From the NCBI GenBank assembly GCA_003222055.1, contig QHUT01000053.1, positions 48,769 through 112,768 of the forward strand: DNA of 64,000 bases. Direction: 5' to 3'. This document shows, piece by piece, positions 1-64,000 of this stretch. The first letter of the stretch is position 1, and every line of letters begins with the position of its first letter. The DNA comes from Gemmatimonadota bacterium. Lineage in GTDB: Bacteria > Gemmatimonadota > Gemmatimonadetes > Gemmatimonadales > GWC2-71-9. The position numbers and the translations under genes are program-made. The notes beneath the pieces are model-generated. The model did no database searches. It had not been told where the DNA came from and saw only the letters and a program-made list of their open reading frames with translations.

Positions 1-450
1 GGTCCGGAGCGGGCCCGGATCGAGGCGCGGATCCGGGAAAAGCGGCTCGATGGACGGGTCGCCGTGCGCGGGCGGGTGTCCGAGGCCGAGCTCCAGGACG
101 CCTACGCGGCCGCCGACGCGTTCGTGCTGCCGGCCGTGGTGGACCGGCGCGGCGACACCGAGGGCCTGGGCGTCGTGTTGCTCGAGGCGATGAACCAGCG
201 GGTGCCCGTGATCGCAAGCGCGATCGGCGGCATTACGGACATCGTGGAGGACGGCGTGTCGGGATTGCTGGTGCCCCCCGCCGATGCGGCGACGCTGGCC
301 GGGGCGCTGGAGCGGCTGGCCCGTGCCCCCGCACTGTCCGTGAGCTTGGGGGACGCGGGATATCGTCGGCTGCAGGAGCGGTTCAGCTGGGAGGCGATTA
401 CGCGGCGCTGGGCGGAGGTTTACGCCGCGGCGGCAGCGCGCCAGGGCTAG
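1..450 (+). CDS. GT4 family glycosyltransferase, C-terminal part (5' end outside window)
   Basis: DTEGLGVVLLEAM...PVIASAIGGITDIV..G.SGLLVPP: GT-B/GT4 E-x7-E motif; frame open from window start. Confidence 0.9.
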   Translation, partial: GPERARIEARIREKRLDGRVAVRGRVSEAELQDAYAAADAFVLPAVVDRRGDTEGLGVVLLEAMNQRVPVIASAIGGITDIVEDGVSGLLVPPADAATLAGALERLARAPALSVSLGDAGYRRLQERFSWEAITRRWAEVYAAAAARQG

Positions 451-1415
451 CTGCCTCCAGGCCCTCCGTCTCCACCGCTCGGCCGGTCCGGCGGACGCCG
501 CAGCGCGCGGACCTCTTCGCGTACCCCCGCGAGCATCTCGCCCACGAACCCGAAGCCGAACAGCATCAGGCCGGCCAGCACCAGCAGCAGCACGAGGTAC
601 AGAAACGCCCGGTTGCCCTGCTGGTACGCGTAGCGTTCGATCAGCGCGTAGACGGCGACCAGGAAACCGAGGAAGATGAGCACGGCGCCGGGGACGCCGA
701 AGAACAGCAGCGGTTTGCGCCCGAACCGCAACTGGAACCACACCGAGACGAGGTCCAGCACGCCCACCGGGATGCGCCCGATGCCGAACTTCGACTTCCC
801 CGCCCGGCGCGGCAAGAGCGGCACGGGGCGCTCGGCGAGCCGGAAGCCCTGCGCCGCCGCGATCACGACCATGAAGCGATGCCAATCGGGCCGGGTGGTC
901 AGGGCGTCCGTCACCTCTCGCCGGTACGCCTTGACCGAGTTCAAGTCGGTGACCCGCACGCCGAACAGCCAGCGGCACAGGCCGTTGTAGACCCAGGACA
1001 CGAAGCGTTTTTCGTAATGCCCCTGTTTCGTGCCGGTCACGATGTCCGCGGTGTCGTCGAGAATCGGCTGTACCAGGGATGGGATGTCGCTGGGGCGGTA
1101 TTGCAGGTCTGCGGGATAGAACACGAGGACGCGGCCCCGTGCGGCGTCGCCCCCCGAGGCCAGGGCGTCGGCGATGCCGCGCTGGCTGCGGTGGGTGACG
1201 ACGCGGACGAACGGGTGTTTGGTCGCGAGCTCGCGCAGCGTGTCCGGCGTGGCGTCGCGACTGCCGTCGTCGATGATCACCACTTCACAGCTGTACGGCA
1301 GCGGGAGCAGGGTCTCGCGCGCCTGGCGCACGAATTCCGGGAGATTCTCGGCTTCGTCTTTGGCGGGCACGAGGACACTCACCTCGGGAGTGGCCGTCCC
1401 CGTGGCGAGACTCAT
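447..1415 (-). CDS. GT2 family polyprenol-phosphate glycosyltransferase with C-terminal TM helices
   Basis: VSVLVPAKDEAENL, IIDDGSRD, ADLQY motifs; two C-terminal hydrophobic helices; ATG at 1415 overlaps rpoN stop (ATGA). Confidence 0.88.
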   Translation of the reverse strand: MSLATGTATPEVSVLVPAKDEAENLPEFVRQARETLLPLPYSCEVVIIDDGSRDATPDTLRELATKHPFVRVVTHRSQRGIADALASGGDAARGRVLVFYPADLQYRPSDIPSLVQPILDDTADIVTGTKQGHYEKRFVSWVYNGLCRWLFGVRVTDLNSVKAYRREVTDALTTRPDWHRFMVVIAAAQGFRLAERPVPLLPRRAGKSKFGIGRIPVGVLDLVSVWFQLRFGRKPLLFFGVPGAVLIFLGFLVAVYALIERYAYQQGNRAFLYLVLLLVLAGLMLFGFGFVGEMLAGVREEVRALRRPPDRPSGGDGGPGGS

Positions 1416-2875
1416 AGGCGCTTGCGCATGCGCGCGGGGAGGATGCTCAGCTGGTCGCGGTACTTGGCGACCGTGCGCCGGGCGATCTTGACGCCCCGCT
1501 GCGCGAACATCTCGACGATCTGCTGGTCGGTCAGGGGGTTCTTGGGGTCTTCGTCCGCCACCATCTTCTGGATCTGGGCCCGGATGGCGCGGGCGCTCGC
1601 GTCCTCGCCGGTGGTGGTGGAGAGGCCGCTCGAGAAAAAGAACTTGAGGGGCAGGAGCCCGCGCGGGGTCTGAACGTACTTCTCGTTCGTCACCCGGCTC
1701 ACGGTACTCTCGTGCATGTTGATCACATCCGCGACCTCGCGCAGCGTGAGCGGCTTCAGGTATTCCACTCCCTTCTCGAAAAACTCGCGCTGGCGATCGA
1801 CGATGAAATTCATCACCTTGAGCATCGTCTGGCGCCGCTGCTCGATCGCCTGAATCATCCAGTGCGCGCTGTTCATGCGCTGGTTGATGAAGTCCTTGTT
1901 CTCGCCCTGGAACTTTTTCTTGTCGCGCGCGATGTCCTGATAGGTTTTCGAGATCCGCAGGCGCGGCAGGCCGGCGTCGTTGAGGAACACCTTGTACTCC
2001 CCGTCGATCTTCTCGACCACGAGGTCCGGAATGATGTACGCGTCGTTGGCCGCCGAGTGCTGCAGCCCCGGCTTGGGGTCGAGCTTGGCGAGCTCGTCGG
2101 CGACCTTCTGCACTTCGGTGGCATCGAGCCCGAAGCGCTTGCCGAGGTCGCTCCAGCGGTGTGCCTTCAGGTCGTCGAAGGCGTCGCGCACCAGCCGGTA
2201 CGCCAGCGTGTCGGTCTCGGCGCGTGCGTCGAGCTGAAGCAGCAGGCACTCCCGCAGGTCGCGGGCGCCGACGCCGGGGGGATCGAGCTTCTGGATGATG
2301 CGGAGCATCTCCTCGGCTTCGGCCAGCGTGAACAGCTGCGGCGGCTGGACGTCCCCCTCCGACTCGGCCGCGTGCTCCTCCAACAACTGGTTCGCGCCGC
2401 GCACCATCTCCTCCAGGGTGGCGCCGAGATAGCCGTCTTCCGCGATGTTCCCGATGAATTCCTCGGCGAGCAGCTGCTGGCGGGGCGTCAGGTCGAGCAG
2501 CCGCATCTGCTCCCGCAGATAGTCGGACAGGTCCTTGCTCTCGACCGGCACCGGCTCGACGTATTCCCGCGCTTCGCTCATGTCGCGCGGCGGCGCGCCC
2601 GAGTCCGACCCGTCGTCGAGCAGGATCTCTTCCCAGTTGGGCTCGTCGTTGGCTTCGGCCTCTTTCTTGTCTTCCTTGGCCTCTTCCGCCAAGGGCACCT
2701 CGGTCTCCTCCTCCGGCTCGACCAGCTCGAGGAACGGGTTTCCGAGCAGCTCCTGCTTCAGGTGCTGCTGGAGATCGAGCAGCGGCATGTACAACAGGTC
2801 CATGGCCTGGTACAGCCGCGGGTTGATGCGGAGCTGCTGCGAGAGCCCGGTGTGCTGCTGCAGGCCGGTCTTCAT
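1412..2875 (-). CDS. rpoN: RNA polymerase sigma-54 factor
   Basis: Q/L-rich region I, PPGVGARDLRECL, HESTVSR and RpoN box ARRTVAKYR. Confidence 0.98.
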   Translation of the reverse strand: MKTGLQQHTGLSQQLRINPRLYQAMDLLYMPLLDLQQHLKQELLGNPFLELVEPEEETEVPLAEEAKEDKKEAEANDEPNWEEILLDDGSDSGAPPRDMSEAREYVEPVPVESKDLSDYLREQMRLLDLTPRQQLLAEEFIGNIAEDGYLGATLEEMVRGANQLLEEHAAESEGDVQPPQLFTLAEAEEMLRIIQKLDPPGVGARDLRECLLLQLDARAETDTLAYRLVRDAFDDLKAHRWSDLGKRFGLDATEVQKVADELAKLDPKPGLQHSAANDAYIIPDLVVEKIDGEYKVFLNDAGLPRLRISKTYQDIARDKKKFQGENKDFINQRMNSAHWMIQAIEQRRQTMLKVMNFIVDRQREFFEKGVEYLKPLTLREVADVINMHESTVSRVTNEKYVQTPRGLLPLKFFFSSGLSTTTGEDASARAIRAQIQKMVADEDPKNPLTDQQIVEMFAQRGVKIARRTVAKYRDQLSILPARMRKRL

Positions 2876-4092
2876 ACGGGTTGCAGCTGGCCCCCCCCGA
2901 GGCGCGCGCGCAGCCGCGCCGTGAGGGTCGGCCCGAGGTAGAGGTTCGCCACGCGGTCGTCGAACACCAGCTCGCGCACCGTGCCCGCCACCTGTACCTT
3001 GCCTTCGAACATGATGTACGCGCGGTCCACGATGTCGAGGGTCTGCTCCACGTTGTGATCCGTGATCAGGACGCCGATGCCGCGGTGCCGCAGGCCGGCC
3101 ACGATGGTCTGGATGTCGTGCACGGCGATCGGATCGACGCCCGCGAACGGCTCGTCCAGCAGCATGAACTTGGGCGCGGTGACGAGCGCGCGGGTGATCT
3201 CGAGGCGGCGCCGCTCACCGCCCGACAGCTGGAACCCCTTTTGACGCCGCAGGTGCTTGATGGCGAGCTCGTCGAGCAAGCGCTCGAGGCGGTCCGCCTG
3301 CTCGGCATCGCTCAGTGGCAGGGTCTCGAGAATGGCGCGGACGTTCTCCTCGACGGTGAGCTTGCGGAACACGGAGGGCTCCTGCGCCAGGTAGCCGATC
3401 CCCATGCGCGCGCGGCGGTACATCGGCTCCGGCGTGATGTCCCGGCCGTCGAGCACGATCTTGCCGCCGTCGGGACGGATCAAGCCGGTGATCATGTAGA
3501 AGCACGTGGTCTTCCCTGCCCCGTTGGGGCCGAGTAGGCCCACGATCTCGCCCTGCTGCAGCTGCACGCTCACCTCGTTCACCACGCGGCGACCCTTGTA
3601 CGTCTTGACCAGCCCGTGTGCCTCGAGGCGGCTCCCGCCCGAGACCACGGGATGCTCGCCGCTGGGCGACTCGGCGCGCGCCAGCGCGCGCTCCGCGGCC
3701 TCGAGCAGCCGATCCGCCACGCCGCCGCGGTCGGCGGCGAGCTCGGCCCACGCCTCGGCGGTAAACGCGACCGTCACCGGATCCCCCGGCACCCCCAGCG
3801 GGTAGGTGACGATCTTCAGGAGCGCGAGGCGCGGCAGGACCGACGTCCGGAGGCTGGCGCGGAACTCCTCGACCGACAGGGCTCCGAGCTCGGGCAGGCC
3901 GGCATCCCGGGAGTGGGCGCGCAGCTTGAGGAACTCCTCGCGGTAGGCCACCGCGAGCTCACCGAACGGCGCGCGTCCCTCGGCGTCCCCGACGCGTGCC
4001 AGCGCTGCCGCCGCCAGGGGCAGCGACGAGTCCCGCGCGGCCAGGAGGTCCGCGAGGTGCCGGGAGGCCGGAGAGAACGAGGAGCTCGTCAT
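2872..4092 (-). CDS. lptB: LPS export ABC transporter ATPase with ~150 aa N-terminal extension
   Basis: GLLGPNGAGKTT, LSGGERRRLEI, LLDEPFAGVDP, ITDHNV; lptB-rpoN synteny; ATG overlaps upstream stop. Confidence 0.92.
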   Translation of the reverse strand: MTSSSFSPASRHLADLLAARDSSLPLAAAALARVGDAEGRAPFGELAVAYREEFLKLRAHSRDAGLPELGALSVEEFRASLRTSVLPRLALLKIVTYPLGVPGDPVTVAFTAEAWAELAADRGGVADRLLEAAERALARAESPSGEHPVVSGGSRLEAHGLVKTYKGRRVVNEVSVQLQQGEIVGLLGPNGAGKTTCFYMITGLIRPDGGKIVLDGRDITPEPMYRRARMGIGYLAQEPSVFRKLTVEENVRAILETLPLSDAEQADRLERLLDELAIKHLRRQKGFQLSGGERRRLEITRALVTAPKFMLLDEPFAGVDPIAVHDIQTIVAGLRHRGIGVLITDHNVEQTLDIVDRAYIMFEGKVQVAGTVRELVFDDRVANLYLGPTLTARLRARLGGGQLQPV

Positions 4093-5477
4093 CGAACGGG
4101 CGCCTTGGGCTTCTTGGTGGTATCCGGCCGCTTCTTGGTGGTCTCCGGCGGCTTCTTGGTCGTGTCCGGCGGCGCGGGTGGCAGCGGCTCGAGCTGCACG
4201 CCGTCGGCACGCCCCGTGACCGTCACGTTATCGATCTTCCCTCCCGCGAGGGTTATGTCGATCATCGCCCCGCGCGAGTAGTTGAGCGACGGCAGCGAGT
4301 CGCGCTGGTTGTACTGATGCGTGAAGACCCGGCCCGATCCGCGCGAGACGAGACGGTGCAGCTTGCTCTTCGGCCGCCCCGACCCGGGGGGGTCGACCTC
4401 CTGCGCCCAGCGCGCCGTGAGCGAATCGCCGGCAATCCAGTCCGGCGTCGTATCCCGCTTGGCCGTCGAATCCCGCGTGGCGGTCGAGTCGCGCTTCAAG
4501 GTCGAGAGCGCGTGCCCGAACGCCCGCGCTTCGGTGAGCACCTGATCCGGAACGTCGAGGGCGAGCGAGTCGGCCAGGATCGTGGTGACGCTCGAGACCG
4601 CCCGCGCGCGGACCGAGTCCTTGGGGCCCCAGGCGAACGTCTGCTGCAGCTTCTTTTGGTCGAGGTGCAGATGAATCGTGTCGGCGGTGAGGCGCCAGTC
4701 GGCGCCGGTGGCCACGCCGTTGCCGAGCGCCTTGACGAGCCGCAGGTCGCGACCCTGGAGGCCGAGCTCGATGCGCGTGCCCGTGAGCGTGTAGGCCTCC
4801 GTGCCCTTACCCTCGACCCGCGGCTTGCCCAGGAGCAGCCCGACTCCCGTGCCCTGGTCGAGCTGCATCGAGTCGCCCCGCGCCGCGAAGTCGCTGCGGT
4901 CGATTGTCACGGTTCCCCCGCCCCACATGCGATCGTTGCCTTTGAAGCGTACCCGATCGGCGACGATCACATAAGGCTCACCCGAATCGGCGGCCGCGCG
5001 GTAGTCGATCGTGGGTCGCCCCGTCGCGTACGTCTCGAGCGTGTCCCGAACGCCCTTCACCGCCCGGTAATAGGTCAGGTTGGGCCCTCGCAGCACCGAG
5101 CCGCTGTTGCGGTTCACCGCGACCACGTTCTTGTGGGCCTCGAGCCGCTCCTGACGCAGGAAGTAGGCAGCCGTCACCGCGTCGAGCGTGATGGCCGTGT
5201 CACGGATGTGCACCAGACTCTTCTGCCCGATCATGTCGAAGCGGCCGACGCCGGCGTACCAGGCGACGCTGTCGGACCGCAGGGAGCTCCCGGTGCCCCT
5301 GCAGTGCGCGAACACACCGCCCCCCGCGAAGACGTTGGTCTCTCCCTTGCGCACCTCCACCTGCTGCGCCTTGCCGCGGACCGAGTCGATTTCCACCGTG
5401 CAGGGCCGTCCCCCCGCCGTGTCCGCGGGCGAAGTGGGGTGTTGGACGAGGGCGACGAGGAACATGGTGGCCATCAT
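4089..5477 (-). CDS. LptA/OstA-like beta-jellyroll protein (long form)
   Basis: Signal-peptide-like N-terminus, repeated beta-strand motifs (ADSL, GDSM, ADTI); lies between lptC and lptB. Confidence 0.7.
   Translation of the reverse strand: MMATMFLVALVQHPTSPADTAGGRPCTVEIDSVRGKAQQVEVRKGETNVFAGGGVFAHCRGTGSSLRSDSVAWYAGVGRFDMIGQKSLVHIRDTAITLDAVTAAYFLRQERLEAHKNVVAVNRNSGSVLRGPNLTYYRAVKGVRDTLETYATGRPTIDYRAAADSGEPYVIVADRVRFKGNDRMWGGGTVTIDRSDFAARGDSMQLDQGTGVGLLLGKPRVEGKGTEAYTLTGTRIELGLQGRDLRLVKALGNGVATGADWRLTADTIHLHLDQKKLQQTFAWGPKDSVRARAVSSVTTILADSLALDVPDQVLTEARAFGHALSTLKRDSTATRDSTAKRDTTPDWIAGDSLTARWAQEVDPPGSGRPKSKLHRLVSRGSGRVFTHQYNQRDSLPSLNYSRGAMIDITLAGGKIDNVTVTGRADGVQLEPLPPAPPDTTKKPPETTKKRPDTTKKPKAPVR
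4109..4171 (-). repeat. In-frame 21-nt tandem repeat (PPDTTKK/PPETTKK/RPDTTKK) in the LptA-like C-terminus
   Basis: Three copies of gcttcttggt(g/c)gt.tccggc visible on the + strand. Confidence 0.8.
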
Positions 5478-6088
5478 TGGTTCGGAAGGGTGAACTTCCC
5501 GCCCGTCCCCTTGGGGCGGAGCGCGGTCACGATCTTGAAATCCGGGTCGGAGGTGAACCCCTCCCCTTCGACGTGCCGTGTCGGCTCGTCGAATATGAAG
5601 TCGCGGTCGGAGCTGACCTGGTTCTTGGTCTGGCTGTAGCGGATCACCTCGGTACGGAGCGTCGCGCCGTCGATTCGCACCACCACCACGTTGCCGCGCG
5701 CCTCCATGTCGCCCGTGCGCCAGTGATAGGTGCCCTCACGCGAGGTGAGGGTCGATGTCTGGGCGCCGCGGGTATCGTAGAACGTGATGTGCACGTTGCG
5801 GAGCTCGGCCGTCTGCGAAGGCGAGTAGAAATATGCCGTATCGGCACGCACGTGCGCCCGTTGAATGCCGGCATTGGTCACATAATGCGACATGTTCTGC
5901 ATGACCTGATCGGCGGAGTCCGCGGCCGAGATCGTGGCGGTGGGCTTGATCCCTGCGTCACACGCCCCCGCCACAACCCCACCCAGAAAGACGTAGCACC
6001 AAACGACGTAGCACGGAGACGTCACGCGGAAACGTGACGGTGTCGCGTGACGCCGTTGCGTGACGCCGTTGCGCGACGTCTTTCGCAT
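5474..6088 (-). CDS. lptC: LPS export protein LptC; N-terminus contains a repeat-derived extension
   Basis: ADTAYFY, TLTSREGTY, GNVVV, LRTEVIRY, EGEGFTSD pattern; ATG directly follows kdsD TAA; start somewhat uncertain. Confidence 0.8.
   Translation of the reverse strand: MRKTSRNGVTQRRHATPSRFRVTSPCYVVWCYVFLGGVVAGACDAGIKPTATISAADSADQVMQNMSHYVTNAGIQRAHVRADTAYFYSPSQTAELRNVHITFYDTRGAQTSTLTSREGTYHWRTGDMEARGNVVVVRIDGATLRTEVIRYSQTKNQVSSDRDFIFDEPTRHVEGEGFTSDPDFKIVTALRPKGTGGKFTLPNQ
5990..6082. repeat. Imperfect ~13-nt tandem/inverted repeat array (GCGTGACGCCGTT, GACGTAGCAC units)
   Basis: GCGTGACGCCGTT x2 plus variants, GACGTAGCAC x2, central CGTCACG..CGTGACG inversion; shares motifs with 50500-50591. 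Confidence 0.7.
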
Positions 6089-7063
6089 TTAGGCTGCTCC
6101 TGCTTTCATAAGGTCGTGCAGGTGTACCATGCCAACCACCTTGCGGCCGCCGTCGAGCACGGGCAGCGCCATGATGCCGTGCTGCTCCATGAGCCGCACC
6201 GCGGCACCGGCGAGCTCGTCGGGCGTGGTGGTCTTGGGGGTGCGCGTCATGACGTCACGGATCGGCAGGTCGAGGAAGGCGTCGGTCTTCTCCATGACCC
6301 GGGTGAGGTCTCCCGCGGTGACGACGCCCACGAGACTTCCCGCCTGGTCCACTACCGCGACGGTGCCGCGCTTCTCGGCGAGCAGCACGACACACTCGCG
6401 CATGGGGCGTTCGGGCCCGAGGGCGGGGATCTCGCCGGCGAGCATCACATCCGCGACGCGCAGCAGGAGGTTCCGGCCCAGCGCGCCCCCGGGGTGCAGC
6501 GCCGCGAAGTCCTCGCGCCGGAATCCCTTGACCTCGAGCAGCGTGACGGCGAGGGCGTCGCCGAGCGCCAAGGCGGCGGTCGTGCTCGTGGTGGGCGCGA
6601 GCGTCTCCGGGCACGCCTCTTCGGCGACGCTCGCGTCGAGCACCACGTCGGCCTGACGGGCGAGGACGGAGTCCGGGTCGCCGGTGATCGCGACCAGCCG
6701 CACGCCCAGCCGCTTGAGCTGGCCCACGAGGCCGAACAGCTCGTCCGAGGCCCCGCTCTTGGACAGGAGGATCGCCACATCGTGCCGGCCGACGATCCCC
6801 AAGTCGCCGTGAAGGGAGTCGACCGGGTGGAGGAACGACGCGGGCGTGCCGGTCGACGTGAAGGTGGCGGCGATCTTGCGCGCGATGAGGCCGGACTTGC
6901 CGACCCCCGAGACGATCACCCGGCCCCCCCCTTCCGTCAGGAGGCGCACCGCCGCGGCGAACGCCGGCCCCAGTCGCTGGGCCACGCGCCCGATCGCGTC
7001 GGCTTCGAGGGCGAGCACGCGGCGCCCGCGCTCAACGAGGTCGCCCGGCTCCGTGCGGGACAT
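6089..7063 (-). CDS. kdsD: Arabinose-5-phosphate isomerase (KpsF/GutQ; SIS + 2 CBS)
   Basis: GVGKSGLIARKIAAT, HGDLG, HPGGALG, C-terminal CBS pair. Confidence 0.95.
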   Translation of the reverse strand: MSRTEPGDLVERGRRVLALEADAIGRVAQRLGPAFAAAVRLLTEGGGRVIVSGVGKSGLIARKIAATFTSTGTPASFLHPVDSLHGDLGIVGRHDVAILLSKSGASDELFGLVGQLKRLGVRLVAITGDPDSVLARQADVVLDASVAEEACPETLAPTTSTTAALALGDALAVTLLEVKGFRREDFAALHPGGALGRNLLLRVADVMLAGEIPALGPERPMRECVVLLAEKRGTVAVVDQAGSLVGVVTAGDLTRVMEKTDAFLDLPIRDVMTRTPKTTTPDELAGAAVRLMEQHGIMALPVLDGGRKVVGMVHLHDLMKAGAA

Positions 7064-7604
7064 CGCCACGCTCCAGAAAGTACGTCGTGAGGAGACTCTG
7101 CCAGTCGCCGCGCGCCTTGAGGATCTGCTCGGCGACCTCGCGGACGGCGCCCTGGCCGCCGGGGACGTCCGTGACGACCCGCGCCGCCGCTTTGACCTCC
7201 GCCACCGCGTTCGCGACCGCGACCGGCAACCCCACGCGCGTGAGCACGGGGAGGTCCGCAAGGTCGTCGCCGACGAAGGCGCACTCGTCCCAGGCGAACC
7301 CGCGGCGAGCCAGCAGTGCCTCGAACGCCGGGAGCTTACGGGCCGTCGGATCCTGGATAAGCTCGTCCACCGACAGCTCGCGCGCCCGCAGCGCCGTGGC
7401 CGTGGATTCCCGCCCCGTGAGCCATACCACGACGAGGCCGGCGGAGCGAAGCATGCGGATGCCGAGTCCGTCCTGGATGTGAAAGCGCTTGAATTCGACG
7501 GGGTGATCGCCGACCACGCCGAGGTAGACGCCGTTGTCGGTGAGCACGCCGTCGACGTCGAAGCCGACGAGCTTCAAGCGGCGGGCGAGGTTTGCGTCCA
7601 GCAT
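7032..7604 (-). CDS. kdsC: Kdo 8-phosphate phosphatase
   Basis: FDVDGVLTD, DGLGI, GDDLADL, GGQGAVRE. Confidence 0.95.
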   Translation of the reverse strand: MLDANLARRLKLVGFDVDGVLTDNGVYLGVVGDHPVEFKRFHIQDGLGIRMLRSAGLVVVWLTGRESTATALRARELSVDELIQDPTARKLPAFEALLARRGFAWDECAFVGDDLADLPVLTRVGLPVAVANAVAEVKAAARVVTDVPGGQGAVREVAEQILKARGDWQSLLTTYFLERGDVPHGAGRPR

Positions 7605-7606
7605 GG

Positions 7607-8503
7607 TCACTTCTTGGCGCGGGCGAGGGGCACGGCTCTCGCTCGGTCCTCGACAGCCGCCCTGCCACCCCCCTGGGACCTCGCTGCCGCCGTGCCCGCC
7701 GCCCTCGCGCAGCACCAGACGTCGATCGCGACACGCAGGATGCCTTCGAGCCGGTCCAGCGGGATCATGGTCGGCCCGTCCGAGGGCGCCCGATCGGGGT
7801 CGGGGTGCGTCTCGAGGAAGAATCCATCCGCGCCGGCCGCCGCGGCCGCGTACAACAGGGGCGGGATGGACTCGCGCAGGCCGCCGCTCGCGCCGTCGGG
7901 GCCCTGTCCCGGCTGCTGTACCGAATGGGTCGCGTCATACACCACCGGGGCGCCGCACGCGGCGCGCAGCCGCGCGAAGCTGCGCATGTCCACGACCAGG
8001 TCGCCGTAGCCGAAGAAGCTGCCGCGCTCGGTGACGGCCACTTCGGGCGCGCCTCCTGCGCGGACCTTCTCCACCGCCCCCGCCATGCCCTCCGGGGACA
8101 TCCACTGCCCCTTCTTCACGTTGACGGGGCGGCCCCCACGCCCCGCCGCCACCAGCAGGTCGGTCTGGCGGCAGAGAAACGCCGGGATCTGAAGGACGTC
8201 CGCCACCTGGGCGACCGCGGACACCTGGGTGGCCTCGTGCACGTCGGTGAGGATCGGTAAGCCCGTGTCCGCACGCACTCGCGCGAGCGCCTCGAGACCC
8301 CGTTCCAGGCCGGGACCGCGTGCGCCCGCGAGCCGCGACCGATTCGCTTTGTCGTACGACGCCTTGTAGATGACGTGGACCGCTAGCTTGGCTCCGAGCT
8401 CGGCGAGCGCTGCGCCGATCCGGAGATTCAGCTGGTCCGATTCGACGACGCACGGCCCCGCGATGAGAAACGGGGCGGCCCGGGCCGCGAAGTGCTGCGC
8501 CAC
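7607..8503 (-). CDS. kdsA: Kdo 8-phosphate synthase
   Basis: IAGPCVVE, KASYDKANRS, QIPAFLCRQTDL, DATHSVQ, ETHPDP; GTG start at 8503. Confidence 0.97.
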   Translation of the reverse strand: MAQHFAARAAPFLIAGPCVVESDQLNLRIGAALAELGAKLAVHVIYKASYDKANRSRLAGARGPGLERGLEALARVRADTGLPILTDVHEATQVSAVAQVADVLQIPAFLCRQTDLLVAAGRGGRPVNVKKGQWMSPEGMAGAVEKVRAGGAPEVAVTERGSFFGYGDLVVDMRSFARLRAACGAPVVYDATHSVQQPGQGPDGASGGLRESIPPLLYAAAAAGADGFFLETHPDPDRAPSDGPTMIPLDRLEGILRVAIDVWCCARAAGTAAARSQGGGRAAVEDRARAVPLARAKK

Positions 8504-8504
8504 G

Positions 8505-10918
<2,414 letters not shown>

Positions 10919-10923
10919 GGGGG

Positions 10924-10952
10924 AACATACAAAATTCGTGCCGCGGAGTCTA
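10924..10952 (-). promoter_or_regulatory. sigma70-type promoter of kdsB operon (TAGACT-17-TATGTT), 5 nt from GTG; overlapping sigma54-like site
   Basis: Minus strand TAGACT ccgcggcacgaattttg TATGTT ccccc GTG. Confidence 0.6.
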
Positions 10953-11004
10953 GTCCTACCCTAATTGCTTCGTGACACGCGTGTTACACGCGTGGCGCGA
11001 GATG

Positions 11005-11595
<591 letters not shown>

Positions 11596-11614
11596 CCCGC
11601 AAAACTAGCGGCTT

Positions 11615-11639
11615 CCCCGGGCTCGCGCCCGGGGTCAGT
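11615..11639. repeat. REP-like palindrome CCCCGGGCTCGCGCCCGGGGTCAGT; supplies fpg stop codon
   Basis: 8-bp stem; near-identical copies at 21330, 21406 and 21486. Confidence 0.75.
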
Positions 11640-12531
11640 GGGCTCGCTCCTCCCACTCCTCGAGCGAGCGCGGCCAGTCCTGTTTCAATAGTCGGGACAG
11701 CGACCGGTCCGCGAGCAACCGGCCTCCGGTCTGGCACGTGGCGCAGTAGTTCACCTCGTTGGTCGCATAGCGAATGCGCTGGACGGGAGAACCGCACACG
11801 GGGCACGGCTGGCGGAACCGGCCGTGCACCGCCATGCCGGGGCGGAACGCCGTCACCTTCTCCGGAAAGCTCGCACCCGTCTCCGACTGGAGCCGCTCCG
11901 TCCAGGCCGTGAGGGTGTCGCGGACGGCACGGAACAGCCGCTCCCCCTCCTCGGGTGTGAGCTGGCTGGTGAGCCGGAGCGGCGACAGGCGGGCGGCGTG
12001 CAGAATCTCATCCGAGTAGGCATTGCCGATCCCGTCGAGCAGCCGGGGGTCGGTGAGGGCCCGTTTGAGCGTGTGCGATTCTCGGGTCAGCGTAGTACGA
12101 AACTGCTCGAGCGTGGCAGCGAGCACGTCCAACCCTCCCGGATCGTGCTGCGCGAGCGCGCGCTCGCCCCGCACGACGTGAAGCGAGGCCCGATGCTTCG
12201 TTCCCGCTTCCGTGAGCAGCAGGGTGCCGTTGGGAAAGTCGAAGGCGGCGAGTCCCGCGCGCCGGGCGATGGGTGCGCCGGCGGGCTTCCAGTGCAGGCG
12301 GCCCGCGATCATGAGGTGCAACACGACGAAATAGTCGTCGTCGAAGGCGAACACGATCCGCTTGCCCAGGCGCTGCACGCCGGTGACCGTCCGGCGGGCG
12401 AGATCGCCGATCGGCGGCTCCGCCGAGCGGAGCAGGAACGGACTGGCGATACGCAAGCGCTCGAGCCGCTCCCCCACGACGCGCGGTCGCAGGGCGTGCA
12501 GGTACAACGCGATGTCGGGGAGCTCGGGCAA
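11635..12531 (-). CDS. Fpg/Nei family DNA glycosylase
   Basis: N-terminal [22 protein letters not shown] (H2TH), CPVC..CATC zinc finger. Confidence 0.93.
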
Positions 12532-12537
12532 GCGGGC

Positions 12538-12810
12538 TCAGCTCAAGAACCGGTGGGCCAGCTGTTCCAGCCGCTCATCGCCGTCGGCCCGAGCTCGCTC
12601 GAGGAGGCGCTCGACGTGCACGCGCAGCTTCGGCTCCCCCCAGTAGTAGCCCGTGGCCCGCTCGGCGCTCGGGGTCTCGCCGGCGCGCGCGGCCTCGAGC
12701 AGCGCCGCGGCGGCTGCGGCGTCGAAACCAGGGTCGTCGCGCGGCGGCAGCCCGTAGCTCTTGCGTGGTCCGCTCTCGCCGGCGTCTTCCTTGACGAACG
12801 CGCGCGACAC
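12538..12810 (-). CDS. Small hypothetical protein with N-terminal SRAFVKED motif
   Basis: GTG start, 90 aa, fits between xerD and fpg on the same strand; N-terminus resembles that of GreA/GreB-like paralogs. Confidence 0.65.
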   Translation of the reverse strand: MSRAFVKEDAGESGPRKSYGLPPRDDPGFDAAAAAALLEAARAGETPSAERATGYYWGEPKLRVHVERLLERARADGDERLEQLAHRFLS

Positions 12811-12820
12811 GTGACCGACC

Positions 12821-13735
12821 TCACCCACGCGGATGATAGGTCTTGTGAACGGTGCGGAGGTAGTCCCGGTCCACGTGGGTGTAGAGCTGCGTGGTCGTGA
12901 GGTCCGCGTGCCCGAGCATCTCCTGCACGGCGCGCAGGTCGGCGCCTCCCTCGAGGAGGTGCGTGGCGAACGTGTGGCGCAGCGTGTGGGGCGTGACGCG
13001 CTTCGTCAGCCCCGCGAGCCGGGCGGCGCGCTTGATGATGGCCCAGGCCCCGACCCGCGACAGAGGCGTGCCGCGGGCATTCAGGAACACGATTCCCCGA
13101 CCTTTGCCGCGGTCGAACCGCGGTCGGATCTCGCGCACGTACAACGCGACCGCGCCCAGGGCGCGGCGGCCCAGCGGGACGACGCGCTCCTTCGAGCCCT
13201 TCCCGAAAATCCGGGCTACGCCGTCCTCGTACAGGACGTCCTGGAGCGCGAGCCCCACCACCTCGGATACGCGCGCCCCGGTCGCGTACGCGAACTCGAG
13301 CACGGCCCGGTCGCGAATGGCGAGTGGCTCGTCGGTATTGGGCGCGCCCAGCAGGCGCTCGACCTCCGGGACCGACAGCACCGTGGGAAGCCGGCGCCAC
13401 TGACTGGGACGCTCGAGCCGCTCGCTCGGGTCCCGCGCGACTCGGCCTTCGCCGATCAGGAACCGATAGTAGGTGCGAACCGCCGAGATCTGACGCCGAA
13501 TGGTGGAGGGAGCCAGGCCGAGATCCTTAAGGGCGTAGACGAACTCTCGGAGCGCGACGCTCGTCACGTCTGCCGGGCCGCGGGCGCCTCGAGCGGCGGC
13601 GTGCCCCGCGAGTCGTCGCACGTCGCGCACGTAGTTCGTCACCGTGTGAGCGCTGTTCCCCGCCTCGAGCGCGAGGTAGTCGCGAAACAACTCGAGGCAA
13701 AAAGCTCCGGCGAGCCGGTCGGCGGGCCGATCCAT
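12821..13735 (-). CDS. xerD: Site-specific tyrosine recombinase XerD
   Basis: RDRAVLEFAYATGARVSE, GKGSKER, TPHTLRHTFATHLLEGGADLRAVQEMLGHA..TTQLYTHV. Confidence 0.92.
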   Translation of the reverse strand: MDRPADRLAGAFCLELFRDYLALEAGNSAHTVTNYVRDVRRLAGHAAARGARGPADVTSVALREFVYALKDLGLAPSTIRRQISAVRTYYRFLIGEGRVARDPSERLERPSQWRRLPTVLSVPEVERLLGAPNTDEPLAIRDRAVLEFAYATGARVSEVVGLALQDVLYEDGVARIFGKGSKERVVPLGRRALGAVALYVREIRPRFDRGKGRGIVFLNARGTPLSRVGAWAIIKRAARLAGLTKRVTPHTLRHTFATHLLEGGADLRAVQEMLGHADLTTTQLYTHVDRDYLRTVHKTYHPRG

Positions 13736-13911
13736 GGGTGTCCCTAGAATAACGCCCTCCGACGGTGCACGCCTCCGGCGATGCGCCTAGTGTTGCGTCG
13801 ACCCTACACCCGGTGCTCAGCCGGGTTCGCTATCGATCACGGATCCGCGGCGGCAGCGCGCACAAGTTTTGCGGATCGGGGGTTGAATGGTCAAGCCCGC
13901 GTAACTGCAAC

Positions 13912-15105
13912 GTGGAGAGGCACCTGACGACAGCCGTCCGGATTCAGGCGATGCTAGCGAGCGACGAGCACGCCGCTGCCATCGCCACGTTCAACCGGCA
14001 GATCTGGGGCGATGGGGCGACCGGCGAGGGAGTACTCGCCTCTCGGCGCCGGTCGGCTGCCGACAACGTCGTTGCACCCGGCCAAGCGCCCCCCTTCGTC
14101 ATCGTCGTGGAGGGGACTCGCGTGATCGCCGCTTGCGGCTCCATCCCGCAGCGGCTGTGGGACGGGGTTGGAGAACACCCGGCCTACTGGGTGAAGGGGC
14201 TCATGGTGCTGCCCGAGTACCGCGGCGGCCCGCTCGGTTATCTGGTGCTGAAGGAGCTGCTGTCGCACCTCGTCGCGGCGACCGGTCGGGTGACGGCGCT
14301 CGCGGCGGCTCCGGCGGCCCGGCGCCTGTTCACGGCCCTCGGCTGCGCCGATCTCGGCGCCGTGCCCAACTTCCTGCGTCCCCTGCGTCCGGCCCGAATC
14401 GCCCGCCGCTTGGACGTGGCCGCCATTGGGCTCGACCTGCCGCGAGCGGTCGCCATGGGGGTGCGAGTCGCGCAGCGTTCGGGGCTCGCGTACCTGGCGG
14501 GAGTCGCGGGTGTCGCCCTCGACTGCGCGGCCGCACTCGGGCGTCGCGGTGCGGCCCGTGTGGCGACGACGTACAGCAGCGAGGCCCCAGGCCGGGATGA
14601 ACTCGACGCGATGTGGCGCGGCGCGCGCGGTGCGCTCGCGGCGAGCCAGGTGCGCGACGGCCTGTACCTCCTGTGGCGCTTCGGGCCAGAGGGCGGCATG
14701 GAGCCGGACGGCAACCCGTACGGGTTCGTCACCGCGCGGGACGCCGGGCACCTCGTCGGCGTCGTCGCGTTGCGCCGCCCCAAGGCGGTGAGCGACCCCC
14801 GATTGCGGGGTACTCGCGTAGCGACGATTTCGGACATTGTATTTCCGCCGGAGCGCGCGGACATCGGGCTGGCGCTGCTGGGCGGCGTCGAACGGGCGGC
14901 TCGCACCGCCGGCGCCGACGGCATCCTTTGCAGCACCGGCCATCGCGCGCTCGTGCCGCTGCTGCGGAGACAGGCGTACCTGCGGCTGCCGGGAAACATG
15001 CATTTCTTTCTGCGCGACGTCACCGACACGGCCCGACGCTGGCCGAGCGACCTCGCGTCCTGGTGGCTGGCTCGTGGGGACGACAAGGAGGACGGAGTCC
15101 TGTGA
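13912..15105 (+). CDS. Tandem GNAT-fold acyltransferase-like protein
   Basis: LMVLPEYRGGPLG acetyl-CoA-loop-like motif; two GNAT-like halves (YLLWRF..NPY, ISDIV); start GTG 13912 or ATG 13951. Confidence 0.6.
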   Translation: MERHLTTAVRIQAMLASDEHAAAIATFNRQIWGDGATGEGVLASRRRSAADNVVAPGQAPPFVIVVEGTRVIAACGSIPQRLWDGVGEHPAYWVKGLMVLPEYRGGPLGYLVLKELLSHLVAATGRVTALAAAPAARRLFTALGCADLGAVPNFLRPLRPARIARRLDVAAIGLDLPRAVAMGVRVAQRSGLAYLAGVAGVALDCAAALGRRGAARVATTYSSEAPGRDELDAMWRGARGALAASQVRDGLYLLWRFGPEGGMEPDGNPYGFVTARDAGHLVGVVALRRPKAVSDPRLRGTRVATISDIVFPPERADIGLALLGGVERAARTAGADGILCSTGHRALVPLLRRQAYLRLPGNMHFFLRDVTDTARRWPSDLASWWLARGDDKEDGVL

Positions 15106-15377
15106 ATCCCAATACCGACCGGCTCGCGAACGGGCCGCCCATGCCCGCGGAGGTCGAGGCCAAGCTGGCGGCGATCGTGCGGGCGGTGCTCGACCTTCCA
15201 CCGGAGATGGATGTGACGGGCGCGGAGCAGACGGCCATCGGGACGTGGGATTCGTTGGCCCACGTGTCCCTCATGCTGGCGCTCGAGAGTGAATTCGGAA
15301 TCTCAATCGACGTCACGGATCAGGTGCGCCTGACCTCGTACCGCGCGATCCACGACTGGCTCGCCGAGCGGCGATGA
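15102..15377 (+). CDS. Acyl carrier protein (stand-alone)
   Basis: WDSLAHVSLMLALESEFGI phosphopantetheinylation motif; GTG overlaps GNAT stop, stop overlaps FkbH ATG. Confidence 0.88.
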   Translation: MNPNTDRLANGPPMPAEVEAKLAAIVRAVLDLPPEMDVTGAEQTAIGTWDSLAHVSLMLALESEFGISIDVTDQVRLTSYRAIHDWLAERR

Positions 15378-17005
15378 ACTTCCTCGAGGCGCGGCGCGTC
15401 GTGAGCAGCTTCGCGGGCGGCCCGCCCCTGCCCCTCCAGTTCGCGTTGTCCGGTACCGGCGAGCCCTTCGAGCTGTACCTCCAGGCGGCCGCCGCCGTGC
15501 GCGGCCGCGCCGCAGAGGTGCGCTTCCTTCCCTTCAACACACTCGCCCAGGCCCTGCGGCGCGAGCCGGACCCCGCCCTGACCGAGGTGTTCCTCCTCCT
15601 CCCGTGGGACTTCGCGCCGGAGACGGACTGGCGATCTGGTGTCCCCGACGTGGTGGATGCCGAGCAGGTGCGCGTGCGCGCGACGGAGACGGCCGGACTC
15701 CTGGCCCGCCGTGGTAGCGCTCGCCTCCTGTATCTCCCGGCGGCCGTGCCGCCGGTCCTGCCGGATCCCGCGCGCAACGAGGCCCAGGCCCTGTGGTTGC
15801 AGAGCCTTGCGGTCGAGTTGGGCGCGCGCACCCTTCCGCCCGAGGCGTTCGCGCTGGGCGGCTACCTGGCCAGTGGCTGCCCCGTCGGAGGAAGTTGGAT
15901 CGGCCGGGTCGCCGACGCGGCGGTGGAGGCGGCGCTGACGCCCCGACTCGAGCCCAAAAAGGTATTGGTCACCGACCTCGACAACGTGGTGTGGGGCGGT
16001 GTCCTCGCGGAGGATGGCCTCGGCGGTATCGCGTGCGAGCCGGCCGGCCGGGGAGCGCGTCATTTCGTGTACCAGAGCTTCCTGCGCCGGCTGCAACGCG
16101 AAGGCACATTGCTGGCTGCGGTGAGCCGCAACGACCCCGAGGTCGCGCTCGCGGCGTTCCGATCGGGACGGCTGCTCCTGCAGGAACCGGATTTCGTCGC
16201 GATACTCGCGAGCTATCACGCCAAGTCGGCGCAGATCCGAGAGCTGGCCGAGCGCCTCAACCTCGCCCCGGACGCGTTCGTGTTCGTCGACGACAACCCC
16301 GTGGAGCTCGCGGAGGTGGCGCTCGCGCTCCCCGCGGTGCAGTGTGTCGCGTTCCCGCAGCGTGACGACGACCTCGCGCGCTTTCTCGGGACCCTGGCGG
16401 GGCTGTTTCCGCACGGTACCATAACGGCAGAGGATCGCGCGCGCACCGCCATGTACCGGCGGCGGCTCGCGGGTCTCGTGCCGAGCGAGCTGCAGGGCGC
16501 CGACCTCACGCGATTCCTTGAGGGCCTGCGGATGACCTTGACGATCCACGATCGGACGCGGGGCGACCGCGCGCGGGTGGTGCAGCTCATCGACAAGACG
16601 AATCAATTCAACTTGAATGGCCGTCGCTACACCGACGAGGAGATCGGCAAGATCCTCGACGCCGGCGGCCGCTTGTTCGGTGTGACCCTCAACGACCGGA
16701 CGGGGTCGCACGGCGAGATTCTAGCCTGCCTGATCGGGGCCGACGGCGTCGTGGAGGCGCTCGTCATGTCGTGCCGGGTGTTTCAGCGCCGGGTCGAGTA
16801 CGCGTTCCTGGCGTGGCTCGGCGCGCAGTCGAATCCTCCCAGAGCTCTCGCGTGGGTGGGAACAGCGCGGAATGCACCGCTCCGGCAGTTCCTATCCGAA
16901 GTCGCGGGCCCGTTGAACGGCGACGGCGTCGTGCCGCTCGACGCGGCCGGGGTCGCCGCGCGCTACGCGGCCGACCTCGGGCTGTTCGCCGTCTCCCCGG
17001 CATGA
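15374..17005 (+). CDS. FkbH-like HAD-IIIC phosphatase / glyceryl-ACP synthase
   Basis: KVLVTDLDNVVWGG, SRND, FVDDNPVE, KTNQFNL, MSCRV. Confidence 0.9.
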   Translation: MNFLEARRVVSSFAGGPPLPLQFALSGTGEPFELYLQAAAAVRGRAAEVRFLPFNTLAQALRREPDPALTEVFLLLPWDFAPETDWRSGVPDVVDAEQVRVRATETAGLLARRGSARLLYLPAAVPPVLPDPARNEAQALWLQSLAVELGARTLPPEAFALGGYLASGCPVGGSWIGRVADAAVEAALTPRLEPKKVLVTDLDNVVWGGVLAEDGLGGIACEPAGRGARHFVYQSFLRRLQREGTLLAAVSRNDPEVALAAFRSGRLLLQEPDFVAILASYHAKSAQIRELAERLNLAPDAFVFVDDNPVELAEVALALPAVQCVAFPQRDDDLARFLGTLAGLFPHGTITAEDRARTAMYRRRLAGLVPSELQGADLTRFLEGLRMTLTIHDRTRGDRARVVQLIDKTNQFNLNGRRYTDEEIGKILDAGGRLFGVTLNDRTGSHGEILACLIGADGVVEALVMSCRVFQRRVEYAFLAWLGAQSNPPRALAWVGTARNAPLRQFLSEVAGPLNGDGVVPLDAAGVAARYAADLGLFAVSPA

Positions 17006-17970
17006 GCAACGCCCGTTGGAACGGGGGCGGGCCGTTTCCCGCCGGGGCGCGCTTCGCGTTCACCGTAATGGACGACACCGACGTGGCGACCGTCGAGAAC
17101 GTGCGACCGATATACCGCCTGCTCGAGTCCCTCGGGATGCGGACCACGAAGACGGTCTGGCCGGTGCGGTGCGAGGAAGGGAGCGCCGATTTCTCGCTCT
17201 CCGAGACGATGGACGACCCACACTATTGCGACTTCGTGATGGATCTGCACACCCGCGGATTCGAAATGGCGTTCCACGGCGCCACGATGGAGACGAGCCC
17301 CCGGCAGCGGACTGAGCGCGCCCTGGAGCGTTTCTGCCGGGCGTTCGGAGCGCCGCCGCGCGTGCACGCGAACCACGCCTACAATCGCGAAAACCTGTAC
17401 TGGGGAAGCGGGCGACTCGACGACCGCGTGCTCCGGCTGCTGTACGCGCGCGTGCTCGGCGAGGCGTCGGACGGCTACCTCGGCCACGTGCCGGGATCGC
17501 CATACTGGTGGGGCGACTTGTGCGTGGCGCAAATCGAGTACGTGCGCAATCTGACGTTCTCGGAAATCAACCTGCTCCGCGTGAATCCGTCCATGCCGTA
17601 CCGGGATCCGCTCAGGCCCTACGCCCGCTGGTGGTTCTCGGCGTCCCACGCCGAAGACGTAAGCGAGTTCAACCGCCTCCTGCAGCCGGCGAACCAGGAG
17701 CGTCTCGAAGCCGAGGGCGGCGTGTGTATCGTGGCGACGCACTTCGGCAAAGGGTTCGCCCCGGCCGGCAGGCCGGACCCCGAGACCGAGCGGCTGCTCG
17801 GCCTGCTGGCGCGGCGCAGCGGATGGTTCGCGCCAGTGGGTGAGGTGCTCGACTGGCTGCGCGCGCGCCGCGACACGGATGCGCTCCCGGCCGGCGAGTG
17901 GCGTCGCATGCAGTGGCGCTGGGCGCGAGACCTGCTGAGGCGTCGCCTCGCGGCGCTCGCTACCGCCTGA
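17002..17970 (+). CDS. Polysaccharide-deacetylase-like (NodB-type barrel) hypothetical protein
   Basis: FAFTVMDDTD, GFEMAFHG, NHAYN, ATHFGKGF, WFAPVGEVLDWL; ATG overlaps FkbH stop. Confidence 0.55.
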   Translation: MSNARWNGGGPFPAGARFAFTVMDDTDVATVENVRPIYRLLESLGMRTTKTVWPVRCEEGSADFSLSETMDDPHYCDFVMDLHTRGFEMAFHGATMETSPRQRTERALERFCRAFGAPPRVHANHAYNRENLYWGSGRLDDRVLRLLYARVLGEASDGYLGHVPGSPYWWGDLCVAQIEYVRNLTFSEINLLRVNPSMPYRDPLRPYARWWFSASHAEDVSEFNRLLQPANQERLEAEGGVCIVATHFGKGFAPAGRPDPETERLLGLLARRSGWFAPVGEVLDWLRARRDTDALPAGEWRRMQWRWARDLLRRRLAALATA

Positions 17971-18562
17971 GCCGTCTCCAGATCCACGTCGCAAGCGCCA
18001 GGAGCCCGAGCACGCCGGCGCCCGCCAGCACTCCGTTCACGCGTGCCAGCCAGCCCAGGACCGCGTCGAGGTTCGTCCCCAGCGTCGCGACGCCATAGGT
18101 CAGCGTGCCGTACCACAGCCCGGAGGCGAGGGCGAGCGGCACGAGGGCGCGGGGGGCGGACAGGCCGGCGACGCCGGCGAACGGGGGCACCACCGCGCGC
18201 CACACGGGCAGCAGCCGAGACAGGAAGATCCCGTAGGCGCCGTGACGGCGGTACTGCGCCTCGATGTGCGCGAGCACCGGCGCCGGCAGCAGCCGGCGAC
18301 CCGTCGGGCGCGTGAAGAACGCGCGCCCGTAGCGCCGGCCGAGCCAGTACACCCCCGCGCCTCCGGCCACGTTGGCGCTCCACGTGAGGCCGAAGACCAC
18401 GCCCGCGTGGAGCGTCCCCCGGCCGGCGAGAAACGCGCCCAGCGCCACCGTGGTGTCGGCCGGCACGAGGGGAAAAACGTTCTCCAATGCCGCCAGCACG
18501 GCGATCAGAGTGTACAGGAGGCCCGGCGGGAGCTCCTGGAGGAACGCGAGGAGGTCGGTCAG
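17960..18562 (-). CDS. DedA family membrane protein (probable CTG start)
   Basis: ENVFPLVPAD, YWLGRRYG, SRLLPVWR..PPFAG; frame continues upstream of GTG 18499 as LTDLLAFLQELPPGLLY. Confidence 0.85.
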   Translation of the reverse strand: MTDLLAFLQELPPGLLYTLIAVLAALENVFPLVPADTTVALGAFLAGRGTLHAGVVFGLTWSANVAGGAGVYWLGRRYGRAFFTRPTGRRLLPAPVLAHIEAQYRRHGAYGIFLSRLLPVWRAVVPPFAGVAGLSAPRALVPLALASGLWYGTLTYGVATLGTNLDAVLGWLARVNGVLAGAGVLGLLALATWIWRRLRR

Positions 18563-18569
18563 GCCGGGC

Positions 18570-19043
18570 CTACGCGAGCAGCACCACGGCGATCACCGCT
18601 ACTCCCTCGCCCCGCCCGATCCATCCCATGCCTTCGTTGGTCTTGGCTTTGACGGACACGGTCGAGTAGCCGGCCACCAGGGCGGCGGCGAGCTTCTCGC
18701 GCATGCCGTCGATGTAGGGCGCGAGGTGGGGCTGCTCCATGATCACCGTGATGTCCGCGCTCACGAAGCTCAAGCCCGCTTCGACCACGCGCAGATGGGC
18801 GCGTTTCAGCAGGTCGAGTGAGTCGGCGTTCTTCCAGCGCGAGTTGGTCGGTGGGAACATCGTCCCGATGTCGCCCAGGCCCGCCGCGCCGAGGATGGCG
18901 TCGGTCAGGGCATGCGCGATGGCGTCGGCGTCGGAGTGTCCCGCGAGACCCCGCGGGTAGGGGATCTCCACGCCCCCGAGAATGAGCTTCCGGCCTTCGC
19001 CGTCGGCGAATCGGTGCGAGTCGTACCCCACGCCGACCCGCAT
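18570..19043 (-). CDS. ispF: 2-C-methyl-D-erythritol 2,4-cyclodiphosphate synthase
   Basis: MRVGVGYDSHRF, GHSDAD, DIGTMFP, KAKTNEGMG. Confidence 0.97.
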   Translation of the reverse strand: MRVGVGYDSHRFADGEGRKLILGGVEIPYPRGLAGHSDADAIAHALTDAILGAAGLGDIGTMFPPTNSRWKNADSLDLLKRAHLRVVEAGLSFVSADITVIMEQPHLAPYIDGMREKLAAALVAGYSTVSVKAKTNEGMGWIGRGEGVAVIAVVLLA

Positions 19044-19044
19044 C

Positions 19045-19440
19045 TCAGACTTTGAGAATGCGCACCGCGAGGTGTGCGGCGTTCTTGGCGTTGTCGATCC
19101 CGACGCACGCGACCGGGACACCGCCCGGCACCTGCGCCGTGGCGAGCAGCGCGTCGAGGCCGTTGAGCGGGCCGACCGCGAACGGCACGCCGATCACGGG
19201 CAGGTCGGTGAGCGATGCCGCGAAGCCGGGCAGGGCGGCGGACAACCCGGCGCCTGCGATGATCACCTTGAACCCCTTGGCCCTGGCCCCCGACACCAGT
19301 TTCGTCGTCTGCTCGGGCTGGCGGTGTGCGGAGGAGACGTGGAACTCGTAGCTGACGCCCGCCTGAGCGAGAATGTCGAAGGCGGGCTCGATCCGGGGCT
19401 TGTCGTTTTCGGAGCCGACGAGGATCAGCACGTCGGCCAC
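19045..19440 (-). CDS. purE: N5-CAIR mutase / AIR carboxylase family (short form)
   Basis: GSEND, SAHR, IAGAGLSAALPG, PVIGVP, GLDALL. Confidence 0.9.
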   Translation of the reverse strand: MADVLILVGSENDKPRIEPAFDILAQAGVSYEFHVSSAHRQPEQTTKLVSGARAKGFKVIIAGAGLSAALPGFAASLTDLPVIGVPFAVGPLNGLDALLATAQVPGGVPVACVGIDNAKNAAHLAVRILKV

Positions 19441-19441
19441 G

Positions 19442-20488
19442 TCAGGCCGCCTCGTCGATGAGGCGGTAGTCCTGGCGGCGCTTGCGGGGTGTGTAGCCCG
19501 CGTCCGCGATCAGCCGCTGCATCTCCGGCAGCGTCATGCGCCACGTGGTACCCGCGGCGGACACGACGTTCTCCTCCATCATCAGGGAGCCGAAGTCGTT
19601 GGCCCCGAATCGCAGCGCCACCTGACCGATCTTCGGGCCCATCGTCACCCAGGACGCCTGGATATTGGGCACGTTGTCGAGCACGATCCGCGCGATCGCC
19701 TGGGTGCGCAGGTAGGTGACGGCGTCGGTCTTGCCGAGGTGCTCGAGCCCGGTGTGCTCCGGCTGCAGCGGCCAACAAATGAAAGCGGTGAACCCGCCGG
19801 TCCGGGCCTGCACCTCGCGTACGCGAAAGAGATGCTCGATGCGATCGGCGAGGGTCTCGCCCAGGCCGTACATCATGGTGACGGACGTGCGGAGCCCCCG
19901 CCGGTGGGCCGTCTCCATCACCTCGAGCCAGCGGTCGGCGCCCGCCTTCTTGCGGGCGACCCGGTCGCGGACCTCCTGCACCAGGATCTCCCCGCCCCCG
20001 CCCGGAATCGAGTCGAGCCCCGCCGCGACGAGCTCACGGATCACCTCATCGATGCTCATCCCGAAGCGACCGGCGAAGAAATCGACCTCCGACGGCGAGA
20101 ACCCGTGGATGTGGATGGGGTGGTGCTGCTTGATGTAGCGCAGCAGGTCGAGGTACCACGCGAACGGGATATAGGGGTTATGCCCGCCCTGGATCAGGAT
20201 CTGCACGCCGCCCAGCGCCTTGAGCTCGTCGATCTTGCGGCCGATCTCCTCGAACGACAGGACGTAACCCTCGGCGTGCTTCGGTCGCCGGTAGAACGCG
20301 CAAAACTTGCAGTCGGCGACGCACACGTTCGTGTAGTTGATGTTCCGGTCGATGATGTAGCTGACGACGTTGTCCGGGTGCAGCGTCCAGCGCGCCTGGT
20401 CGGCGAGCGCGCCCAGCTCGAGCAGCGACGCCCGTTCGTACAGCTCCACGAAGCCGCGGAATTCGGTGGACATGCGGTCCGGCCGCAT
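19442..20488 (-). CDS. mqnC: Cyclic dehypoxanthine futalosine synthase (radical SAM)
   Basis: IDRNINYTNVCVADCKFCAF, PGGGGEIL, QASWVT, GSLMMEENVV. Confidence 0.93.
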   Translation of the reverse strand: MRPDRMSTEFRGFVELYERASLLELGALADQARWTLHPDNVVSYIIDRNINYTNVCVADCKFCAFYRRPKHAEGYVLSFEEIGRKIDELKALGGVQILIQGGHNPYIPFAWYLDLLRYIKQHHPIHIHGFSPSEVDFFAGRFGMSIDEVIRELVAAGLDSIPGGGGEILVQEVRDRVARKKAGADRWLEVMETAHRRGLRTSVTMMYGLGETLADRIEHLFRVREVQARTGGFTAFICWPLQPEHTGLEHLGKTDAVTYLRTQAIARIVLDNVPNIQASWVTMGPKIGQVALRFGANDFGSLMMEENVVSAAGTTWRMTLPEMQRLIADAGYTPRKRRQDYRLIDEAA

Positions 20489-21309
20489 CAGGCCACCTCG
20501 AGGTAGCGGAGCGCCGCGGCCGGGGCGAGCCCGTGCGCCGCCAGCTTGGCGAAGAACGTCGCCAGGCCCGCCAGATGACGCTGGGTGAAGGCGTAATCGA
20601 GCCCCGCGAAGTACTCGCGACATTCGCCCGTCGGCACGCCCGAGACGCGATGCGCCTCGGCGGCGAGCACGTCGAGATGCGCCAGCCCCCAGTCGCGCGA
20701 CTGGAGCAGCACGGCGTGAACGCGGTCCGCCGCCGCCCGGTCCACGGCGCGCCGCGCGGCCCACACGGCGAACACGAACGGCAGCCCGGTCCAGCGCTTC
20801 CACACCTCTCCCAGATCCACGCGATGGGGGTAGGCGTGCCGCGCGGCGAGCAGCAGCGCCGCGTCGCCGATCACCAGCACGGCGTCGTGCGGCAGCCGGC
20901 CCAGCGCGTCGAGGTCGGTCGCTTCGGCGCGGGCCTGCGCGTAATGCGGCCGCACGCGCCACACGTCGCGGCACAGGAGCTCGAGCAGCGCCACGCCGGT
21001 GCGCGACGAGGCGGTGAGCAGCACCGTGCGGCCGTCCAAGGTGTCGACCGGGACCTTGCTGAACAGCGCCACGCTCTTGACGGGTCCGTCGCTCGTGATC
21101 CCGATGCCCGGCAGCAGCCGCAACAGTCCGGCGTTGCGGGCGAACTCCACGGCGCTGATCACGCTCAGGTCCAGCTCTCCGGCCACCAGCAGGTCGTTCA
21201 GCTCGGCGGGGGTACCCGTGACGAGGCCCGCCGCCACGCGCACGATTCCGCGATCGATCGCGCCGTAGACCGGGAAACAGTTGATGTAGGCGATCCGGCC
21301 CAATCGCAT
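20488..21309 (-). CDS. mqnA: Chorismate dehydratase
   Basis: GRIAYINCFP, GPVKSV, SRTG, IGDAAL, DLGEVW..WTGLPFVFAVW; SD AAGGAGG. Confidence 0.92.
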   Translation of the reverse strand: MRLGRIAYINCFPVYGAIDRGIVRVAAGLVTGTPAELNDLLVAGELDLSVISAVEFARNAGLLRLLPGIGITSDGPVKSVALFSKVPVDTLDGRTVLLTASSRTGVALLELLCRDVWRVRPHYAQARAEATDLDALGRLPHDAVLVIGDAALLLAARHAYPHRVDLGEVWKRWTGLPFVFAVWAARRAVDRAAADRVHAVLLQSRDWGLAHLDVLAAEAHRVSGVPTGECREYFAGLDYAFTQRHLAGLATFFAKLAAHGLAPAAALRYLEVA

Positions 21310-21329
21310 GCAGGCCGTCCTCCTTGCCA

Positions 21330-21510
21330 CCCCGGGCTTCTCGCCCGGGGTCAGTTGGGTCCCCTACTCCGCGCTCTCGATTGCTTGCAGCACGGGCAGG
21401 GTTCGCTGACCCCGGGCGCGAGCCTGGGGACGATGGGAGATCTCGAAGGTGGGCCCCTCCGGGCCCTCCGGCCTGACTCCGGGGACCCCGGGCTTGCGTC
21501 CCGGGTCAGT
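21330..21510. repeat. Cluster of three REP-like palindromes in alternating orientation (BIME-like); two lie inside the mqnE 3' end
   Basis: 21330-21355 (+), 21406-21429 (-), 21486-21510 (+), all matching the 11615 copy. Confidence 0.75.
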
Positions 21511-22632
21511 GGGCGTCCAGTCCTCGAAGGTGCGGACCGTGCGATAGAGCGAATCGCGCTCCACCGGCTCCTTCCCCGCGCCGCGGATGAGGGAGACGAT
21601 CTGGTCGTAGGAGAGCCACATCGGTGTGGCGGCGCCGGCTTCGTGGTACACGCGCTCGAACACCACCGTACCCTCGAGGTCGTCGCACCCGAACGTGAGC
21701 GCCACCTGCGAGATGAACGGTGTCACCATGGGCCAGTGGGTTTTCACATGCGGGATGTTGTCGAGCACCAGACGCCCCACCGCAATGTTCTTCAGGTCGT
21801 CGAACCCCGTCGTCGCCGTGCCGGTGCGGCCCAGCGCTTCGCCCAGCTCGTTGTGGTCGGGGTGGTAGGCGAGCGGGATGTATGTGAGGAATCCGCGGGT
21901 TTCGTCCTGCAGCGCCCGCAGCGCCAGCAGGTGGTCCACGCGGTCCGCGAGCGTCTCGACGTGCCCGTAGAGCATCGTGCAGTTCGAGGGGATGCCCAGC
22001 CGGTGCGCCTCGCGGTGTACGCCGAGCCATTCCTCGCCGGAGAGCTTCTTGTCGGCGATGGTCGCGCGCGCCGCCGGGCTGAACACTTCGGCACCGCCGC
22101 CCGGGAGGCTGGTGACGCCCGCCTGCTGCATCGCGACGAGCACATCGCGCACGCTCATCCGCTCGAGGCGCGCGAGATGGGCCACTTCGACGGCGGTGAG
22201 CGCCTTGATGTGCACGCCCGGGTGGCGGGCCGCGAGGCCCCGGAACAGGTCCAGGTAATAGGACAGCCGCACCGTGGGGTGCAGGCCGCCCACGATGTGG
22301 AACTCGCGGGTCGGGTTGTCGCGCGCCGCCTCGGCTTCGGCGAACACCTCGTCCAGGCTGCGGGTATAGGCGCCCGCCTCGCGCGGCATCCGTGCGAACG
22401 AGCAGAACACGCAGGTGTTGCGCAGCACGCACACGTTGGTCGGGTTGATGTGCTGGTTCGCCGCGAACGATACGCGATCGCCGTTGTTGCGACGGTTGGC
22501 GAGGTCGGCGAGCCGGCCGATCGTCAGGAGGTCGTTGGACTGAAACAGCGCGAGCGCGTCGTCGCGGGTCAGGCGCTCGCCGCCCTGGACCTTCTCCCCG
22601 ATGGGGATGAGAACCGGATCCCGGGCGGTCAT
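21364..22632 (-). CDS. mqnE: Aminodeoxyfutalosine synthase (radical SAM)
   Basis: HINPTNVC..TCVFCSF, HIVGG, PGGGAEVF, TMLYGHVE, IPLAYHP; adjacent to mqnA and mqnC. Confidence 0.9.
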   Translation of the reverse strand: MTARDPVLIPIGEKVQGGERLTRDDALALFQSNDLLTIGRLADLANRRNNGDRVSFAANQHINPTNVCVLRNTCVFCSFARMPREAGAYTRSLDEVFAEAEAARDNPTREFHIVGGLHPTVRLSYYLDLFRGLAARHPGVHIKALTAVEVAHLARLERMSVRDVLVAMQQAGVTSLPGGGAEVFSPAARATIADKKLSGEEWLGVHREAHRLGIPSNCTMLYGHVETLADRVDHLLALRALQDETRGFLTYIPLAYHPDHNELGEALGRTGTATTGFDDLKNIAVGRLVLDNIPHVKTHWPMVTPFISQVALTFGCDDLEGTVVFERVYHEAGAATPMWLSYDQIVSLIRGAGKEPVERDSLYRTVRTFEDWTPTDPGRKPGVPGVRPEGPEGPTFEISHRPQARARGQRTLPVLQAIESAE

Positions 22633-22727
22633 GGGCGTCGGCGATTGCGGATTGCGGATTTCGGATTGCGGATTGGAAGGACCGCGTGTCGAATCCGCAA
22701 TTCGCAATCCGCAATCCGCAATTTCAT
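22629..22727 (-). CDS. Putative coupling-relay mini-ORF, 32 aa (MKLRIADCELRIRHAVLPIRNPKSAIRNRRRP)
   Basis: ATG overlaps fabF TGA (ATGA); its TGA overlaps mqnE ATG (ATGA). Confidence 0.5.
   Translation of the reverse strand: MKLRIADCELRIRHAVLPIRNPKSAIRNRRRP
22643..22723. repeat. Inverted heptamer array (GATTGCG)4.5-17 nt-(CGCAATC)4.5
   Basis: Read directly from sequence; predicted ~32-bp hairpin. Confidence 0.95.
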
Positions 22728-23968
22728 GCGGCCCGGCGGATGGCGAGCGTCACGTTGTGCCCGCCGAACCCGAAGGAATTCGACAGGGCCACGTCCACCG
22801 GCCGCTTCACGACTTTGTTGGGCGCGGAGTCGAGGTCGCAGGCGGGATCGGGCGTGAACTGGTTGATCGTCGGGGGGATGGTCCCGCGCTGCACCACCAG
22901 GGCGCACACCGCCGCCTCGAGGGCGCCGGCCGCCCCCAGCAGGTGACCGGTCATCGACTTGGTGGAGCCGAAGACCAGCTTACGGGCCTGCTCGCCGAAC
23001 ACCGCCTTCACGGCGGCCGTCTCGGCGGCGTCGCCGTGCGGCGTGGACGTGCCGTGCGCGTTGATGTAGCCGACCTCCCGCATCCCGACCCCGCCGTCCT
23101 TCAACGCCAGCCGCATGGCCTCCTGCGCTCCCGAGCCGTCGGGTGCCGGGGCGGTGATGTGGTGCGCGTCCGCGCTCTGGCCGAACCCCACGACCTCGGC
23201 GTAGATCTTCGCTCCACGTCGCCGGGCGTGCTCCCACTCCTCGAGGATCAGCACCCCCGCGCCGTCGCCCATCACGAATCCGTCCCGGTCCTTGTCGAAC
23301 GGGCGGCTGGCGGTCTCCGGGCTGTCGTTGCGTTCGGACAGCGCCTTCATGTTCGCGAAGCTGGCGACCGCGAGCGGCGTGATGGCGGCTTCCGCCCCGC
23401 CCGCGATCATGATGTCCGCTCGATCGTGGCGGATCAACTCGAGCGCATCCCCCACGCTGTGGGCGGACGACGCGCACGCCGACACCGTGCAGTAGTTCGG
23501 CCCCTGCGCGCCGTAGCGCATCGAGATCAGCGCCGCGGCCACGTTCGGCATGTACATGGGCACGAAGAACGGGGACACACGGCTCGGTCCCTTCTCGAAC
23601 AGGGCGCGGCAGTTCTCTTCGAAGGTCTGCAGCCCTCCGGTGCCCGTGCCGATCAGGACGCCCACCCGCTTCAGGTTCACCGTCTGCCAGCTGGCGGCCA
23701 GGCAGGCGTCGGCCACGGCCTGCTCCGCGGCGCCGATCGCGAACTGGGCGAACAGATCGTAGCGGCGGATTTCCTTCTTGTCGAGGAACCGCGCCGGGTC
23801 GAAGCCCTTCACCTCGCACGCGAACTTCACGGGGCTCTGCGCCGGGTCGAACCGCGTGATCGGCCCGGCCCCCGAGCGGCCCCCGAGCAGGCCGTCCCAC
23901 GTGCTCTGGACATCCGTTCCCAACGGCGTCACGAGCCCCAGGCCCGTGATCGCGACCCGGCGCGTCAT
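22724..23968 (-). CDS. fabF: 3-oxoacyl-ACP synthase II
   Basis: VSACASS, YINAHGTST, KSMTGHLLGAAG, SNSFGFGG. Confidence 0.97.
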   Translation of the reverse strand: MTRRVAITGLGLVTPLGTDVQSTWDGLLGGRSGAGPITRFDPAQSPVKFACEVKGFDPARFLDKKEIRRYDLFAQFAIGAAEQAVADACLAASWQTVNLKRVGVLIGTGTGGLQTFEENCRALFEKGPSRVSPFFVPMYMPNVAAALISMRYGAQGPNYCTVSACASSAHSVGDALELIRHDRADIMIAGGAEAAITPLAVASFANMKALSERNDSPETASRPFDKDRDGFVMGDGAGVLILEEWEHARRRGAKIYAEVVGFGQSADAHHITAPAPDGSGAQEAMRLALKDGGVGMREVGYINAHGTSTPHGDAAETAAVKAVFGEQARKLVFGSTKSMTGHLLGAAGALEAAVCALVVQRGTIPPTINQFTPDPACDLDSAPNKVVKRPVDVALSNSFGFGGHNVTLAIRRAA

Positions 23969-23972
23969 GCGG

Positions 23973-24224
23973 CTATTTCCCCATCTTTTCGTGCAGGTAC
24001 TGCAGCGCCTGCCCCACGGTGCGCAGCTTTTCGGCTTCCTCGTCGGGGATGTCGATGTCGAATTCTTTTTCGAACGCCATCACCAGCTCCACGGTGTCGA
24101 GGCTGTCCGCGCCCAGGTCTTCCATGAAGCTCGCGTCGGACGTCAGCTTGTTCCGTTCGACGCCCAGCTCTTCGACGATGATGTCCTTGACCTTCTCTTC
24201 GAGCTGCTTCATGTCCATTGCCAT
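23973..24224 (-). CDS. acpP: Acyl carrier protein
   Basis: [20 protein letters not shown]; SD GAGGA upstream. Confidence 0.97.
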
Positions 24225-24255
24225 GGGTGTCCTCAAAGGAGGTGTGGGAAAAAGG

Positions 24256-24996
24256 TCACAGCACCATCCCGCCATCGACGACCAGCACCTGACCCGTAAT
24301 GTAGCTCGCGAAGTCGGATGCGAGAAAGAGCACCGCCGCCGCGACGTCCGTGCCCTCGCCCAGCCGGCCCAGGGGGATCGCCCCGATCAATGCGTCCCGC
24401 GCCTCGCCATGGATGGCGCGCGTGAGCTCCGTATCGATGAACCCCGGGGCCACCGCGTTCACGAGCACATTGCGCGAGGCCAGCTCCTTGGACACCGCCT
24501 TGGTGAAGCCGATCAACCCCGCCTTCGACGCCGTGTAGTTCGCCTGCCCCTTGTTGCCGGCGATGCCGACCACGCTCGTGATGTTGACGATCCGGCCCCA
24601 GCGCCGCTTGATCATGCCGCGGGCGGCGTGCTTCGTCACCAGGAACGCCCCCTTCAAATTGATGTCGAGGACCGTGTCCCAGTCGTCCTCGCCGATCCGG
24701 AACAGCAGGTTGTCGCGGGTCGTGCCCGCGTTGTTCACGAGCACGTCGACGCGCCCGAAATCCCGCTCCACGGCGGCGACCACCGTTTCCACCTGCCCCG
24801 CGTCGGCGACGTCGCAGGCGTACCCTTGGCCCGTGCCGTCGCCCAGCGCCTTGGCCGTCTCCTGGGCCCGACCGCCGTCGCGCGCCAGGACGGCGACGCG
24901 GGCGCCCGCGCGCGCCAACGTCTGCGCGATCGCGTGGCCGATCCCGCGGGTCCCCCCCGTCACGATGGCGACCTTCCCGGTGAGGTCGATCTTCAT
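24256..24996 (-). CDS. fabG: 3-oxoacyl-ACP reductase
   Basis: [30 protein letters not shown]. Confidence 0.97.
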
Positions 24997-25103
24997 ACCA
25001 ACCGCCCCGATTGCGGATTGCGGATTGTGGATTGCGGATTCGCGGTTGGGAGTTCGCTGCGCCAAATCCGCAGTCCGCAATCCACAATCCGCAATCGATT
25101 CAA
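24993..25103 (-). CDS. Putative coupling-relay mini-ORF, 36 aa ([36 protein letters not shown])
   Basis: TTG overlaps fabD TGA (TTGA, SD GGAGG upstream); its TGA overlaps fabG ATG (ATGA). Confidence 0.5.
   Translation of the reverse strand: MNRLRIVDCGLRIWRSELPTANPQSTIRNPQSGRLV
25008..25097. repeat. Inverted heptamer array (GATTGCG)4.5-24 nt-(CGCAATC)4.5
   Basis: Read directly; the GATTGTG/CACAATC variant occurs once in each arm. Confidence 0.95.
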
Positions 25104-26056
25104 GCCGCCTCCAGGAACTTCGCCACCTCATCGGCCGTCCCCAGCGAGACCACGCTCGCCCCCGCCACGATGCGCCGCAGCAGCCCGGCGAGAACGTTGC
25201 CCGGACCGATTTCGATGAAGCGGGTGGACTCGCCCGCATCCGCGAGCTCGGCCGCGCGCTGCATGCAGGCCACCCAGCGGACCGGCGCGGTGAGCTGGTC
25301 GGCGAGCAGGCGGCGCGCGCGGGCGGCGTCGCGTACGGGCTCCGCGGTCGCGTTCGCGACGACCGGAAACGCCGGATCGCGGAACGGCGCGTGCTCGAGC
25401 GCCACGCGCAGTTGATTGGCCGCCGGGGCCATGAGCGAGGAATGAAACGCGCCACTCACCTTGAGCGGGATCACCCGTTTGGCCCCCCGCCGTTTGCAGG
25501 CGTCGCCGGCCCGGGCCACGGCGTCGGGGTCGCCCGAGATGACGGTTTGGTCGGGGGCGTTCAGGTTCGCCGGGACGGCCACCGCGTCGCCCGTCGATGC
25601 CTCGCGGCACGCGGCCTCGACCTCGGCCGTGGCGAGCCCGAGCACGGCCGCCATGGTCCCAGGGCGCGCCGTGCCCGCCTGGTGCATCAGCTCGCCGCGG
25701 CGCCGCACGAGGGCCGCGGCGTCGGTCGCCGGCAGCGCGCCGGCCGTCACGTAGGCCGAGTACTCGCCCAGCGAGTGTCCGGCGGCGGCGACGGCGGGCC
25801 CGGGGGTCGCGGGGCCCACCACGGCGAACACGGCGACGGTGTGCGCCAGGATCGCCGGCTGCGCATTGTGGGTGGCCGTCAGCTCGTCCTCGGGCCCGTC
25901 GAACATCAGGCGGCTGAGGGAGACCGCCAGGGCCTCGTCGATCGCGCCGAGCGCGTCGCGCGCCGCCGGGAATCGTGCGGCGAGGTCTTTGGCCATCCCG
26001 ACTTTTTGGGCGCCCTGCCCGGGGCACAACCAGATCGTGTTGCCCGCGGCTACCAC
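25100..26056 (-). CDS. fabD: Malonyl-CoA:ACP transacylase
   Basis: PGQGAQ, AQPAIL, GHSLGEY, SGAFHS, EIGPG. Confidence 0.96.
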   Translation of the reverse strand: MVAAGNTIWLCPGQGAQKVGMAKDLAARFPAARDALGAIDEALAVSLSRLMFDGPEDELTATHNAQPAILAHTVAVFAVVGPATPGPAVAAAGHSLGEYSAYVTAGALPATDAAALVRRRGELMHQAGTARPGTMAAVLGLATAEVEAACREASTGDAVAVPANLNAPDQTVISGDPDAVARAGDACKRRGAKRVIPLKVSGAFHSSLMAPAANQLRVALEHAPFRDPAFPVVANATAEPVRDAARARRLLADQLTAPVRWVACMQRAAELADAGESTRFIEIGPGNVLAGLLRRIVAGASVVSLGTADEVAKFLEAA

Positions 26057-27036
26057 TGCACCACCAGGCTCGCCCAGGTGAAGCCCGCGCCGAACGCGCT
26101 GAACATCACCTTCATGCCCGGTTGGAGGCGACCGCCGCGCACCGCCTCGTCGAGCGCGATCGCCACCGACGCCGCCGAAGTGTTGCCGTAGCGGTCCACG
26201 TTCACGTAGACCTTGTCCATGGGGAGGCCGGCGTGCTTGGCCGTGGCTTCGATGATCCGGATGTTCGCCTGGTGGGGAATGAGGAGATCGATGTCGCCGC
26301 TCGTGAGGCCGGCGCGCTCGAGCGCCTTGTCGCACGCGTCCGCCATCGACAGCACCGCCGCCTTGAACACCTCGCGTCCCGCCATCTTGATGTAGTACGA
26401 GTGGTCCGTGAGCAGGGCTTGATCGGGCGGGTGGGCGGCGCCGCCGCCCGGGCGGTAGAGCAGCTCGGCGAGCGTGCCGTCCGATTTCATGTAGCTCGAG
26501 AGAATGCCCCGGCCGGCGCGGCTGGGGCGCACCAGCGTCGCGCCGGCGCCGTCGCCGAACAGCACCGCGGTGCTGCGGTCGCTCCAGTCCATGATGGCGG
26601 TGAGCTTCTCGGATGCGACCACGAGCACGTGCCGGGCCTGCTCGCTCGCCACGAGCCCCTCCGCGACGTTGAGCGCGTAGAGGAAGCCGGTGCAGGCTGC
26701 CCCCACGTCGAAGGCCGCCGCGTGTTTCGCGCCCAGCAGGGCCTGGAGATCGCACGCCTGGGAGGGCAGCAGTCGGTCGGGGGAGCAGGTCGCCAGCACC
26801 ACGGCATCGAGGTCGAGCGGCGTGAGTCCGGTCTCCTTGAGCACCTGCTCCGCGGCCGCCTTCGCCATGCAGGCGTTCGACTCGTCCGGGCCCGCGACCC
26901 GCCGCTCCCGGATCCCGGTGCGCTCGCGGATCCACTGGTCCGACGTGTCGAGCTTGCTCGAGAACTCGTCGTTCGTCATCACGCGTTTGGGCGTGTACCG
27001 ACCCGTGGCCACGAGCTCCGCGATGGGGCGCTTCAT
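26050..27036 (-). CDS. fabH: 3-oxoacyl-ACP synthase III
   Basis: AACTGF, FGDGAGA, PHQAN, YGNTSAAS, FGAGFTW. Confidence 0.97.
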   Translation of the reverse strand: MKRPIAELVATGRYTPKRVMTNDEFSSKLDTSDQWIRERTGIRERRVAGPDESNACMAKAAAEQVLKETGLTPLDLDAVVLATCSPDRLLPSQACDLQALLGAKHAAAFDVGAACTGFLYALNVAEGLVASEQARHVLVVASEKLTAIMDWSDRSTAVLFGDGAGATLVRPSRAGRGILSSYMKSDGTLAELLYRPGGGAAHPPDQALLTDHSYYIKMAGREVFKAAVLSMADACDKALERAGLTSGDIDLLIPHQANIRIIEATAKHAGLPMDKVYVNVDRYGNTSAASVAIALDEAVRGGRLQPGMKVMFSAFGAGFTWASLVVQW

Positions 27037-28040
27037 CGCGGTGCACCTCCCTCGGCGAGCTCCGCCACGATGTCCTGATCGAGGTGGCTCGTCACCATCT
27101 GGGCCGCGACGCGCACGGCGTTCTTGATCGCGCGCGCCGGCGAGGCACCGTGACAGATGATCACGACCCCTTTCACGCCGAGCAGCGGCGCGCCGCCCTG
27201 CTCCGAGTAGTCCAGGAACTTGAACAGCTGCTTCGCTTCGGGCCGGCCCAGCACGTCGGGGAACGCCTGCGTCATCATGCCCATGAACATGCGGCCGGCG
27301 GATTCGTAGAACTTGAGGACCACGTTCCCGACGAAGCCGTCGCACACCACCACGTCGATCCGGCCCTGCTTGCATTGACCCGCCAGGATGTCCCGGCCCT
27401 CGACGTTGCCGACGTAGCGAATGCCCGCCGTCTGCTTGAGGAGCTGGTGCGCTTCCTTCACGACGGCATTGCCCTTCTCGTCCTCCTCGCCCACGTTGAG
27501 GAGGCCGACGCCGGGCCGCGACTGGTCCAACACGTCGCGTACGTACACCGAGCCGAGGTGGGCGAAGCCCACCAGCTCGCGCGCGTCGCAGTCCACGTTG
27601 GCGCCGCCATCGAGCACCAGGACGGGATGCGCGGCCGTGGGAAAGAGCGCGCCGATCGCCGCGCGCTGCACGCCTTCGTGCAGGCGGAGCATCAGGGTCG
27701 CGGCCGCCATCACGGCCCCGGTGTTCCCGGCCGAGATGAACGCATCGCTCGTGCCCTGCTTCTGGAGGCCGATCCCGACGGCGACGGACGAGCGGGGCTT
27801 GCCCTTGACGGCGGCCAACGGCTTCTCGCCCATGCCGACCACCTCCGGTGCCTCGACGATCTCGAGGCGGTCGCGATCGACCGCGCCGAGCGTCTTCAGC
27901 GCGGCCTCGATATCGCGGGTCCGCCCCACGAGCTGGATCCGGAACGTGGGAGGAAACTCGCGCAGCGCCTGGACCGCGCCCTCGACCTCCACGCGCGGGG
28001 CGTCGTCCCCGCCCATGGCATCCAGCGCGATGCGGATCAC
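27033..28040 (-). CDS. plsX: Phosphate acyltransferase
   Basis: IALDAMGGD, SAGNTGA, LLNVGEEDEKG, CDGFVGNV, GGAPLLG. Confidence 0.97.
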   Translation of the reverse strand: MIRIALDAMGGDDAPRVEVEGAVQALREFPPTFRIQLVGRTRDIEAALKTLGAVDRDRLEIVEAPEVVGMGEKPLAAVKGKPRSSVAVGIGLQKQGTSDAFISAGNTGAVMAAATLMLRLHEGVQRAAIGALFPTAAHPVLVLDGGANVDCDARELVGFAHLGSVYVRDVLDQSRPGVGLLNVGEEDEKGNAVVKEAHQLLKQTAGIRYVGNVEGRDILAGQCKQGRIDVVVCDGFVGNVVLKFYESAGRMFMGMMTQAFPDVLGRPEAKQLFKFLDYSEQGGAPLLGVKGVVIICHGASPARAIKNAVRVAAQMVTSHLDQDIVAELAEGGAPR

Positions 28041-28042
28041 CG

Positions 28043-28225
28043 TTAGGCGTCCTCTACCGCTACCCGCTGCTCGTCGCGGTAATAGCCGCAGGTGGGACAC
28101 ACCCGATGCGGGCGCTTCAAGTCGCCGCACCGCGGGCAGGGTTGCAGCGCGATGGGAGCCGCCTTGTAATGGGTGCGGCGGGCGCGCTTCTTCCGCTTGG
28201 AGGTCCTTCGCTTCGGTACGGCCAT
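28043..28225 (-). CDS. rpmF: 50S ribosomal protein L32 (Zn-ribbon type)
   Basis: MAVPKRRTSK, CPRC..PHRVCPTCGYY. Confidence 0.97.
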   Translation of the reverse strand: MAVPKRRTSKRKKRARRTHYKAAPIALQPCPRCGDLKRPHRVCPTCGYYRDEQRVAVEDA

Positions 28226-28239
28226 GGAATCGTCCTCTT

Positions 28240-28749
28240 TCAGTCGCGGAGCTTGGGCTTCAAGGCGGTCAGGCCGCTCCAGCGTTGGTCCGCCGCCGGC
28301 GGGCAGCCGCAGGGGCCCGCGTTCAAGTCCGTGCCGCAGCGCGGGCACAGGCCGCGGCAGTCGTCTCGACACACGATCCACTGAGGCACGGCCAGCAGCA
28401 GCTCCTCACGCAGGGCGACGCGGAGATCGATCGCCGTCGCGTCCCGCGCCAGGGAATAGGAGCTCGGGTCCTCCAGGGCATCCGGATCCTGGGAAAACAG
28501 GGCGTCCACGTCCGCGACCACCGGGACGGTGACGGCGGCAAGGCAGCGCCTGCATTCCCCGGCCATCCGGGTGCGGAGCGACGCTCGCCAGTAGAAACGC
28601 CCTTCACCGGCCGCCTGCAAGCGGCCTGCCACGCGCACCGGCTCGGCAAGGGCGACGTTGACCCCCTCGAACAGCGGGTCATTCCCTGCGAGTTGGCCCG
28701 GCGTGTCCACCGGGCCCCGGGCGAGCTCCCGCAGGTCGACCTGTAACAT
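28240..28749 (-). CDS. yceD: DUF177/YceD family protein
   Basis: ECRRCL, CRDDCRGLCPRCG; upstream of rpmF. Confidence 0.92.
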   Translation of the reverse strand: MLQVDLRELARGPVDTPGQLAGNDPLFEGVNVALAEPVRVAGRLQAAGEGRFYWRASLRTRMAGECRRCLAAVTVPVVADVDALFSQDPDALEDPSSYSLARDATAIDLRVALREELLLAVPQWIVCRDDCRGLCPRCGTDLNAGPCGCPPAADQRWSGLTALKPKLRD

Positions 28750-28758
28750 GCGAAACCG

Positions 28759-28787
28759 AAGCTAAACCGTTGTGGGACTTGCGTCAA
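28759..28787 (-). promoter_or_regulatory. sigma70 promoter TTGACG-17-TAGCTT of the yceD-rpmF-fab-mqn operon
   Basis: Near-consensus hexamers, 17-nt spacer, 9 nt before ATG. Confidence 0.75.
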
Positions 28788-28792
28788 GCGAA

Positions 28793-29224
28793 CTAGTGGC
28801 GGCCTCCCGAGAGCTCCCGCAACTCCCCCTCGGCGAAGAAAAAGGCCACTTCCCGGGCGGCGTTTTCGGGCGAGTCCGAGGCGTGGATCGCATTCCGCTC
28901 CTTGGATTCGGCGTACAGCTTGCGCACGGTGCCGGGCTTCGCTTCGGCGGGGTCGGTCGCGCCGATGACCTCGCGTAACCGAGCGACCGCATCGTCGCGC
29001 TCGAGCGCGAGGGCCAGTGCCGGTCCGGACGTCATGAAGGTCACGAGCGAGCGGTAGAACGGGCGCTCGCGATGCACTTCATAGAACCCCGCCGCCTGGG
29101 CGCCGGTGAGCTTCACGAGACGCGCGGCGCGGATCACGAATCCCGCGCCCTCCAGGTGCGCCAGGATCTTGCCCGTGTAGCCCGCGCCCACGGCGTCGGG
29201 CTTGATGATGGCGAGTGTGAGCAT
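28793..29224 (-). CDS. ndk: Nucleoside diphosphate kinase
   Basis: TLAIIKPDAV, FMTSGP, GATDP, NAIHASDS. Confidence 0.97.
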   Translation of the reverse strand: MLTLAIIKPDAVGAGYTGKILAHLEGAGFVIRAARLVKLTGAQAAGFYEVHRERPFYRSLVTFMTSGPALALALERDDAVARLREVIGATDPAEAKPGTVRKLYAESKERNAIHASDSPENAAREVAFFFAEGELRELSGGRH

Positions 29225-29238
29225 GCTGGGAGCTGGGG

Positions 29239-30147
29239 TTAGGGAGCGATGAGGCGGCGGACCACGTCGGCCCGGGTCAGGAACCCGACGACCACGCCCT
29301 CGCGTACCACGGGGAAGCGATCGACGTCCTTCGAGCTCATCAGGTTGGCGACGTCCGACAGGGTCTGGTCCTCCGCCAGACAGAGCACTGAGCGCCCCAT
29401 GGCTTCCTTGACGGGAATGAGCCGCGGGTCCGCCGAACCTCGCTGCAGCTGCGAACGCGTGGGCGCCCGGAACTCACCGCTCTTGGTCCGCTGCACGAAA
29501 TCGGGGATCAAGTACCGCAACAGCTCGCGATGCGTGACCATGCCGATGAGCGAGCCGCCCTCGTCCACCACCGGCATGGCGCGGATGTCGCGCTCCACCA
29601 TGAGGTGGGCCACCTCTCCCAAGGTCCGGTCCGGGCCGACCGTGATGGCGTGCGGCGTCATCACGTCTCGTACGGTGAGCTGGCTCGGCAGCTCGACGGC
29701 ATCGAGCGCCGGGAGCGCCAGCACCTGCTCGGGCGTGCGCGCAGCCAGGAGCGCCAGGACGTTGTCCGGGCTCGAGAGCGTGCGCGCGAAGGCTCCGACC
29801 ACCTGCAGGTACAGCGCCGCCTCGCGCAGTGGCGCGACGATGAAAATCACGACCCGGGCAGCGCGGTGCGGATCCTTCTCCCAACGGATCGGCGTGGGAG
29901 AGATGCCGAGCGCCGTCACGAGGCCGCGCACGGCCTCCGTGCGAAAGTGGGGCAGGAAGGCGTGCTCTCCCACACTCAACATGTCCTCGGGCCAGGTGTG
30001 CCGGATCACGGCGCTCAAGCGGTGGGGGTCGGCCACCGCGCCGCTCTCCACGAGACGCTCGGTCAGGCGCTCGGTGGCCTCTTTCACCGTGCCGGCGCTC
30101 AGGGGGACGATGATGTGCTCCGCCTTCAGGACGTCGCGCAGCTTCAC
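29239..30147 (-). CDS. PTS EIIA-type-2 domain + tandem CBS domain protein
   Basis: N-terminal [21 protein letters not shown] (EIIA fold, PH motif); C-terminal CBS pair ([23 protein letters not shown]). Confidence 0.75.
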
Positions 30148-31013
30148 AGTCGTTCCTTGAGGAGGGTCACGACGTCCGCCGGGCGCTTCATGACGGCGAT
30201 GCCGGCGCGGGCGAACGCCGCCATCTTTTCGGCCGCCGTGCCGCTCGATCCCGCAATGATGGCCCCGGCGTGCCCCATGCGACGGCCCGGCGGCGCGGTC
30301 TGCCCCGCGATGAACCCGATCACCGGCTTGGACATCGCCTGCTGGATGAAATCGGCGGCCAGCTGCTCGTCCGTGCCCCCGATCTCTCCGATCATGACCA
30401 CCGCGTCGGTGTCGGGGTCCGCCTGGAACGCCGAGAGGCAGTGGATGAAGCTGGTCCCGATGAGCGGATCGCCCCCGATGCCCACGCACGTGGACTGCCC
30501 GTAGCCCGCCCCCGAGAGCTGGTGCACGATCTCGTAGGTGAGCGTCCCGCTGCGCGACACGACGCCGATCCGGCCCGGACGGCAGATATTGCCCGGGATG
30601 ATGCCCACTTTGGAGCGAGACGGGGAGATCAGTCCGGGGCAGTTCGGACCGATCAGACGGGCACCACGCTCGTGCAGGTACGGCAGCACGCGGGTCATGT
30701 CCAGCACCGGAATCCCCTCGGTGATGCACACGATGAGCGCGATACCGGCGTCGGCCGCCTCGAAGATGGCGGACGCGGCGACGGCGGCAGGAACGTAGAT
30801 GATCGACGTGTTGGCCCTGGTCTCGGCGACGGCGTCGGCCATGGTGTCGAAGACGGGAACGACGCCGTCGAACACCTGACCGCCTTTCCCGGGCGTGACG
30901 CCGGCGACCACCTTGGTGCCGTACCCGAGCATCTGCCGCGTGTGGAACGAGCCGTCGCGACCGGTGATTCCCTGCACCACCAGGCGCGTCTGCTGGTCGA
31001 CGAAGATGCTCAC
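30144..31013 (-). CDS. sucD: Succinyl-CoA synthetase alpha subunit
   Basis: [33 protein letters not shown]. Confidence 0.98.
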
Positions 31014-32146
31014 GCCGTCCTCGCCTTCGCCACCGCCTGCTTGACGGCCTCGTCCATGTCGCTGAGGGCGGAGAAGCCCGCCTTGGTAAGAATCTCGATG
31101 GCAAGCTCCTCGTTCGTGCCCGTGAGACGGATCACCAGCGGCACCTTGAGCGCCAACTGCCCCGTGGCCTGCACGATGCCGTTCGCCACGTCGTCGCCGC
31201 GCGTGATGCCGCCGAAGATATTGAAGAGGATGGCGCGGACGCTCGGGTCCGCGGTGATGATCCGGAGGGCGCTGACCACCTTCTGTGGGTCGGAGCTGCC
31301 GCCGATGTCGAGGAAGTTCGCCGGCTCGCCGCCGTAGTACTTGACGAGGTCCATCGTCGCCATCGCGAGCCCGGCGCCGTTGACGCAACACCCCACCGAG
31401 CCGTCGAGCTTGATGAACGTAAGGCCCGCCTCGCGCGCCGCGACTTCGGAGGGCGCTTCCGCGCTCGTGTCGCGCAACGCCGCCAGCTCGGGGTGCCGGG
31501 TCAGCTCGTTGTCGTCGATCACGATCTTGGCGTCCAGCGCGGCGAGCGCGCCGTCCCGGGTCGTCGCCAGCGGGTTGATCTCGGCGAGCGAGGCGCCGAC
31601 GGCGTAGAACGCCCCGTAAAGCCGTTGCATGATGTCCGCGGCCGCCCGTGCCCGCGTCAGGTCCCCGTAGAGCTTGAGGGCCACGCCGAGGGCCTGATGC
31701 GGGAGCACGCCGTAGCGTGGGTCGACGGCGAGGCGGTGGATCTTCTCCGGGGCCTGGACCGCCACCTCCTCGATGTCGACGCCGCCCGCGGCGCTCACCA
31801 TCAGCATGGGGCGCTGCGACGCACGGTCCACGACGATGCCCAGGTAGCTCTCGGCGGTGATCTCGGCGGCCGGTGCGATGAGCACACGCTGCACCACGAG
31901 CCCTTTGATCGTCATGCCGAGGATCTTGGCGGCGTGCGCGGCGGCCTCGGCCGCGTCGCGGGCCAGCTTGACGCCACCGGCCTTGCCGCGGCCCCCGGCA
32001 TGCACCTGCGCCTTGACGACCACCGCCCCGCCCAACCGCGCAGCGATGGCGCGGGCCTGGTCGGCGCTCGTGGCGACCTCGCCCGGGGGAACCGGAATGC
32101 CGTGGCGCCGCAGGATATCACGCGCCTGGTACTCGTGCAGGTTCAC
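31010..32146 (-). CDS. sucC: Succinyl-CoA synthetase beta subunit
   Basis: [45 protein letters not shown]. Confidence 0.98.
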
Positions 32147-33093
32147 GCTGGCTCCCTGGTGACCGTCGTGCCGGCCTCGCCCGCGAGCGCCGCCAGGCCT
32201 TGCGACAGCTCGGCGATGACGGCGCGCCCGCCGCCGGCGCGCACGAAGTCGGCCGCGGCCTCGACCTTGGGGCGCATGCTGCCGGTGCCGAGCTCGGTGC
32301 CGGCGAGCAAGTGATCCGCGGTCGCTAGGTCGAGGCGCCGGATGGCGCGCTGGTACGCCGTGCCGTATCCGTGGTACACGGCGTCGACGTTGGTGAGAAT
32401 CAGCAGGACATCGGCCTCGATATCGCGACCGAGGATTGCCGCGACCCGGTCCTTGTCGGCGACCGCGTCGATGCCCTCGAGTCGCAGCGCGGGGTCGTCA
32501 TACACCGGGGGGCCGCCGCCCCCGCAGGCGACGACGATGTGTCCGGCGGCGACGAGGTGACGGATCATGTCGCGCTCGACGACCGCGATGGGCTTCGGGC
32601 TCGGCGCGAGCCGCCGCCAGCGGCCCGGCTGCTCCTCCTTCACGGCGACACCGCGCGCCTGCAGCCGCGCCACGCGCACCGGATCGAGCGCGTGGCCGAT
32701 CGGCTTGGTGGGAGTTCGTAGATTGGCGTCGTTCGCATCGCACAGCGTCTGGCTGATGACGGTGACCACCTGGCGCGTGACGCCCGCACGGGCCAACGCG
32801 TTTTGCAGCGACTGCTGAATCATGTACCCCATCCACCCCGCCGTCGCCGCGACCAGCACCCCCAGCGGCAGCGGCTCGACCTGGTCGGCGGCGATCTCGT
32901 TGCGCGCGAGGTCGTCTCCCACCTGCGGGCCGTTGCCGTGCACGAGGGAGATCCGCCACCCGGCCCGCGCCAGATCCACGATTGGCACGAGGCTGGCGCG
33001 GGTGTGCCGGAACTGATTCGCGATCGTGGGGCGCTCCCCCGGCGGAGCGACGGCGTTGCCGCCGAGGGCGACGACGATGGTGCCCGGATGCAC
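32143..33093 (-). CDS. arcC: Carbamate kinase
   Basis: VALGGNA, HGNGPQVG, PTKPIG, CGGGG, DKD, GSMRPK. Confidence 0.93.
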   Translation of the reverse strand: MHPGTIVVALGGNAVAPPGERPTIANQFRHTRASLVPIVDLARAGWRISLVHGNGPQVGDDLARNEIAADQVEPLPLGVLVAATAGWMGYMIQQSLQNALARAGVTRQVVTVISQTLCDANDANLRTPTKPIGHALDPVRVARLQARGVAVKEEQPGRWRRLAPSPKPIAVVERDMIRHLVAAGHIVVACGGGGPPVYDDPALRLEGIDAVADKDRVAAILGRDIEADVLLILTNVDAVYHGYGTAYQRAIRRLDLATADHLLAGTELGTGSMRPKVEAAADFVRAGGGRAVIAELSQGLAALAGEAGTTVTREPA

Positions 33094-33105
33094 GGCGGCG
33101 AGAAC

Positions 33106-35610
33106 CTACCGGCGGTCGGGGGCCGGAGCAAGCTTCCGGCGCCCGATGCCGAGCAGCTCTTTCAGCTGGCCGTAGACGCGGCCGAACGTCTCGAGGTCGC
33201 CCGCGGCCAGGGCCGCGTCGGCCTGGGCCGCGAGGCGCCGCGCCTGCTGCCACCGCGCCACGAGCGTCGTGTCGGCGACCGCGCGCGCGCCGCTGCCGAG
33301 GGCCAGCAGCGCCCGCAGCGCCGCGGCCCGGCCCCGGCCCTGGCCGCGGCGCTCGCCCCACGACAGGAACAGCGTGTCGATGCCCACCGGCGGCGCGCCC
33401 GTGGACGGCTCGGCGAAGAGGGCCTGCTCGAGCAGCAACCCGCCGGCGGCGTTCCACAGGCGGGGAACGCCCGGAGCCGTGGTGGTGGGGGACCCGACGA
33501 GTGGGGGCGGGAGCCGCACTGCGGGGCTCGGCTGCCACAGCAGCACGCGCGGACCCGCGGGGAGCATCGTCGCGGCCACGAGCGCGGCGAACGTGCTCCC
33601 GGCCTCGAACCCCTGCCCGGTCCAGGGGCCGGATCCGGGCCCGGGGGCGTCCACCCCCCCGTCGGCCGTCGGGGCGACCAGGTCGTACGGGTCTCGGGGG
33701 CGCGCGGTCCACTCGGTCGTGTCGGAGCGCCAGCGCCGAATCAGCGTCGTGGCCGCGCGGAAGGTGCGGCCGGGGAACGGCAGTTGGCTGCTCACCGCGG
33801 CCGGGAGGCTGTCGAGCGGTTGAATGAGCGGAGCGAGCACGGCGGCCCAGGCGACCGCGAGCGAGTCGGCACCGGGGGCGAGGTAGAGCCTGGTGTCTCC
33901 GCGCGCGGCGTTCACCATGCCGACCAGCGCCGCGCGCAGATAGCGCAGCGTGCGCCCCTCGGACTCCACCGCGCGGGCGAGGGGAAACGCGTCCGCTTCG
34001 AGGTAGCCGTAGGACACCCACCAGAGCGCTTTGTTGGCCACGACTGGGGTGGCGGCGTCGAACGCCGCGTACGGCGCGAGCCGCCGCAATCGCTCCGTGA
34101 CGTCCCGTCGCCACAGCAGGACCAGACCGTCCGTCTCGCGGCGTGCGAGCGCCGGGCTTTGCAGCACCCAGGCGAGGGCGGTACGCCGCCACCAGTCGCT
34201 GAGCGGGATTCCGGTCCGGCGCAGCGCGGGCCACGTGTCGGGTGCCGCGATCGCGAACTCGCGGAATGCCGGTCCGAACCAGCCGACGGAGTCGTGCGTG
34301 GGAAGAGGCTCGAAATCGAGGACGGTGTCGTCCTCGACGGCTGCGATCGGCCGCCCGGCCCGGGCCCAGGTACCGCGGTGGAGCGCCGTCCAGTCCGGCG
34401 GAGGCTGGGTGCGCGCGATGGCCTCCAGGTCGGGAGCAGGCGCGACGACCCACGTGGCGCGCCCACCCGCCAGGGAGTGCGCGGACAGGGCCGCGGCGGC
34501 GGGCTTGTCGCCTGGCCCGAGCAGCTCGCGGTGCTGCCACGCCGCCGCCATGACGCGCGAGGCGTTCCACGCCGGCATCGCGGTGACCGCCGCATCGGGG
34601 CTCGGGAAGCCGGGAGGAGGGCGCTCCGCCGGCGCCGTCACACCGAACGCGAGCTCCTCCAGCTCGCGCGCGGCCGCCGCGCGCGCCGTGTCGGCAAGCG
34701 GCCCCGCGGCCCCGCGGCCGCCGCGTCCGGACAGCGAGCTCGGAATCAGGACGAATCCGAGCAACGACGCCGCCAGCAAGGCTCCCCATGCGCCGAGCAG
34801 CAGCGCGGGCCTCTCGCGCACTCCCCACACCACGCTCGCCGCGGTCGCCGCCGCCCCAAGCGCGACAACGACCGGGGCTGCCGTGAGCCGGGCATCGCGC
34901 GCGCCGCCCGTGAGGTCGCCATGCAGTCCGGCCACCGTCTGGGCGGGATCGAGCACGGCGCCCCACGTGAGCGTCACGGCGAGCAGCGCGAGCAACACGC
35001 CGAGGTGCGCCCGCGCGTGCGCGTTGGCGGACGGCAGCCACCGCCGGAACCGCAGCGATCCGATCCCGGCGTACAGCAGCCCGACGACGACGGTGGCCGA
35101 GCTCACGGCCGCGAGCGCGAGACCTCGCAGCCGTTCGCTCCAGGGCAGTGTCCCGAGGTAGTAACCCACGTCGCGGTGCAGCACTGGATCGCTGACGCCG
35201 AAGCGGACGCCGTGCGCCGCGATCACGGCGCTCATCCACCAGTCGCGCGTCCCCAGCGCGAGGAGGAAGCCGAACACCAGGCCGCTCGCGACGGTGCCCG
35301 CGAGCAGGGCCGGTTGCGGCACGACCTGAACGATCTCGAGATCGCCGAGCCGACGGGACAGCTGCATCGAGCCGATCGACCGGTACACGAACAGCAGGTT
35401 GCTCGTGCCCCACGCGACGGTCGCGAGTAGCAGCAGCCCGGACACCAGGCGCGCGACGTCCCGGGCCTTGAGATAGGCGCCGCCGCCCGGGAGACTGGTG
35501 GCCCACACCCGCTCCGCCGTTTCGAACGCGGCCCAGCGCCCTCCCACGAGTATCACCACCAGCAATCCGACGGCGACGAGCAACGCCCAGCGACGGGCGG
35601 CTTGCCTCAC
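33106..35610 (-). CDS. UPF0182 family membrane protein (divergent)
   Basis: Multi-TM N-half, DPVLHRDVGYYL..LP, RRDVTERLRRLAPY..D, RYLR, AGDLETFG C-terminus. Confidence 0.8.
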   Translation of the reverse strand: MRQAARRWALLVAVGLLVVILVGGRWAAFETAERVWATSLPGGGAYLKARDVARLVSGLLLLATVAWGTSNLLFVYRSIGSMQLSRRLGDLEIVQVVPQPALLAGTVASGLVFGFLLALGTRDWWMSAVIAAHGVRFGVSDPVLHRDVGYYLGTLPWSERLRGLALAAVSSATVVVGLLYAGIGSLRFRRWLPSANAHARAHLGVLLALLAVTLTWGAVLDPAQTVAGLHGDLTGGARDARLTAAPVVVALGAAATAASVVWGVRERPALLLGAWGALLAASLLGFVLIPSSLSGRGGRGAAGPLADTARAAAARELEELAFGVTAPAERPPPGFPSPDAAVTAMPAWNASRVMAAAWQHRELLGPGDKPAAAALSAHSLAGGRATWVVAPAPDLEAIARTQPPPDWTALHRGTWARAGRPIAAVEDDTVLDFEPLPTHDSVGWFGPAFREFAIAAPDTWPALRRTGIPLSDWWRRTALAWVLQSPALARRETDGLVLLWRRDVTERLRRLAPYAAFDAATPVVANKALWWVSYGYLEADAFPLARAVESEGRTLRYLRAALVGMVNAARGDTRLYLAPGADSLAVAWAAVLAPLIQPLDSLPAAVSSQLPFPGRTFRAATTLIRRWRSDTTEWTARPRDPYDLVAPTADGGVDAPGPGSGPWTGQGFEAGSTFAALVAATMLPAGPRVLLWQPSPAVRLPPPLVGSPTTTAPGVPRLWNAAGGLLLEQALFAEPSTGAPPVGIDTLFLSWGERRGQGRGRAAALRALLALGSGARAVADTTLVARWQQARRLAAQADAALAAGDLETFGRVYGQLKELLGIGRRKLAPAPDRR

Positions 35611-36983
35611 GCGCGATCGCTCTGGGCGGCAAGCCAGCCTTCGACCTCCGCCCGGTAGGCGGCGAGCGCCGCGGCGCTCGCCGCTTCGAAGCGGAGCACG
35701 AGCACCGGCTGCGTGTTGGACGCGCGTAACAGCCCCCACCCCTCGTCAAAGGTGATGCGGACTCCGTCCAGCGTGGCGACGGGATACTTGGCGGCGAAGT
35801 GGCGCGCGGCTCGCTCGACGACGGCGAACTTACGCTCGTCGGGGCAGTCCACCCGCAGCTCCGGGGTGGAGACGGTCGCGGGGAGGTCCGCGAAGTGCCG
35901 CGACAGCGGTCCGCCCTGCTCCGCCAGGTAGCGGAGCAGGCGCGCCGCGGCGAAGAGTGCGTCGTCGAAGCCGTACCAGTCTCCCCCGAAGAACATGTGG
36001 CCGCTCATCTCCCCGGCGAGGGGAGCGTGTGTCTCCTTCATCTTCTGTTTGATGAGGGAATGACCCGTCTTCCACATGGTGGGCTGGAGACCGACGCGGG
36101 CGAGCTCGCGCGGCAGCACCTCGGAGCACTTCACGTCGAAGATCACGGGGTGGCCGGGGCCCATGCGGCGCGCCAGATCGCGGCCGAGCAGCACCAGCAG
36201 CTGGTCGCCGAGCACCGCCCTCCCCTGCTCGTCCACGGCGCCGATGCGGTCGCCGTCGCCGTCGAACGCGATGCCCAGCTCCGCCCCTTCGCGTCGCACC
36301 GCCGCCTGCAGGTCGTGGAGGTTCTCGAGCACCGTGGGGTCGGGGTGATGGTTTGGGAACGTCCCATCCGAGGTGCAGAATAACGGCACGACGTCCGCAC
36401 CGAGCTCCCGGAGGGTCTCCACGGCCACGAGGCTCGCCACGCCGTTGCCGCAATCCACGACGACCTTGACCCGCCGGGGGAGTGGCCCGTTGCGTTGCAC
36501 GATCGCGGCGCGATAGCGCGCCAACACGGAGTCGTCGACGCCGCGCGAGCCGCCGGCGCGGCCGGGTGTGCGATCGTCTTCGATCAGGCGCCGCAGACCC
36601 TGGATGGCCGCGCCGGCGACCGACTCGGCGCCGAGCACGAGCTTGAAGCCGTTGAACTCGGGCGGGTTGTGCGACCCGGTGACCTGGACGCCGCCGTCGA
36701 CGTTCAGGACGTGGGTGGCGAAGTACAGCGCGGGCGTCGGCAGCTCGCCGACGTCCAGCGCGAGGCCGCCCACGGCCTCGATCCCGGATAGCACGCCGTG
36801 GGCCAGGGCGGCGCCGGAGGGCCGGTTGTCGCGTCCCACCGCGAGGCGGGGGGCGCGACCGAAACGCTCCCAGCCGAGCGTCGCGACCGCCTGTCCGATG
36901 GCGCGCGCGACTTCGGGACGCAGCTGGTCGCCCACGATGCCGCGGATGTCGTACTCGCGGAAGATCGAGGCCGGGAGCTGCAC
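35607..36983 (-). CDS. Phosphomannomutase/phosphoglucomutase
   Basis: IFREYDIRG, TGSHNP, FDGDGDR, GEMSGH, RASNTQP. Confidence 0.96.
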   Translation of the reverse strand: MQLPASIFREYDIRGIVGDQLRPEVARAIGQAVATLGWERFGRAPRLAVGRDNRPSGAALAHGVLSGIEAVGGLALDVGELPTPALYFATHVLNVDGGVQVTGSHNPPEFNGFKLVLGAESVAGAAIQGLRRLIEDDRTPGRAGGSRGVDDSVLARYRAAIVQRNGPLPRRVKVVVDCGNGVASLVAVETLRELGADVVPLFCTSDGTFPNHHPDPTVLENLHDLQAAVRREGAELGIAFDGDGDRIGAVDEQGRAVLGDQLLVLLGRDLARRMGPGHPVIFDVKCSEVLPRELARVGLQPTMWKTGHSLIKQKMKETHAPLAGEMSGHMFFGGDWYGFDDALFAAARLLRYLAEQGGPLSRHFADLPATVSTPELRVDCPDERKFAVVERAARHFAAKYPVATLDGVRITFDEGWGLLRASNTQPVLVLRFEAASAAALAAYRAEVEGWLAAQSDRA

Positions 36984-36997
36984 TGGACCCCGGCGCC

Positions 36998-38503
36998 TCA
37001 GCGGCCCGTGGCGGGCGTCGCCGCGCGGGCCGGTGGCACGATCGCGCTGGATCTCGCCAGGTCGAGCAGCGGGTTCGGGCGAACGCCGAGCACGAGCAAC
37101 CCGACGACGCACGCCGCCACGACGACGGCGGCCGGGCGGCCGAGCCGCACCCCGGCATGGGCCTGGTCGAACGGCTGGGGCTTCATGTACATCGCCATGA
37201 TCACCGGCAGATAGTAGCCCGCGGATACGACACTCGTAAGCACCAGGATCGCGGCGAGCACGTTCTCGTGCGCCATCGTCGCCGCGACCAGGATGTACCA
37301 CTTGCCGATGAAACCGGCGGTCCCCGGAAATCCCAGCAGGGACAGCATACAGACCGCGAGCGCCAGGGCGAGCCACGGCCGGCGCTGGCCCAGGCCAGCG
37401 AGGTCGTCGATCCGGACGTCCCGCTCGCCTTCCCGCCCCTGGGCGGCGAGCAACGCGAACGCCGCGAGGGTGACGAGCGTGTAGGCGAAGAGATAGGCCA
37501 GCAGCGCCGCCGACCCCGCCCAGCTGGCGGCAGCGACCGCCACCAGCAGGTACCCGGCATGGGCGACGGACGAGTACGCGAGCATGCGCTTCACCGTATG
37601 CTGGGCCAGCGCGATGAAGTTGCCCACGACCATCGTCGCGACCGCGAGCCACCACACGATCGGCTTCCACGCGGTCACGCCGCCGAACGCCTCGACCAGC
37701 ACGCGGAACAGCGCGGCGAACGCGGCGGCTTTCACTGCAGTGGCCATGTAACCCGTCACGGGCGTGGGTGAGCCGTCGTATACGTCGGGCGCCCACATGT
37801 GGAACGGCACCGCCGCCACCTTGAAGCCGAACCCCACGAGCACCAGTCCCAGACCGATGAGGAGCATCGGGCTCTGCACGAGGGACAGCGAGCGCACCTG
37901 GGCGGCGATCTGCGTCAAGTTGGTGGTCGCGGTGGCGCCATACACGAGAGCGATGCCATACAGCAGGAACCCGGATGCGAATGCCCCGAGCAGAAAGTAC
38001 TTGAGCGCCGCCTCGGCGGCGGCGCCGCTCCGGCGATCGATCCCCGCGAGCACGTACACCGACACCGACATCAGCTCGAGGCCGAGGAAAACCACCATCA
38101 AGTCCTCCCCCCCCGCCATGAGCATCATCCCGAGGGTCGCAAACAGGAGCAGGACGTAATACTCGGGCACGAGCAGCCCTTCGCGCTCCAGGTAGTCGAA
38201 CGAGACGAGCACGGTGAGCCCCGCGGCGGCGAGAAACAGCCCGTCCGTGACGAAACGGAAGTCGTCTACCGCGATCATGGACGGCGGGCCCGCCGCCCGC
38301 GCGGTGTGCCACCACAGCCACCACACCGCCACCCCGCCGGCCACGAGGCCGGTCAGGGTCACCCAGCCGGCAATCCGCAGGTCCCGGCCGCTCGTGTGGC
38401 GCCAGGCCGTCACGAGCAGGACGAGCATGCCCGCCGCGGTCAGCGTCAGCTCGGGCAAGAGGGCGCGCGCCAGGTCGCCGGTGCTCGTCAAGTCGAGATT
38501 CAT
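36998..38503 (-). CDS. nuoN: NADH-quinone oxidoreductase subunit N
   Basis: EAALKYFLLG, FKVAAVPFHMWAPDVYDG, KRMLAYSS. Confidence 0.96.
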   Translation of the reverse strand: MNLDLTSTGDLARALLPELTLTAAGMLVLLVTAWRHTSGRDLRIAGWVTLTGLVAGGVAVWWLWWHTARAAGPPSMIAVDDFRFVTDGLFLAAAGLTVLVSFDYLEREGLLVPEYYVLLLFATLGMMLMAGGEDLMVVFLGLELMSVSVYVLAGIDRRSGAAAEAALKYFLLGAFASGFLLYGIALVYGATATTNLTQIAAQVRSLSLVQSPMLLIGLGLVLVGFGFKVAAVPFHMWAPDVYDGSPTPVTGYMATAVKAAAFAALFRVLVEAFGGVTAWKPIVWWLAVATMVVGNFIALAQHTVKRMLAYSSVAHAGYLLVAVAAASWAGSAALLAYLFAYTLVTLAAFALLAAQGREGERDVRIDDLAGLGQRRPWLALALAVCMLSLLGFPGTAGFIGKWYILVAATMAHENVLAAILVLTSVVSAGYYLPVIMAMYMKPQPFDQAHAGVRLGRPAAVVVAACVVGLLVLGVRPNPLLDLARSSAIVPPARAATPATGR

Positions 38504-40008
38504 CGCGTCGCCGTGAACGTCGCGGCGTCGAGCCGGACCGATTGGACGAGGTTCTTTGCGGCGGGCTCCATCCGGCGCAGGATCGGCGCGGGGTACACGC
38601 CGATCCACACGATGCACGCGAGCAGCGGCACCAGCACGGCGATCTCGCGCGGCGACAGGTCGCGGAGCTGCTCGTTCTCGGGCTTGTCCAGCGGGTTGTA
38701 GATGACGCGCTGCAGGGCCGGCAGCAGGTACATCGCCGCCACGATCACGCCCGTCGCCGCGACGATGGCCGCGCGCGGATAGGTCGGGAACGCGCCCAGC
38801 AGCACCAGGAACTCGCCGACGAACCCGTTGGTGCCCGGGAGGCCGATCGAAGAGAGCGACACGATCGTGAGGGCTGCCGCGAGCAGCGGCACGACCTTCG
38901 CGATGCCGCCGAACGCGTCGATCAGGCGGGAGTGGCGCCGCTCATACAGCATCCCAGCGAGGAAGAACAGCGCTCCCGTGGAGATGCCGTGGTTGATCAT
39001 CACGAGCAGGGCGCCCTGGACGCTCTGGAGCGTGAGGGCCCAGATCCCCAGCATCACGAAGCCGAGGTGCGCCACCGATGAGTAGGCGATGAGCTTCTTG
39101 AAGTCGGGTTGGACCATCGCCACCAGGCCGCCGTACACGATCCCGATCAGGGCGAGCGTCACGATCCCCGCCTGGATCGCGGGGTGCAGGGCCACGCTGG
39201 GGAACAGCGGCAGCGCAAACCTGAGGAACCCGTAGGTCCCCATCTTGAGCAGCACCCCCGCGAGGATCACCGAGCCGGCGGTGGGGGCTTCCACGTGCGC
39301 GTCCGGGAGCCAGGTGTGGAACGGGAACATCGGCACCTTGATGGCGAACGCCAGGAAGAAGGCACCGAACAGCCAGAAGGCCGCGGGCCCGAGGCCGCCC
39401 AGGTGGGCGGTCAGGTACGCGTACGAGAAGGAATAGAGGCCCGTCTGCTGGCCGACGCGCAAGACGAGCACCAGGATCGCGACCAGCATCAACAGCGATC
39501 CGAAAAACGTATAGATGAAGAACTTGATGGCGGCGTACAGGCGACGCTCCCCGCCCCACACGCCGATGATGAAGTACATCGGGATGAGCATCACCTCCCA
39601 CATCACGTAGAACAGGAACAGATCGAGCGACACGAACACGCCGATCATCCCCGACGTGAGCACCAGCATCAGCGCGTAGAACCCGCGCTGCCGCGTGGTG
39701 ATGTAGGCGTAGCTGCCCAGCACCGACAGTGGGACCAGGAACGTCGTGAGCAGCACCATGAACAGCGAGATGCCGTCCACGCCGACCGTGTACCGGATGC
39801 CCCAGGCGGGAATCCACGGCAGGTCCAGCACGAACTGCATGCCCGCGGCCGGCTGGAAGGTCCACCACAGCGGAACCGAGATGACGAACTCCACGAGACT
39901 CGCGGCCAGGGCCACGTGTTTCGCCCAGCGCTCGGGCACGAGCAGCACGCCCGCGGCGGCGACGACGGGCCAGCCGAGGAGCGCGGTGAGCACCGCTTGC
40001 GAGTACAT
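38500..40008 (-). CDS. nuoM: NADH-quinone oxidoreductase subunit M
   Basis: WEVMLIPMY, KVPMFPFHTWLPDAHVEAP, PGTNGFVGE. Confidence 0.97.
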   Translation of the reverse strand: MYSQAVLTALLGWPVVAAAGVLLVPERWAKHVALAASLVEFVISVPLWWTFQPAAGMQFVLDLPWIPAWGIRYTVGVDGISLFMVLLTTFLVPLSVLGSYAYITTRQRGFYALMLVLTSGMIGVFVSLDLFLFYVMWEVMLIPMYFIIGVWGGERRLYAAIKFFIYTFFGSLLMLVAILVLVLRVGQQTGLYSFSYAYLTAHLGGLGPAAFWLFGAFFLAFAIKVPMFPFHTWLPDAHVEAPTAGSVILAGVLLKMGTYGFLRFALPLFPSVALHPAIQAGIVTLALIGIVYGGLVAMVQPDFKKLIAYSSVAHLGFVMLGIWALTLQSVQGALLVMINHGISTGALFFLAGMLYERRHSRLIDAFGGIAKVVPLLAAALTIVSLSSIGLPGTNGFVGEFLVLLGAFPTYPRAAIVAATGVIVAAMYLLPALQRVIYNPLDKPENEQLRDLSPREIAVLVPLLACIVWIGVYPAPILRRMEPAAKNLVQSVRLDAATFTATR

Positions 40009-40011
40009 GGG

Positions 40012-41994
40012 CTAGCGCACCACTGCGCCCACCACGGCGAGCACGCCGACCACGAACAGGACGACGTACACGCCGACTTCCCCGGTCTGCAGCCGGCTCC
40101 CCACCCACCCCAGGGCACGCGATGCGGCCGCCGTCCCGTTCACGAGCAGTCCGTCCACCAGCCGCTTGTCCACGATCTTCCACAGCACCTCGCGCGACAG
40201 CCACAAGACGGGTCGCACGACGATCGCGTCGTACAGCTCGTCCACGTACCACTTCTTCCAGAGGAGACGACCCAACCCCCGCGCCGGGGGTGCCAGCCGC
40301 GCCGGGACCAGCGCCTCCGGCCTGAGGAGCTGGAAGGCGCCGACCATCCCGAGCGCGGCCACGAGCACCGCGGACGCCACCAGCGCCCACGCGGTGGCGG
40401 GCGAGGCGTCTGGCGCCGGCGTGAGCGCGACATCGGTCACCGGCGCGAGCCAGTGTTCCAGCCGGGCGCCGCCGCCGAACAGCGGCGGGATGTTGAGCGC
40501 GCCGCCCAGCACGGTGAGCACGCCGAGCGCGACGAGCGGCCCGGTCATCACCGGGGGCGCCTCGTGCAGCTGCTCCCGCTCGCGATCGCCCGTGCGGTTC
40601 GGGCCGTGGAACGTGTAGAGCATGAGCCGCGTCATGTAGAAAGCCGTCAGCAGGGCCGCGGCGAGGCCCATCCCCCAGAACACGTACCACGCGGGCCGGA
40701 CCGCGCCGCGGGCGAAGGCCGCACCCAGGATCTCGTCCTTCGAAAAGAACCCGGCCAGGGGCGGGATGCCGGCGATGGCCAGGGTCGCGATCCACATGAG
40801 GGCGGCGGTCCACGGCATGTAGCGGGCGAGCCCACCCATGTTGCGCATGTCCTGCGCGTCCTCGTGAGCGTGGGTCGCATGGTACGCGCGGTGCATCGCG
40901 TGGATGACGCTCCCCGAGCCGAGGAACAGCAGGGCCTTGAAGAACGCGTGGGTCGTGAGGTGGAAAATGCCGGCGGCGTACGCCCCGGTGCCGACGCCGA
41001 GGAACATGTATCCCAGCTGGGAGACGGTCGAATACGCCAGCACGCGCTTGATGTCCCACTGCTTGAGGGCGATGGTCGCGGCGAACAGAGCCGTGAGTGC
41101 GCCGACTCCGGCGACCGTGGCGCTTCCCACGGGCGAGAGCGCGAACAGCGGGCCGCAGCGCGCCACCAGATAGACGCCCGCGGTCACCATCGTGGCGGCG
41201 TGGATCAGCGCCGAGACGGGGGTCGGACCCTGCATCGCGTCCGGCAGCCAGGTGTACAGGGGGATCTGCGCCGACTTCCCGGTACAGCCCAGGAACAGAA
41301 ACAGGGTGATGGCCGTGACCACGGGTCCTCCGGCCGGGAAGGCCGCGGAGGCCTTCGGGAATACCGCGCCGAAGTCGAGCGAGCCGGTGTGCCGGAAGAT
41401 CAGCAACATGGCGACCAGGAACCCGAAGTCCCCGATTCGGTTGACGACAAAGGCCTTCTTGCCGGCGTCGGCGTTGATTTTCTCCGTGAACCAGAACCCG
41501 ATCAACAGGTAGGAGCAGAGGCCCACGCCTTCCCAGCCCACGAACATCACGGGGAAGCTCGCGCCCAGCACCAGCGTCAGCATGAAGAACACGAACAGGT
41601 TCAGGTACGCGAAGTAGCGCGCGTAGCCGGGATCCCCACGCATGTAGCCGACGCTGAAGACGTGGATGAGGGCTCCGACGCCGGTGACGACGAGAATCAT
41701 CACCGCCGACAGCTGATCGAGCTGCAGCGCGAAGGCGACCTGCAGGTCGCCCACCGGGAGCCACTCCCAATAGCGGACCACCAGCGGGGCCGACGGGTGG
41801 AGCTGCGCCAGCGCGACCACGGCGAGCGCGGCGGCCGCGAACGCCAGCACCAGCACGCCGACGCCCACGAGCGAGACCGCGCGCTTCGCGCGCGGTGCGG
41901 CGAGCGCCAGCGCGCCGTTCACCACCGAGCCCGCGAGCGGGAGCGCGGGCACGACCCAGAGCAACGTCAGCGGGGGGAGCAGGGGGAGGGGCAT
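40012..41994 (-). CDS. nuoL: NADH-quinone oxidoreductase subunit L
   Basis: GWEGVGLCSYLLIGF, GKSAQIPLYTWLPDAM, HAFFKALLF. Confidence 0.97.
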   Translation of the reverse strand: MPLPLLPPLTLLWVVPALPLAGSVVNGALALAAPRAKRAVSLVGVGVLVLAFAAAALAVVALAQLHPSAPLVVRYWEWLPVGDLQVAFALQLDQLSAVMILVVTGVGALIHVFSVGYMRGDPGYARYFAYLNLFVFFMLTLVLGASFPVMFVGWEGVGLCSYLLIGFWFTEKINADAGKKAFVVNRIGDFGFLVAMLLIFRHTGSLDFGAVFPKASAAFPAGGPVVTAITLFLFLGCTGKSAQIPLYTWLPDAMQGPTPVSALIHAATMVTAGVYLVARCGPLFALSPVGSATVAGVGALTALFAATIALKQWDIKRVLAYSTVSQLGYMFLGVGTGAYAAGIFHLTTHAFFKALLFLGSGSVIHAMHRAYHATHAHEDAQDMRNMGGLARYMPWTAALMWIATLAIAGIPPLAGFFSKDEILGAAFARGAVRPAWYVFWGMGLAAALLTAFYMTRLMLYTFHGPNRTGDREREQLHEAPPVMTGPLVALGVLTVLGGALNIPPLFGGGARLEHWLAPVTDVALTPAPDASPATAWALVASAVLVAALGMVGAFQLLRPEALVPARLAPPARGLGRLLWKKWYVDELYDAIVVRPVLWLSREVLWKIVDKRLVDGLLVNGTAAASRALGWVGSRLQTGEVGVYVVLFVVGVLAVVGAVVR

Positions 41995-42290
41995 CAGCCC
42001 TTGAGCAGGTTGATGTGCTGCAGATCGACCGTGTGGCGGTGCCGGTACACGGCGAGGATGATCGCCAGTCCGACGGCGGCTTCGGCCGCCGCGACGGCCA
42101 TGACGAAGAAGACGAAAATCTGACCGGCGACGCCGAGCTGCTGCGCGAAGGCGACGAATGCCAGGTTGGCGGCGTTCAGCATCAACTCGACGCACATGAA
42201 GATGACGATCGCGTTGCGGCGCAGTAGCACGCCCAGCACGCCCAACGCGAACAGCGCTGCCGAGACGGCGAGGGCGGGTCCGAGCAGCAT
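41994..42290 (-). CDS. nuoK: NADH-quinone oxidoreductase subunit K
   Basis: [28 protein letters not shown]. Confidence 0.97.
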
Positions 42291-42793
42291 CAGAGCTTCC
42301 GCTTGGCGAGCACGACCGCGCCGACGATCGCCGCCAGGAGGAGCAGGCTGGTGATCTCGAACGGGACGAGGTACGCGGTGAACAGCGGCCGCGCGACCGT
42401 CGGGATCATCCCCTGCTCCGTTGTCGCGCGTGCGGGGCCGCCCGCGGCGGGGCCCGCCTGACGCAGCACCAGCAGTTGCACGAGGAGCAGGCCGGCCAGC
42501 AGGACGCCCACGCCCAGCCCGAGCGGACCCTTCAGATCCGTCGGCCCGGCGCGGCCCAGGTTGAGGAGCATGATCACGAACAGGAAGAGCACCATGATCG
42601 CGCCGGCGTACACCAGCACCTGCAGCACGGCGATGAACTGGGCATCGAGCAGCACGAACAGGGCGGCGAGCGAGAACAGCGTGGCGACCAGCCACAGCGC
42701 GCTGGCGACGGGATTGCGACGCGTGATGCAGAGCCCCGCGCTTGCGATCGCGAGCACCGCGAAGCCGCCGAACAGGATCCGCGTACCGTCCAT
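42290..42793 (-). CDS. nuoJ: NADH-quinone oxidoreductase subunit J
   Basis: [30 protein letters not shown]. Confidence 0.96.
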
Positions 42794-42794
42794 G

Positions 42795-43301
42795 CTACTC
42801 GCCCTTGGGGTCCGAGGGGTCCCACAACGTCGAGACGGGGTGCGTCTGGGCGCACAGCCGCTCGAGGTCGTACACGAACCGGTCGCGCGAAAACTCCGAG
42901 TTCTCGTAGTGGACGCCCACGTGGATCGCCTCTTCGGGGCAGACTTCCTGGCAATACCCGCAGAACACGCAGCGGAATTCGTCGATCTCGTAAATGAGCG
43001 GGTAGCGGTTGCCCGCCTCGTCTTCTCCGGGCACGAGCTTGATGCAGTTCGCGGGACAGATTTGGGGGCACAGCCCGCAGGCGACGCACTTGGCGCGTCC
43101 CTGCTCGTCGGTGAGCATGCGGTGCGTGCCGCGCCACCGGGGGGACAGCGTCCAGTCCTGGCTGCTCTTCTCCTCGGGATACTGCATCGTCACCTTGGGC
43201 CGGAACAGATGCTGCAGGGTGAGGGCCATGCCCTGGAGGGTCGCCCGGACGTAGGACACCTTCGTGCCCGGCCGCTTCATCACCTTGACGCCGATCGCCA
43301 T
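42795..43301 (-). CDS. nuoI: NADH-quinone oxidoreductase subunit I
   Basis: QYPEE, CVACGLCPQICP, CVFCGYCQEVCP. Confidence 0.97.
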   Translation of the reverse strand: MAIGVKVMKRPGTKVSYVRATLQGMALTLQHLFRPKVTMQYPEEKSSQDWTLSPRWRGTHRMLTDEQGRAKCVACGLCPQICPANCIKLVPGEDEAGNRYPLIYEIDEFRCVFCGYCQEVCPEEAIHVGVHYENSEFSRDRFVYDLERLCAQTHPVSTLWDPSDPKGE

Positions 43302-44464
43302 CAGGCCTCCACCACGGAGCCCGCGACGATGCGGCCACGGTCGAGCACGAAGAACAGCGGCACCGCGAGCACCAGGTTCAGCGCGAACAGCGCCAGGGCG
43401 AAGCGCGTGTCGTACGTCCAGCCGAGGCCGTCGTGCAGGAACCAGATGGCGGTCGCGATCACCGTCACGTAGGTGAGCGCCAACGGCAGCATCACCTTCC
43501 ACCCCAGCGCCATCAGCTGATCGTACCGGAAGCGCGGCAAGGTCCAGCGCACCCAGATGTAGAGGAACAAGAAGAGAACCACCTTCGCCGAAAACATCGT
43601 GAGCGTGGCGAGGGTCTTGAGTATCGTCCACGGTGGGGTGTTGTCCCACGTCGTGAACGGGATATCCCAGCCGCCGAAAAACAGCGTGGTCATCAGGGCC
43701 GACGCGGTCACCATGTTCGAGTACTCGGCGATGTAGAACATCGAGAACTTCATGGCGCTGTACTCGGTGTGATAGCCGGCGATCAGCTCGCCCTCTGCCT
43801 CCGGCAGGTCGAACGGCAGCCGGTTGGTCTCGGCGAAGGCCGCCACGAGGAAAATGAAGTACGCGAGCGAGAGTGGGAACACGTTCCAGGTGAACAGCGA
43901 CTGGGATTGTTTCGCGATCACGTCCGTGAGCGTCACGTTGCCGGCGATGAGCAGCACGGCCACGGTGCTCAGGCCCATCGCGATCTCGTAGGAGATCATC
44001 TGCGCGGTCGCCCGCAAGCCGCCCAGCAGCGAATACTTGTTGTTCGACGACCAGCCTGCCAGCACGATGCCGTACACGCCGAGCGACCCGAAGGCGAGGA
44101 TGTACAGGAATCCGACGGGCAGGTCGGCCACGACCATGTCCACGTCGCCCCACCGGGTGGGGAGCGGCGTGGCGAACGGGATCACCGCGAACGTGAGGAG
44201 CGCCGGGACGAACGACATGGTCGGGGCGAGCATGAAGAGCACCCGGTCCGCCTGCGCGGGAAGCGTTTCCTCCTTCACGAGGTTCTTCAGGCCGTCGGCG
44301 GCGGGCTGGAGCAACCCCTGGGGGCCCACCCGGTTCGGGCCGAGGCGGTCCTGCATCCAGGCGCAGATGCGCCGCTCGGCGAGCGTGAGCAGCGCCACGC
44401 CCACCATGATCACCGTGAACACCACGATGATCTTGATGGCGGACGCGACCAGGAAGACGCTCAT
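43301..44464 (-). CDS. nuoH: NADH-quinone oxidoreductase subunit H
   Basis: QDRLGPNRVGP, AETNRLPFDLPEAE, RFRYDQLM. Confidence 0.97.
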   Translation of the reverse strand: MSVFLVASAIKIIVVFTVIMVGVALLTLAERRICAWMQDRLGPNRVGPQGLLQPAADGLKNLVKEETLPAQADRVLFMLAPTMSFVPALLTFAVIPFATPLPTRWGDVDMVVADLPVGFLYILAFGSLGVYGIVLAGWSSNNKYSLLGGLRATAQMISYEIAMGLSTVAVLLIAGNVTLTDVIAKQSQSLFTWNVFPLSLAYFIFLVAAFAETNRLPFDLPEAEGELIAGYHTEYSAMKFSMFYIAEYSNMVTASALMTTLFFGGWDIPFTTWDNTPPWTILKTLATLTMFSAKVVLFLFLYIWVRWTLPRFRYDQLMALGWKVMLPLALTYVTVIATAIWFLHDGLGWTYDTRFALALFALNLVLAVPLFFVLDRGRIVAGSVVEA

Positions 44465-46011
44465 ACCGCGACCGGTACGGCCGCGGGCTTCCCGACGAAC
44501 CCCAGCTGCTCGTAGGACAGGCCGCGGAGGGCGTCGATCGCCTGCGCCACGCGCTCGAACGCCTCGGCCGCGCTGCCGACAGGCTCGCCGTGGCCCAGCG
44601 CCGCCCCCAGTTCGGAGAACACCCACCAGGCGGGCCGCGCCATGCCCGGCGCCGGCTTGGCCTGCGCGTAGCGTTGCACCCGGCCGTCCCGGTTCACGAA
44701 GCTCCCGTCCTCCTCAGCGACGTTCGCAATCGGCAGCACGACTTCGGCGTCACGTGCGCGCTCGGGGAGCACCGTTCCCACATAGATGAGCGTGCCTGCG
44801 CGCACCGGAATGTCTGGCTCGTCGAGCACCAGCACGACGGCGGCCGATTGGGCCGCCGCCAGCGCGGCCGCGTACTCACGACCGTAGCCGAGCAGCTCGG
44901 CGCCCCGCCCGTTGGGCGCCCGCTCGGCGCGCAGCGCGAGGTCCGGCACGCCCGCGAGCGGCGCCTCCTCGCCCATCACCACCTGGAACGCCCCCGTCCA
45001 GTCGAGGCCCCGGAACAGCTCGCGCGCGAAAAACAGCGCCTCCGTGGACGCCCGCGGAGACACCAGCGACACGACCCGCGGGCCCGCCCCCCGCAGCGTG
45101 GTCGTCACGCGCTCCAACGCGTCCTGCCAGTCCGTGGCGTGCAGCTCGCCACCGCGCTTGACGAGCGGGGCCTCGATCCGGTCGCCGCGGTTCATCCAGC
45201 GGTAGTTCATGCGGCCGTGGTCGCAGATGAAGTAGCGGTTCACCTCGAGGTTCGGTCGCGGGCGCACGCGCACGACGACGTTCTCGCGCGTGTCGAGTGT
45301 GACGTTGCATCCCTGCGAGCAACCGGTACAGAGGGAGGCGGTCTTGTCGAGCTCCCAGGCGCGCGCCTTGTGCAGGAAGTCCTTGGACAGGAGCGAGCCC
45401 ACCGGGCACAGATCGACCACGTTCCCTGCCCACGGGTGGTCGAGCCGGGTCTCCGGGTGCACGCCGATGTAGGCCCGATCCCCGCGCTCCGACACGTTCA
45501 GCACGGGCTCCCGGGCGACATCCTCCATGAACCGCACGCAGCGCGTGCACAGAATGCACCGGTTGGGCACGTACAACACGTCGGGGCCGAAGTCTTCGAC
45601 CGGGTTGAAGCGCTTGGGATAATCGGGGCTGTACCGTGTCCCCGCGCGGCCCTCCTGGAAGGTGAAGTCCTGCAGCTCGCACTCGCCGGCCTGATCGCAA
45701 ATCGGGCAATCGAGCGGATGGTTGATGAGCAGGAACTCGAGCACGCCGGTGCGGGCGCTCTTGGCCGCGGCGGACTGCGTTTTCACCACCATCCCTTCGG
45801 CGACCTGGGTGGCACACGAGATGGCCAGCTTGGGCTGCTTCTCGATCTCGACCAGACACATGCGGCACACGCCCGCCACCGGCAGACCGGGGTGGTAGCA
45901 GTAGTGTGGGACCAGTACCCCCGCCTGCTTCGCGGCCTCGATGACGAGCATGCCCTTCGAGACGCTGACCGGGACGCCGTCGATTGTCAGATTGACGAGC
46001 TCTTCAGGCAT
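44461..46011 (-). CDS. nuoG: NADH-quinone oxidoreductase subunit G (short form)
   Basis: HYCYHP..CRMCLVE, HPLDCPICDQAGEC, RCILCTRC, CTGCSQGC; 516 aa. Confidence 0.95.
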   Translation of the reverse strand: MPEELVNLTIDGVPVSVSKGMLVIEAAKQAGVLVPHYCYHPGLPVAGVCRMCLVEIEKQPKLAISCATQVAEGMVVKTQSAAAKSARTGVLEFLLINHPLDCPICDQAGECELQDFTFQEGRAGTRYSPDYPKRFNPVEDFGPDVLYVPNRCILCTRCVRFMEDVAREPVLNVSERGDRAYIGVHPETRLDHPWAGNVVDLCPVGSLLSKDFLHKARAWELDKTASLCTGCSQGCNVTLDTRENVVVRVRPRPNLEVNRYFICDHGRMNYRWMNRGDRIEAPLVKRGGELHATDWQDALERVTTTLRGAGPRVVSLVSPRASTEALFFARELFRGLDWTGAFQVVMGEEAPLAGVPDLALRAERAPNGRGAELLGYGREYAAALAAAQSAAVVLVLDEPDIPVRAGTLIYVGTVLPERARDAEVVLPIANVAEEDGSFVNRDGRVQRYAQAKPAPGMARPAWWVFSELGAALGHGEPVGSAAEAFERVAQAIDALRGLSYEQLGFVGKPAAVPVAV

Positions 46012-46051
46012 TACCCTTCCCTCTTCTCTCGTCCCCCGTCCCCGTCGTCAT
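46004..46051 (-). CDS. Putative coupling-relay mini-ORF, 15 aa (MTTGTGDERRGKGNA)
   Basis: ATG overlaps nuoF TGA (ATGA); its stop overlaps nuoG start (ATGCCTGA). Confidence 0.4.
   Translation of the reverse strand: MTTGTGDERRGKGNA
46016..46043. repeat. Second heptamer family: CTTCCCT CTTCTCT CGTCCCC CGTCCCC
   Basis: Four 7-nt units fill most of the nuoF-nuoG gap. Confidence 0.65.
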
Positions 46052-47328
46052 GCCACCATCACCGGCTTGCGTCGCCCTGCGATGTAATCCTCGAACTCGC
46101 TTCTGAACTTCTTGATCCCCGAGACGACGGGCGCGGCGCACGAGTCCGACAGCACGCAGATCGTCTTGCCCGTCATGTTCTCCGAGAGGTCGAGCAGCAG
46201 GTCCAGGTCGGCCGTCTTGCCCTGCCCGGCCAGGATGCGCTCGAGGATCTTGGTGGTCCACGCCGTGCCCTCGCGGCACTGGGTGCATTGCGCGCACGAC
46301 TCGTGGGCGTAGAAGCGGGCCAGCCGCATGATCTGGTACACCATGTCCGTCGAGTCATCGAACACGATGACGCCTCCCGAGCCGAGCATCGAGCCCCGCT
46401 CGACGACGCCTTCGTAGTCGAGGAGGCAGCTCTCGGTCTCCGCCCGGTCGAGAATCGGCACCGACGAGCCCCCGGGGATGCACGCCTTGAGCGTCCGGCC
46501 GGGACGCATGCCGCCGCACAGCTCGTACACCAGGTCCTTCAGCGGAAATCCCAACGTCACCTCGTAGTTTCCCGGCTGCTGCACGTGGCCGCACACCGAG
46601 AAGAGCTTCGTGCCGGTGCTCTTGGGCGACGAGAGCGACAGACCCTTGTACCAGACGGCGCCCTTGGTGAGGATGTGCGGCACGGCGGCGAGGGTCTCGA
46701 CGTTGTTGATCGTGGTGGGCATGCCGAACACGCCGGCGGCCGCGGGAAACGGCGGCTTGATCCGGGGGTTGCCGCGCTTCCCCTCGATCGAGCTCATGAG
46801 CGCCGTCTCTTCGCCGCAGATGTAGGCACCCGCGCCGCGGTGCAGATGGATCTTGAGCTTGCCGAATACGCCGGCGGACCGGGCATCGGTGAGGGCCTTG
46901 TCCATGATCGCCAGCGGCTCGGTGAACTCGCCGCGGATGTAGATGTAGGCCACCTCGGCCTGGATCGCGTGCGCGGCGATGGCCGTGCCCTCGAGCAGGG
47001 CGTGCGGCGTCCACCGCATGATTTCGCGGTCCTTGAACGTCCCCGGCTCGGATTCGTCCGCGTTCACGCACAGGTAGTGCGGTTTCTTCTTCTCCTTGGG
47101 CATGAACGACCACTTGAGCCCCGTGGGGAAGCCGGCGCCCCCGCGCCCGCGCAGCCCCGAGTCCTTCACGATGTCGACGACCCGCGCGGGCTCCATCGCG
47201 CGCGCCTGCTCGAGCGCGGCGTACCCCCCGCGCTTCACCCACCCCTTGTAGTTGCGCGCATCCGCCTCGCCGAAGTAGCGGGAGAGGAGCACGGTCTCTT
47301 TGGGATGCGGTTTGTGGGGGAAGCCCAT
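46048..47328 (-). CDS. nuoF: NADH-quinone oxidoreductase subunit F
   Basis: GLRGRGGAGFPTG, NADESEPGTFKD, GAGAYICGEET, ESCAQCTQCREG. Confidence 0.98.
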   Translation of the reverse strand: MGFPHKPHPKETVLLSRYFGEADARNYKGWVKRGGYAALEQARAMEPARVVDIVKDSGLRGRGGAGFPTGLKWSFMPKEKKKPHYLCVNADESEPGTFKDREIMRWTPHALLEGTAIAAHAIQAEVAYIYIRGEFTEPLAIMDKALTDARSAGVFGKLKIHLHRGAGAYICGEETALMSSIEGKRGNPRIKPPFPAAAGVFGMPTTINNVETLAAVPHILTKGAVWYKGLSLSSPKSTGTKLFSVCGHVQQPGNYEVTLGFPLKDLVYELCGGMRPGRTLKACIPGGSSVPILDRAETESCLLDYEGVVERGSMLGSGGVIVFDDSTDMVYQIMRLARFYAHESCAQCTQCREGTAWTTKILERILAGQGKTADLDLLLDLSENMTGKTICVLSDSCAAPVVSGIKKFRSEFEDYIAGRRKPVMVA

Positions 47329-47468
47329 CACGAAACCTCATTGCGGATTGCGGATTGCGGATTGCGGATTGGCACGGCCGGGTCCGATGCTCCACGCCGG
47401 CCTTCGGGCTCGACGAGCGCGCGGTCAAGTCCGCAATCCGCAATCCGCAATCCGCAATCGTCGTTCAC
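47328..47468 (-). CDS. Putative coupling-relay mini-ORF, 46 aa (MNDDCGLRIADCGLDRALVEPEGRRGASDPAVPIRNPQSAIRNEVS)
   Basis: GTG overlaps nuoE TGA (GTGA, SD GAGG upstream); its TGA overlaps nuoF ATG (TGATG). Confidence 0.5.
   Translation of the reverse strand: MNDDCGLRIADCGLDRALVEPEGRRGASDPAVPIRNPQSAIRNEVS
47340..47460. repeat. Inverted heptamer array (GATTGCG)4.5-57 nt-(CGCAATC)4.5
   Basis: Read directly from sequence. Confidence 0.95.
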
Positions 47469-47986
47469 TTGTACTTCCTCACGAGCTCCGGAACCCTGTC
47501 CGGCGTGACGGACTCAATGAAGTCGTCGTCCACCAGCACGGGCGTCGCGAACCCGCAGGCGCCGAGGCACTCCACCTCGATCACGGTCCACTTGCCGTCC
47601 GGGCTCGTGGCGCCGAGCTCCTTGGCTCCGGTCGCCTCGAGCAGCGCCTGCACCACCGCCTCGGCACCGCAGATGTTGCAAGGCGACGTGGTGCACACCT
47701 GGACGAAGTGCCTCCCGACAGGATGCTGGTGGTACATGGTGTAGAACGTGACCACGCCCTTGACGTAGGCGGGCGTCAGCCCCAGCACTTCGGCGACTTC
47801 CGCCATGTTGCGGTCCGAGATCCAGCCGCGCGCCCGCTGCACCAGCCACAGCGCCGGCAAGAGCGCCGCCTGCCTGGTGGGGTAGCGCGCCAGGATTTCG
47901 TTGAGCTGCTCGAGCATCTGTTCGGTGAAGACGGGCTGGTACTCCTCCGTGCCCGCTGGCTGAGACGGATGCGCGCCGACACTCAT
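47465..47986 (-). CDS. nuoE: NADH-quinone oxidoreductase subunit E
   Basis: VVTFYTMY, VCTTSPC, ECLGACG. Confidence 0.96.
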   Translation of the reverse strand: MSVGAHPSQPAGTEEYQPVFTEQMLEQLNEILARYPTRQAALLPALWLVQRARGWISDRNMAEVAEVLGLTPAYVKGVVTFYTMYHQHPVGRHFVQVCTTSPCNICGAEAVVQALLEATGAKELGATSPDGKWTVIEVECLGACGFATPVLVDDDFIESVTPDRVPELVRKYK

Positions 47987-49248
47987 CGATCCACCTCGCC
48001 CATGACGATGTCCACCGAGGCGTTGATCGCGATCAAGTCGCTCAACAGGTGCCCCGCCGCCATCCGCGGCAGGGCCGAGAGGTTGATGAACGAGGGGGGC
48101 CGAATGCGCCAGCGCACCGGTTTCGCCGTGCCGTCCGACACCAGGTAGGTGCCGAGCTCGCCCTTGGGGTTCTCGATCCCCACGTAGGCCTCGCCCACGG
48201 GCGCCTTCACGCCCTCCATGACCTGCTTGAAGTGGTAGATCATCGCCTCCATGTCGTTCATCGCCCGCGATTTGGGGGGGAGGATCACGCGCGGGTCGGC
48301 GATGTTGACCGGGCCGTCGGGCAGCCGATCGAGCGCCTGTTGAAGGATGCGGTTCGACTGGGAGCATTCCTCGAGACGCACGAGGTAGCGGTCGTACACG
48401 TCGCCGTGCTCGCCCACCACGACGTCGAAATCATAGGTCTCGTAGTCCAGATAGGGCTTGTCCTTGCGCACGTCGTAGGCTACGCCGCTCGCGCGCAGCA
48501 TCGGGCCGGAGAGCGAGTGGTTGATCGCCTCGCCCGCCGTGAGCACGCCGACGCCCTGGGTGCGACCGACCCACACGGCGTTGCGCGTCAGGACGCGGTC
48601 GATCTCGCTCAGCGTCTTGGGGAACGTCCGGGTGAAGTGGCGCAGCCCCGCGACGAAGTCGTCGGGCACGTCCGCCATCAGGCCGCCGACGCGTGTCACG
48701 CTGGTGGTGAGCCGGGCGCCCGTCCACATCTCCTGGAGATTGTAGATCCGCTCGCGCTCCTGGAATGCCCACAGGAACGGCGTGAACGCCCCCAGGTCGA
48801 TCGACGTCGTGCCGAGCCACACCATGTGGGAGATGATCCGGCTCATCTCGCACGCGATCACGCGCAACACGGTACAACGTGGCGTGATCGTGATCCCCAT
48901 GAGCTTCTCCGCCGCCAGCGCGAAGCCGACGTTGTTGGCCATGGGGGACAGGTAGTCCGTGCGGTCGGTGAGGGGGATGATCTGGTTGTAGTGCCGATAC
49001 TCGCCCAGCTTTTCGAAGCCGGAGTGGAGATACCCCAGGTGCGGGATCACCTGGACCACGGTCTCGCCGTCCAGCTCGACCACGAGCCGCAGCACCCCAT
49101 GTGTGGCGGGATGCTGCGGCCCGATATTGATGAGCATGTGCTCGGCGTCGAGGTTGGGCTCGGCCACGCCGAGCGGCACCCGCAGCGGCTCACCGCGGGC
49201 ATCCAGCCCGGGCGTCGCGAGCTCGAGCTCGACCGTGCGTTTGCTCAT
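47983..49248 (-). CDS. nuoD: NADH-quinone oxidoreductase subunit D
   Basis: NIGPQHPATHGVLRL, SGPMLRASG, ENPKGE, DIVMGEVDR. Confidence 0.98.
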   Translation of the reverse strand: MSKRTVELELATPGLDARGEPLRVPLGVAEPNLDAEHMLINIGPQHPATHGVLRLVVELDGETVVQVIPHLGYLHSGFEKLGEYRHYNQIIPLTDRTDYLSPMANNVGFALAAEKLMGITITPRCTVLRVIACEMSRIISHMVWLGTTSIDLGAFTPFLWAFQERERIYNLQEMWTGARLTTSVTRVGGLMADVPDDFVAGLRHFTRTFPKTLSEIDRVLTRNAVWVGRTQGVGVLTAGEAINHSLSGPMLRASGVAYDVRKDKPYLDYETYDFDVVVGEHGDVYDRYLVRLEECSQSNRILQQALDRLPDGPVNIADPRVILPPKSRAMNDMEAMIYHFKQVMEGVKAPVGEAYVGIENPKGELGTYLVSDGTAKPVRWRIRPPSFINLSALPRMAAGHLLSDLIAINASVDIVMGEVDR

Positions 49249-49862
49249 TCCGGCTCGGGGACCGTGCCGCGCTCGCCGCGGCGCAGCCGCTCCTTCATGT
49301 CCGCGGGGAGCTCCTCGTACGCTTCGGCGATCGACAGCTCTTCCATCGAGTAGTGCGCCTCGGGGTGGGCGGCCAACGCCTGGCGGACCTGCTCGGCGCG
49401 GCTGAACCGGCCGCGCAGCGGGAAGTCTTTGCGCAGCGGGAAGCCCTCGGCGTAGGTCTCCCACATGAGGATGCGGCGCAGGTCGGGGTGCCCCCGGAAG
49501 GTGATGCCGAACATGTCGTACACCTCCCGCTCGAGCCAGTCGGCGCCGCGCCACAACGGGACCACCGAGTCGACCGTGAGGTCACCCTGCGGCTCGAGCT
49601 CCACCTTGACGCGGAGGTCGGCGCGGCGCGCCAGTGAGCGCAGGCCGTACACCACCTCGAGCGGTCGCTCCCGGTCGCGATACTCGACGGCGGTGACGTC
49701 CACCAAATAATCGTAGGTGTGCTCGGGCGTGTCGCGCAGCCAGGCCATCACGTCGCGCAGCGCATCGCGCCCGACGTAGACGATCGTGTCGCCGCACGAC
49801 TCGAGCGCGCGGCCGATCGCGGTGCCGAACGTCGCCCGCAGCGCGTCGACGGAAGGGTTCAC
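49245..49862 (-). CDS. nuoC: NADH-quinone oxidoreductase subunit C
   Basis: [30 protein letters not shown]. Confidence 0.97.
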
Positions 49863-50479
49863 GCCGAGCGGAACTGGTGGACGGAGTTCCCGAACGGCTC
49901 CGAGATCTCGTCGATCTCGCCGGGGGGGAGTCGCAAGCCGCGGTCGTCGAGCGGCTGCTCCTCGCGGCGCGGGACGCGATCGAACAGCGATTCACCCTTG
50001 ATCTTCTTGTGGAGGAGGAGCACCCCGTACAGCAGCCCCTCCGGACGCGGCGGGCAGCCGGGAACGTACACGTCCACCGGCACGATGGTATCGATCCCCT
50101 GCACCATCGCATAGTTGTCGAAGATGCCGCCGGTGGAGGCGCAGGCCCCCATCGAGATCACCCACTTGGGCTGCGGCATCTGGTCGTAGATGCGGCGGAT
50201 CACCGGCGCCAGCTTGAACGGCAGCCGGCCGGCGCAGATCAACACGTCCGCCTGGCGCGGTGAGAACGCCTGACGCTCCATCCCGAAGCGGGCGAAATCG
50301 TACCGGCTGGCGGCTGTGGCCATGAACTCGATGGCGCAGCAGGCCGTGCCGAAGGGCATGGGCCAGAGCGAGTTGGCACGCGAAGAGTTCACGGCCCAGT
50401 CCACGAGATCCTGAACCTTGGCGAGCAGGTAGTTCGGGCTCTGCCCGGATGTCTCTTTCGTCTCGATGACTCGCTTCAT
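49859..50479 (-). CDS. nuoB: NADH-quinone oxidoreductase subunit B
   Basis: [27 protein letters not shown]. Confidence 0.97.
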
Positions 50480-50595
50480 AGGTGAAATTCGTCCAGCGAA
50501 GTCGTCTCGCGACGACGTCTCGCGACGGCGTCTGGCGACGGCGTGCGACGTCCTTGTGCTACGTTCTCGCGTGACGCCTTCGCTTGACGTCTCAA
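50476..50595 (-). CDS. Putative coupling-relay mini-ORF, 39 aa ([39 protein letters not shown])
   Basis: TTG overlaps nuoA TGA (TTGA); its TGA overlaps nuoB ATG (ATGA); 40 codons with no internal stop. Confidence 0.45.
50500..50591. repeat. Imperfect 13-nt tandem array (GTCTCGCGACG(A/G)C) plus GTGCTACGT/GCGTGACGCC arm
   Basis: GTCTCGCGACGAC, GTCTCGCGACGGC, GTCTGGCGACGGC; motifs shared with 5990-6082. Confidence 0.7.
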
Positions 50596-50972
50596 TTCCA
50601 TTGTAACGCGCCGCGCTTCCATACGTACACGTAGCCGACGGCGAGAATCAGCATGAAGAGCAGCATCTCCACCAGCAGGAAGCCGGTGCTCGGGCCCCCC
50701 GTGGACCCGGCGCCATTCAGGTAGATCGTTGCCCAGGGAATGAGGAACACGGTCTCGATGTCGAAGATGATGAACAGCATCGCGACCAGGTAGAACTTCA
50801 CCGAGAAGCGCTCGTGCGCGCTACCGAGCGACGGCATGCCGCTCTCGTACGGACTGTCCTTCAGAGCCGTGGGCTTACGGGGGGCGAGCAGGTGCGACAG
50901 CCCGATCAACAGGACGGCGTTGAACGCGACGAAGCCGAGCAGCAGGAGGAAGGCGAGATAGGGCTGGTTCAT
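50592..50972 (-). CDS. nuoA: NADH-quinone oxidoreductase subunit A
   Basis: [27 protein letters not shown]. Confidence 0.97.
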
Positions 50973-50976
50973 GAGT

Positions 50977-50994
50977 TCGTGAAAAAATTCACTT
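50977..50994. promoter_or_regulatory. Rex-type operator (TCGTGAA-AAAA-TTCACTT)
   Basis: Matches TTGTGAA-N4-TTCACAA with intact GTGAA/TTCAC core; AT-rich island 4 nt from the nuoA ATG. Confidence 0.7.
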
Positions 50995-51004
50995 GCCTCG
51001 CCGA

Positions 51005-51033
51005 AACGTATTCGCGCGCGCCAATGTTGTCAA
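51005..51033 (-). promoter_or_regulatory. sigma70 promoter TTGACA-17-TACGTT of the nuo operon
   Basis: Perfect -35, 17-nt spacer, TAnnnT -10. Confidence 0.8.
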
Positions 51034-51081
51034 CCGAATCGAGTGGCGTAAGTGTCGGTGCCACCGATATATTGGCGGCCC

Positions 51082-51642
51082 ATGTCCATCAAGTCCGACC
51101 GCTGGATTCGGCGCATGGCGACCGAACACGCCATGATCGAGCCGTTCGCCGAAAACCAGGCGCGCGCCGGCGTCATTTCGTACGGCGTCTCCTCCTACGG
51201 CTACGACATGCGGGTGGCGCCCGAGTTCAAGATCTTCACCAACGCGCTCTCGGCGGTGGTCGATCCCAAGAGCTTCGATCCGAAATCGTTCGTCGAGTTC
51301 ACCGGCAGCGTGTGCATCGTGCCGCCCAACTCGTTCGCCCTGGCGCGCTCGGTGGAGTACTTCCGCATCCCCCGCAACGTGCTGACGATCTGCGTGGGCA
51401 AGAGCACCTACGCCCGCTGCGGCATCATCACGAACGTCACGCCGTTCGAGCCGGAGTGGGAAGGCTACGTGACGCTCGAGATCTCGAACACCACACCGCT
51501 CCCGGCCCGCATCTACGCGAACGAGGGCATCGCCCAGGTGCTGTTCTTCACGGCCGATGCGGGAGACGAGTGTGAAGTCAGCTACAAGGACAAGAAGGGG
51601 AAGTATCAGGCGCAGCGCGGCATAACGCTGCCGAAGCTATAG
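51082..51642 (+). CDS. dcd: dCTP deaminase
   Basis: [36 protein letters not shown]. Confidence 0.97.
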
Positions 51643-52062
51643 CGGCATCCGGGCCGCGGCGCGCGACCCCAGCACGGTGATCACGACCACTGCCACCGCG
51701 AGAATGACCAGGTCCGGCACCCAGCCGAGCTCGGTTCGTGGGACCGCCATCTGCAGAAAGTTCATCACGAAATCGAACACGCCGACGAGCAGGCCGAGCA
51801 GTACGGTGGCATGGAGCGCTCGCCCCAGGCGCGCCAGGATGCTCCCGCCGACCAGGGCGACGGCGCCCTGCCCCGCCGCGATCACCAGAGTGGTGGCGAA
51901 GTCCTCGAGCAGGGTGCTCCAGAAGCCGGCGCGGCCCGCGTGATAGCTGAAGAACCACGTGTGGACGAGCGACAGGGCGCCACCGGCCACGGCCGCGCAC
52001 AGCGTCGCCCACAGCGCGTACCCGATCACGATCCTCATCCGGTCGCCGGTGTCGGCCATCAT
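51637..52062 (-). CDS. Hypothetical 4-TM membrane protein
   Basis: Four hydrophobic segments; start uncertain (52062, 52059 or 52038). Confidence 0.6.
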
Positions 52063-52151
52063 GATCAGCAAATGTGGCCGCCCCCGCGCGGCCCCGCCAG
52101 TCGGGGCATTATCTTAGCCGCTACGGTACCGCTGCTCGCGCGACCCGCTCC

Positions 52152-54137
52152 GTGACGCCACGCCGGTTGGCACCACCGCCCTCCGGGCGCACGGTCAGTC
52201 TGAGGATGACGCTGCTGCTGGTCGTCCTCAGCGCCGGGGTGTACGCGGGCGCCCTGCCCCTCTACCTCCTGTTCCGCGTGAGTCGCCCCGCGCTCGCTCT
52301 TGGCGCCGCGACCGAGGCCACCACCAGCTTGAATGCTCAGCTGATGCGGCGGGACAGCGCGCTCCATCAGACCGTCCGCATCGTGCATGCGCTCGCCCGC
52401 GCGGCCTCCCCGCGCGTCGACTCGCTGGCGCTCGCGCGTCGCTTGCTCGTGGCCGGGCGCGAGCCGCTCCACACGCCGCCGGATGCATTGATGCCGCCGA
52501 CCCTGCGGGTAGAGCTCACACGCATCGACGACGCCCTGTCGAGTCTCGGCGGCGCCCTCGCGGAGATCGTCGACCGGCTCCAGCACGGTCAGCGCGCGGA
52601 CGTCGCGGCCCGGCTGGTCGCCATCGATCGACTCGTCGAGGTCGCTCAGGAGCGCCGGATCGACGGCAATCGCGTCGCCCGGGCCTACCTGATCGAGCGA
52701 CAGGGCGCGTTGCGGTCCGCCGCGAGCGGTGTGCGTCGTGACACAGTGGTATGGCTCGTGAGTGGTGTCGCGCTCGTCCTCGCGCTCGTCGCCGTGATGC
52801 GGCGCCGGGTGTGGCGGCCGCTGCGCGAGCTCGAGGGTGGGCTGGCGCAGGTGGCCGACGGAGACCTCACCGTTCAAGTGCCGACCGGGGGCGCCGACGA
52901 GCTGGGGCGGCTTGCCGCGCACTTCAACGCCATGACCCATGTGCTGCGCGACCGCGCCGAGGAGCAGGGCCGTTTTGCGGCCGCGGGTGAGCTGCTCGCC
53001 GGCGTCGCCCATGAGGTGAACAACCCCCTTATGGCGATCGCCGCGCACGCCGAGAACCGACTCGCCGATCCCAGCCTCACGGAGGAGCCGCGCAGCGAGA
53101 TGGCTCAGATCCTCCGCCAGGCCCGCCGCGCCGCCAAGCTGCTGGGCGGCCTCTTGCGGTTCGTGCGCGCCACCGAACGGGAGGTGACGCTCGTCAATCT
53201 GAACGATGTCGTGCGCGGCGCGCTCGATCTCGTGTCGTACCGCTTCGGCGTCGACGAGATCACGGTGGGCGGGCGACTCGACCCCAACCTGCCGGTGGTG
53301 GAAGGCGACGCTATCAAGCTCGAACAGGTCGTCGTGAATCTCCTGGCCAACGCGATCGATGCGCTCCGCCGGGTCAAGCCGCCGCGTCAACTCAGTGTGG
53401 ACACCTGGGCGGCGGACGCGAGCGTACATGTGGCGGTCGGGGACAACGGCGAAGGCGTCGCGCCGGAAATCGCCCCGCGGCTGTTCCGGCCGTTCGCGAC
53501 CACCAAAGGCCACCGCGGCACCGGACTGGGACTGTACATCTCACGCCAAATCGCCCGGGAAGCCGGGGGCGATCTCGTGCTGGTGCCCCCTCCGGGAGGG
53601 GGGGCCCGCTTCTCCCTCTCGCTGCCGCTGGCGCCGGCGGCGCCCGCCCCGGTGGCCGCGCCGCCCGCCCCAGCGGTGGTGCCGGCGGGGGCCGCCGGAC
53701 GCGCCGACGGGACGCCGCCGGGCGGTCGGGGGCCGGCCGGAGCGACGTTGGCCGGTGTGCGGGTGTTGATCGTCGAGGACGAAGAGGGCGTGCGACGACC
53801 GATGGCGCGCTTCCTGACCCGGCGCGGAGCGGAGGTGGAAGAGGCGGTGGACGGCGTAGATGGGCTCGGCCGGCTGCGCGCCCAGGCCCCGGACGTGATC
53901 CTGGTCGACCTGCGGATGCCCCGCATGGGTGGGATCGAGCTGTACGCGGAGCTCGAGCAGGAGCGGCCCGAGCTGGCCGCGCGGGTGTTGTTTCTGTCGG
54001 GAGACGTATCCCAGCTCGCGGAGCCGGGCAACACGCCGGTCCCCCGGGAGCGCGTGCTGGTCAAGCCGGTGGAGCTGGCGGAGCTGGAGCGCCGCATCGC
54101 GGCGTTCGTCCAGGAGCGGAAGGCGTCGCGCGGTTAG
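52152..54137 (+). CDS. Hybrid sensor histidine kinase (2TM-HAMP-HisKA-HATPase-REC)
   Basis: DELGRLAAHFNAM (HAMP), AHEVNNPL, NLLANA, DNGEG, GTGLGL, LIVEDE..DLRMP. Confidence 0.92.
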   Translation: MTPRRLAPPPSGRTVSLRMTLLLVVLSAGVYAGALPLYLLFRVSRPALALGAATEATTSLNAQLMRRDSALHQTVRIVHALARAASPRVDSLALARRLLVAGREPLHTPPDALMPPTLRVELTRIDDALSSLGGALAEIVDRLQHGQRADVAARLVAIDRLVEVAQERRIDGNRVARAYLIERQGALRSAASGVRRDTVVWLVSGVALVLALVAVMRRRVWRPLRELEGGLAQVADGDLTVQVPTGGADELGRLAAHFNAMTHVLRDRAEEQGRFAAAGELLAGVAHEVNNPLMAIAAHAENRLADPSLTEEPRSEMAQILRQARRAAKLLGGLLRFVRATEREVTLVNLNDVVRGALDLVSYRFGVDEITVGGRLDPNLPVVEGDAIKLEQVVVNLLANAIDALRRVKPPRQLSVDTWAADASVHVAVGDNGEGVAPEIAPRLFRPFATTKGHRGTGLGLYISRQIAREAGGDLVLVPPPGGGARFSLSLPLAPAAPAPVAAPPAPAVVPAGAAGRADGTPPGGRGPAGATLAGVRVLIVEDEEGVRRPMARFLTRRGAEVEEAVDGVDGLGRLRAQAPDVILVDLRMPRMGGIELYAELEQERPELAARVLFLSGDVSQLAEPGNTPVPRERVLVKPVELAELERRIAAFVQERKASRG

Positions 54138-54173
54138 GATGGCCGGACCACGACGCCCGCGCTATCATAGAGC

Positions 54174-54446
54174 ATGCTGGTGGTAGTCGTGCTGCTCGTG
54201 ACCGTGCTGTTGCGAGTCGCGATCGTGACCGCAGTCGTCTACTTGCTGCTGCCGCAGGGCCCGCTGTGCCCGCACTGCAACTTCGAGATGGTCGCCATCC
54301 GCAACCGATTCGTCGATCGCCTCGTGCCGTTGCTCGAGCGCCGCTGGTGCCTCGAGTGCGGCTGGGACGGTGTGGTGCGGCGGGTGCGCACGGCGCGCGC
54401 GCGGACCCCTAAGCGCTCGCCAGCTCCCCGCCCGGCCCCGCGCTAG
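54174..54446 (+). CDS. Small membrane-anchored Zn-ribbon hypothetical protein
   Basis: N-terminal TM, CPHC and CLEC pairs; TATCAT 5 nt upstream of ATG. Confidence 0.65.
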   Translation: MLVVVVLLVTVLLRVAIVTAVVYLLLPQGPLCPHCNFEMVAIRNRFVDRLVPLLERRWCLECGWDGVVRRVRTARARTPKRSPAPRPAPR

Positions 54447-54463
54447 GCGTCACCGCGGTCCCG

Positions 54464-55777
54464 TCAGTGGCGCGGCCACAGGAGGCCGCGGCTCGGCTCG
54501 GTCTCGGACAGGTAAGCGCTCCTTGGATACCACGGCGTTCCGCTCACGCCCAGCACGTCGCCACGTGCGTTCACGGCGATCGCCGTGCTCGCCGCACCGC
54601 CCTGTGGCCCGAGCCCGAGGTCCGTCATCACGCCGTCGCTCCACAGGAAGGCGTGCCGCTCGCCTGCCGCGGTGAGGCTCGAGCCCACGATATCACCACG
54701 CTCGTTCATGGCGGTGACGAACGTGCCACCGCCGCCCAAAGACGGGAGCAGCTGCGTGGCGCTCCCATCCCACAGCCAACCCTGGCCGCCTTCCCATGGG
54801 GTCGGCCAGGGACCTCCATAGCCCGCCACCTGTCCCCGGTCGTTGATGCCCACCACGAAGGTATTCTCTCCGGGGAGCACACCGAGATCCTGGAGCTGGC
54901 CGTCGTGCCATAAGAACGGGCGGGCGACGTTGTTCGTATCCGTGCTGGTGCCGACGACATCGCCTCGATCATTGATGTCGGTGGCCCGGCCGTCGCTGCA
55001 GTAGGGGAACGGGTGGGGGCTGCAGTACGCGACGTCGCCGGTTCGGCCGAACACGCCCAGGTCCTGGATTGCCTCGCCGTTCCACAGCACGGGGTGGCGG
55101 TAGGGATCGTCCTGGTAGGAGTACGCATTCTGCGCCGTGCCCACAACTTGGCCGCGACGATTCATGGCCGCCGCTCCATATCGATCGTCCCAGCTCTGGA
55201 GCGGGGGTAGGCGCTGCGAAACGCCCCCCTGCCACACGACCGGATAGCTCGTCGGTGGCGCACCGTTGTGAAGCACGACCGTGGCGAGGATGTCCCCGTC
55301 GTCTGTAACGCGGATGGCGCGCGCGGAGCGAGAGATCGGCTCGCCGTTGCTCGTCGGCGCTGCGAGATCGTGAATGCCGCTGGCGTCCCACAACACCATC
55401 CGCGCGTCATACTGGTTGTAGCTCAACCCGGCGATCAGACCCGAGTCGCTGATCGCCTGCGCATCGCCGCCGATCTCGGGGAACGGAAATCCCGGCCGGG
55501 TGCCCGGGAGGAGAGGGAGCTCGCGCATCGTCCCGTCCTCCCAGACGAACGGGTGCGCCTGCCCGTCGGCGGCCACGCTCGTACCCACGATTTGGCCGGC
55601 GTTGTTGAACGCCCGGGGAGTGGTGGAGTTTCCACCCAGCGTGCCAAGATCGATGACCTCGTTGCCGATCGACGCGGACGCGGCTGGAGGAGTGGTGCGC
55701 CGTTGCAGCATGGCGGAGGGGTCGGTACAACCCGTGATCGACGCGACCGCGGCAACGAGGAAGGCGAGGCGCTTCAT
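54464..55777 (-). CDS. HAF-type extracellular-repeat lipoprotein
   Basis: MKRLAFLVAAVASITG-C lipobox; repeats DLGTLGG..A.N..GQ.VG..HAF/HPF.W. Confidence 0.85.
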   Translation of the reverse strand: MKRLAFLVAAVASITGCTDPSAMLQRRTTPPAASASIGNEVIDLGTLGGNSTTPRAFNNAGQIVGTSVAADGQAHPFVWEDGTMRELPLLPGTRPGFPFPEIGGDAQAISDSGLIAGLSYNQYDARMVLWDASGIHDLAAPTSNGEPISRSARAIRVTDDGDILATVVLHNGAPPTSYPVVWQGGVSQRLPPLQSWDDRYGAAAMNRRGQVVGTAQNAYSYQDDPYRHPVLWNGEAIQDLGVFGRTGDVAYCSPHPFPYCSDGRATDINDRGDVVGTSTDTNNVARPFLWHDGQLQDLGVLPGENTFVVGINDRGQVAGYGGPWPTPWEGGQGWLWDGSATQLLPSLGGGGTFVTAMNERGDIVGSSLTAAGERHAFLWSDGVMTDLGLGPQGGAASTAIAVNARGDVLGVSGTPWYPRSAYLSETEPSRGLLWPRH

Positions 55778-55817
55778 GGGAACTGCTCCGAGAGGGAGAC
55801 GGGCATCCCTGCGCGGC

Positions 55818-55833
55818 CGCAATTCAGGTGCCG
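55818..55833 (-). promoter_or_regulatory. Putative sigma54 -24/-12 promoter (CGGCAC-CTGAA-TTGCG)
   Basis: GG-N10-GC with GGCAC and TTGC cores, ~40 nt upstream of the lipoprotein ATG. Confidence 0.55.
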
Positions 55834-55883
55834 CGGTGCGATCCCCCTGCACGGCGACCGCGCTGTCGCAGCGGTGCTGCGCC

Positions 55884-57221
55884 TCAGTCCATCGTGGTGA
55901 TCAGACGGGCGGCGCGCTCGTAGAAGAAATAATCCCACGCCCAGTTCAGCAGTACGAACAGCTTGTTGCGGAACCCGATCAGCTGAATGATGTGCACCAC
56001 CAGCCACACCACCCAGGCCGGGAAGCCGGTGAACGCGATGCCGCGGATGTAGGCCACGGCGGCGTTACGGCCGATGGTGGCGAGCGAGCCCGGGTCGTGG
56101 TAGTCGAACGTCGCGGGCGGTTGTCCTGCGAGACGGCGGCGGATGTTGGCGGCCGCGGTCCGGGCCATCTGGATGGCGACCGGGGCCATCATCGGCAGGG
56201 GCGCCCCGTCTACCTCGAGGTAGGCGGCGTCCCCGATGACGTAGATATCGGGATGCTCCGCAACGGCGAGCGTCGGCGTGACCGCCACCCGTCCTTGCCG
56301 CACCGTCGGGAGCCCGAGCCGGGCGGTGAGGGACACGGCCTGGACGCCCGCCGCCCAGATGAGCGTGCGCGCCGGGATCACTTCCCCGCTCTTCAGGCTC
56401 ACTCGCGCGCCGTCGTAGTCGGCGACCGTCGCTCCGAAGCGCACCTCGACGTGCTTCTTGCGCCACAGCGTCTCGGCCGCGGCCTCACGCAGGCGTGCCG
56501 GCATGGGCCCGAGCAGACGGTCCGTCGCCTCGAGCAGCAGCACGCGCACGTCTTTCACGTTGAGGCGCGGGTAGTCCTTCACCAGCACCAGCCGGATCAA
56601 CTCGGAGAGCGCGCCCGCCATCTCGACGCCCGTCGGCCCGCCGCCCACCACGACGAACGTCAACCAGGCCCGGCGACGCTCGGGGTCTGGCTCGAGCATC
56701 GCCCGCTCGAAGGCGTGCAGGACGTGGTTGCGGATGCGGATCGCCTCGGGAATGTCCTTCAAGCCGAACCCGTGCCGCACGACGCCCTCGAGGCCGAAAT
56801 AGTTCGTCTCTCCGCCCACGGCGAGGATGAGATAGTCGTAGGCGATCGCTCCGTCGGTGGTGACGACGCGCTTCCCACGCGCGTCGAGGCCCGTCACCTC
56901 CGTCATGCGGAACTCGAGGTTGCGTTGGCGGCGGAGCACCGCGCGTACGGGCCGCGCGATCTGCTCGGGCTCGAGGCCGGCGGTGGCGACCTGATACAGG
57001 AGCGGCTGGAACAGGTGGTAGTTGTGACGATCCACCAGCACCACGTCGACGGGTGCGTCCGCCAGCGCCCGCGCCGCGCGGAGCCCGCCGAAGCCGGCGC
57101 CAACGATCAGCACGGTGGGTCGGGTCCGACCCGCGGAGCCTGCGACGGGCGCCGGAGCGCGTGGTGCCGGCGCCGCTTCGGCCGGCGCGGCCACTGATGT
57201 CGCGTTGGACCGGACGCTCAC
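55884..57221 (-). CDS. ndh: Type II NADH dehydrogenase (NDH-2 family)
   Basis: GAGFGG, FQPLLYQVAT, VGGGPTGVEMAG, WAAGV, IGD, LATIGR. Confidence 0.9.
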   Translation of the reverse strand: MSVRSNATSVAAPAEAAPAPRAPAPVAGSAGRTRPTVLIVGAGFGGLRAARALADAPVDVVLVDRHNYHLFQPLLYQVATAGLEPEQIARPVRAVLRRQRNLEFRMTEVTGLDARGKRVVTTDGAIAYDYLILAVGGETNYFGLEGVVRHGFGLKDIPEAIRIRNHVLHAFERAMLEPDPERRRAWLTFVVVGGGPTGVEMAGALSELIRLVLVKDYPRLNVKDVRVLLLEATDRLLGPMPARLREAAAETLWRKKHVEVRFGATVADYDGARVSLKSGEVIPARTLIWAAGVQAVSLTARLGLPTVRQGRVAVTPTLAVAEHPDIYVIGDAAYLEVDGAPLPMMAPVAIQMARTAAANIRRRLAGQPPATFDYHDPGSLATIGRNAAVAYIRGIAFTGFPAWVVWLVVHIIQLIGFRNKLFVLLNWAWDYFFYERAARLITTMD

Positions 57222-57556
57222 TCGAGTACCACCGCCGTGCCGTAGCAGAGCACTTCCGTGGCCGACGAGCGGCTCGCCACTTCGGACGCGTCGAAGCTGA
57301 CGCCGAGGACGGCGTTGGCCCCGACCTGCCGGGCGTGTGCGACCATCAGGTCGTAGGCGGCCTGCCGCGCCTGCTCGCACATCTCGGTGTAGGCGCCGAT
57401 CTGCCCCCCGATGATGCTCTTGAGACCGCCGAGGATGCCCTGCGAGATGGTGGGTGCGCGCACGGTGATGCCGCGCACGACTCCCTTGTACTCACGAACC
57501 CTGCGGCCCTGCACGTCGAACGTCGTGGAGACGATCATGGATTGCGCGATGGCCAC
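57218..57556 (-). CDS. YbjQ/UPF0145 family protein
   Basis: [29 protein letters not shown]. Confidence 0.9.
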
Positions 57557-57661
57557 GGCACTCCCCTTGGTTCCGGGTGGATGGCATATCGGAGCAACTC
57601 CGGAAAGATAGCGTCGTCGGCTTGCCCGCCCAGCCGCGGAGCAGGTATCATCCCACGGTTC

Positions 57662-58357
57662 ATGGCTACGCTCTCCGCAGGCACTACTCGCCCGAGTCTC
57701 ACGCGCTCGCTCGTCGGCAAGAAGGTCGTCATGGCCGTGACCGGCGGGATCCTCTTCCTCTTCGTCGTCGGTCACCTGCTCGGGAATCTGAAGGTGTTCC
57801 AGGGACCGGAGCACTTCAACGCCTACGCGGAGGGGTTGCGTACGGTGGGCGCGCCGTTCTTCGGCCGCGGGTGGGTGCTGTGGATCGTCCGGTCGGTGCT
57901 GCTCGCGTCCTTGTTCGCCCACATCTGGGCGGCCGTGGGGGTGACGCGGGCCAGCTGGCGGGCGCGTCCCGTCGCCTACCACCGCCTCGACCCGGTGGAA
58001 ACGACCTACGCCGCCCGCACGATGCGGTGGGGGGGCGTGATCATCTTCGTCTACGTCGTCTACCACTTGCTGGATCTCACGTTCGGCCGCCTCAACCCGA
58101 GCTTCGTGCCCGGCGACGTGTACCACAACCTGGTGGCGAGCTTTCAGCGCTGGCCCGTTTCGGTCGCCTACATCGCGGCGGTGGTGGTAGTGGGCCTGCA
58201 CTGCTATCACGGCCTGTGGAGCGCGCTCCAGACGCTCGGGCTGAACCGGCCGCCGACCGTCGCCTGGCGGCGCCGCGTGGCGGGAGGGATCGCGGCGGCG
58301 ATCACCGCGGGCTACATCGCCATTCCCGCGGCCGTGCTCGGGGGAGTGTTACGGTGA
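57662..58357 (+). CDS. sdhC: Succinate dehydrogenase cytochrome b558 subunit
   Basis: [28 protein letters not shown] (di-heme-type His set). Confidence 0.92.
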
Positions 58358-58359
58358 CG

Positions 58360-60273
58360 ATGGAGCTGCGGTCCAACTCGCCCGGCGGCCCGCTGGCGGA
58401 AAAGTGGGAGCGGCACCGCGCCGAGCTGCGGCTCGTCAACCCGGCGAACAAGCGGAAGCACCACGTCATCGTCGTCGGCACGGGGCTGGCCGGCGCCTCG
58501 GCCGCCGCCTCTCTCGCCGAGCTGGGCTACACGGTCTCCTGCTTCTGCTTCCAGGACTCGCCCCGGCGCGCGCACTCGATCGCCGCCCAAGGTGGCATCA
58601 ACGCCGCGAAGAACTACCAGAACGACGGTGATTCGGTGTTCCGCCTCTTCTACGATACGATCAAGGGCGGGGACTTTCGCTCGCGCGAGGCGAACGTGTA
58701 TCGCTTGGCGGAGATCAGCGCGCGCATCATCGATCAGTGCGTCGCCCAGGGAGTGCCGTTCGCACGGGAGTACGGCGGGCTGCTCGCGAACCGCTCCTTC
58801 GGCGGGGTGCAGGTGTCGCGCACGTTCTACGCGCGCGGCCAGACGGGGCAGCAGCTACTGCTGGGAGCCTATCAGGCGCTGTGCCGGCAGATCGGCGCCG
58901 GCCAGGTGCGCATGTACCCGCGCACCGAGATGCTCGACGTCGTGGTCGTGGACGGCCAGGCGCGGGGCATCATCACCCGCAACCTGGTGGATGGAAAGAT
59001 CTCGGCCCACGTGGCCGATGCGGTCGTGCTCGCGACCGGCGGCTACTCCAACGTCTATTACCTCTCGACCAACGCGAAGGGGTGCAACGTCACGGCCATC
59101 TGGCGCGCGCACAAGCGCGGCGCGGCGCTCGCCAACCCCTGCTTCACGCAGATCCACCCGACGTGCATTCCGCCGACCGGCCACCACCAAGCGAAGCTCA
59201 CCCTCATGAGCGAGTCGCTGCGCAACGACGGGCGCATCTGGGTGCCGCTGCGCAAGGGCGACGCCCGAGCGCCGGGCGACATCCCCGAAACTGAGCGCGA
59301 TTATTACCTCGAGCGCCGGTATCCGAGCTACGGCAACCTCGTCCCGCGCGATCTCGCGTCACGGCGGGCCAAGGAAGTGTGCGACGAAGGTCGCGGAGTC
59401 GGCCCGGGCGGGCACGGCGTCTACCTCGACTTTCGGGACGCCATCGCACGCCTAGGCGAGGCCGCGATCGCGGACCGCTACGGCAACCTGTTCCAGATGT
59501 ACCAGCGCATCACGGCGGAAAGCCCGTACCGGGCGCCGATGCGGATCTACCCCGCCCCGCACTACACGATGGGCGGCCTGTGGGTGGACTACAACCTGAT
59601 GAGCACGATTCCCGGCCTCCACGTGATCGGCGAAGCGAACTTCTCGGACCACGGCGCCAACCGCCTGGGCGCGAGCGCGCTGATGCAGGGGCTCGCCGAC
59701 GGCTATTTCATCCTCCCGTACACGATCGGCGACTACCTGGCGCAGGCGAACCTGCCCAAGCTGGACGCGACGCACCCGGCGGTCCGCCAGACGGGAGCCC
59801 AGGTCGCCGACCGCGCGCGCAAGCTCCTCGAGGTCAACGGGCGTCGCAGCGTGGACACGTTCCACCGCGAGCTGGGCCGCCTCATGTGGGACCGCTGCGG
59901 CATGTCCCGCAACGCCGCCGGCTTGAAGGACGCGATCCAGAAGATCTGCGTGCTGCGCGAGGAGTTCTGGGACGACGTCTACGTCGGCGGCCGGGGCGCG
60001 GATCTCAACGAGGCGCTCGAGCAGGCGGGCCGCGTGTCCGACTTCCTCGAGTTCGCGGAGCTCATGTGCCGCGATGCGCTGGAGCGCGACGAGTCCTGCG
60101 GCTGCCACTTCCGGGAAGAGTATCAGACGCCGGAGGGTGAGGCGCGACGCGACGACGAGCGGTTCGGCCATGTCGCCGCGTGGGAGTTCACCGGCGTCGG
60201 GAAGACGCCGCTGCTGCACACGGAGCCGCTCCAGTTCGAGGCCGTCCATCCGTCGCAGCGGAGCTACACGTGA
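58360..60273 (+). CDS. sdhA: Succinate dehydrogenase/fumarate reductase flavoprotein
   Basis: [36 protein letters not shown]; GTG at 58354 also possible. Confidence 0.97.
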
Positions 60274-61049
60274 GGGTGACGCTGCACGTGTGGCGCCAGG
60301 CGGGGCCCGTGGCCCTGGGCAAGTTCGTGCGCTACGACGTGTCCGATGTGAGCGCCGACATGTCGTTCCTCGAGATGCTCGACGTGCTGAACCAGCAGCT
60401 GATCGGGCGGCGGGAAGAGCCGATTGCCTTCGACCACGACTGCCGCGAGGGGATCTGCGGCGCGTGCGGGATGGTGATCAACGGCCGGCCGCACGGGCCG
60501 CAGCGGGCCACCACCACGTGCCAGCTTCACCTGCGCTCCTTCCCCGACGGCGCGGAGCTGTGGATCGAGCCGTGGCGGGCGCGGGCGTTCCCCGTGCTCA
60601 AGGACCTGGTCGTGGACCGGAGCGCATTCGACCGGGTGATCCAGGCGGGCGGGTTCATCAGCGTGCGCACCGGGAGCGCACCCGAGGCGAATTCCGTCGC
60701 CGTCGCGAAGCAGGACGCCGATCTCGCGATGGACGCGGCGGCGTGCATCGGGTGCGGCGCTTGCGTGGCCGCGTGTCCCAACGCGTCGGCGCTGCTGTTC
60801 GTGGCCGCCAAGGTGTCGCACCTCGGGCTCCTGCCTCAGGGGCAGCCCGAGCGCGCCAGCCGCGTGGTGAACATGGTCACGCAGATGGATGCGGAGGGAT
60901 TCGGGGCCTGCACGAACCACGGCGAGTGCATGGCGGCGTGCCCGAAGGAGATCTCGATCGACTTCATTGCGCGGTTGAATCGGGACTACGTGAAAGCCGC
61001 CGTACGCGGCAAGGCGCACGCCGCACAAGGAAACGGAGGAGCTGCCTAG
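60270..61049 (+). CDS. sdhB: Succinate dehydrogenase Fe-S subunit
   Basis: [33 protein letters not shown]. Confidence 0.97.
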
Positions 61050-61975
61050 AGCCTGACGGCCCCCATCGTCTCCTTCACGGCGTCGGCGGATTTCTTGAGC
61101 GCCGCGTGCTCCTCGGTCGACAGCTTCACCTCGAGGATCTGCTCGAGCCCGCGGCGCCCCAGTTTGCACGGCACGCCGAGGTAGACCCCCCGCACGCCGT
61201 ACTCCCCCTCCACCCAGGCAGCGCACGGCAGGATGCGTTTCTTGTCGTGGGCGATCGCTGCGACCATCTGCGTGACCGCCGCCGAGGGTGCGTAATAGGC
61301 CGAGCCGGTCTTCAAGAAGGACACGATTTCGGCGCCGCCGTTGCGCGTGCGCTCGACGATCCTGTCGAGCGTCGCCTTGTCGAGCAATTGGCTGACGGGA
61401 ATTCCCGAGACGGTCGTGTACGACACGAGCGGCACCATGGTGTCGCCGTGCCCGCCCAGCACCATGGCCTGAATGTCCTCGACCGACACGTCGAGCGCCT
61501 CGGCCAGGAAGGCCCGATAGCGCGCGGTGTCGAGCACGCCCGCCATGCCGATCACCCGTTCGCGCGGGAACCCGGTGACCTGCTTCGTCACCCAGCACAT
61601 CACGTCCAGCGGGTTCGAGACCACCAGGACGATCGCGTCGGGGCAATGTCGCTTGATCTCGAGCGAGACCTGCTTCACGATATCCGCGTTGGTGCGAACC
61701 AGGTCGTCGCGGCTCATCCCCGGCTTGCGCGCGATGCCGGCCGTGACGACCACCAGCTCGCTTCCCGCCGCGGCCGTGTAGTCGTTGGCCCCGAGCACCC
61801 GGGTGTCGAAGCCCTCGATGGGCGCCGACTCCCACTGGTCGAGCCCCTTACCCTGGGGCACGCCCTCGATCACGTCCACCAGGACGACGCGCCGGGCGAG
61901 CTCCTTTTCGGCCAGGCGCTGGGCGGCGGTGGCGCCGACGTTGCCGGCGCCGACGACCGTGATTTTGTTGATCAT
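61046..61975 (-). CDS. mdh: Malate dehydrogenase (LDH-like)
   Basis: [39 protein letters not shown]. Confidence 0.97.
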
Positions 61976-61999
61976 GGGGAGTAAAGCTATGGACTCGTT

Positions 62000-62039
62000 C
62001 CCCCTCTCCACAACGTGGAGAGGGGGTCAGGGGCTGAGG
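62000..62039. repeat. GC-rich hairpin element CCCCCTCTCCAC-AAC-GTGGAGAGGGGG plus GGGGCTGAGG tail
   Basis: Perfect 12-bp stem in the moaA-mdh gap; single copy in the window; no U-tract. Confidence 0.6.
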
Positions 62040-63068
62040 TCACCCGCCCCGGGTGTGCATCTCCCGATGGGGATCGGCGCGCAGCGAGTCGATCCGGTAG
62101 AGCGCGCCGCGATCGGCCACGCCGAGTCGCTCTTCGGCCCCGCGATCGGTGCGACCCTGCCACGTTGTCCGGATCAGCGCGGCGAGCTCCTCGTCCGAGG
62201 CGCCACCGCGCAGCGGGGCGCGCAGATCGACGCCCTGCCCCGCGTAGAGACACAGGAACCACGTTCCGTCCGCCGTGACGCGGCTGCGGTCGCAGGTGCG
62301 GCAGAACGGCGCGGTGACCGAGGCGATGATCCCGAAGGTGGTGCCGTCCGGCAGGCGGAACCGCTCGGCGGGGGCGCGCCCGTTACCGGCGATCGGAGCG
62401 ATCGGGCCGTAGCGCCGTGTCAGCGCCGCGAGCATGTCGCGCTGCGACACGACCTGGTCCATGGACCAGTGGGTGGCCCCGCCCACGTCCATGTACTCGA
62501 TGAAGCGCAGCTCGGCGCCCTCGGTACGGCCGAACTCGAGCAGCTCCGCCAGCTCGTCGTCGTTGAAGCCGCGGATCACCACGCTGTTGAGTTTCAGGTG
62601 CTCGAAGCCCGCGTCGCGCGCGGCCCGGATGCCGTCGAGCACCTCGCCGTGCCGCGCACTCTTGGCGAACGCCAGCATCCGCTCGGGGCGGAGCGTGTCG
62701 AGGCTCACGGTGACGCGCTGCAGGCCCGCCGCGCGCAGCGCCGCCGCCTGCTTCGCGAGCAGCAGACCGTTCGTGGTCAGCGCCAGATCTTCGATCTGCG
62801 GAATCCGCGCGATCAGGCGCACCAGCGCCGGGAGGTCGTGGCGCAACAACGGCTCGCCACCCGTCAGGCGCACCTTGCGCACGCCCAGCCTCGAGAACAC
62901 CCGCACCACGCGGTCGAGCTCCTCGAACGTGAGGATCGAGGCCCGGGGCAGCCACACGTACTCGTCTTCCGGCATACAGTAGCGGCACCGCAGGTTGCAG
63001 CGGTCCGTCACCGAGAGCCGCAGGCTCCCGAGCGGGCGTTGGAAGGCGTCGTGGACGGCGTCAGGCAT
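62040..63068 (-). CDS. moaA: GTP 3',8-cyclase
   Basis: LRLSVTDRCNLRCRYCMP, TGGEP, FCRTCDR, C-terminal GG. Confidence 0.97.
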   Translation of the reverse strand: MPDAVHDAFQRPLGSLRLSVTDRCNLRCRYCMPEDEYVWLPRASILTFEELDRVVRVFSRLGVRKVRLTGGEPLLRHDLPALVRLIARIPQIEDLALTTNGLLLAKQAAALRAAGLQRVTVSLDTLRPERMLAFAKSARHGEVLDGIRAARDAGFEHLKLNSVVIRGFNDDELAELLEFGRTEGAELRFIEYMDVGGATHWSMDQVVSQRDMLAALTRRYGPIAPIAGNGRAPAERFRLPDGTTFGIIASVTAPFCRTCDRSRVTADGTWFLCLYAGQGVDLRAPLRGGASDEELAALIRTTWQGRTDRGAEERLGVADRGALYRIDSLRADPHREMHTRGG

Positions 63069-63507
63069 GCAGGTCGGACGGGTGGGCAGTCGGACGGCCG
63101 GAGGGATCGACCCACGTCGCGCTGCCGTCCACGCGCAGCTCCTTCTTCCAGACGGGGATGCGACGCTTGACTTCTTCGATCACGAACCGGCAGGCCTCGA
63201 ACGCTTCCGCCCGGTGCGGCGCCGCCACCGCGATGGCGATGCTCGCCTCGCCCGACGGAATCGTGCCCAGCCGGTGCCGCACGGCGATGCGCGCCTCGGG
63301 CCAACGGGCGTCCGCGTCCGCCACAAGACGGGCGAACTCGGCCTCCACCATTTCTTCGTACGCCGAGTACTCGATCGCCGTCACCCCGTGCTCGTCTGGC
63401 CCGTCGCGCACGGTGCCGAGGAACACGCAGGTACCGCCGCACGCGGCGGACGAGACCTCGGCGAGCAGGGCATCCAGGGAGATAGTGGAGCGCGTCAGGT
63501 AGCTCAT
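63061..63507 (-). CDS. moaE: Molybdopterin synthase catalytic subunit
   Basis: FLGTVR, HRLG, APHR.EAF, PVWKKE. Confidence 0.95.
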   Translation of the reverse strand: MSYLTRSTISLDALLAEVSSAACGGTCVFLGTVRDGPDEHGVTAIEYSAYEEMVEAEFARLVADADARWPEARIAVRHRLGTIPSGEASIAIAVAAPHRAEAFEACRFVIEEVKRRIPVWKKELRVDGSATWVDPSGRPTAHPSDLHA

Positions 63508-63514
63508 TTCGTTC

Positions 63515-63546
63515 AATTCCGCATTCCGCATTCCGCACTCCGCATT
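63515..63546. repeat. Single-arm heptamer array (CGCATTC)~4.5
   Basis: One-base variant of the CGCAATC unit, in the moaD-moaE gap. Confidence 0.85.
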
Positions 63547-63549
63547 GGG

Positions 63550-63819
63550 TCAGCCGCCGGCGATGGGAGGCAGCAACGCGACTTCGTCTCCGTCCTGCAC
63601 CCGCGCGTCGAGCTTCACCTGCCGCAGGTTCACGGCGGCCAGCGGGCGCTCCGGCAGGGCACGCGCTTGGGGGACCTCGTCGCGCAGGCGGCGCACTACG
63701 TCGCCCACCGTGGCCGGGAGAGCGACCGAGACCGCCGCCTCGGTGCGCCCCACCAGCTCCGCGTAGCGCGCGAACAACCGCACCCGGATCGTGGCCGTCC
63801 CCGTCCCCGTGACCGTCAT
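63550..63819 (-). CDS. moaD: Molybdopterin synthase sulfur carrier
   Basis: VRLFA, AAVN, DEVALLPPIAGG. Confidence 0.93.
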   Translation of the reverse strand: MTVTGTGTATIRVRLFARYAELVGRTEAAVSVALPATVGDVVRRLRDEVPQARALPERPLAAVNLRQVKLDARVQDGDEVALLPPIAGG

Positions 63820-63842
63820 GTTCGTTCGCAAGATAGCCGCCG

Positions 63843-64000
63843 TCAGTTCCCTGTGGAACCCGTCGCGAGGCCGCGCCAGATCTTCGCCTGCTTCGGTGTG
63901 GGGGATGACACCGGCGTGAGCGTGAACGACACCGTCGTTCGCTCCCGCACCTGCGTGTTGAGCGTCAACGCCTTGCCGCCCCGAGTGACGCTGATCGTGA
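63843..64000 (-). CDS. 3' end of a gene entering from the right; resembles the PDZ tail of an M61-type peptidase
   Basis: Open frame TISVTRGGKALTLNTQVRERTTVSFTLTPVSSPTPKQAKIWRGLATGSTGN*. Confidence 0.45.
   Translation of the reverse strand, partial: TISVTRGGKALTLNTQVRERTTVSFTLTPVSSPTPKQAKIWRGLATGSTGN

Follow-up and report, generated by a model that had tools for sequence, protein, structure and literature searches.

How can repeat DNA sit between genes of an operon that are linked tightly enough to share stop and start codons? The question is raised by the window analysed here, a stretch of 64,000 nt from a soil Gemmatimonadales bacterium, in which a sequence-only reading had described tandem-repeat inserts at five operon junctions, each with a mini-ORF that starts on the upstream stop codon and ends on the downstream start codon. 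Our analysis indicates that repeat DNA between tightly linked genes of this bacterium is often kept in such a relay reading frame.

All five open frames (32, 36, 15, 46 and 39 aa) and their start and stop overlaps are present as that reading had placed them, on the minus strand, and the spacings at both ends fall in classes compatible with translational coupling (-4, -1 or -8 nt). Between fabF (22724..23968) and mqnE (21364..22632), the 32-aa mini-ORF (22629..22727) has an ATGA overlap at either end and spans a hairpin of GATTGCG-type heptamers (arms 22692-22722 and 22643-22675; -59.2 kcal/mol, z -5.3). The same type of hairpin (arms 25065-25096 and 25009-25045; -64.4 kcal/mol, z -6.0) lies in the 36-aa frame (24993..25103, TTGA to ATGA) between fabD (25100..26056) and fabG (24256..24996). 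From nuoE (47465..47986, start taken from our own gene calls) to nuoF (46048..47328), a 46-aa frame (47328..47468, GTGA to TGATG) crosses a third heptamer hairpin (arms 47430-47459 and 47340-47371; -83.0 kcal/mol, z -6.1). At the junction of nuoA (50592..50972) and nuoB (49859..50479), the 39-aa frame from TTG exists, but an in-frame ATG at 50601, 10 nt before the end of nuoA, makes a 41-aa version (50476..50601) the likelier one; a 13-mer repeat (50503-50544) lies inside the relay frame (-53.6 kcal/mol, z -2.5). Four of the five inserts thus form stable hairpins (z -2.5 to -6.1), but the fifth, between nuoF and nuoG (44461..46011), is a degenerate, short, single purine-rich arm with no hairpin (z 0.09). 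Its 15-aa mini-ORF (46004..46051) starts on ATGA and overlaps nuoG by 8 nt, a frame class different from that of the other four, and is the weakest case. All nine genes are on the minus strand, and their names agree with the NCBIfam results: fabF (TIGR03150), mqnE (TIGR03700), fabD (TIGR00128), fabG (TIGR01830), nuoF (TIGR01959) and nuoB (TIGR01957) score above cut-off and nuoE matches TIGR01958, whereas NuoG (TIGR01973) and NuoA (NuoA models) stay below the curated cut-offs, yet are best matches in the expected order.

Scans of the five inserts found no terminator-like site (hairpin followed by a U-tract) on the coding strand and no promoter-like site, and the window holds no Rfam match at gathering score; readings of the inserts as intrinsic terminators, promoters or Rfam elements were dropped. 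A plasmid search with one insert as query returned a single short Nostoc match and nothing else. Contigs of two DNA sequencing runs contain identical or nearly identical pieces of 304-325 nt spanning nuoF>nuoG, so these runs may derive from the source sample, and those of an RNA sequencing run gave pieces from distant relatives only, which are uninformative on expression in this genome.

The claim of 1-4 nt overlaps between almost all genes is true of the nuo operon, where 8 of the 10 insert-free junctions from nuoB on have them (the remaining two are spaced +1 and +3), but not for the window, with only 21 of 57 same-strand junctions by our own gene calls. Three further junctions of the window bear repeats with no double-overlap relay. 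At kdsD>lptC, a 13-mer repeat (6014..6088, minus strand) is read as the beginning of the LptC protein, whose start codon adjoins the stop of kdsD (TAA ATG). At moaD>moaE, a single heptamer arm (63516..63546, minus strand) is accompanied by a 10-aa ORF spaced +4/+5, and within the heptamer array MoaE has an in-frame ATG. The short palindrome after mqnE (21310..21363, minus strand) has its own Shine-Dalgarno-like run and is not a relay; frames across it are mixed among relatives.

The estimate of (1/3)^5 for chance agreement of the five frames is invalid, because heptamer arrays contain no stop in any frame, the choice of the five junctions was made afterwards and nuoF>nuoG belongs to another frame class. 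The genome holds 252 heptamer arrays in 196 clusters, with 80 co-directional junctions. A genome-wide frame check was run with a permutation null that keeps both insert ends and shuffles the frame alone, and it still gives a strong excess: double-overlap relays (-4 and -1 counted) make up 13 of 40 two-arm junction elements against a mean of 5.0 expected (p about 2e-5), and 1.0 in a shifted frame. The working frame is occupied at 13 of about 15 possible sites, and 10 of the 13 relays lie outside the window. Gene starts are those of our own gene caller, and one relay (g2141>g596) was counted via TTG, its called ATG being 8 nt behind the stop. The two-arm set replaced a first, looser single-genome set of 50 junctions, in which overlap was found in 9/17 versus 3/16 (p 0.07; frame p 0.023). 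Relay frame to frame 0 stands at 18:4 among inserts with a restart codon and 1:5 among those without. Over all genomes compared, with one row per junction, 16/59 are relays against a null mean of 6.3; with the window's junctions set aside, the overlap is present in 13/18 relay-frame inserts versus 2/16 inserts shifted into the relay frame, and the plain frame excess is 18:9 (p 0.06). The relay layout is thus far above chance genome-wide and across relatives, in keeping with the view that geometry and not peptide is the shared feature. As the general fate of junction inserts, the double-overlap relay is nevertheless not the rule: about a third are relays and the others are uncoupled or best taken as terminal extensions, with 10/40 best read as N-terminal extensions and 12/40 having a restart codon yet no coupled outcome by the test used. 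A Shine-Dalgarno-like run precedes the downstream start in 6/26 relay versus 14/26 non-relay rows, which are not independent; since the 16S 3' end was not recognised in the assembly, a standard motif was used for this scoring.

Relatives, among which the nearest named by nuoF are Gemmatimonadales, offer filled and empty alleles of the same junctions. Plain overlaps are frequent in sister genomes at junctions filled here, and 24 of the 30 different gap lengths recorded for the five junctions are in relay frame (20/25 without the lengths of this genome) and use several unit types. Relay frame is found in 7/7 filled alleles of fabF>mqnE and 5/5 long alleles of fabD>fabG. The nuoE>nuoF junction is filled in 12 of 23 alleles of the genus, with a TGA stop in 12/12 and relay frame in 11/12, and its empty alleles end in TAA or TAG in 11/11. 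Equal gap length and the -8 geometry of nuoF>nuoG recur in one named relative (L256). According to the nuoF and fabF trees, the filled or empty state differs between sister genomes; the same junctions are filled repeatedly across relatives, and some alleles are shared by descent. The genomes compared are not independent, and since unit types are single bases apart, remodelling in place may inflate the number of events; five genomes (G019, G024, G001, G013 and G020) were sampled at a few loci only. Palindromes other than heptamers also give relays (nuoF>G in G013, fabD>G in G024, mqnE>next in G022, murD>ftsW in G003, nuoE>F in L262). Broken alleles occur in otherwise intact genomes (nuoA>B stopping 13 nt short in G003, fabF>mqnE 5 nt short in G004, nuoF>G of the second nuo copy overshooting by 16 in G022), and two alleles would need a CTG start.

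That a repeat element always brings the ORF is not supported, as several fabD>fabG alleles and nuoA>nuoB have relays of 3-5 aa that contain no repeat. A preference for the relay frame is likewise seen in short gaps that lack repeats and have a TGA overlap at either end (21:5 versus 153:107). The nuoA>nuoB relay predates its repeat: it is the former N-terminus of NuoB, now severed, into which the 13-mer has expanded in frame.

The explanation that we consider probable is that purifying selection retains inserts that preserve translational coupling, the peptide being irrelevant. Comparison shows that dispersed palindromic repeats, mostly two inverted arrays of 7-nt units, come and go and are remodelled at junctions of this genus. 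A hairpin of 80-150 nt would uncouple genes relying on a stop/start overlap, given the known effects of distance and structure; coupling is described as weakening once the distance exceeds 30-40 nt and when structure directly follows the stop (PMC12548453). Selection would retain the alleles that a ribosome can still pass: the upstream stop would double as a start, mostly as RTGA, the heptamer array offers no stop in any frame, and total length, on the frame statistics, is kept at values that place the first stop over the downstream start. The ribosome would terminate, restart, unwind the hairpin while making a meaningless peptide of 15-50 aa, terminate again and restart on the next gene. The relay would be one of three tolerated outcomes, beside N-terminal and C-terminal read-through. 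It also arises where there is no repeat, as at nuoA>nuoB.

A broader version is possible, though rather doubtful: palindromic elements with 7-nt periodicity would be a tunable frame adaptor, probably related to four-helix-bundle cassettes, and relays a general selected layer that sets downstream output. Each unit would shift the frame by one and some units would give ATG or TTG in every frame, and gain or loss of units could tune an element into a relay, an N-extension or a C-extension; being stop-free and frame-shifting, it could colonise essential coupled operons, and relays would also come from a protein whose N-terminus is split off, as in NuoB. TIGR02436 cassettes are a candidate origin of the junction hairpins. 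Among 11 TIGR02436 (four-helix-bundle) genes in this genome, 5 of the 10 inspected carry a heptamer array in their 3' flank versus 11/300 random genes, and one copy sits between both arms. Both arms were detected in only 1/10, and in relatives a 3' array accompanies 6/29 of these genes.

An element that targets start codons and brings its own ends and a fitting length, as for MIRUs, would need little later selection, but we think it unlikely. In its favour, five clean filled/empty pairs show direct repeats on either side of the insert, at the stop/start motif (5, 4, 4, 3 and 2 nt), while most other pairs have none, and a restart codon is present at the upstream stop in 85% of junction elements versus 305/928 repeat-free gaps of 20-300 nt. 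Against it, the direct repeat hardly goes past TGA (0 extra bases after it in 12/18 relays), and a long target-site duplication is unsupported; both length and loop are highly variable, the many copies within genes are in frame (40/217 two-arm elements), other junction copies are extensions, relays occur without repeats, and a mobilising enzyme was not identified. Adaptive regulation seems very unlikely; on this reading, relays would adjust the stoichiometry of subunits, or would tie cleavage or decay of the mRNA at the hairpin to translation. Relays do occur in complex I, fatty-acid, cell-wall (murE>murF, ftsW>murG) and tRNA-modification (tsaE>tsaB) operons, and the same junctions were filled repeatedly, yet the insert is absent from the same junction in sister genomes, neither length nor peptide is conserved, and the five inserts gave no terminator-like or promoter-like site. 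Least probable, and largely refuted, is a neutral by-product. On this view, insertion into a former ATGA overlap would leave TGA at both ends and no stops, a third would be in frame, and descent would do the rest. Stop-free arrays, the A, G or T that precedes 64% of TGA stops (1302/2026), the many inserts that are not relays and the alleles shared by descent all suit it, but the shuffling null, in which the ends are fixed, leaves 13 of about 15 possible sites in the working frame, and at one junction the frame stays the same across different lengths.

It had been supposed that no named system has this layout, but the MIRUs of mycobacteria do; their proposal reportedly stems from Supply et al. 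in 1997, and they are said to be without dyad symmetry, unlike the inverted heptamer or 13-mer arrays here, which fold into strong hairpins. MIRUs are described as short dispersed repeats at start codons, with an internal ORF coupled at -4 to the gene of the site, proposed to render insertion harmless (PMC12548453). The present elements may work like MIRUs in layout, with identity not implied: short repeated units are likewise dispersed between operon genes, and an internal ORF overlaps the upstream stop and downstream start in the 13 of 40 junction elements counted above. In contrast, the host belongs to another phylum, several unrelated repeat types act as relays, the geometries include -1, -8 and -10, relays account for only a third of the junction copies, and the nuoA>nuoB relay is older than its repeat. 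Rickettsia palindromic elements are in-frame palindromic insertions in proteins and resemble, by description, the in-gene copies here; they are not known to act as junction relays. In short-ORF ribosome delivery and bicistronic designs, the sole task of a short ORF is likewise to bring a ribosome past structure to a gene coupled to it (PMC12548453), whereas here it is a by-product of repeat DNA and is itself coupled to the upstream gene, which makes the relay two-step. Convergent heptamer repeat pairs of Xanthomonas and Nostoc, studied as G-quadruplex formers, also have about four 7-nt units, often inverted, mostly between co-oriented genes near stops, and are transcribed there; their units differ, and frames across the insert are not treated in the accessible part (Rehm et al., 2015; PMC4692102). 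A literature search, with most subscription papers outside its reach, returned MIRU and heptamer papers (PMC12548453, PMC4692102, PMC4679880), none of them, in their accessible parts, on relay ORFs in heptamer hairpins.

What has been proposed for MIRUs is based on layout, and the filled and empty alleles described here add a quantitative sign of selection on bridging ORFs. They represent the same essential junctions in many lengths and with many repeat types, and form a ready allelic series that could test termination-reinitiation against RNA-unfolding models across a hairpin of 60-80 kcal/mol. The split NuoB N-terminus shows that mobile DNA is not needed for a relay to arise. The implied class would consist of small ORFs that are translated yet meaningless, and are missed or misread by annotation and small-protein screens, and relays may be one way for repeats to live inside operons.

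Translation of the minus strand confirms five mini-ORFs at the operon junctions named by the sequence-only reading, with open frames of 32 aa (fabF/mqnE), 36 aa (fabD/fabG), 15 aa (nuoF/nuoG), 46 aa (nuoE/nuoF) and 39 aa (nuoA/nuoB), each of which starts on the upstream TGA and ends on the downstream start, an arrangement here termed a double-overlap relay. Three of the inserts are inverted GATTGCG-type heptamer arrays, with folding energies between -59 and -83 kcal/mol and z between -5.3 and -6.1. A 13-mer repeat forms the hairpin at nuoA>nuoB (z -2.5), and folding found no structure in the nuoF>nuoG insert (z 0.09). No terminator-like or promoter-like site was found on any of the five inserts, and no Rfam match within the window. 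The source genome measures 3.69 Mb with a G+C content of 69%, and its closest named relatives by nuoF are Gemmatimonadales.

The chance figure of about (1/3)^5 proposed earlier for the frame agreement does not survive. Perfect arrays of the common heptamer units are stop-free in every frame on both strands, and 1302 of 2026 TGA stops genome-wide form a start codon because A, G or T precedes them. The nuoF>nuoG mini-ORF, with its -8 overlap, belongs to another frame class than the remaining four, and the five junctions were chosen afterwards, since kdsD>lptC, moaD>moaE and mqnE>next in the window also bear repeats with no double-overlap relay. At kdsD>lptC, LptC opens with 13-mer repeat sequence that follows the kdsD stop immediately (window 5960-6088); at moaD>moaE (window 63490-63560), a single heptamer arm provides an in-frame MoaE ATG as well as a spaced ORF of 10 aa. 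Past a lengthened mqnE C-terminus lies a short palindrome with its own Shine-Dalgarno-like run (window 21310-21363), which occurs in 6 genomes, its frames being mixed, and recurs at another junction in one of the relatives (G041).

Genes were called with a codon-pair model that gave overlaps no bonus (3433 genes), and the genome contains 252 heptamer arrays versus 0-51 for periods 5-6 and 8-13, about half of them in frame inside proteins as low-complexity loops; some paired arms lie hundreds of bases apart inside a single gene. A first frame and overlap test on 50 junctions was suggestive only. The second covered all two-arm elements in the source genome and about 2.4 Mb of further loci (217 deduplicated, 82 from the source genome), the relatives' sample being non-random because its loci were taken around the window's operons and pattern hits. 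These elements lie between co-oriented genes (93), in mid-gene (40), in coupled N-terminal extensions (18), at N-termini with no near upstream gene (27), in C-terminal extensions (9, six with a -4 overlap at the end), between convergent or divergent genes (9), and at an edge or too far from a gene end (21). Among the 40 source-genome elements adjoining an upstream stop there are 13 double-overlap relays, 10 N-terminal extensions, one spaced relay, two near-overlaps and 14 that are neither. With random frame 5.0 relays are expected (p about 2e-5), and 1.0 remain after deletion of one or two middle bases. This null keeps both insert ends and varies the frame alone, and so the excess cannot be put down to a TGA motif that was inherited or duplicated. 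Of the 13 relays, ten are found elsewhere than in the window, some of them, by orthologues, at murE>murF, ftsW>murG and tsaE>tsaB; one is doubtful, TTG having been used for the count with an ATG 8 nt further on. When each junction is counted once across all genomes, relays number 16/59 against 6.3 expected. With the window's junctions excluded, the overlap occurs in 13/18 relay-frame inserts versus 2/16 shifted into frame, and the plain frame excess falls to p 0.06. Across the genome, short repeat-free gaps with a TGA overlap at both ends favour the relay frame as well (21:5 vs 153:107, p 0.034).

The same junctions in relatives provide an allelic series. At nuoE>nuoF, 11 of the 23 genus alleles are empty, with a gap of 0 or -1 and TAA or TAG as the stop in every case, and the other 12 carry an insert (82-152 nt, all TGA). 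Of these 12, 10 are RTGA-to-TRATG relays, one requires CTG and one stops flush with the start. For fabF>mqnE, 12 alleles are empty and 7 filled (source genome included), the latter all in relay frame, six with the overlap and one stopping 5 nt short. Long inserts at fabD>fabG are in frame in 5/5 cases, one with CTG; the other alleles are seven plain -4 overlaps, five gaps of only 4 or 16 nt that themselves form 3-7 aa relays, and one 14-nt gap that is not a relay. The nuoF>nuoG junction is mostly empty, with one 151-nt relay and three short inserts lacking a relay besides the source genome's -8 case, whose 36-nt, -8 layout recurs with unrelated sequence in one named relative. Over the five junctions, 24/30 distinct gap lengths keep the relay frame (20/25 without the source genome's), lengths having been entered by hand from the junction comparisons and kin not being independent. 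Filled and empty alleles alternate among sister genomes in the nuoF and fabF trees, and non-heptamer palindromes form the same kind of relay; frames are mixed where the junction is not overlapped or the insert carries its own Shine-Dalgarno-like run. One relative (G022; loci L074 and L075) has two nuo operons, their nuoF 94% and 86% identical to that of the window, with different nuoE>nuoF inserts that are both relays. In G003 (locus L184), murD>ftsW holds a 67-nt GTGA-to-GTGA relay formed by a short palindrome that belongs to another family, versus a -4 overlap in the source genome. Before ndk (window 29225-29238 and orthologues) lie pyrimidine-rich repeat tracts spanning 14-81 nt, whose frames are mixed among relatives; none forms a relay.

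The nuoA>nuoB relay is, from its alleles, the former NuoB N-terminus, a history different from that of the other junctions. An ATG or GTG located 10 nt ahead of the nuoA end leads in frame into NuoB in 13/14 named relatives scored and in 1/16 genus rows. In the remaining 15 rows this frame is cut, leaving a 5-aa ORF at gap 4 (seven rows) and longer ORFs at gaps 16, 19, 31, 43 and 112; in 14 of these rows the ORF stops on a new nuoB start, and in the remaining one it ends 13 nt before it. The 13-mer repeat expanded in frame within the old N-terminus, and a variant in sequencing run X2, with a gap 81 nt shorter, still has an open frame by hand reading.

Among inserts with no restart codon, the downstream gene shares the frame of the upstream stop (frame 0) in 19/28 rows and 9/16 junctions. 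On contig C67 near 1888, the insert at g2517>g1303 (orthologues L234:7304-7909 and 6218-7222, tdk>coaE) has this frame in 6/6 genomes, with 75-84 nt, three unit types and TGA throughout. Descent or read-through may account for this, as may a restart at +0 that uses a codon within the first repeat unit.

No paper combining a MIRU-like relay layout with inverted heptamer pairs emerged from the literature searched; intergenic pairs of inverted heptamers are described from Xanthomonas (PMC4692102). The original definition of MIRUs presumably requires the lack of dyad symmetry, which the junction elements do not share. Host range also differs, MIRUs being mycobacterial. The relay layout itself is already named, since a review describes MIRUs as repeats that target start codons and carry an ORF with -4 coupling, which likely eases insertion (PMC12548453), contrary to the earlier remark that no named system was known to have it. 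By analogy of layout, the junction elements would function like MIRUs.

The junctions undergo mobility or remodelling, their arrays are stop-free and the frame is conserved; neither relay peptide nor insert length is kept, which agrees with the earlier view that geometry rather than peptide is shared. In clean filled/empty pairs, direct repeats of 2-5 nt occur at the stop/start motif, with little past the TGA motif. Heptamer arrays are linked to four-helix-bundle genes, a lead only as to their origin; at C142:8341-8800 such a gene lies between both heptamer arms, its frame beginning directly after the upstream stop. According to the same review, coupling is best at -4 to +3 and fades beyond 30-40 nt, structure just after the stop is harmful, and hairpins are unwound by ribosomes (PMC12548453). 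The sequences point to a likely termination-restart mechanism, in which a ribosome would terminate at the upstream stop, restart on the mini-ORF, cross the hairpin by translating it and, after its stop, restart again on the downstream gene; alleles breaking the relay would mostly be removed. The relay layout is real, under selection and partial in extent, and what is fresh in it is the allelic series together with the splitting of the NuoB N-terminus.
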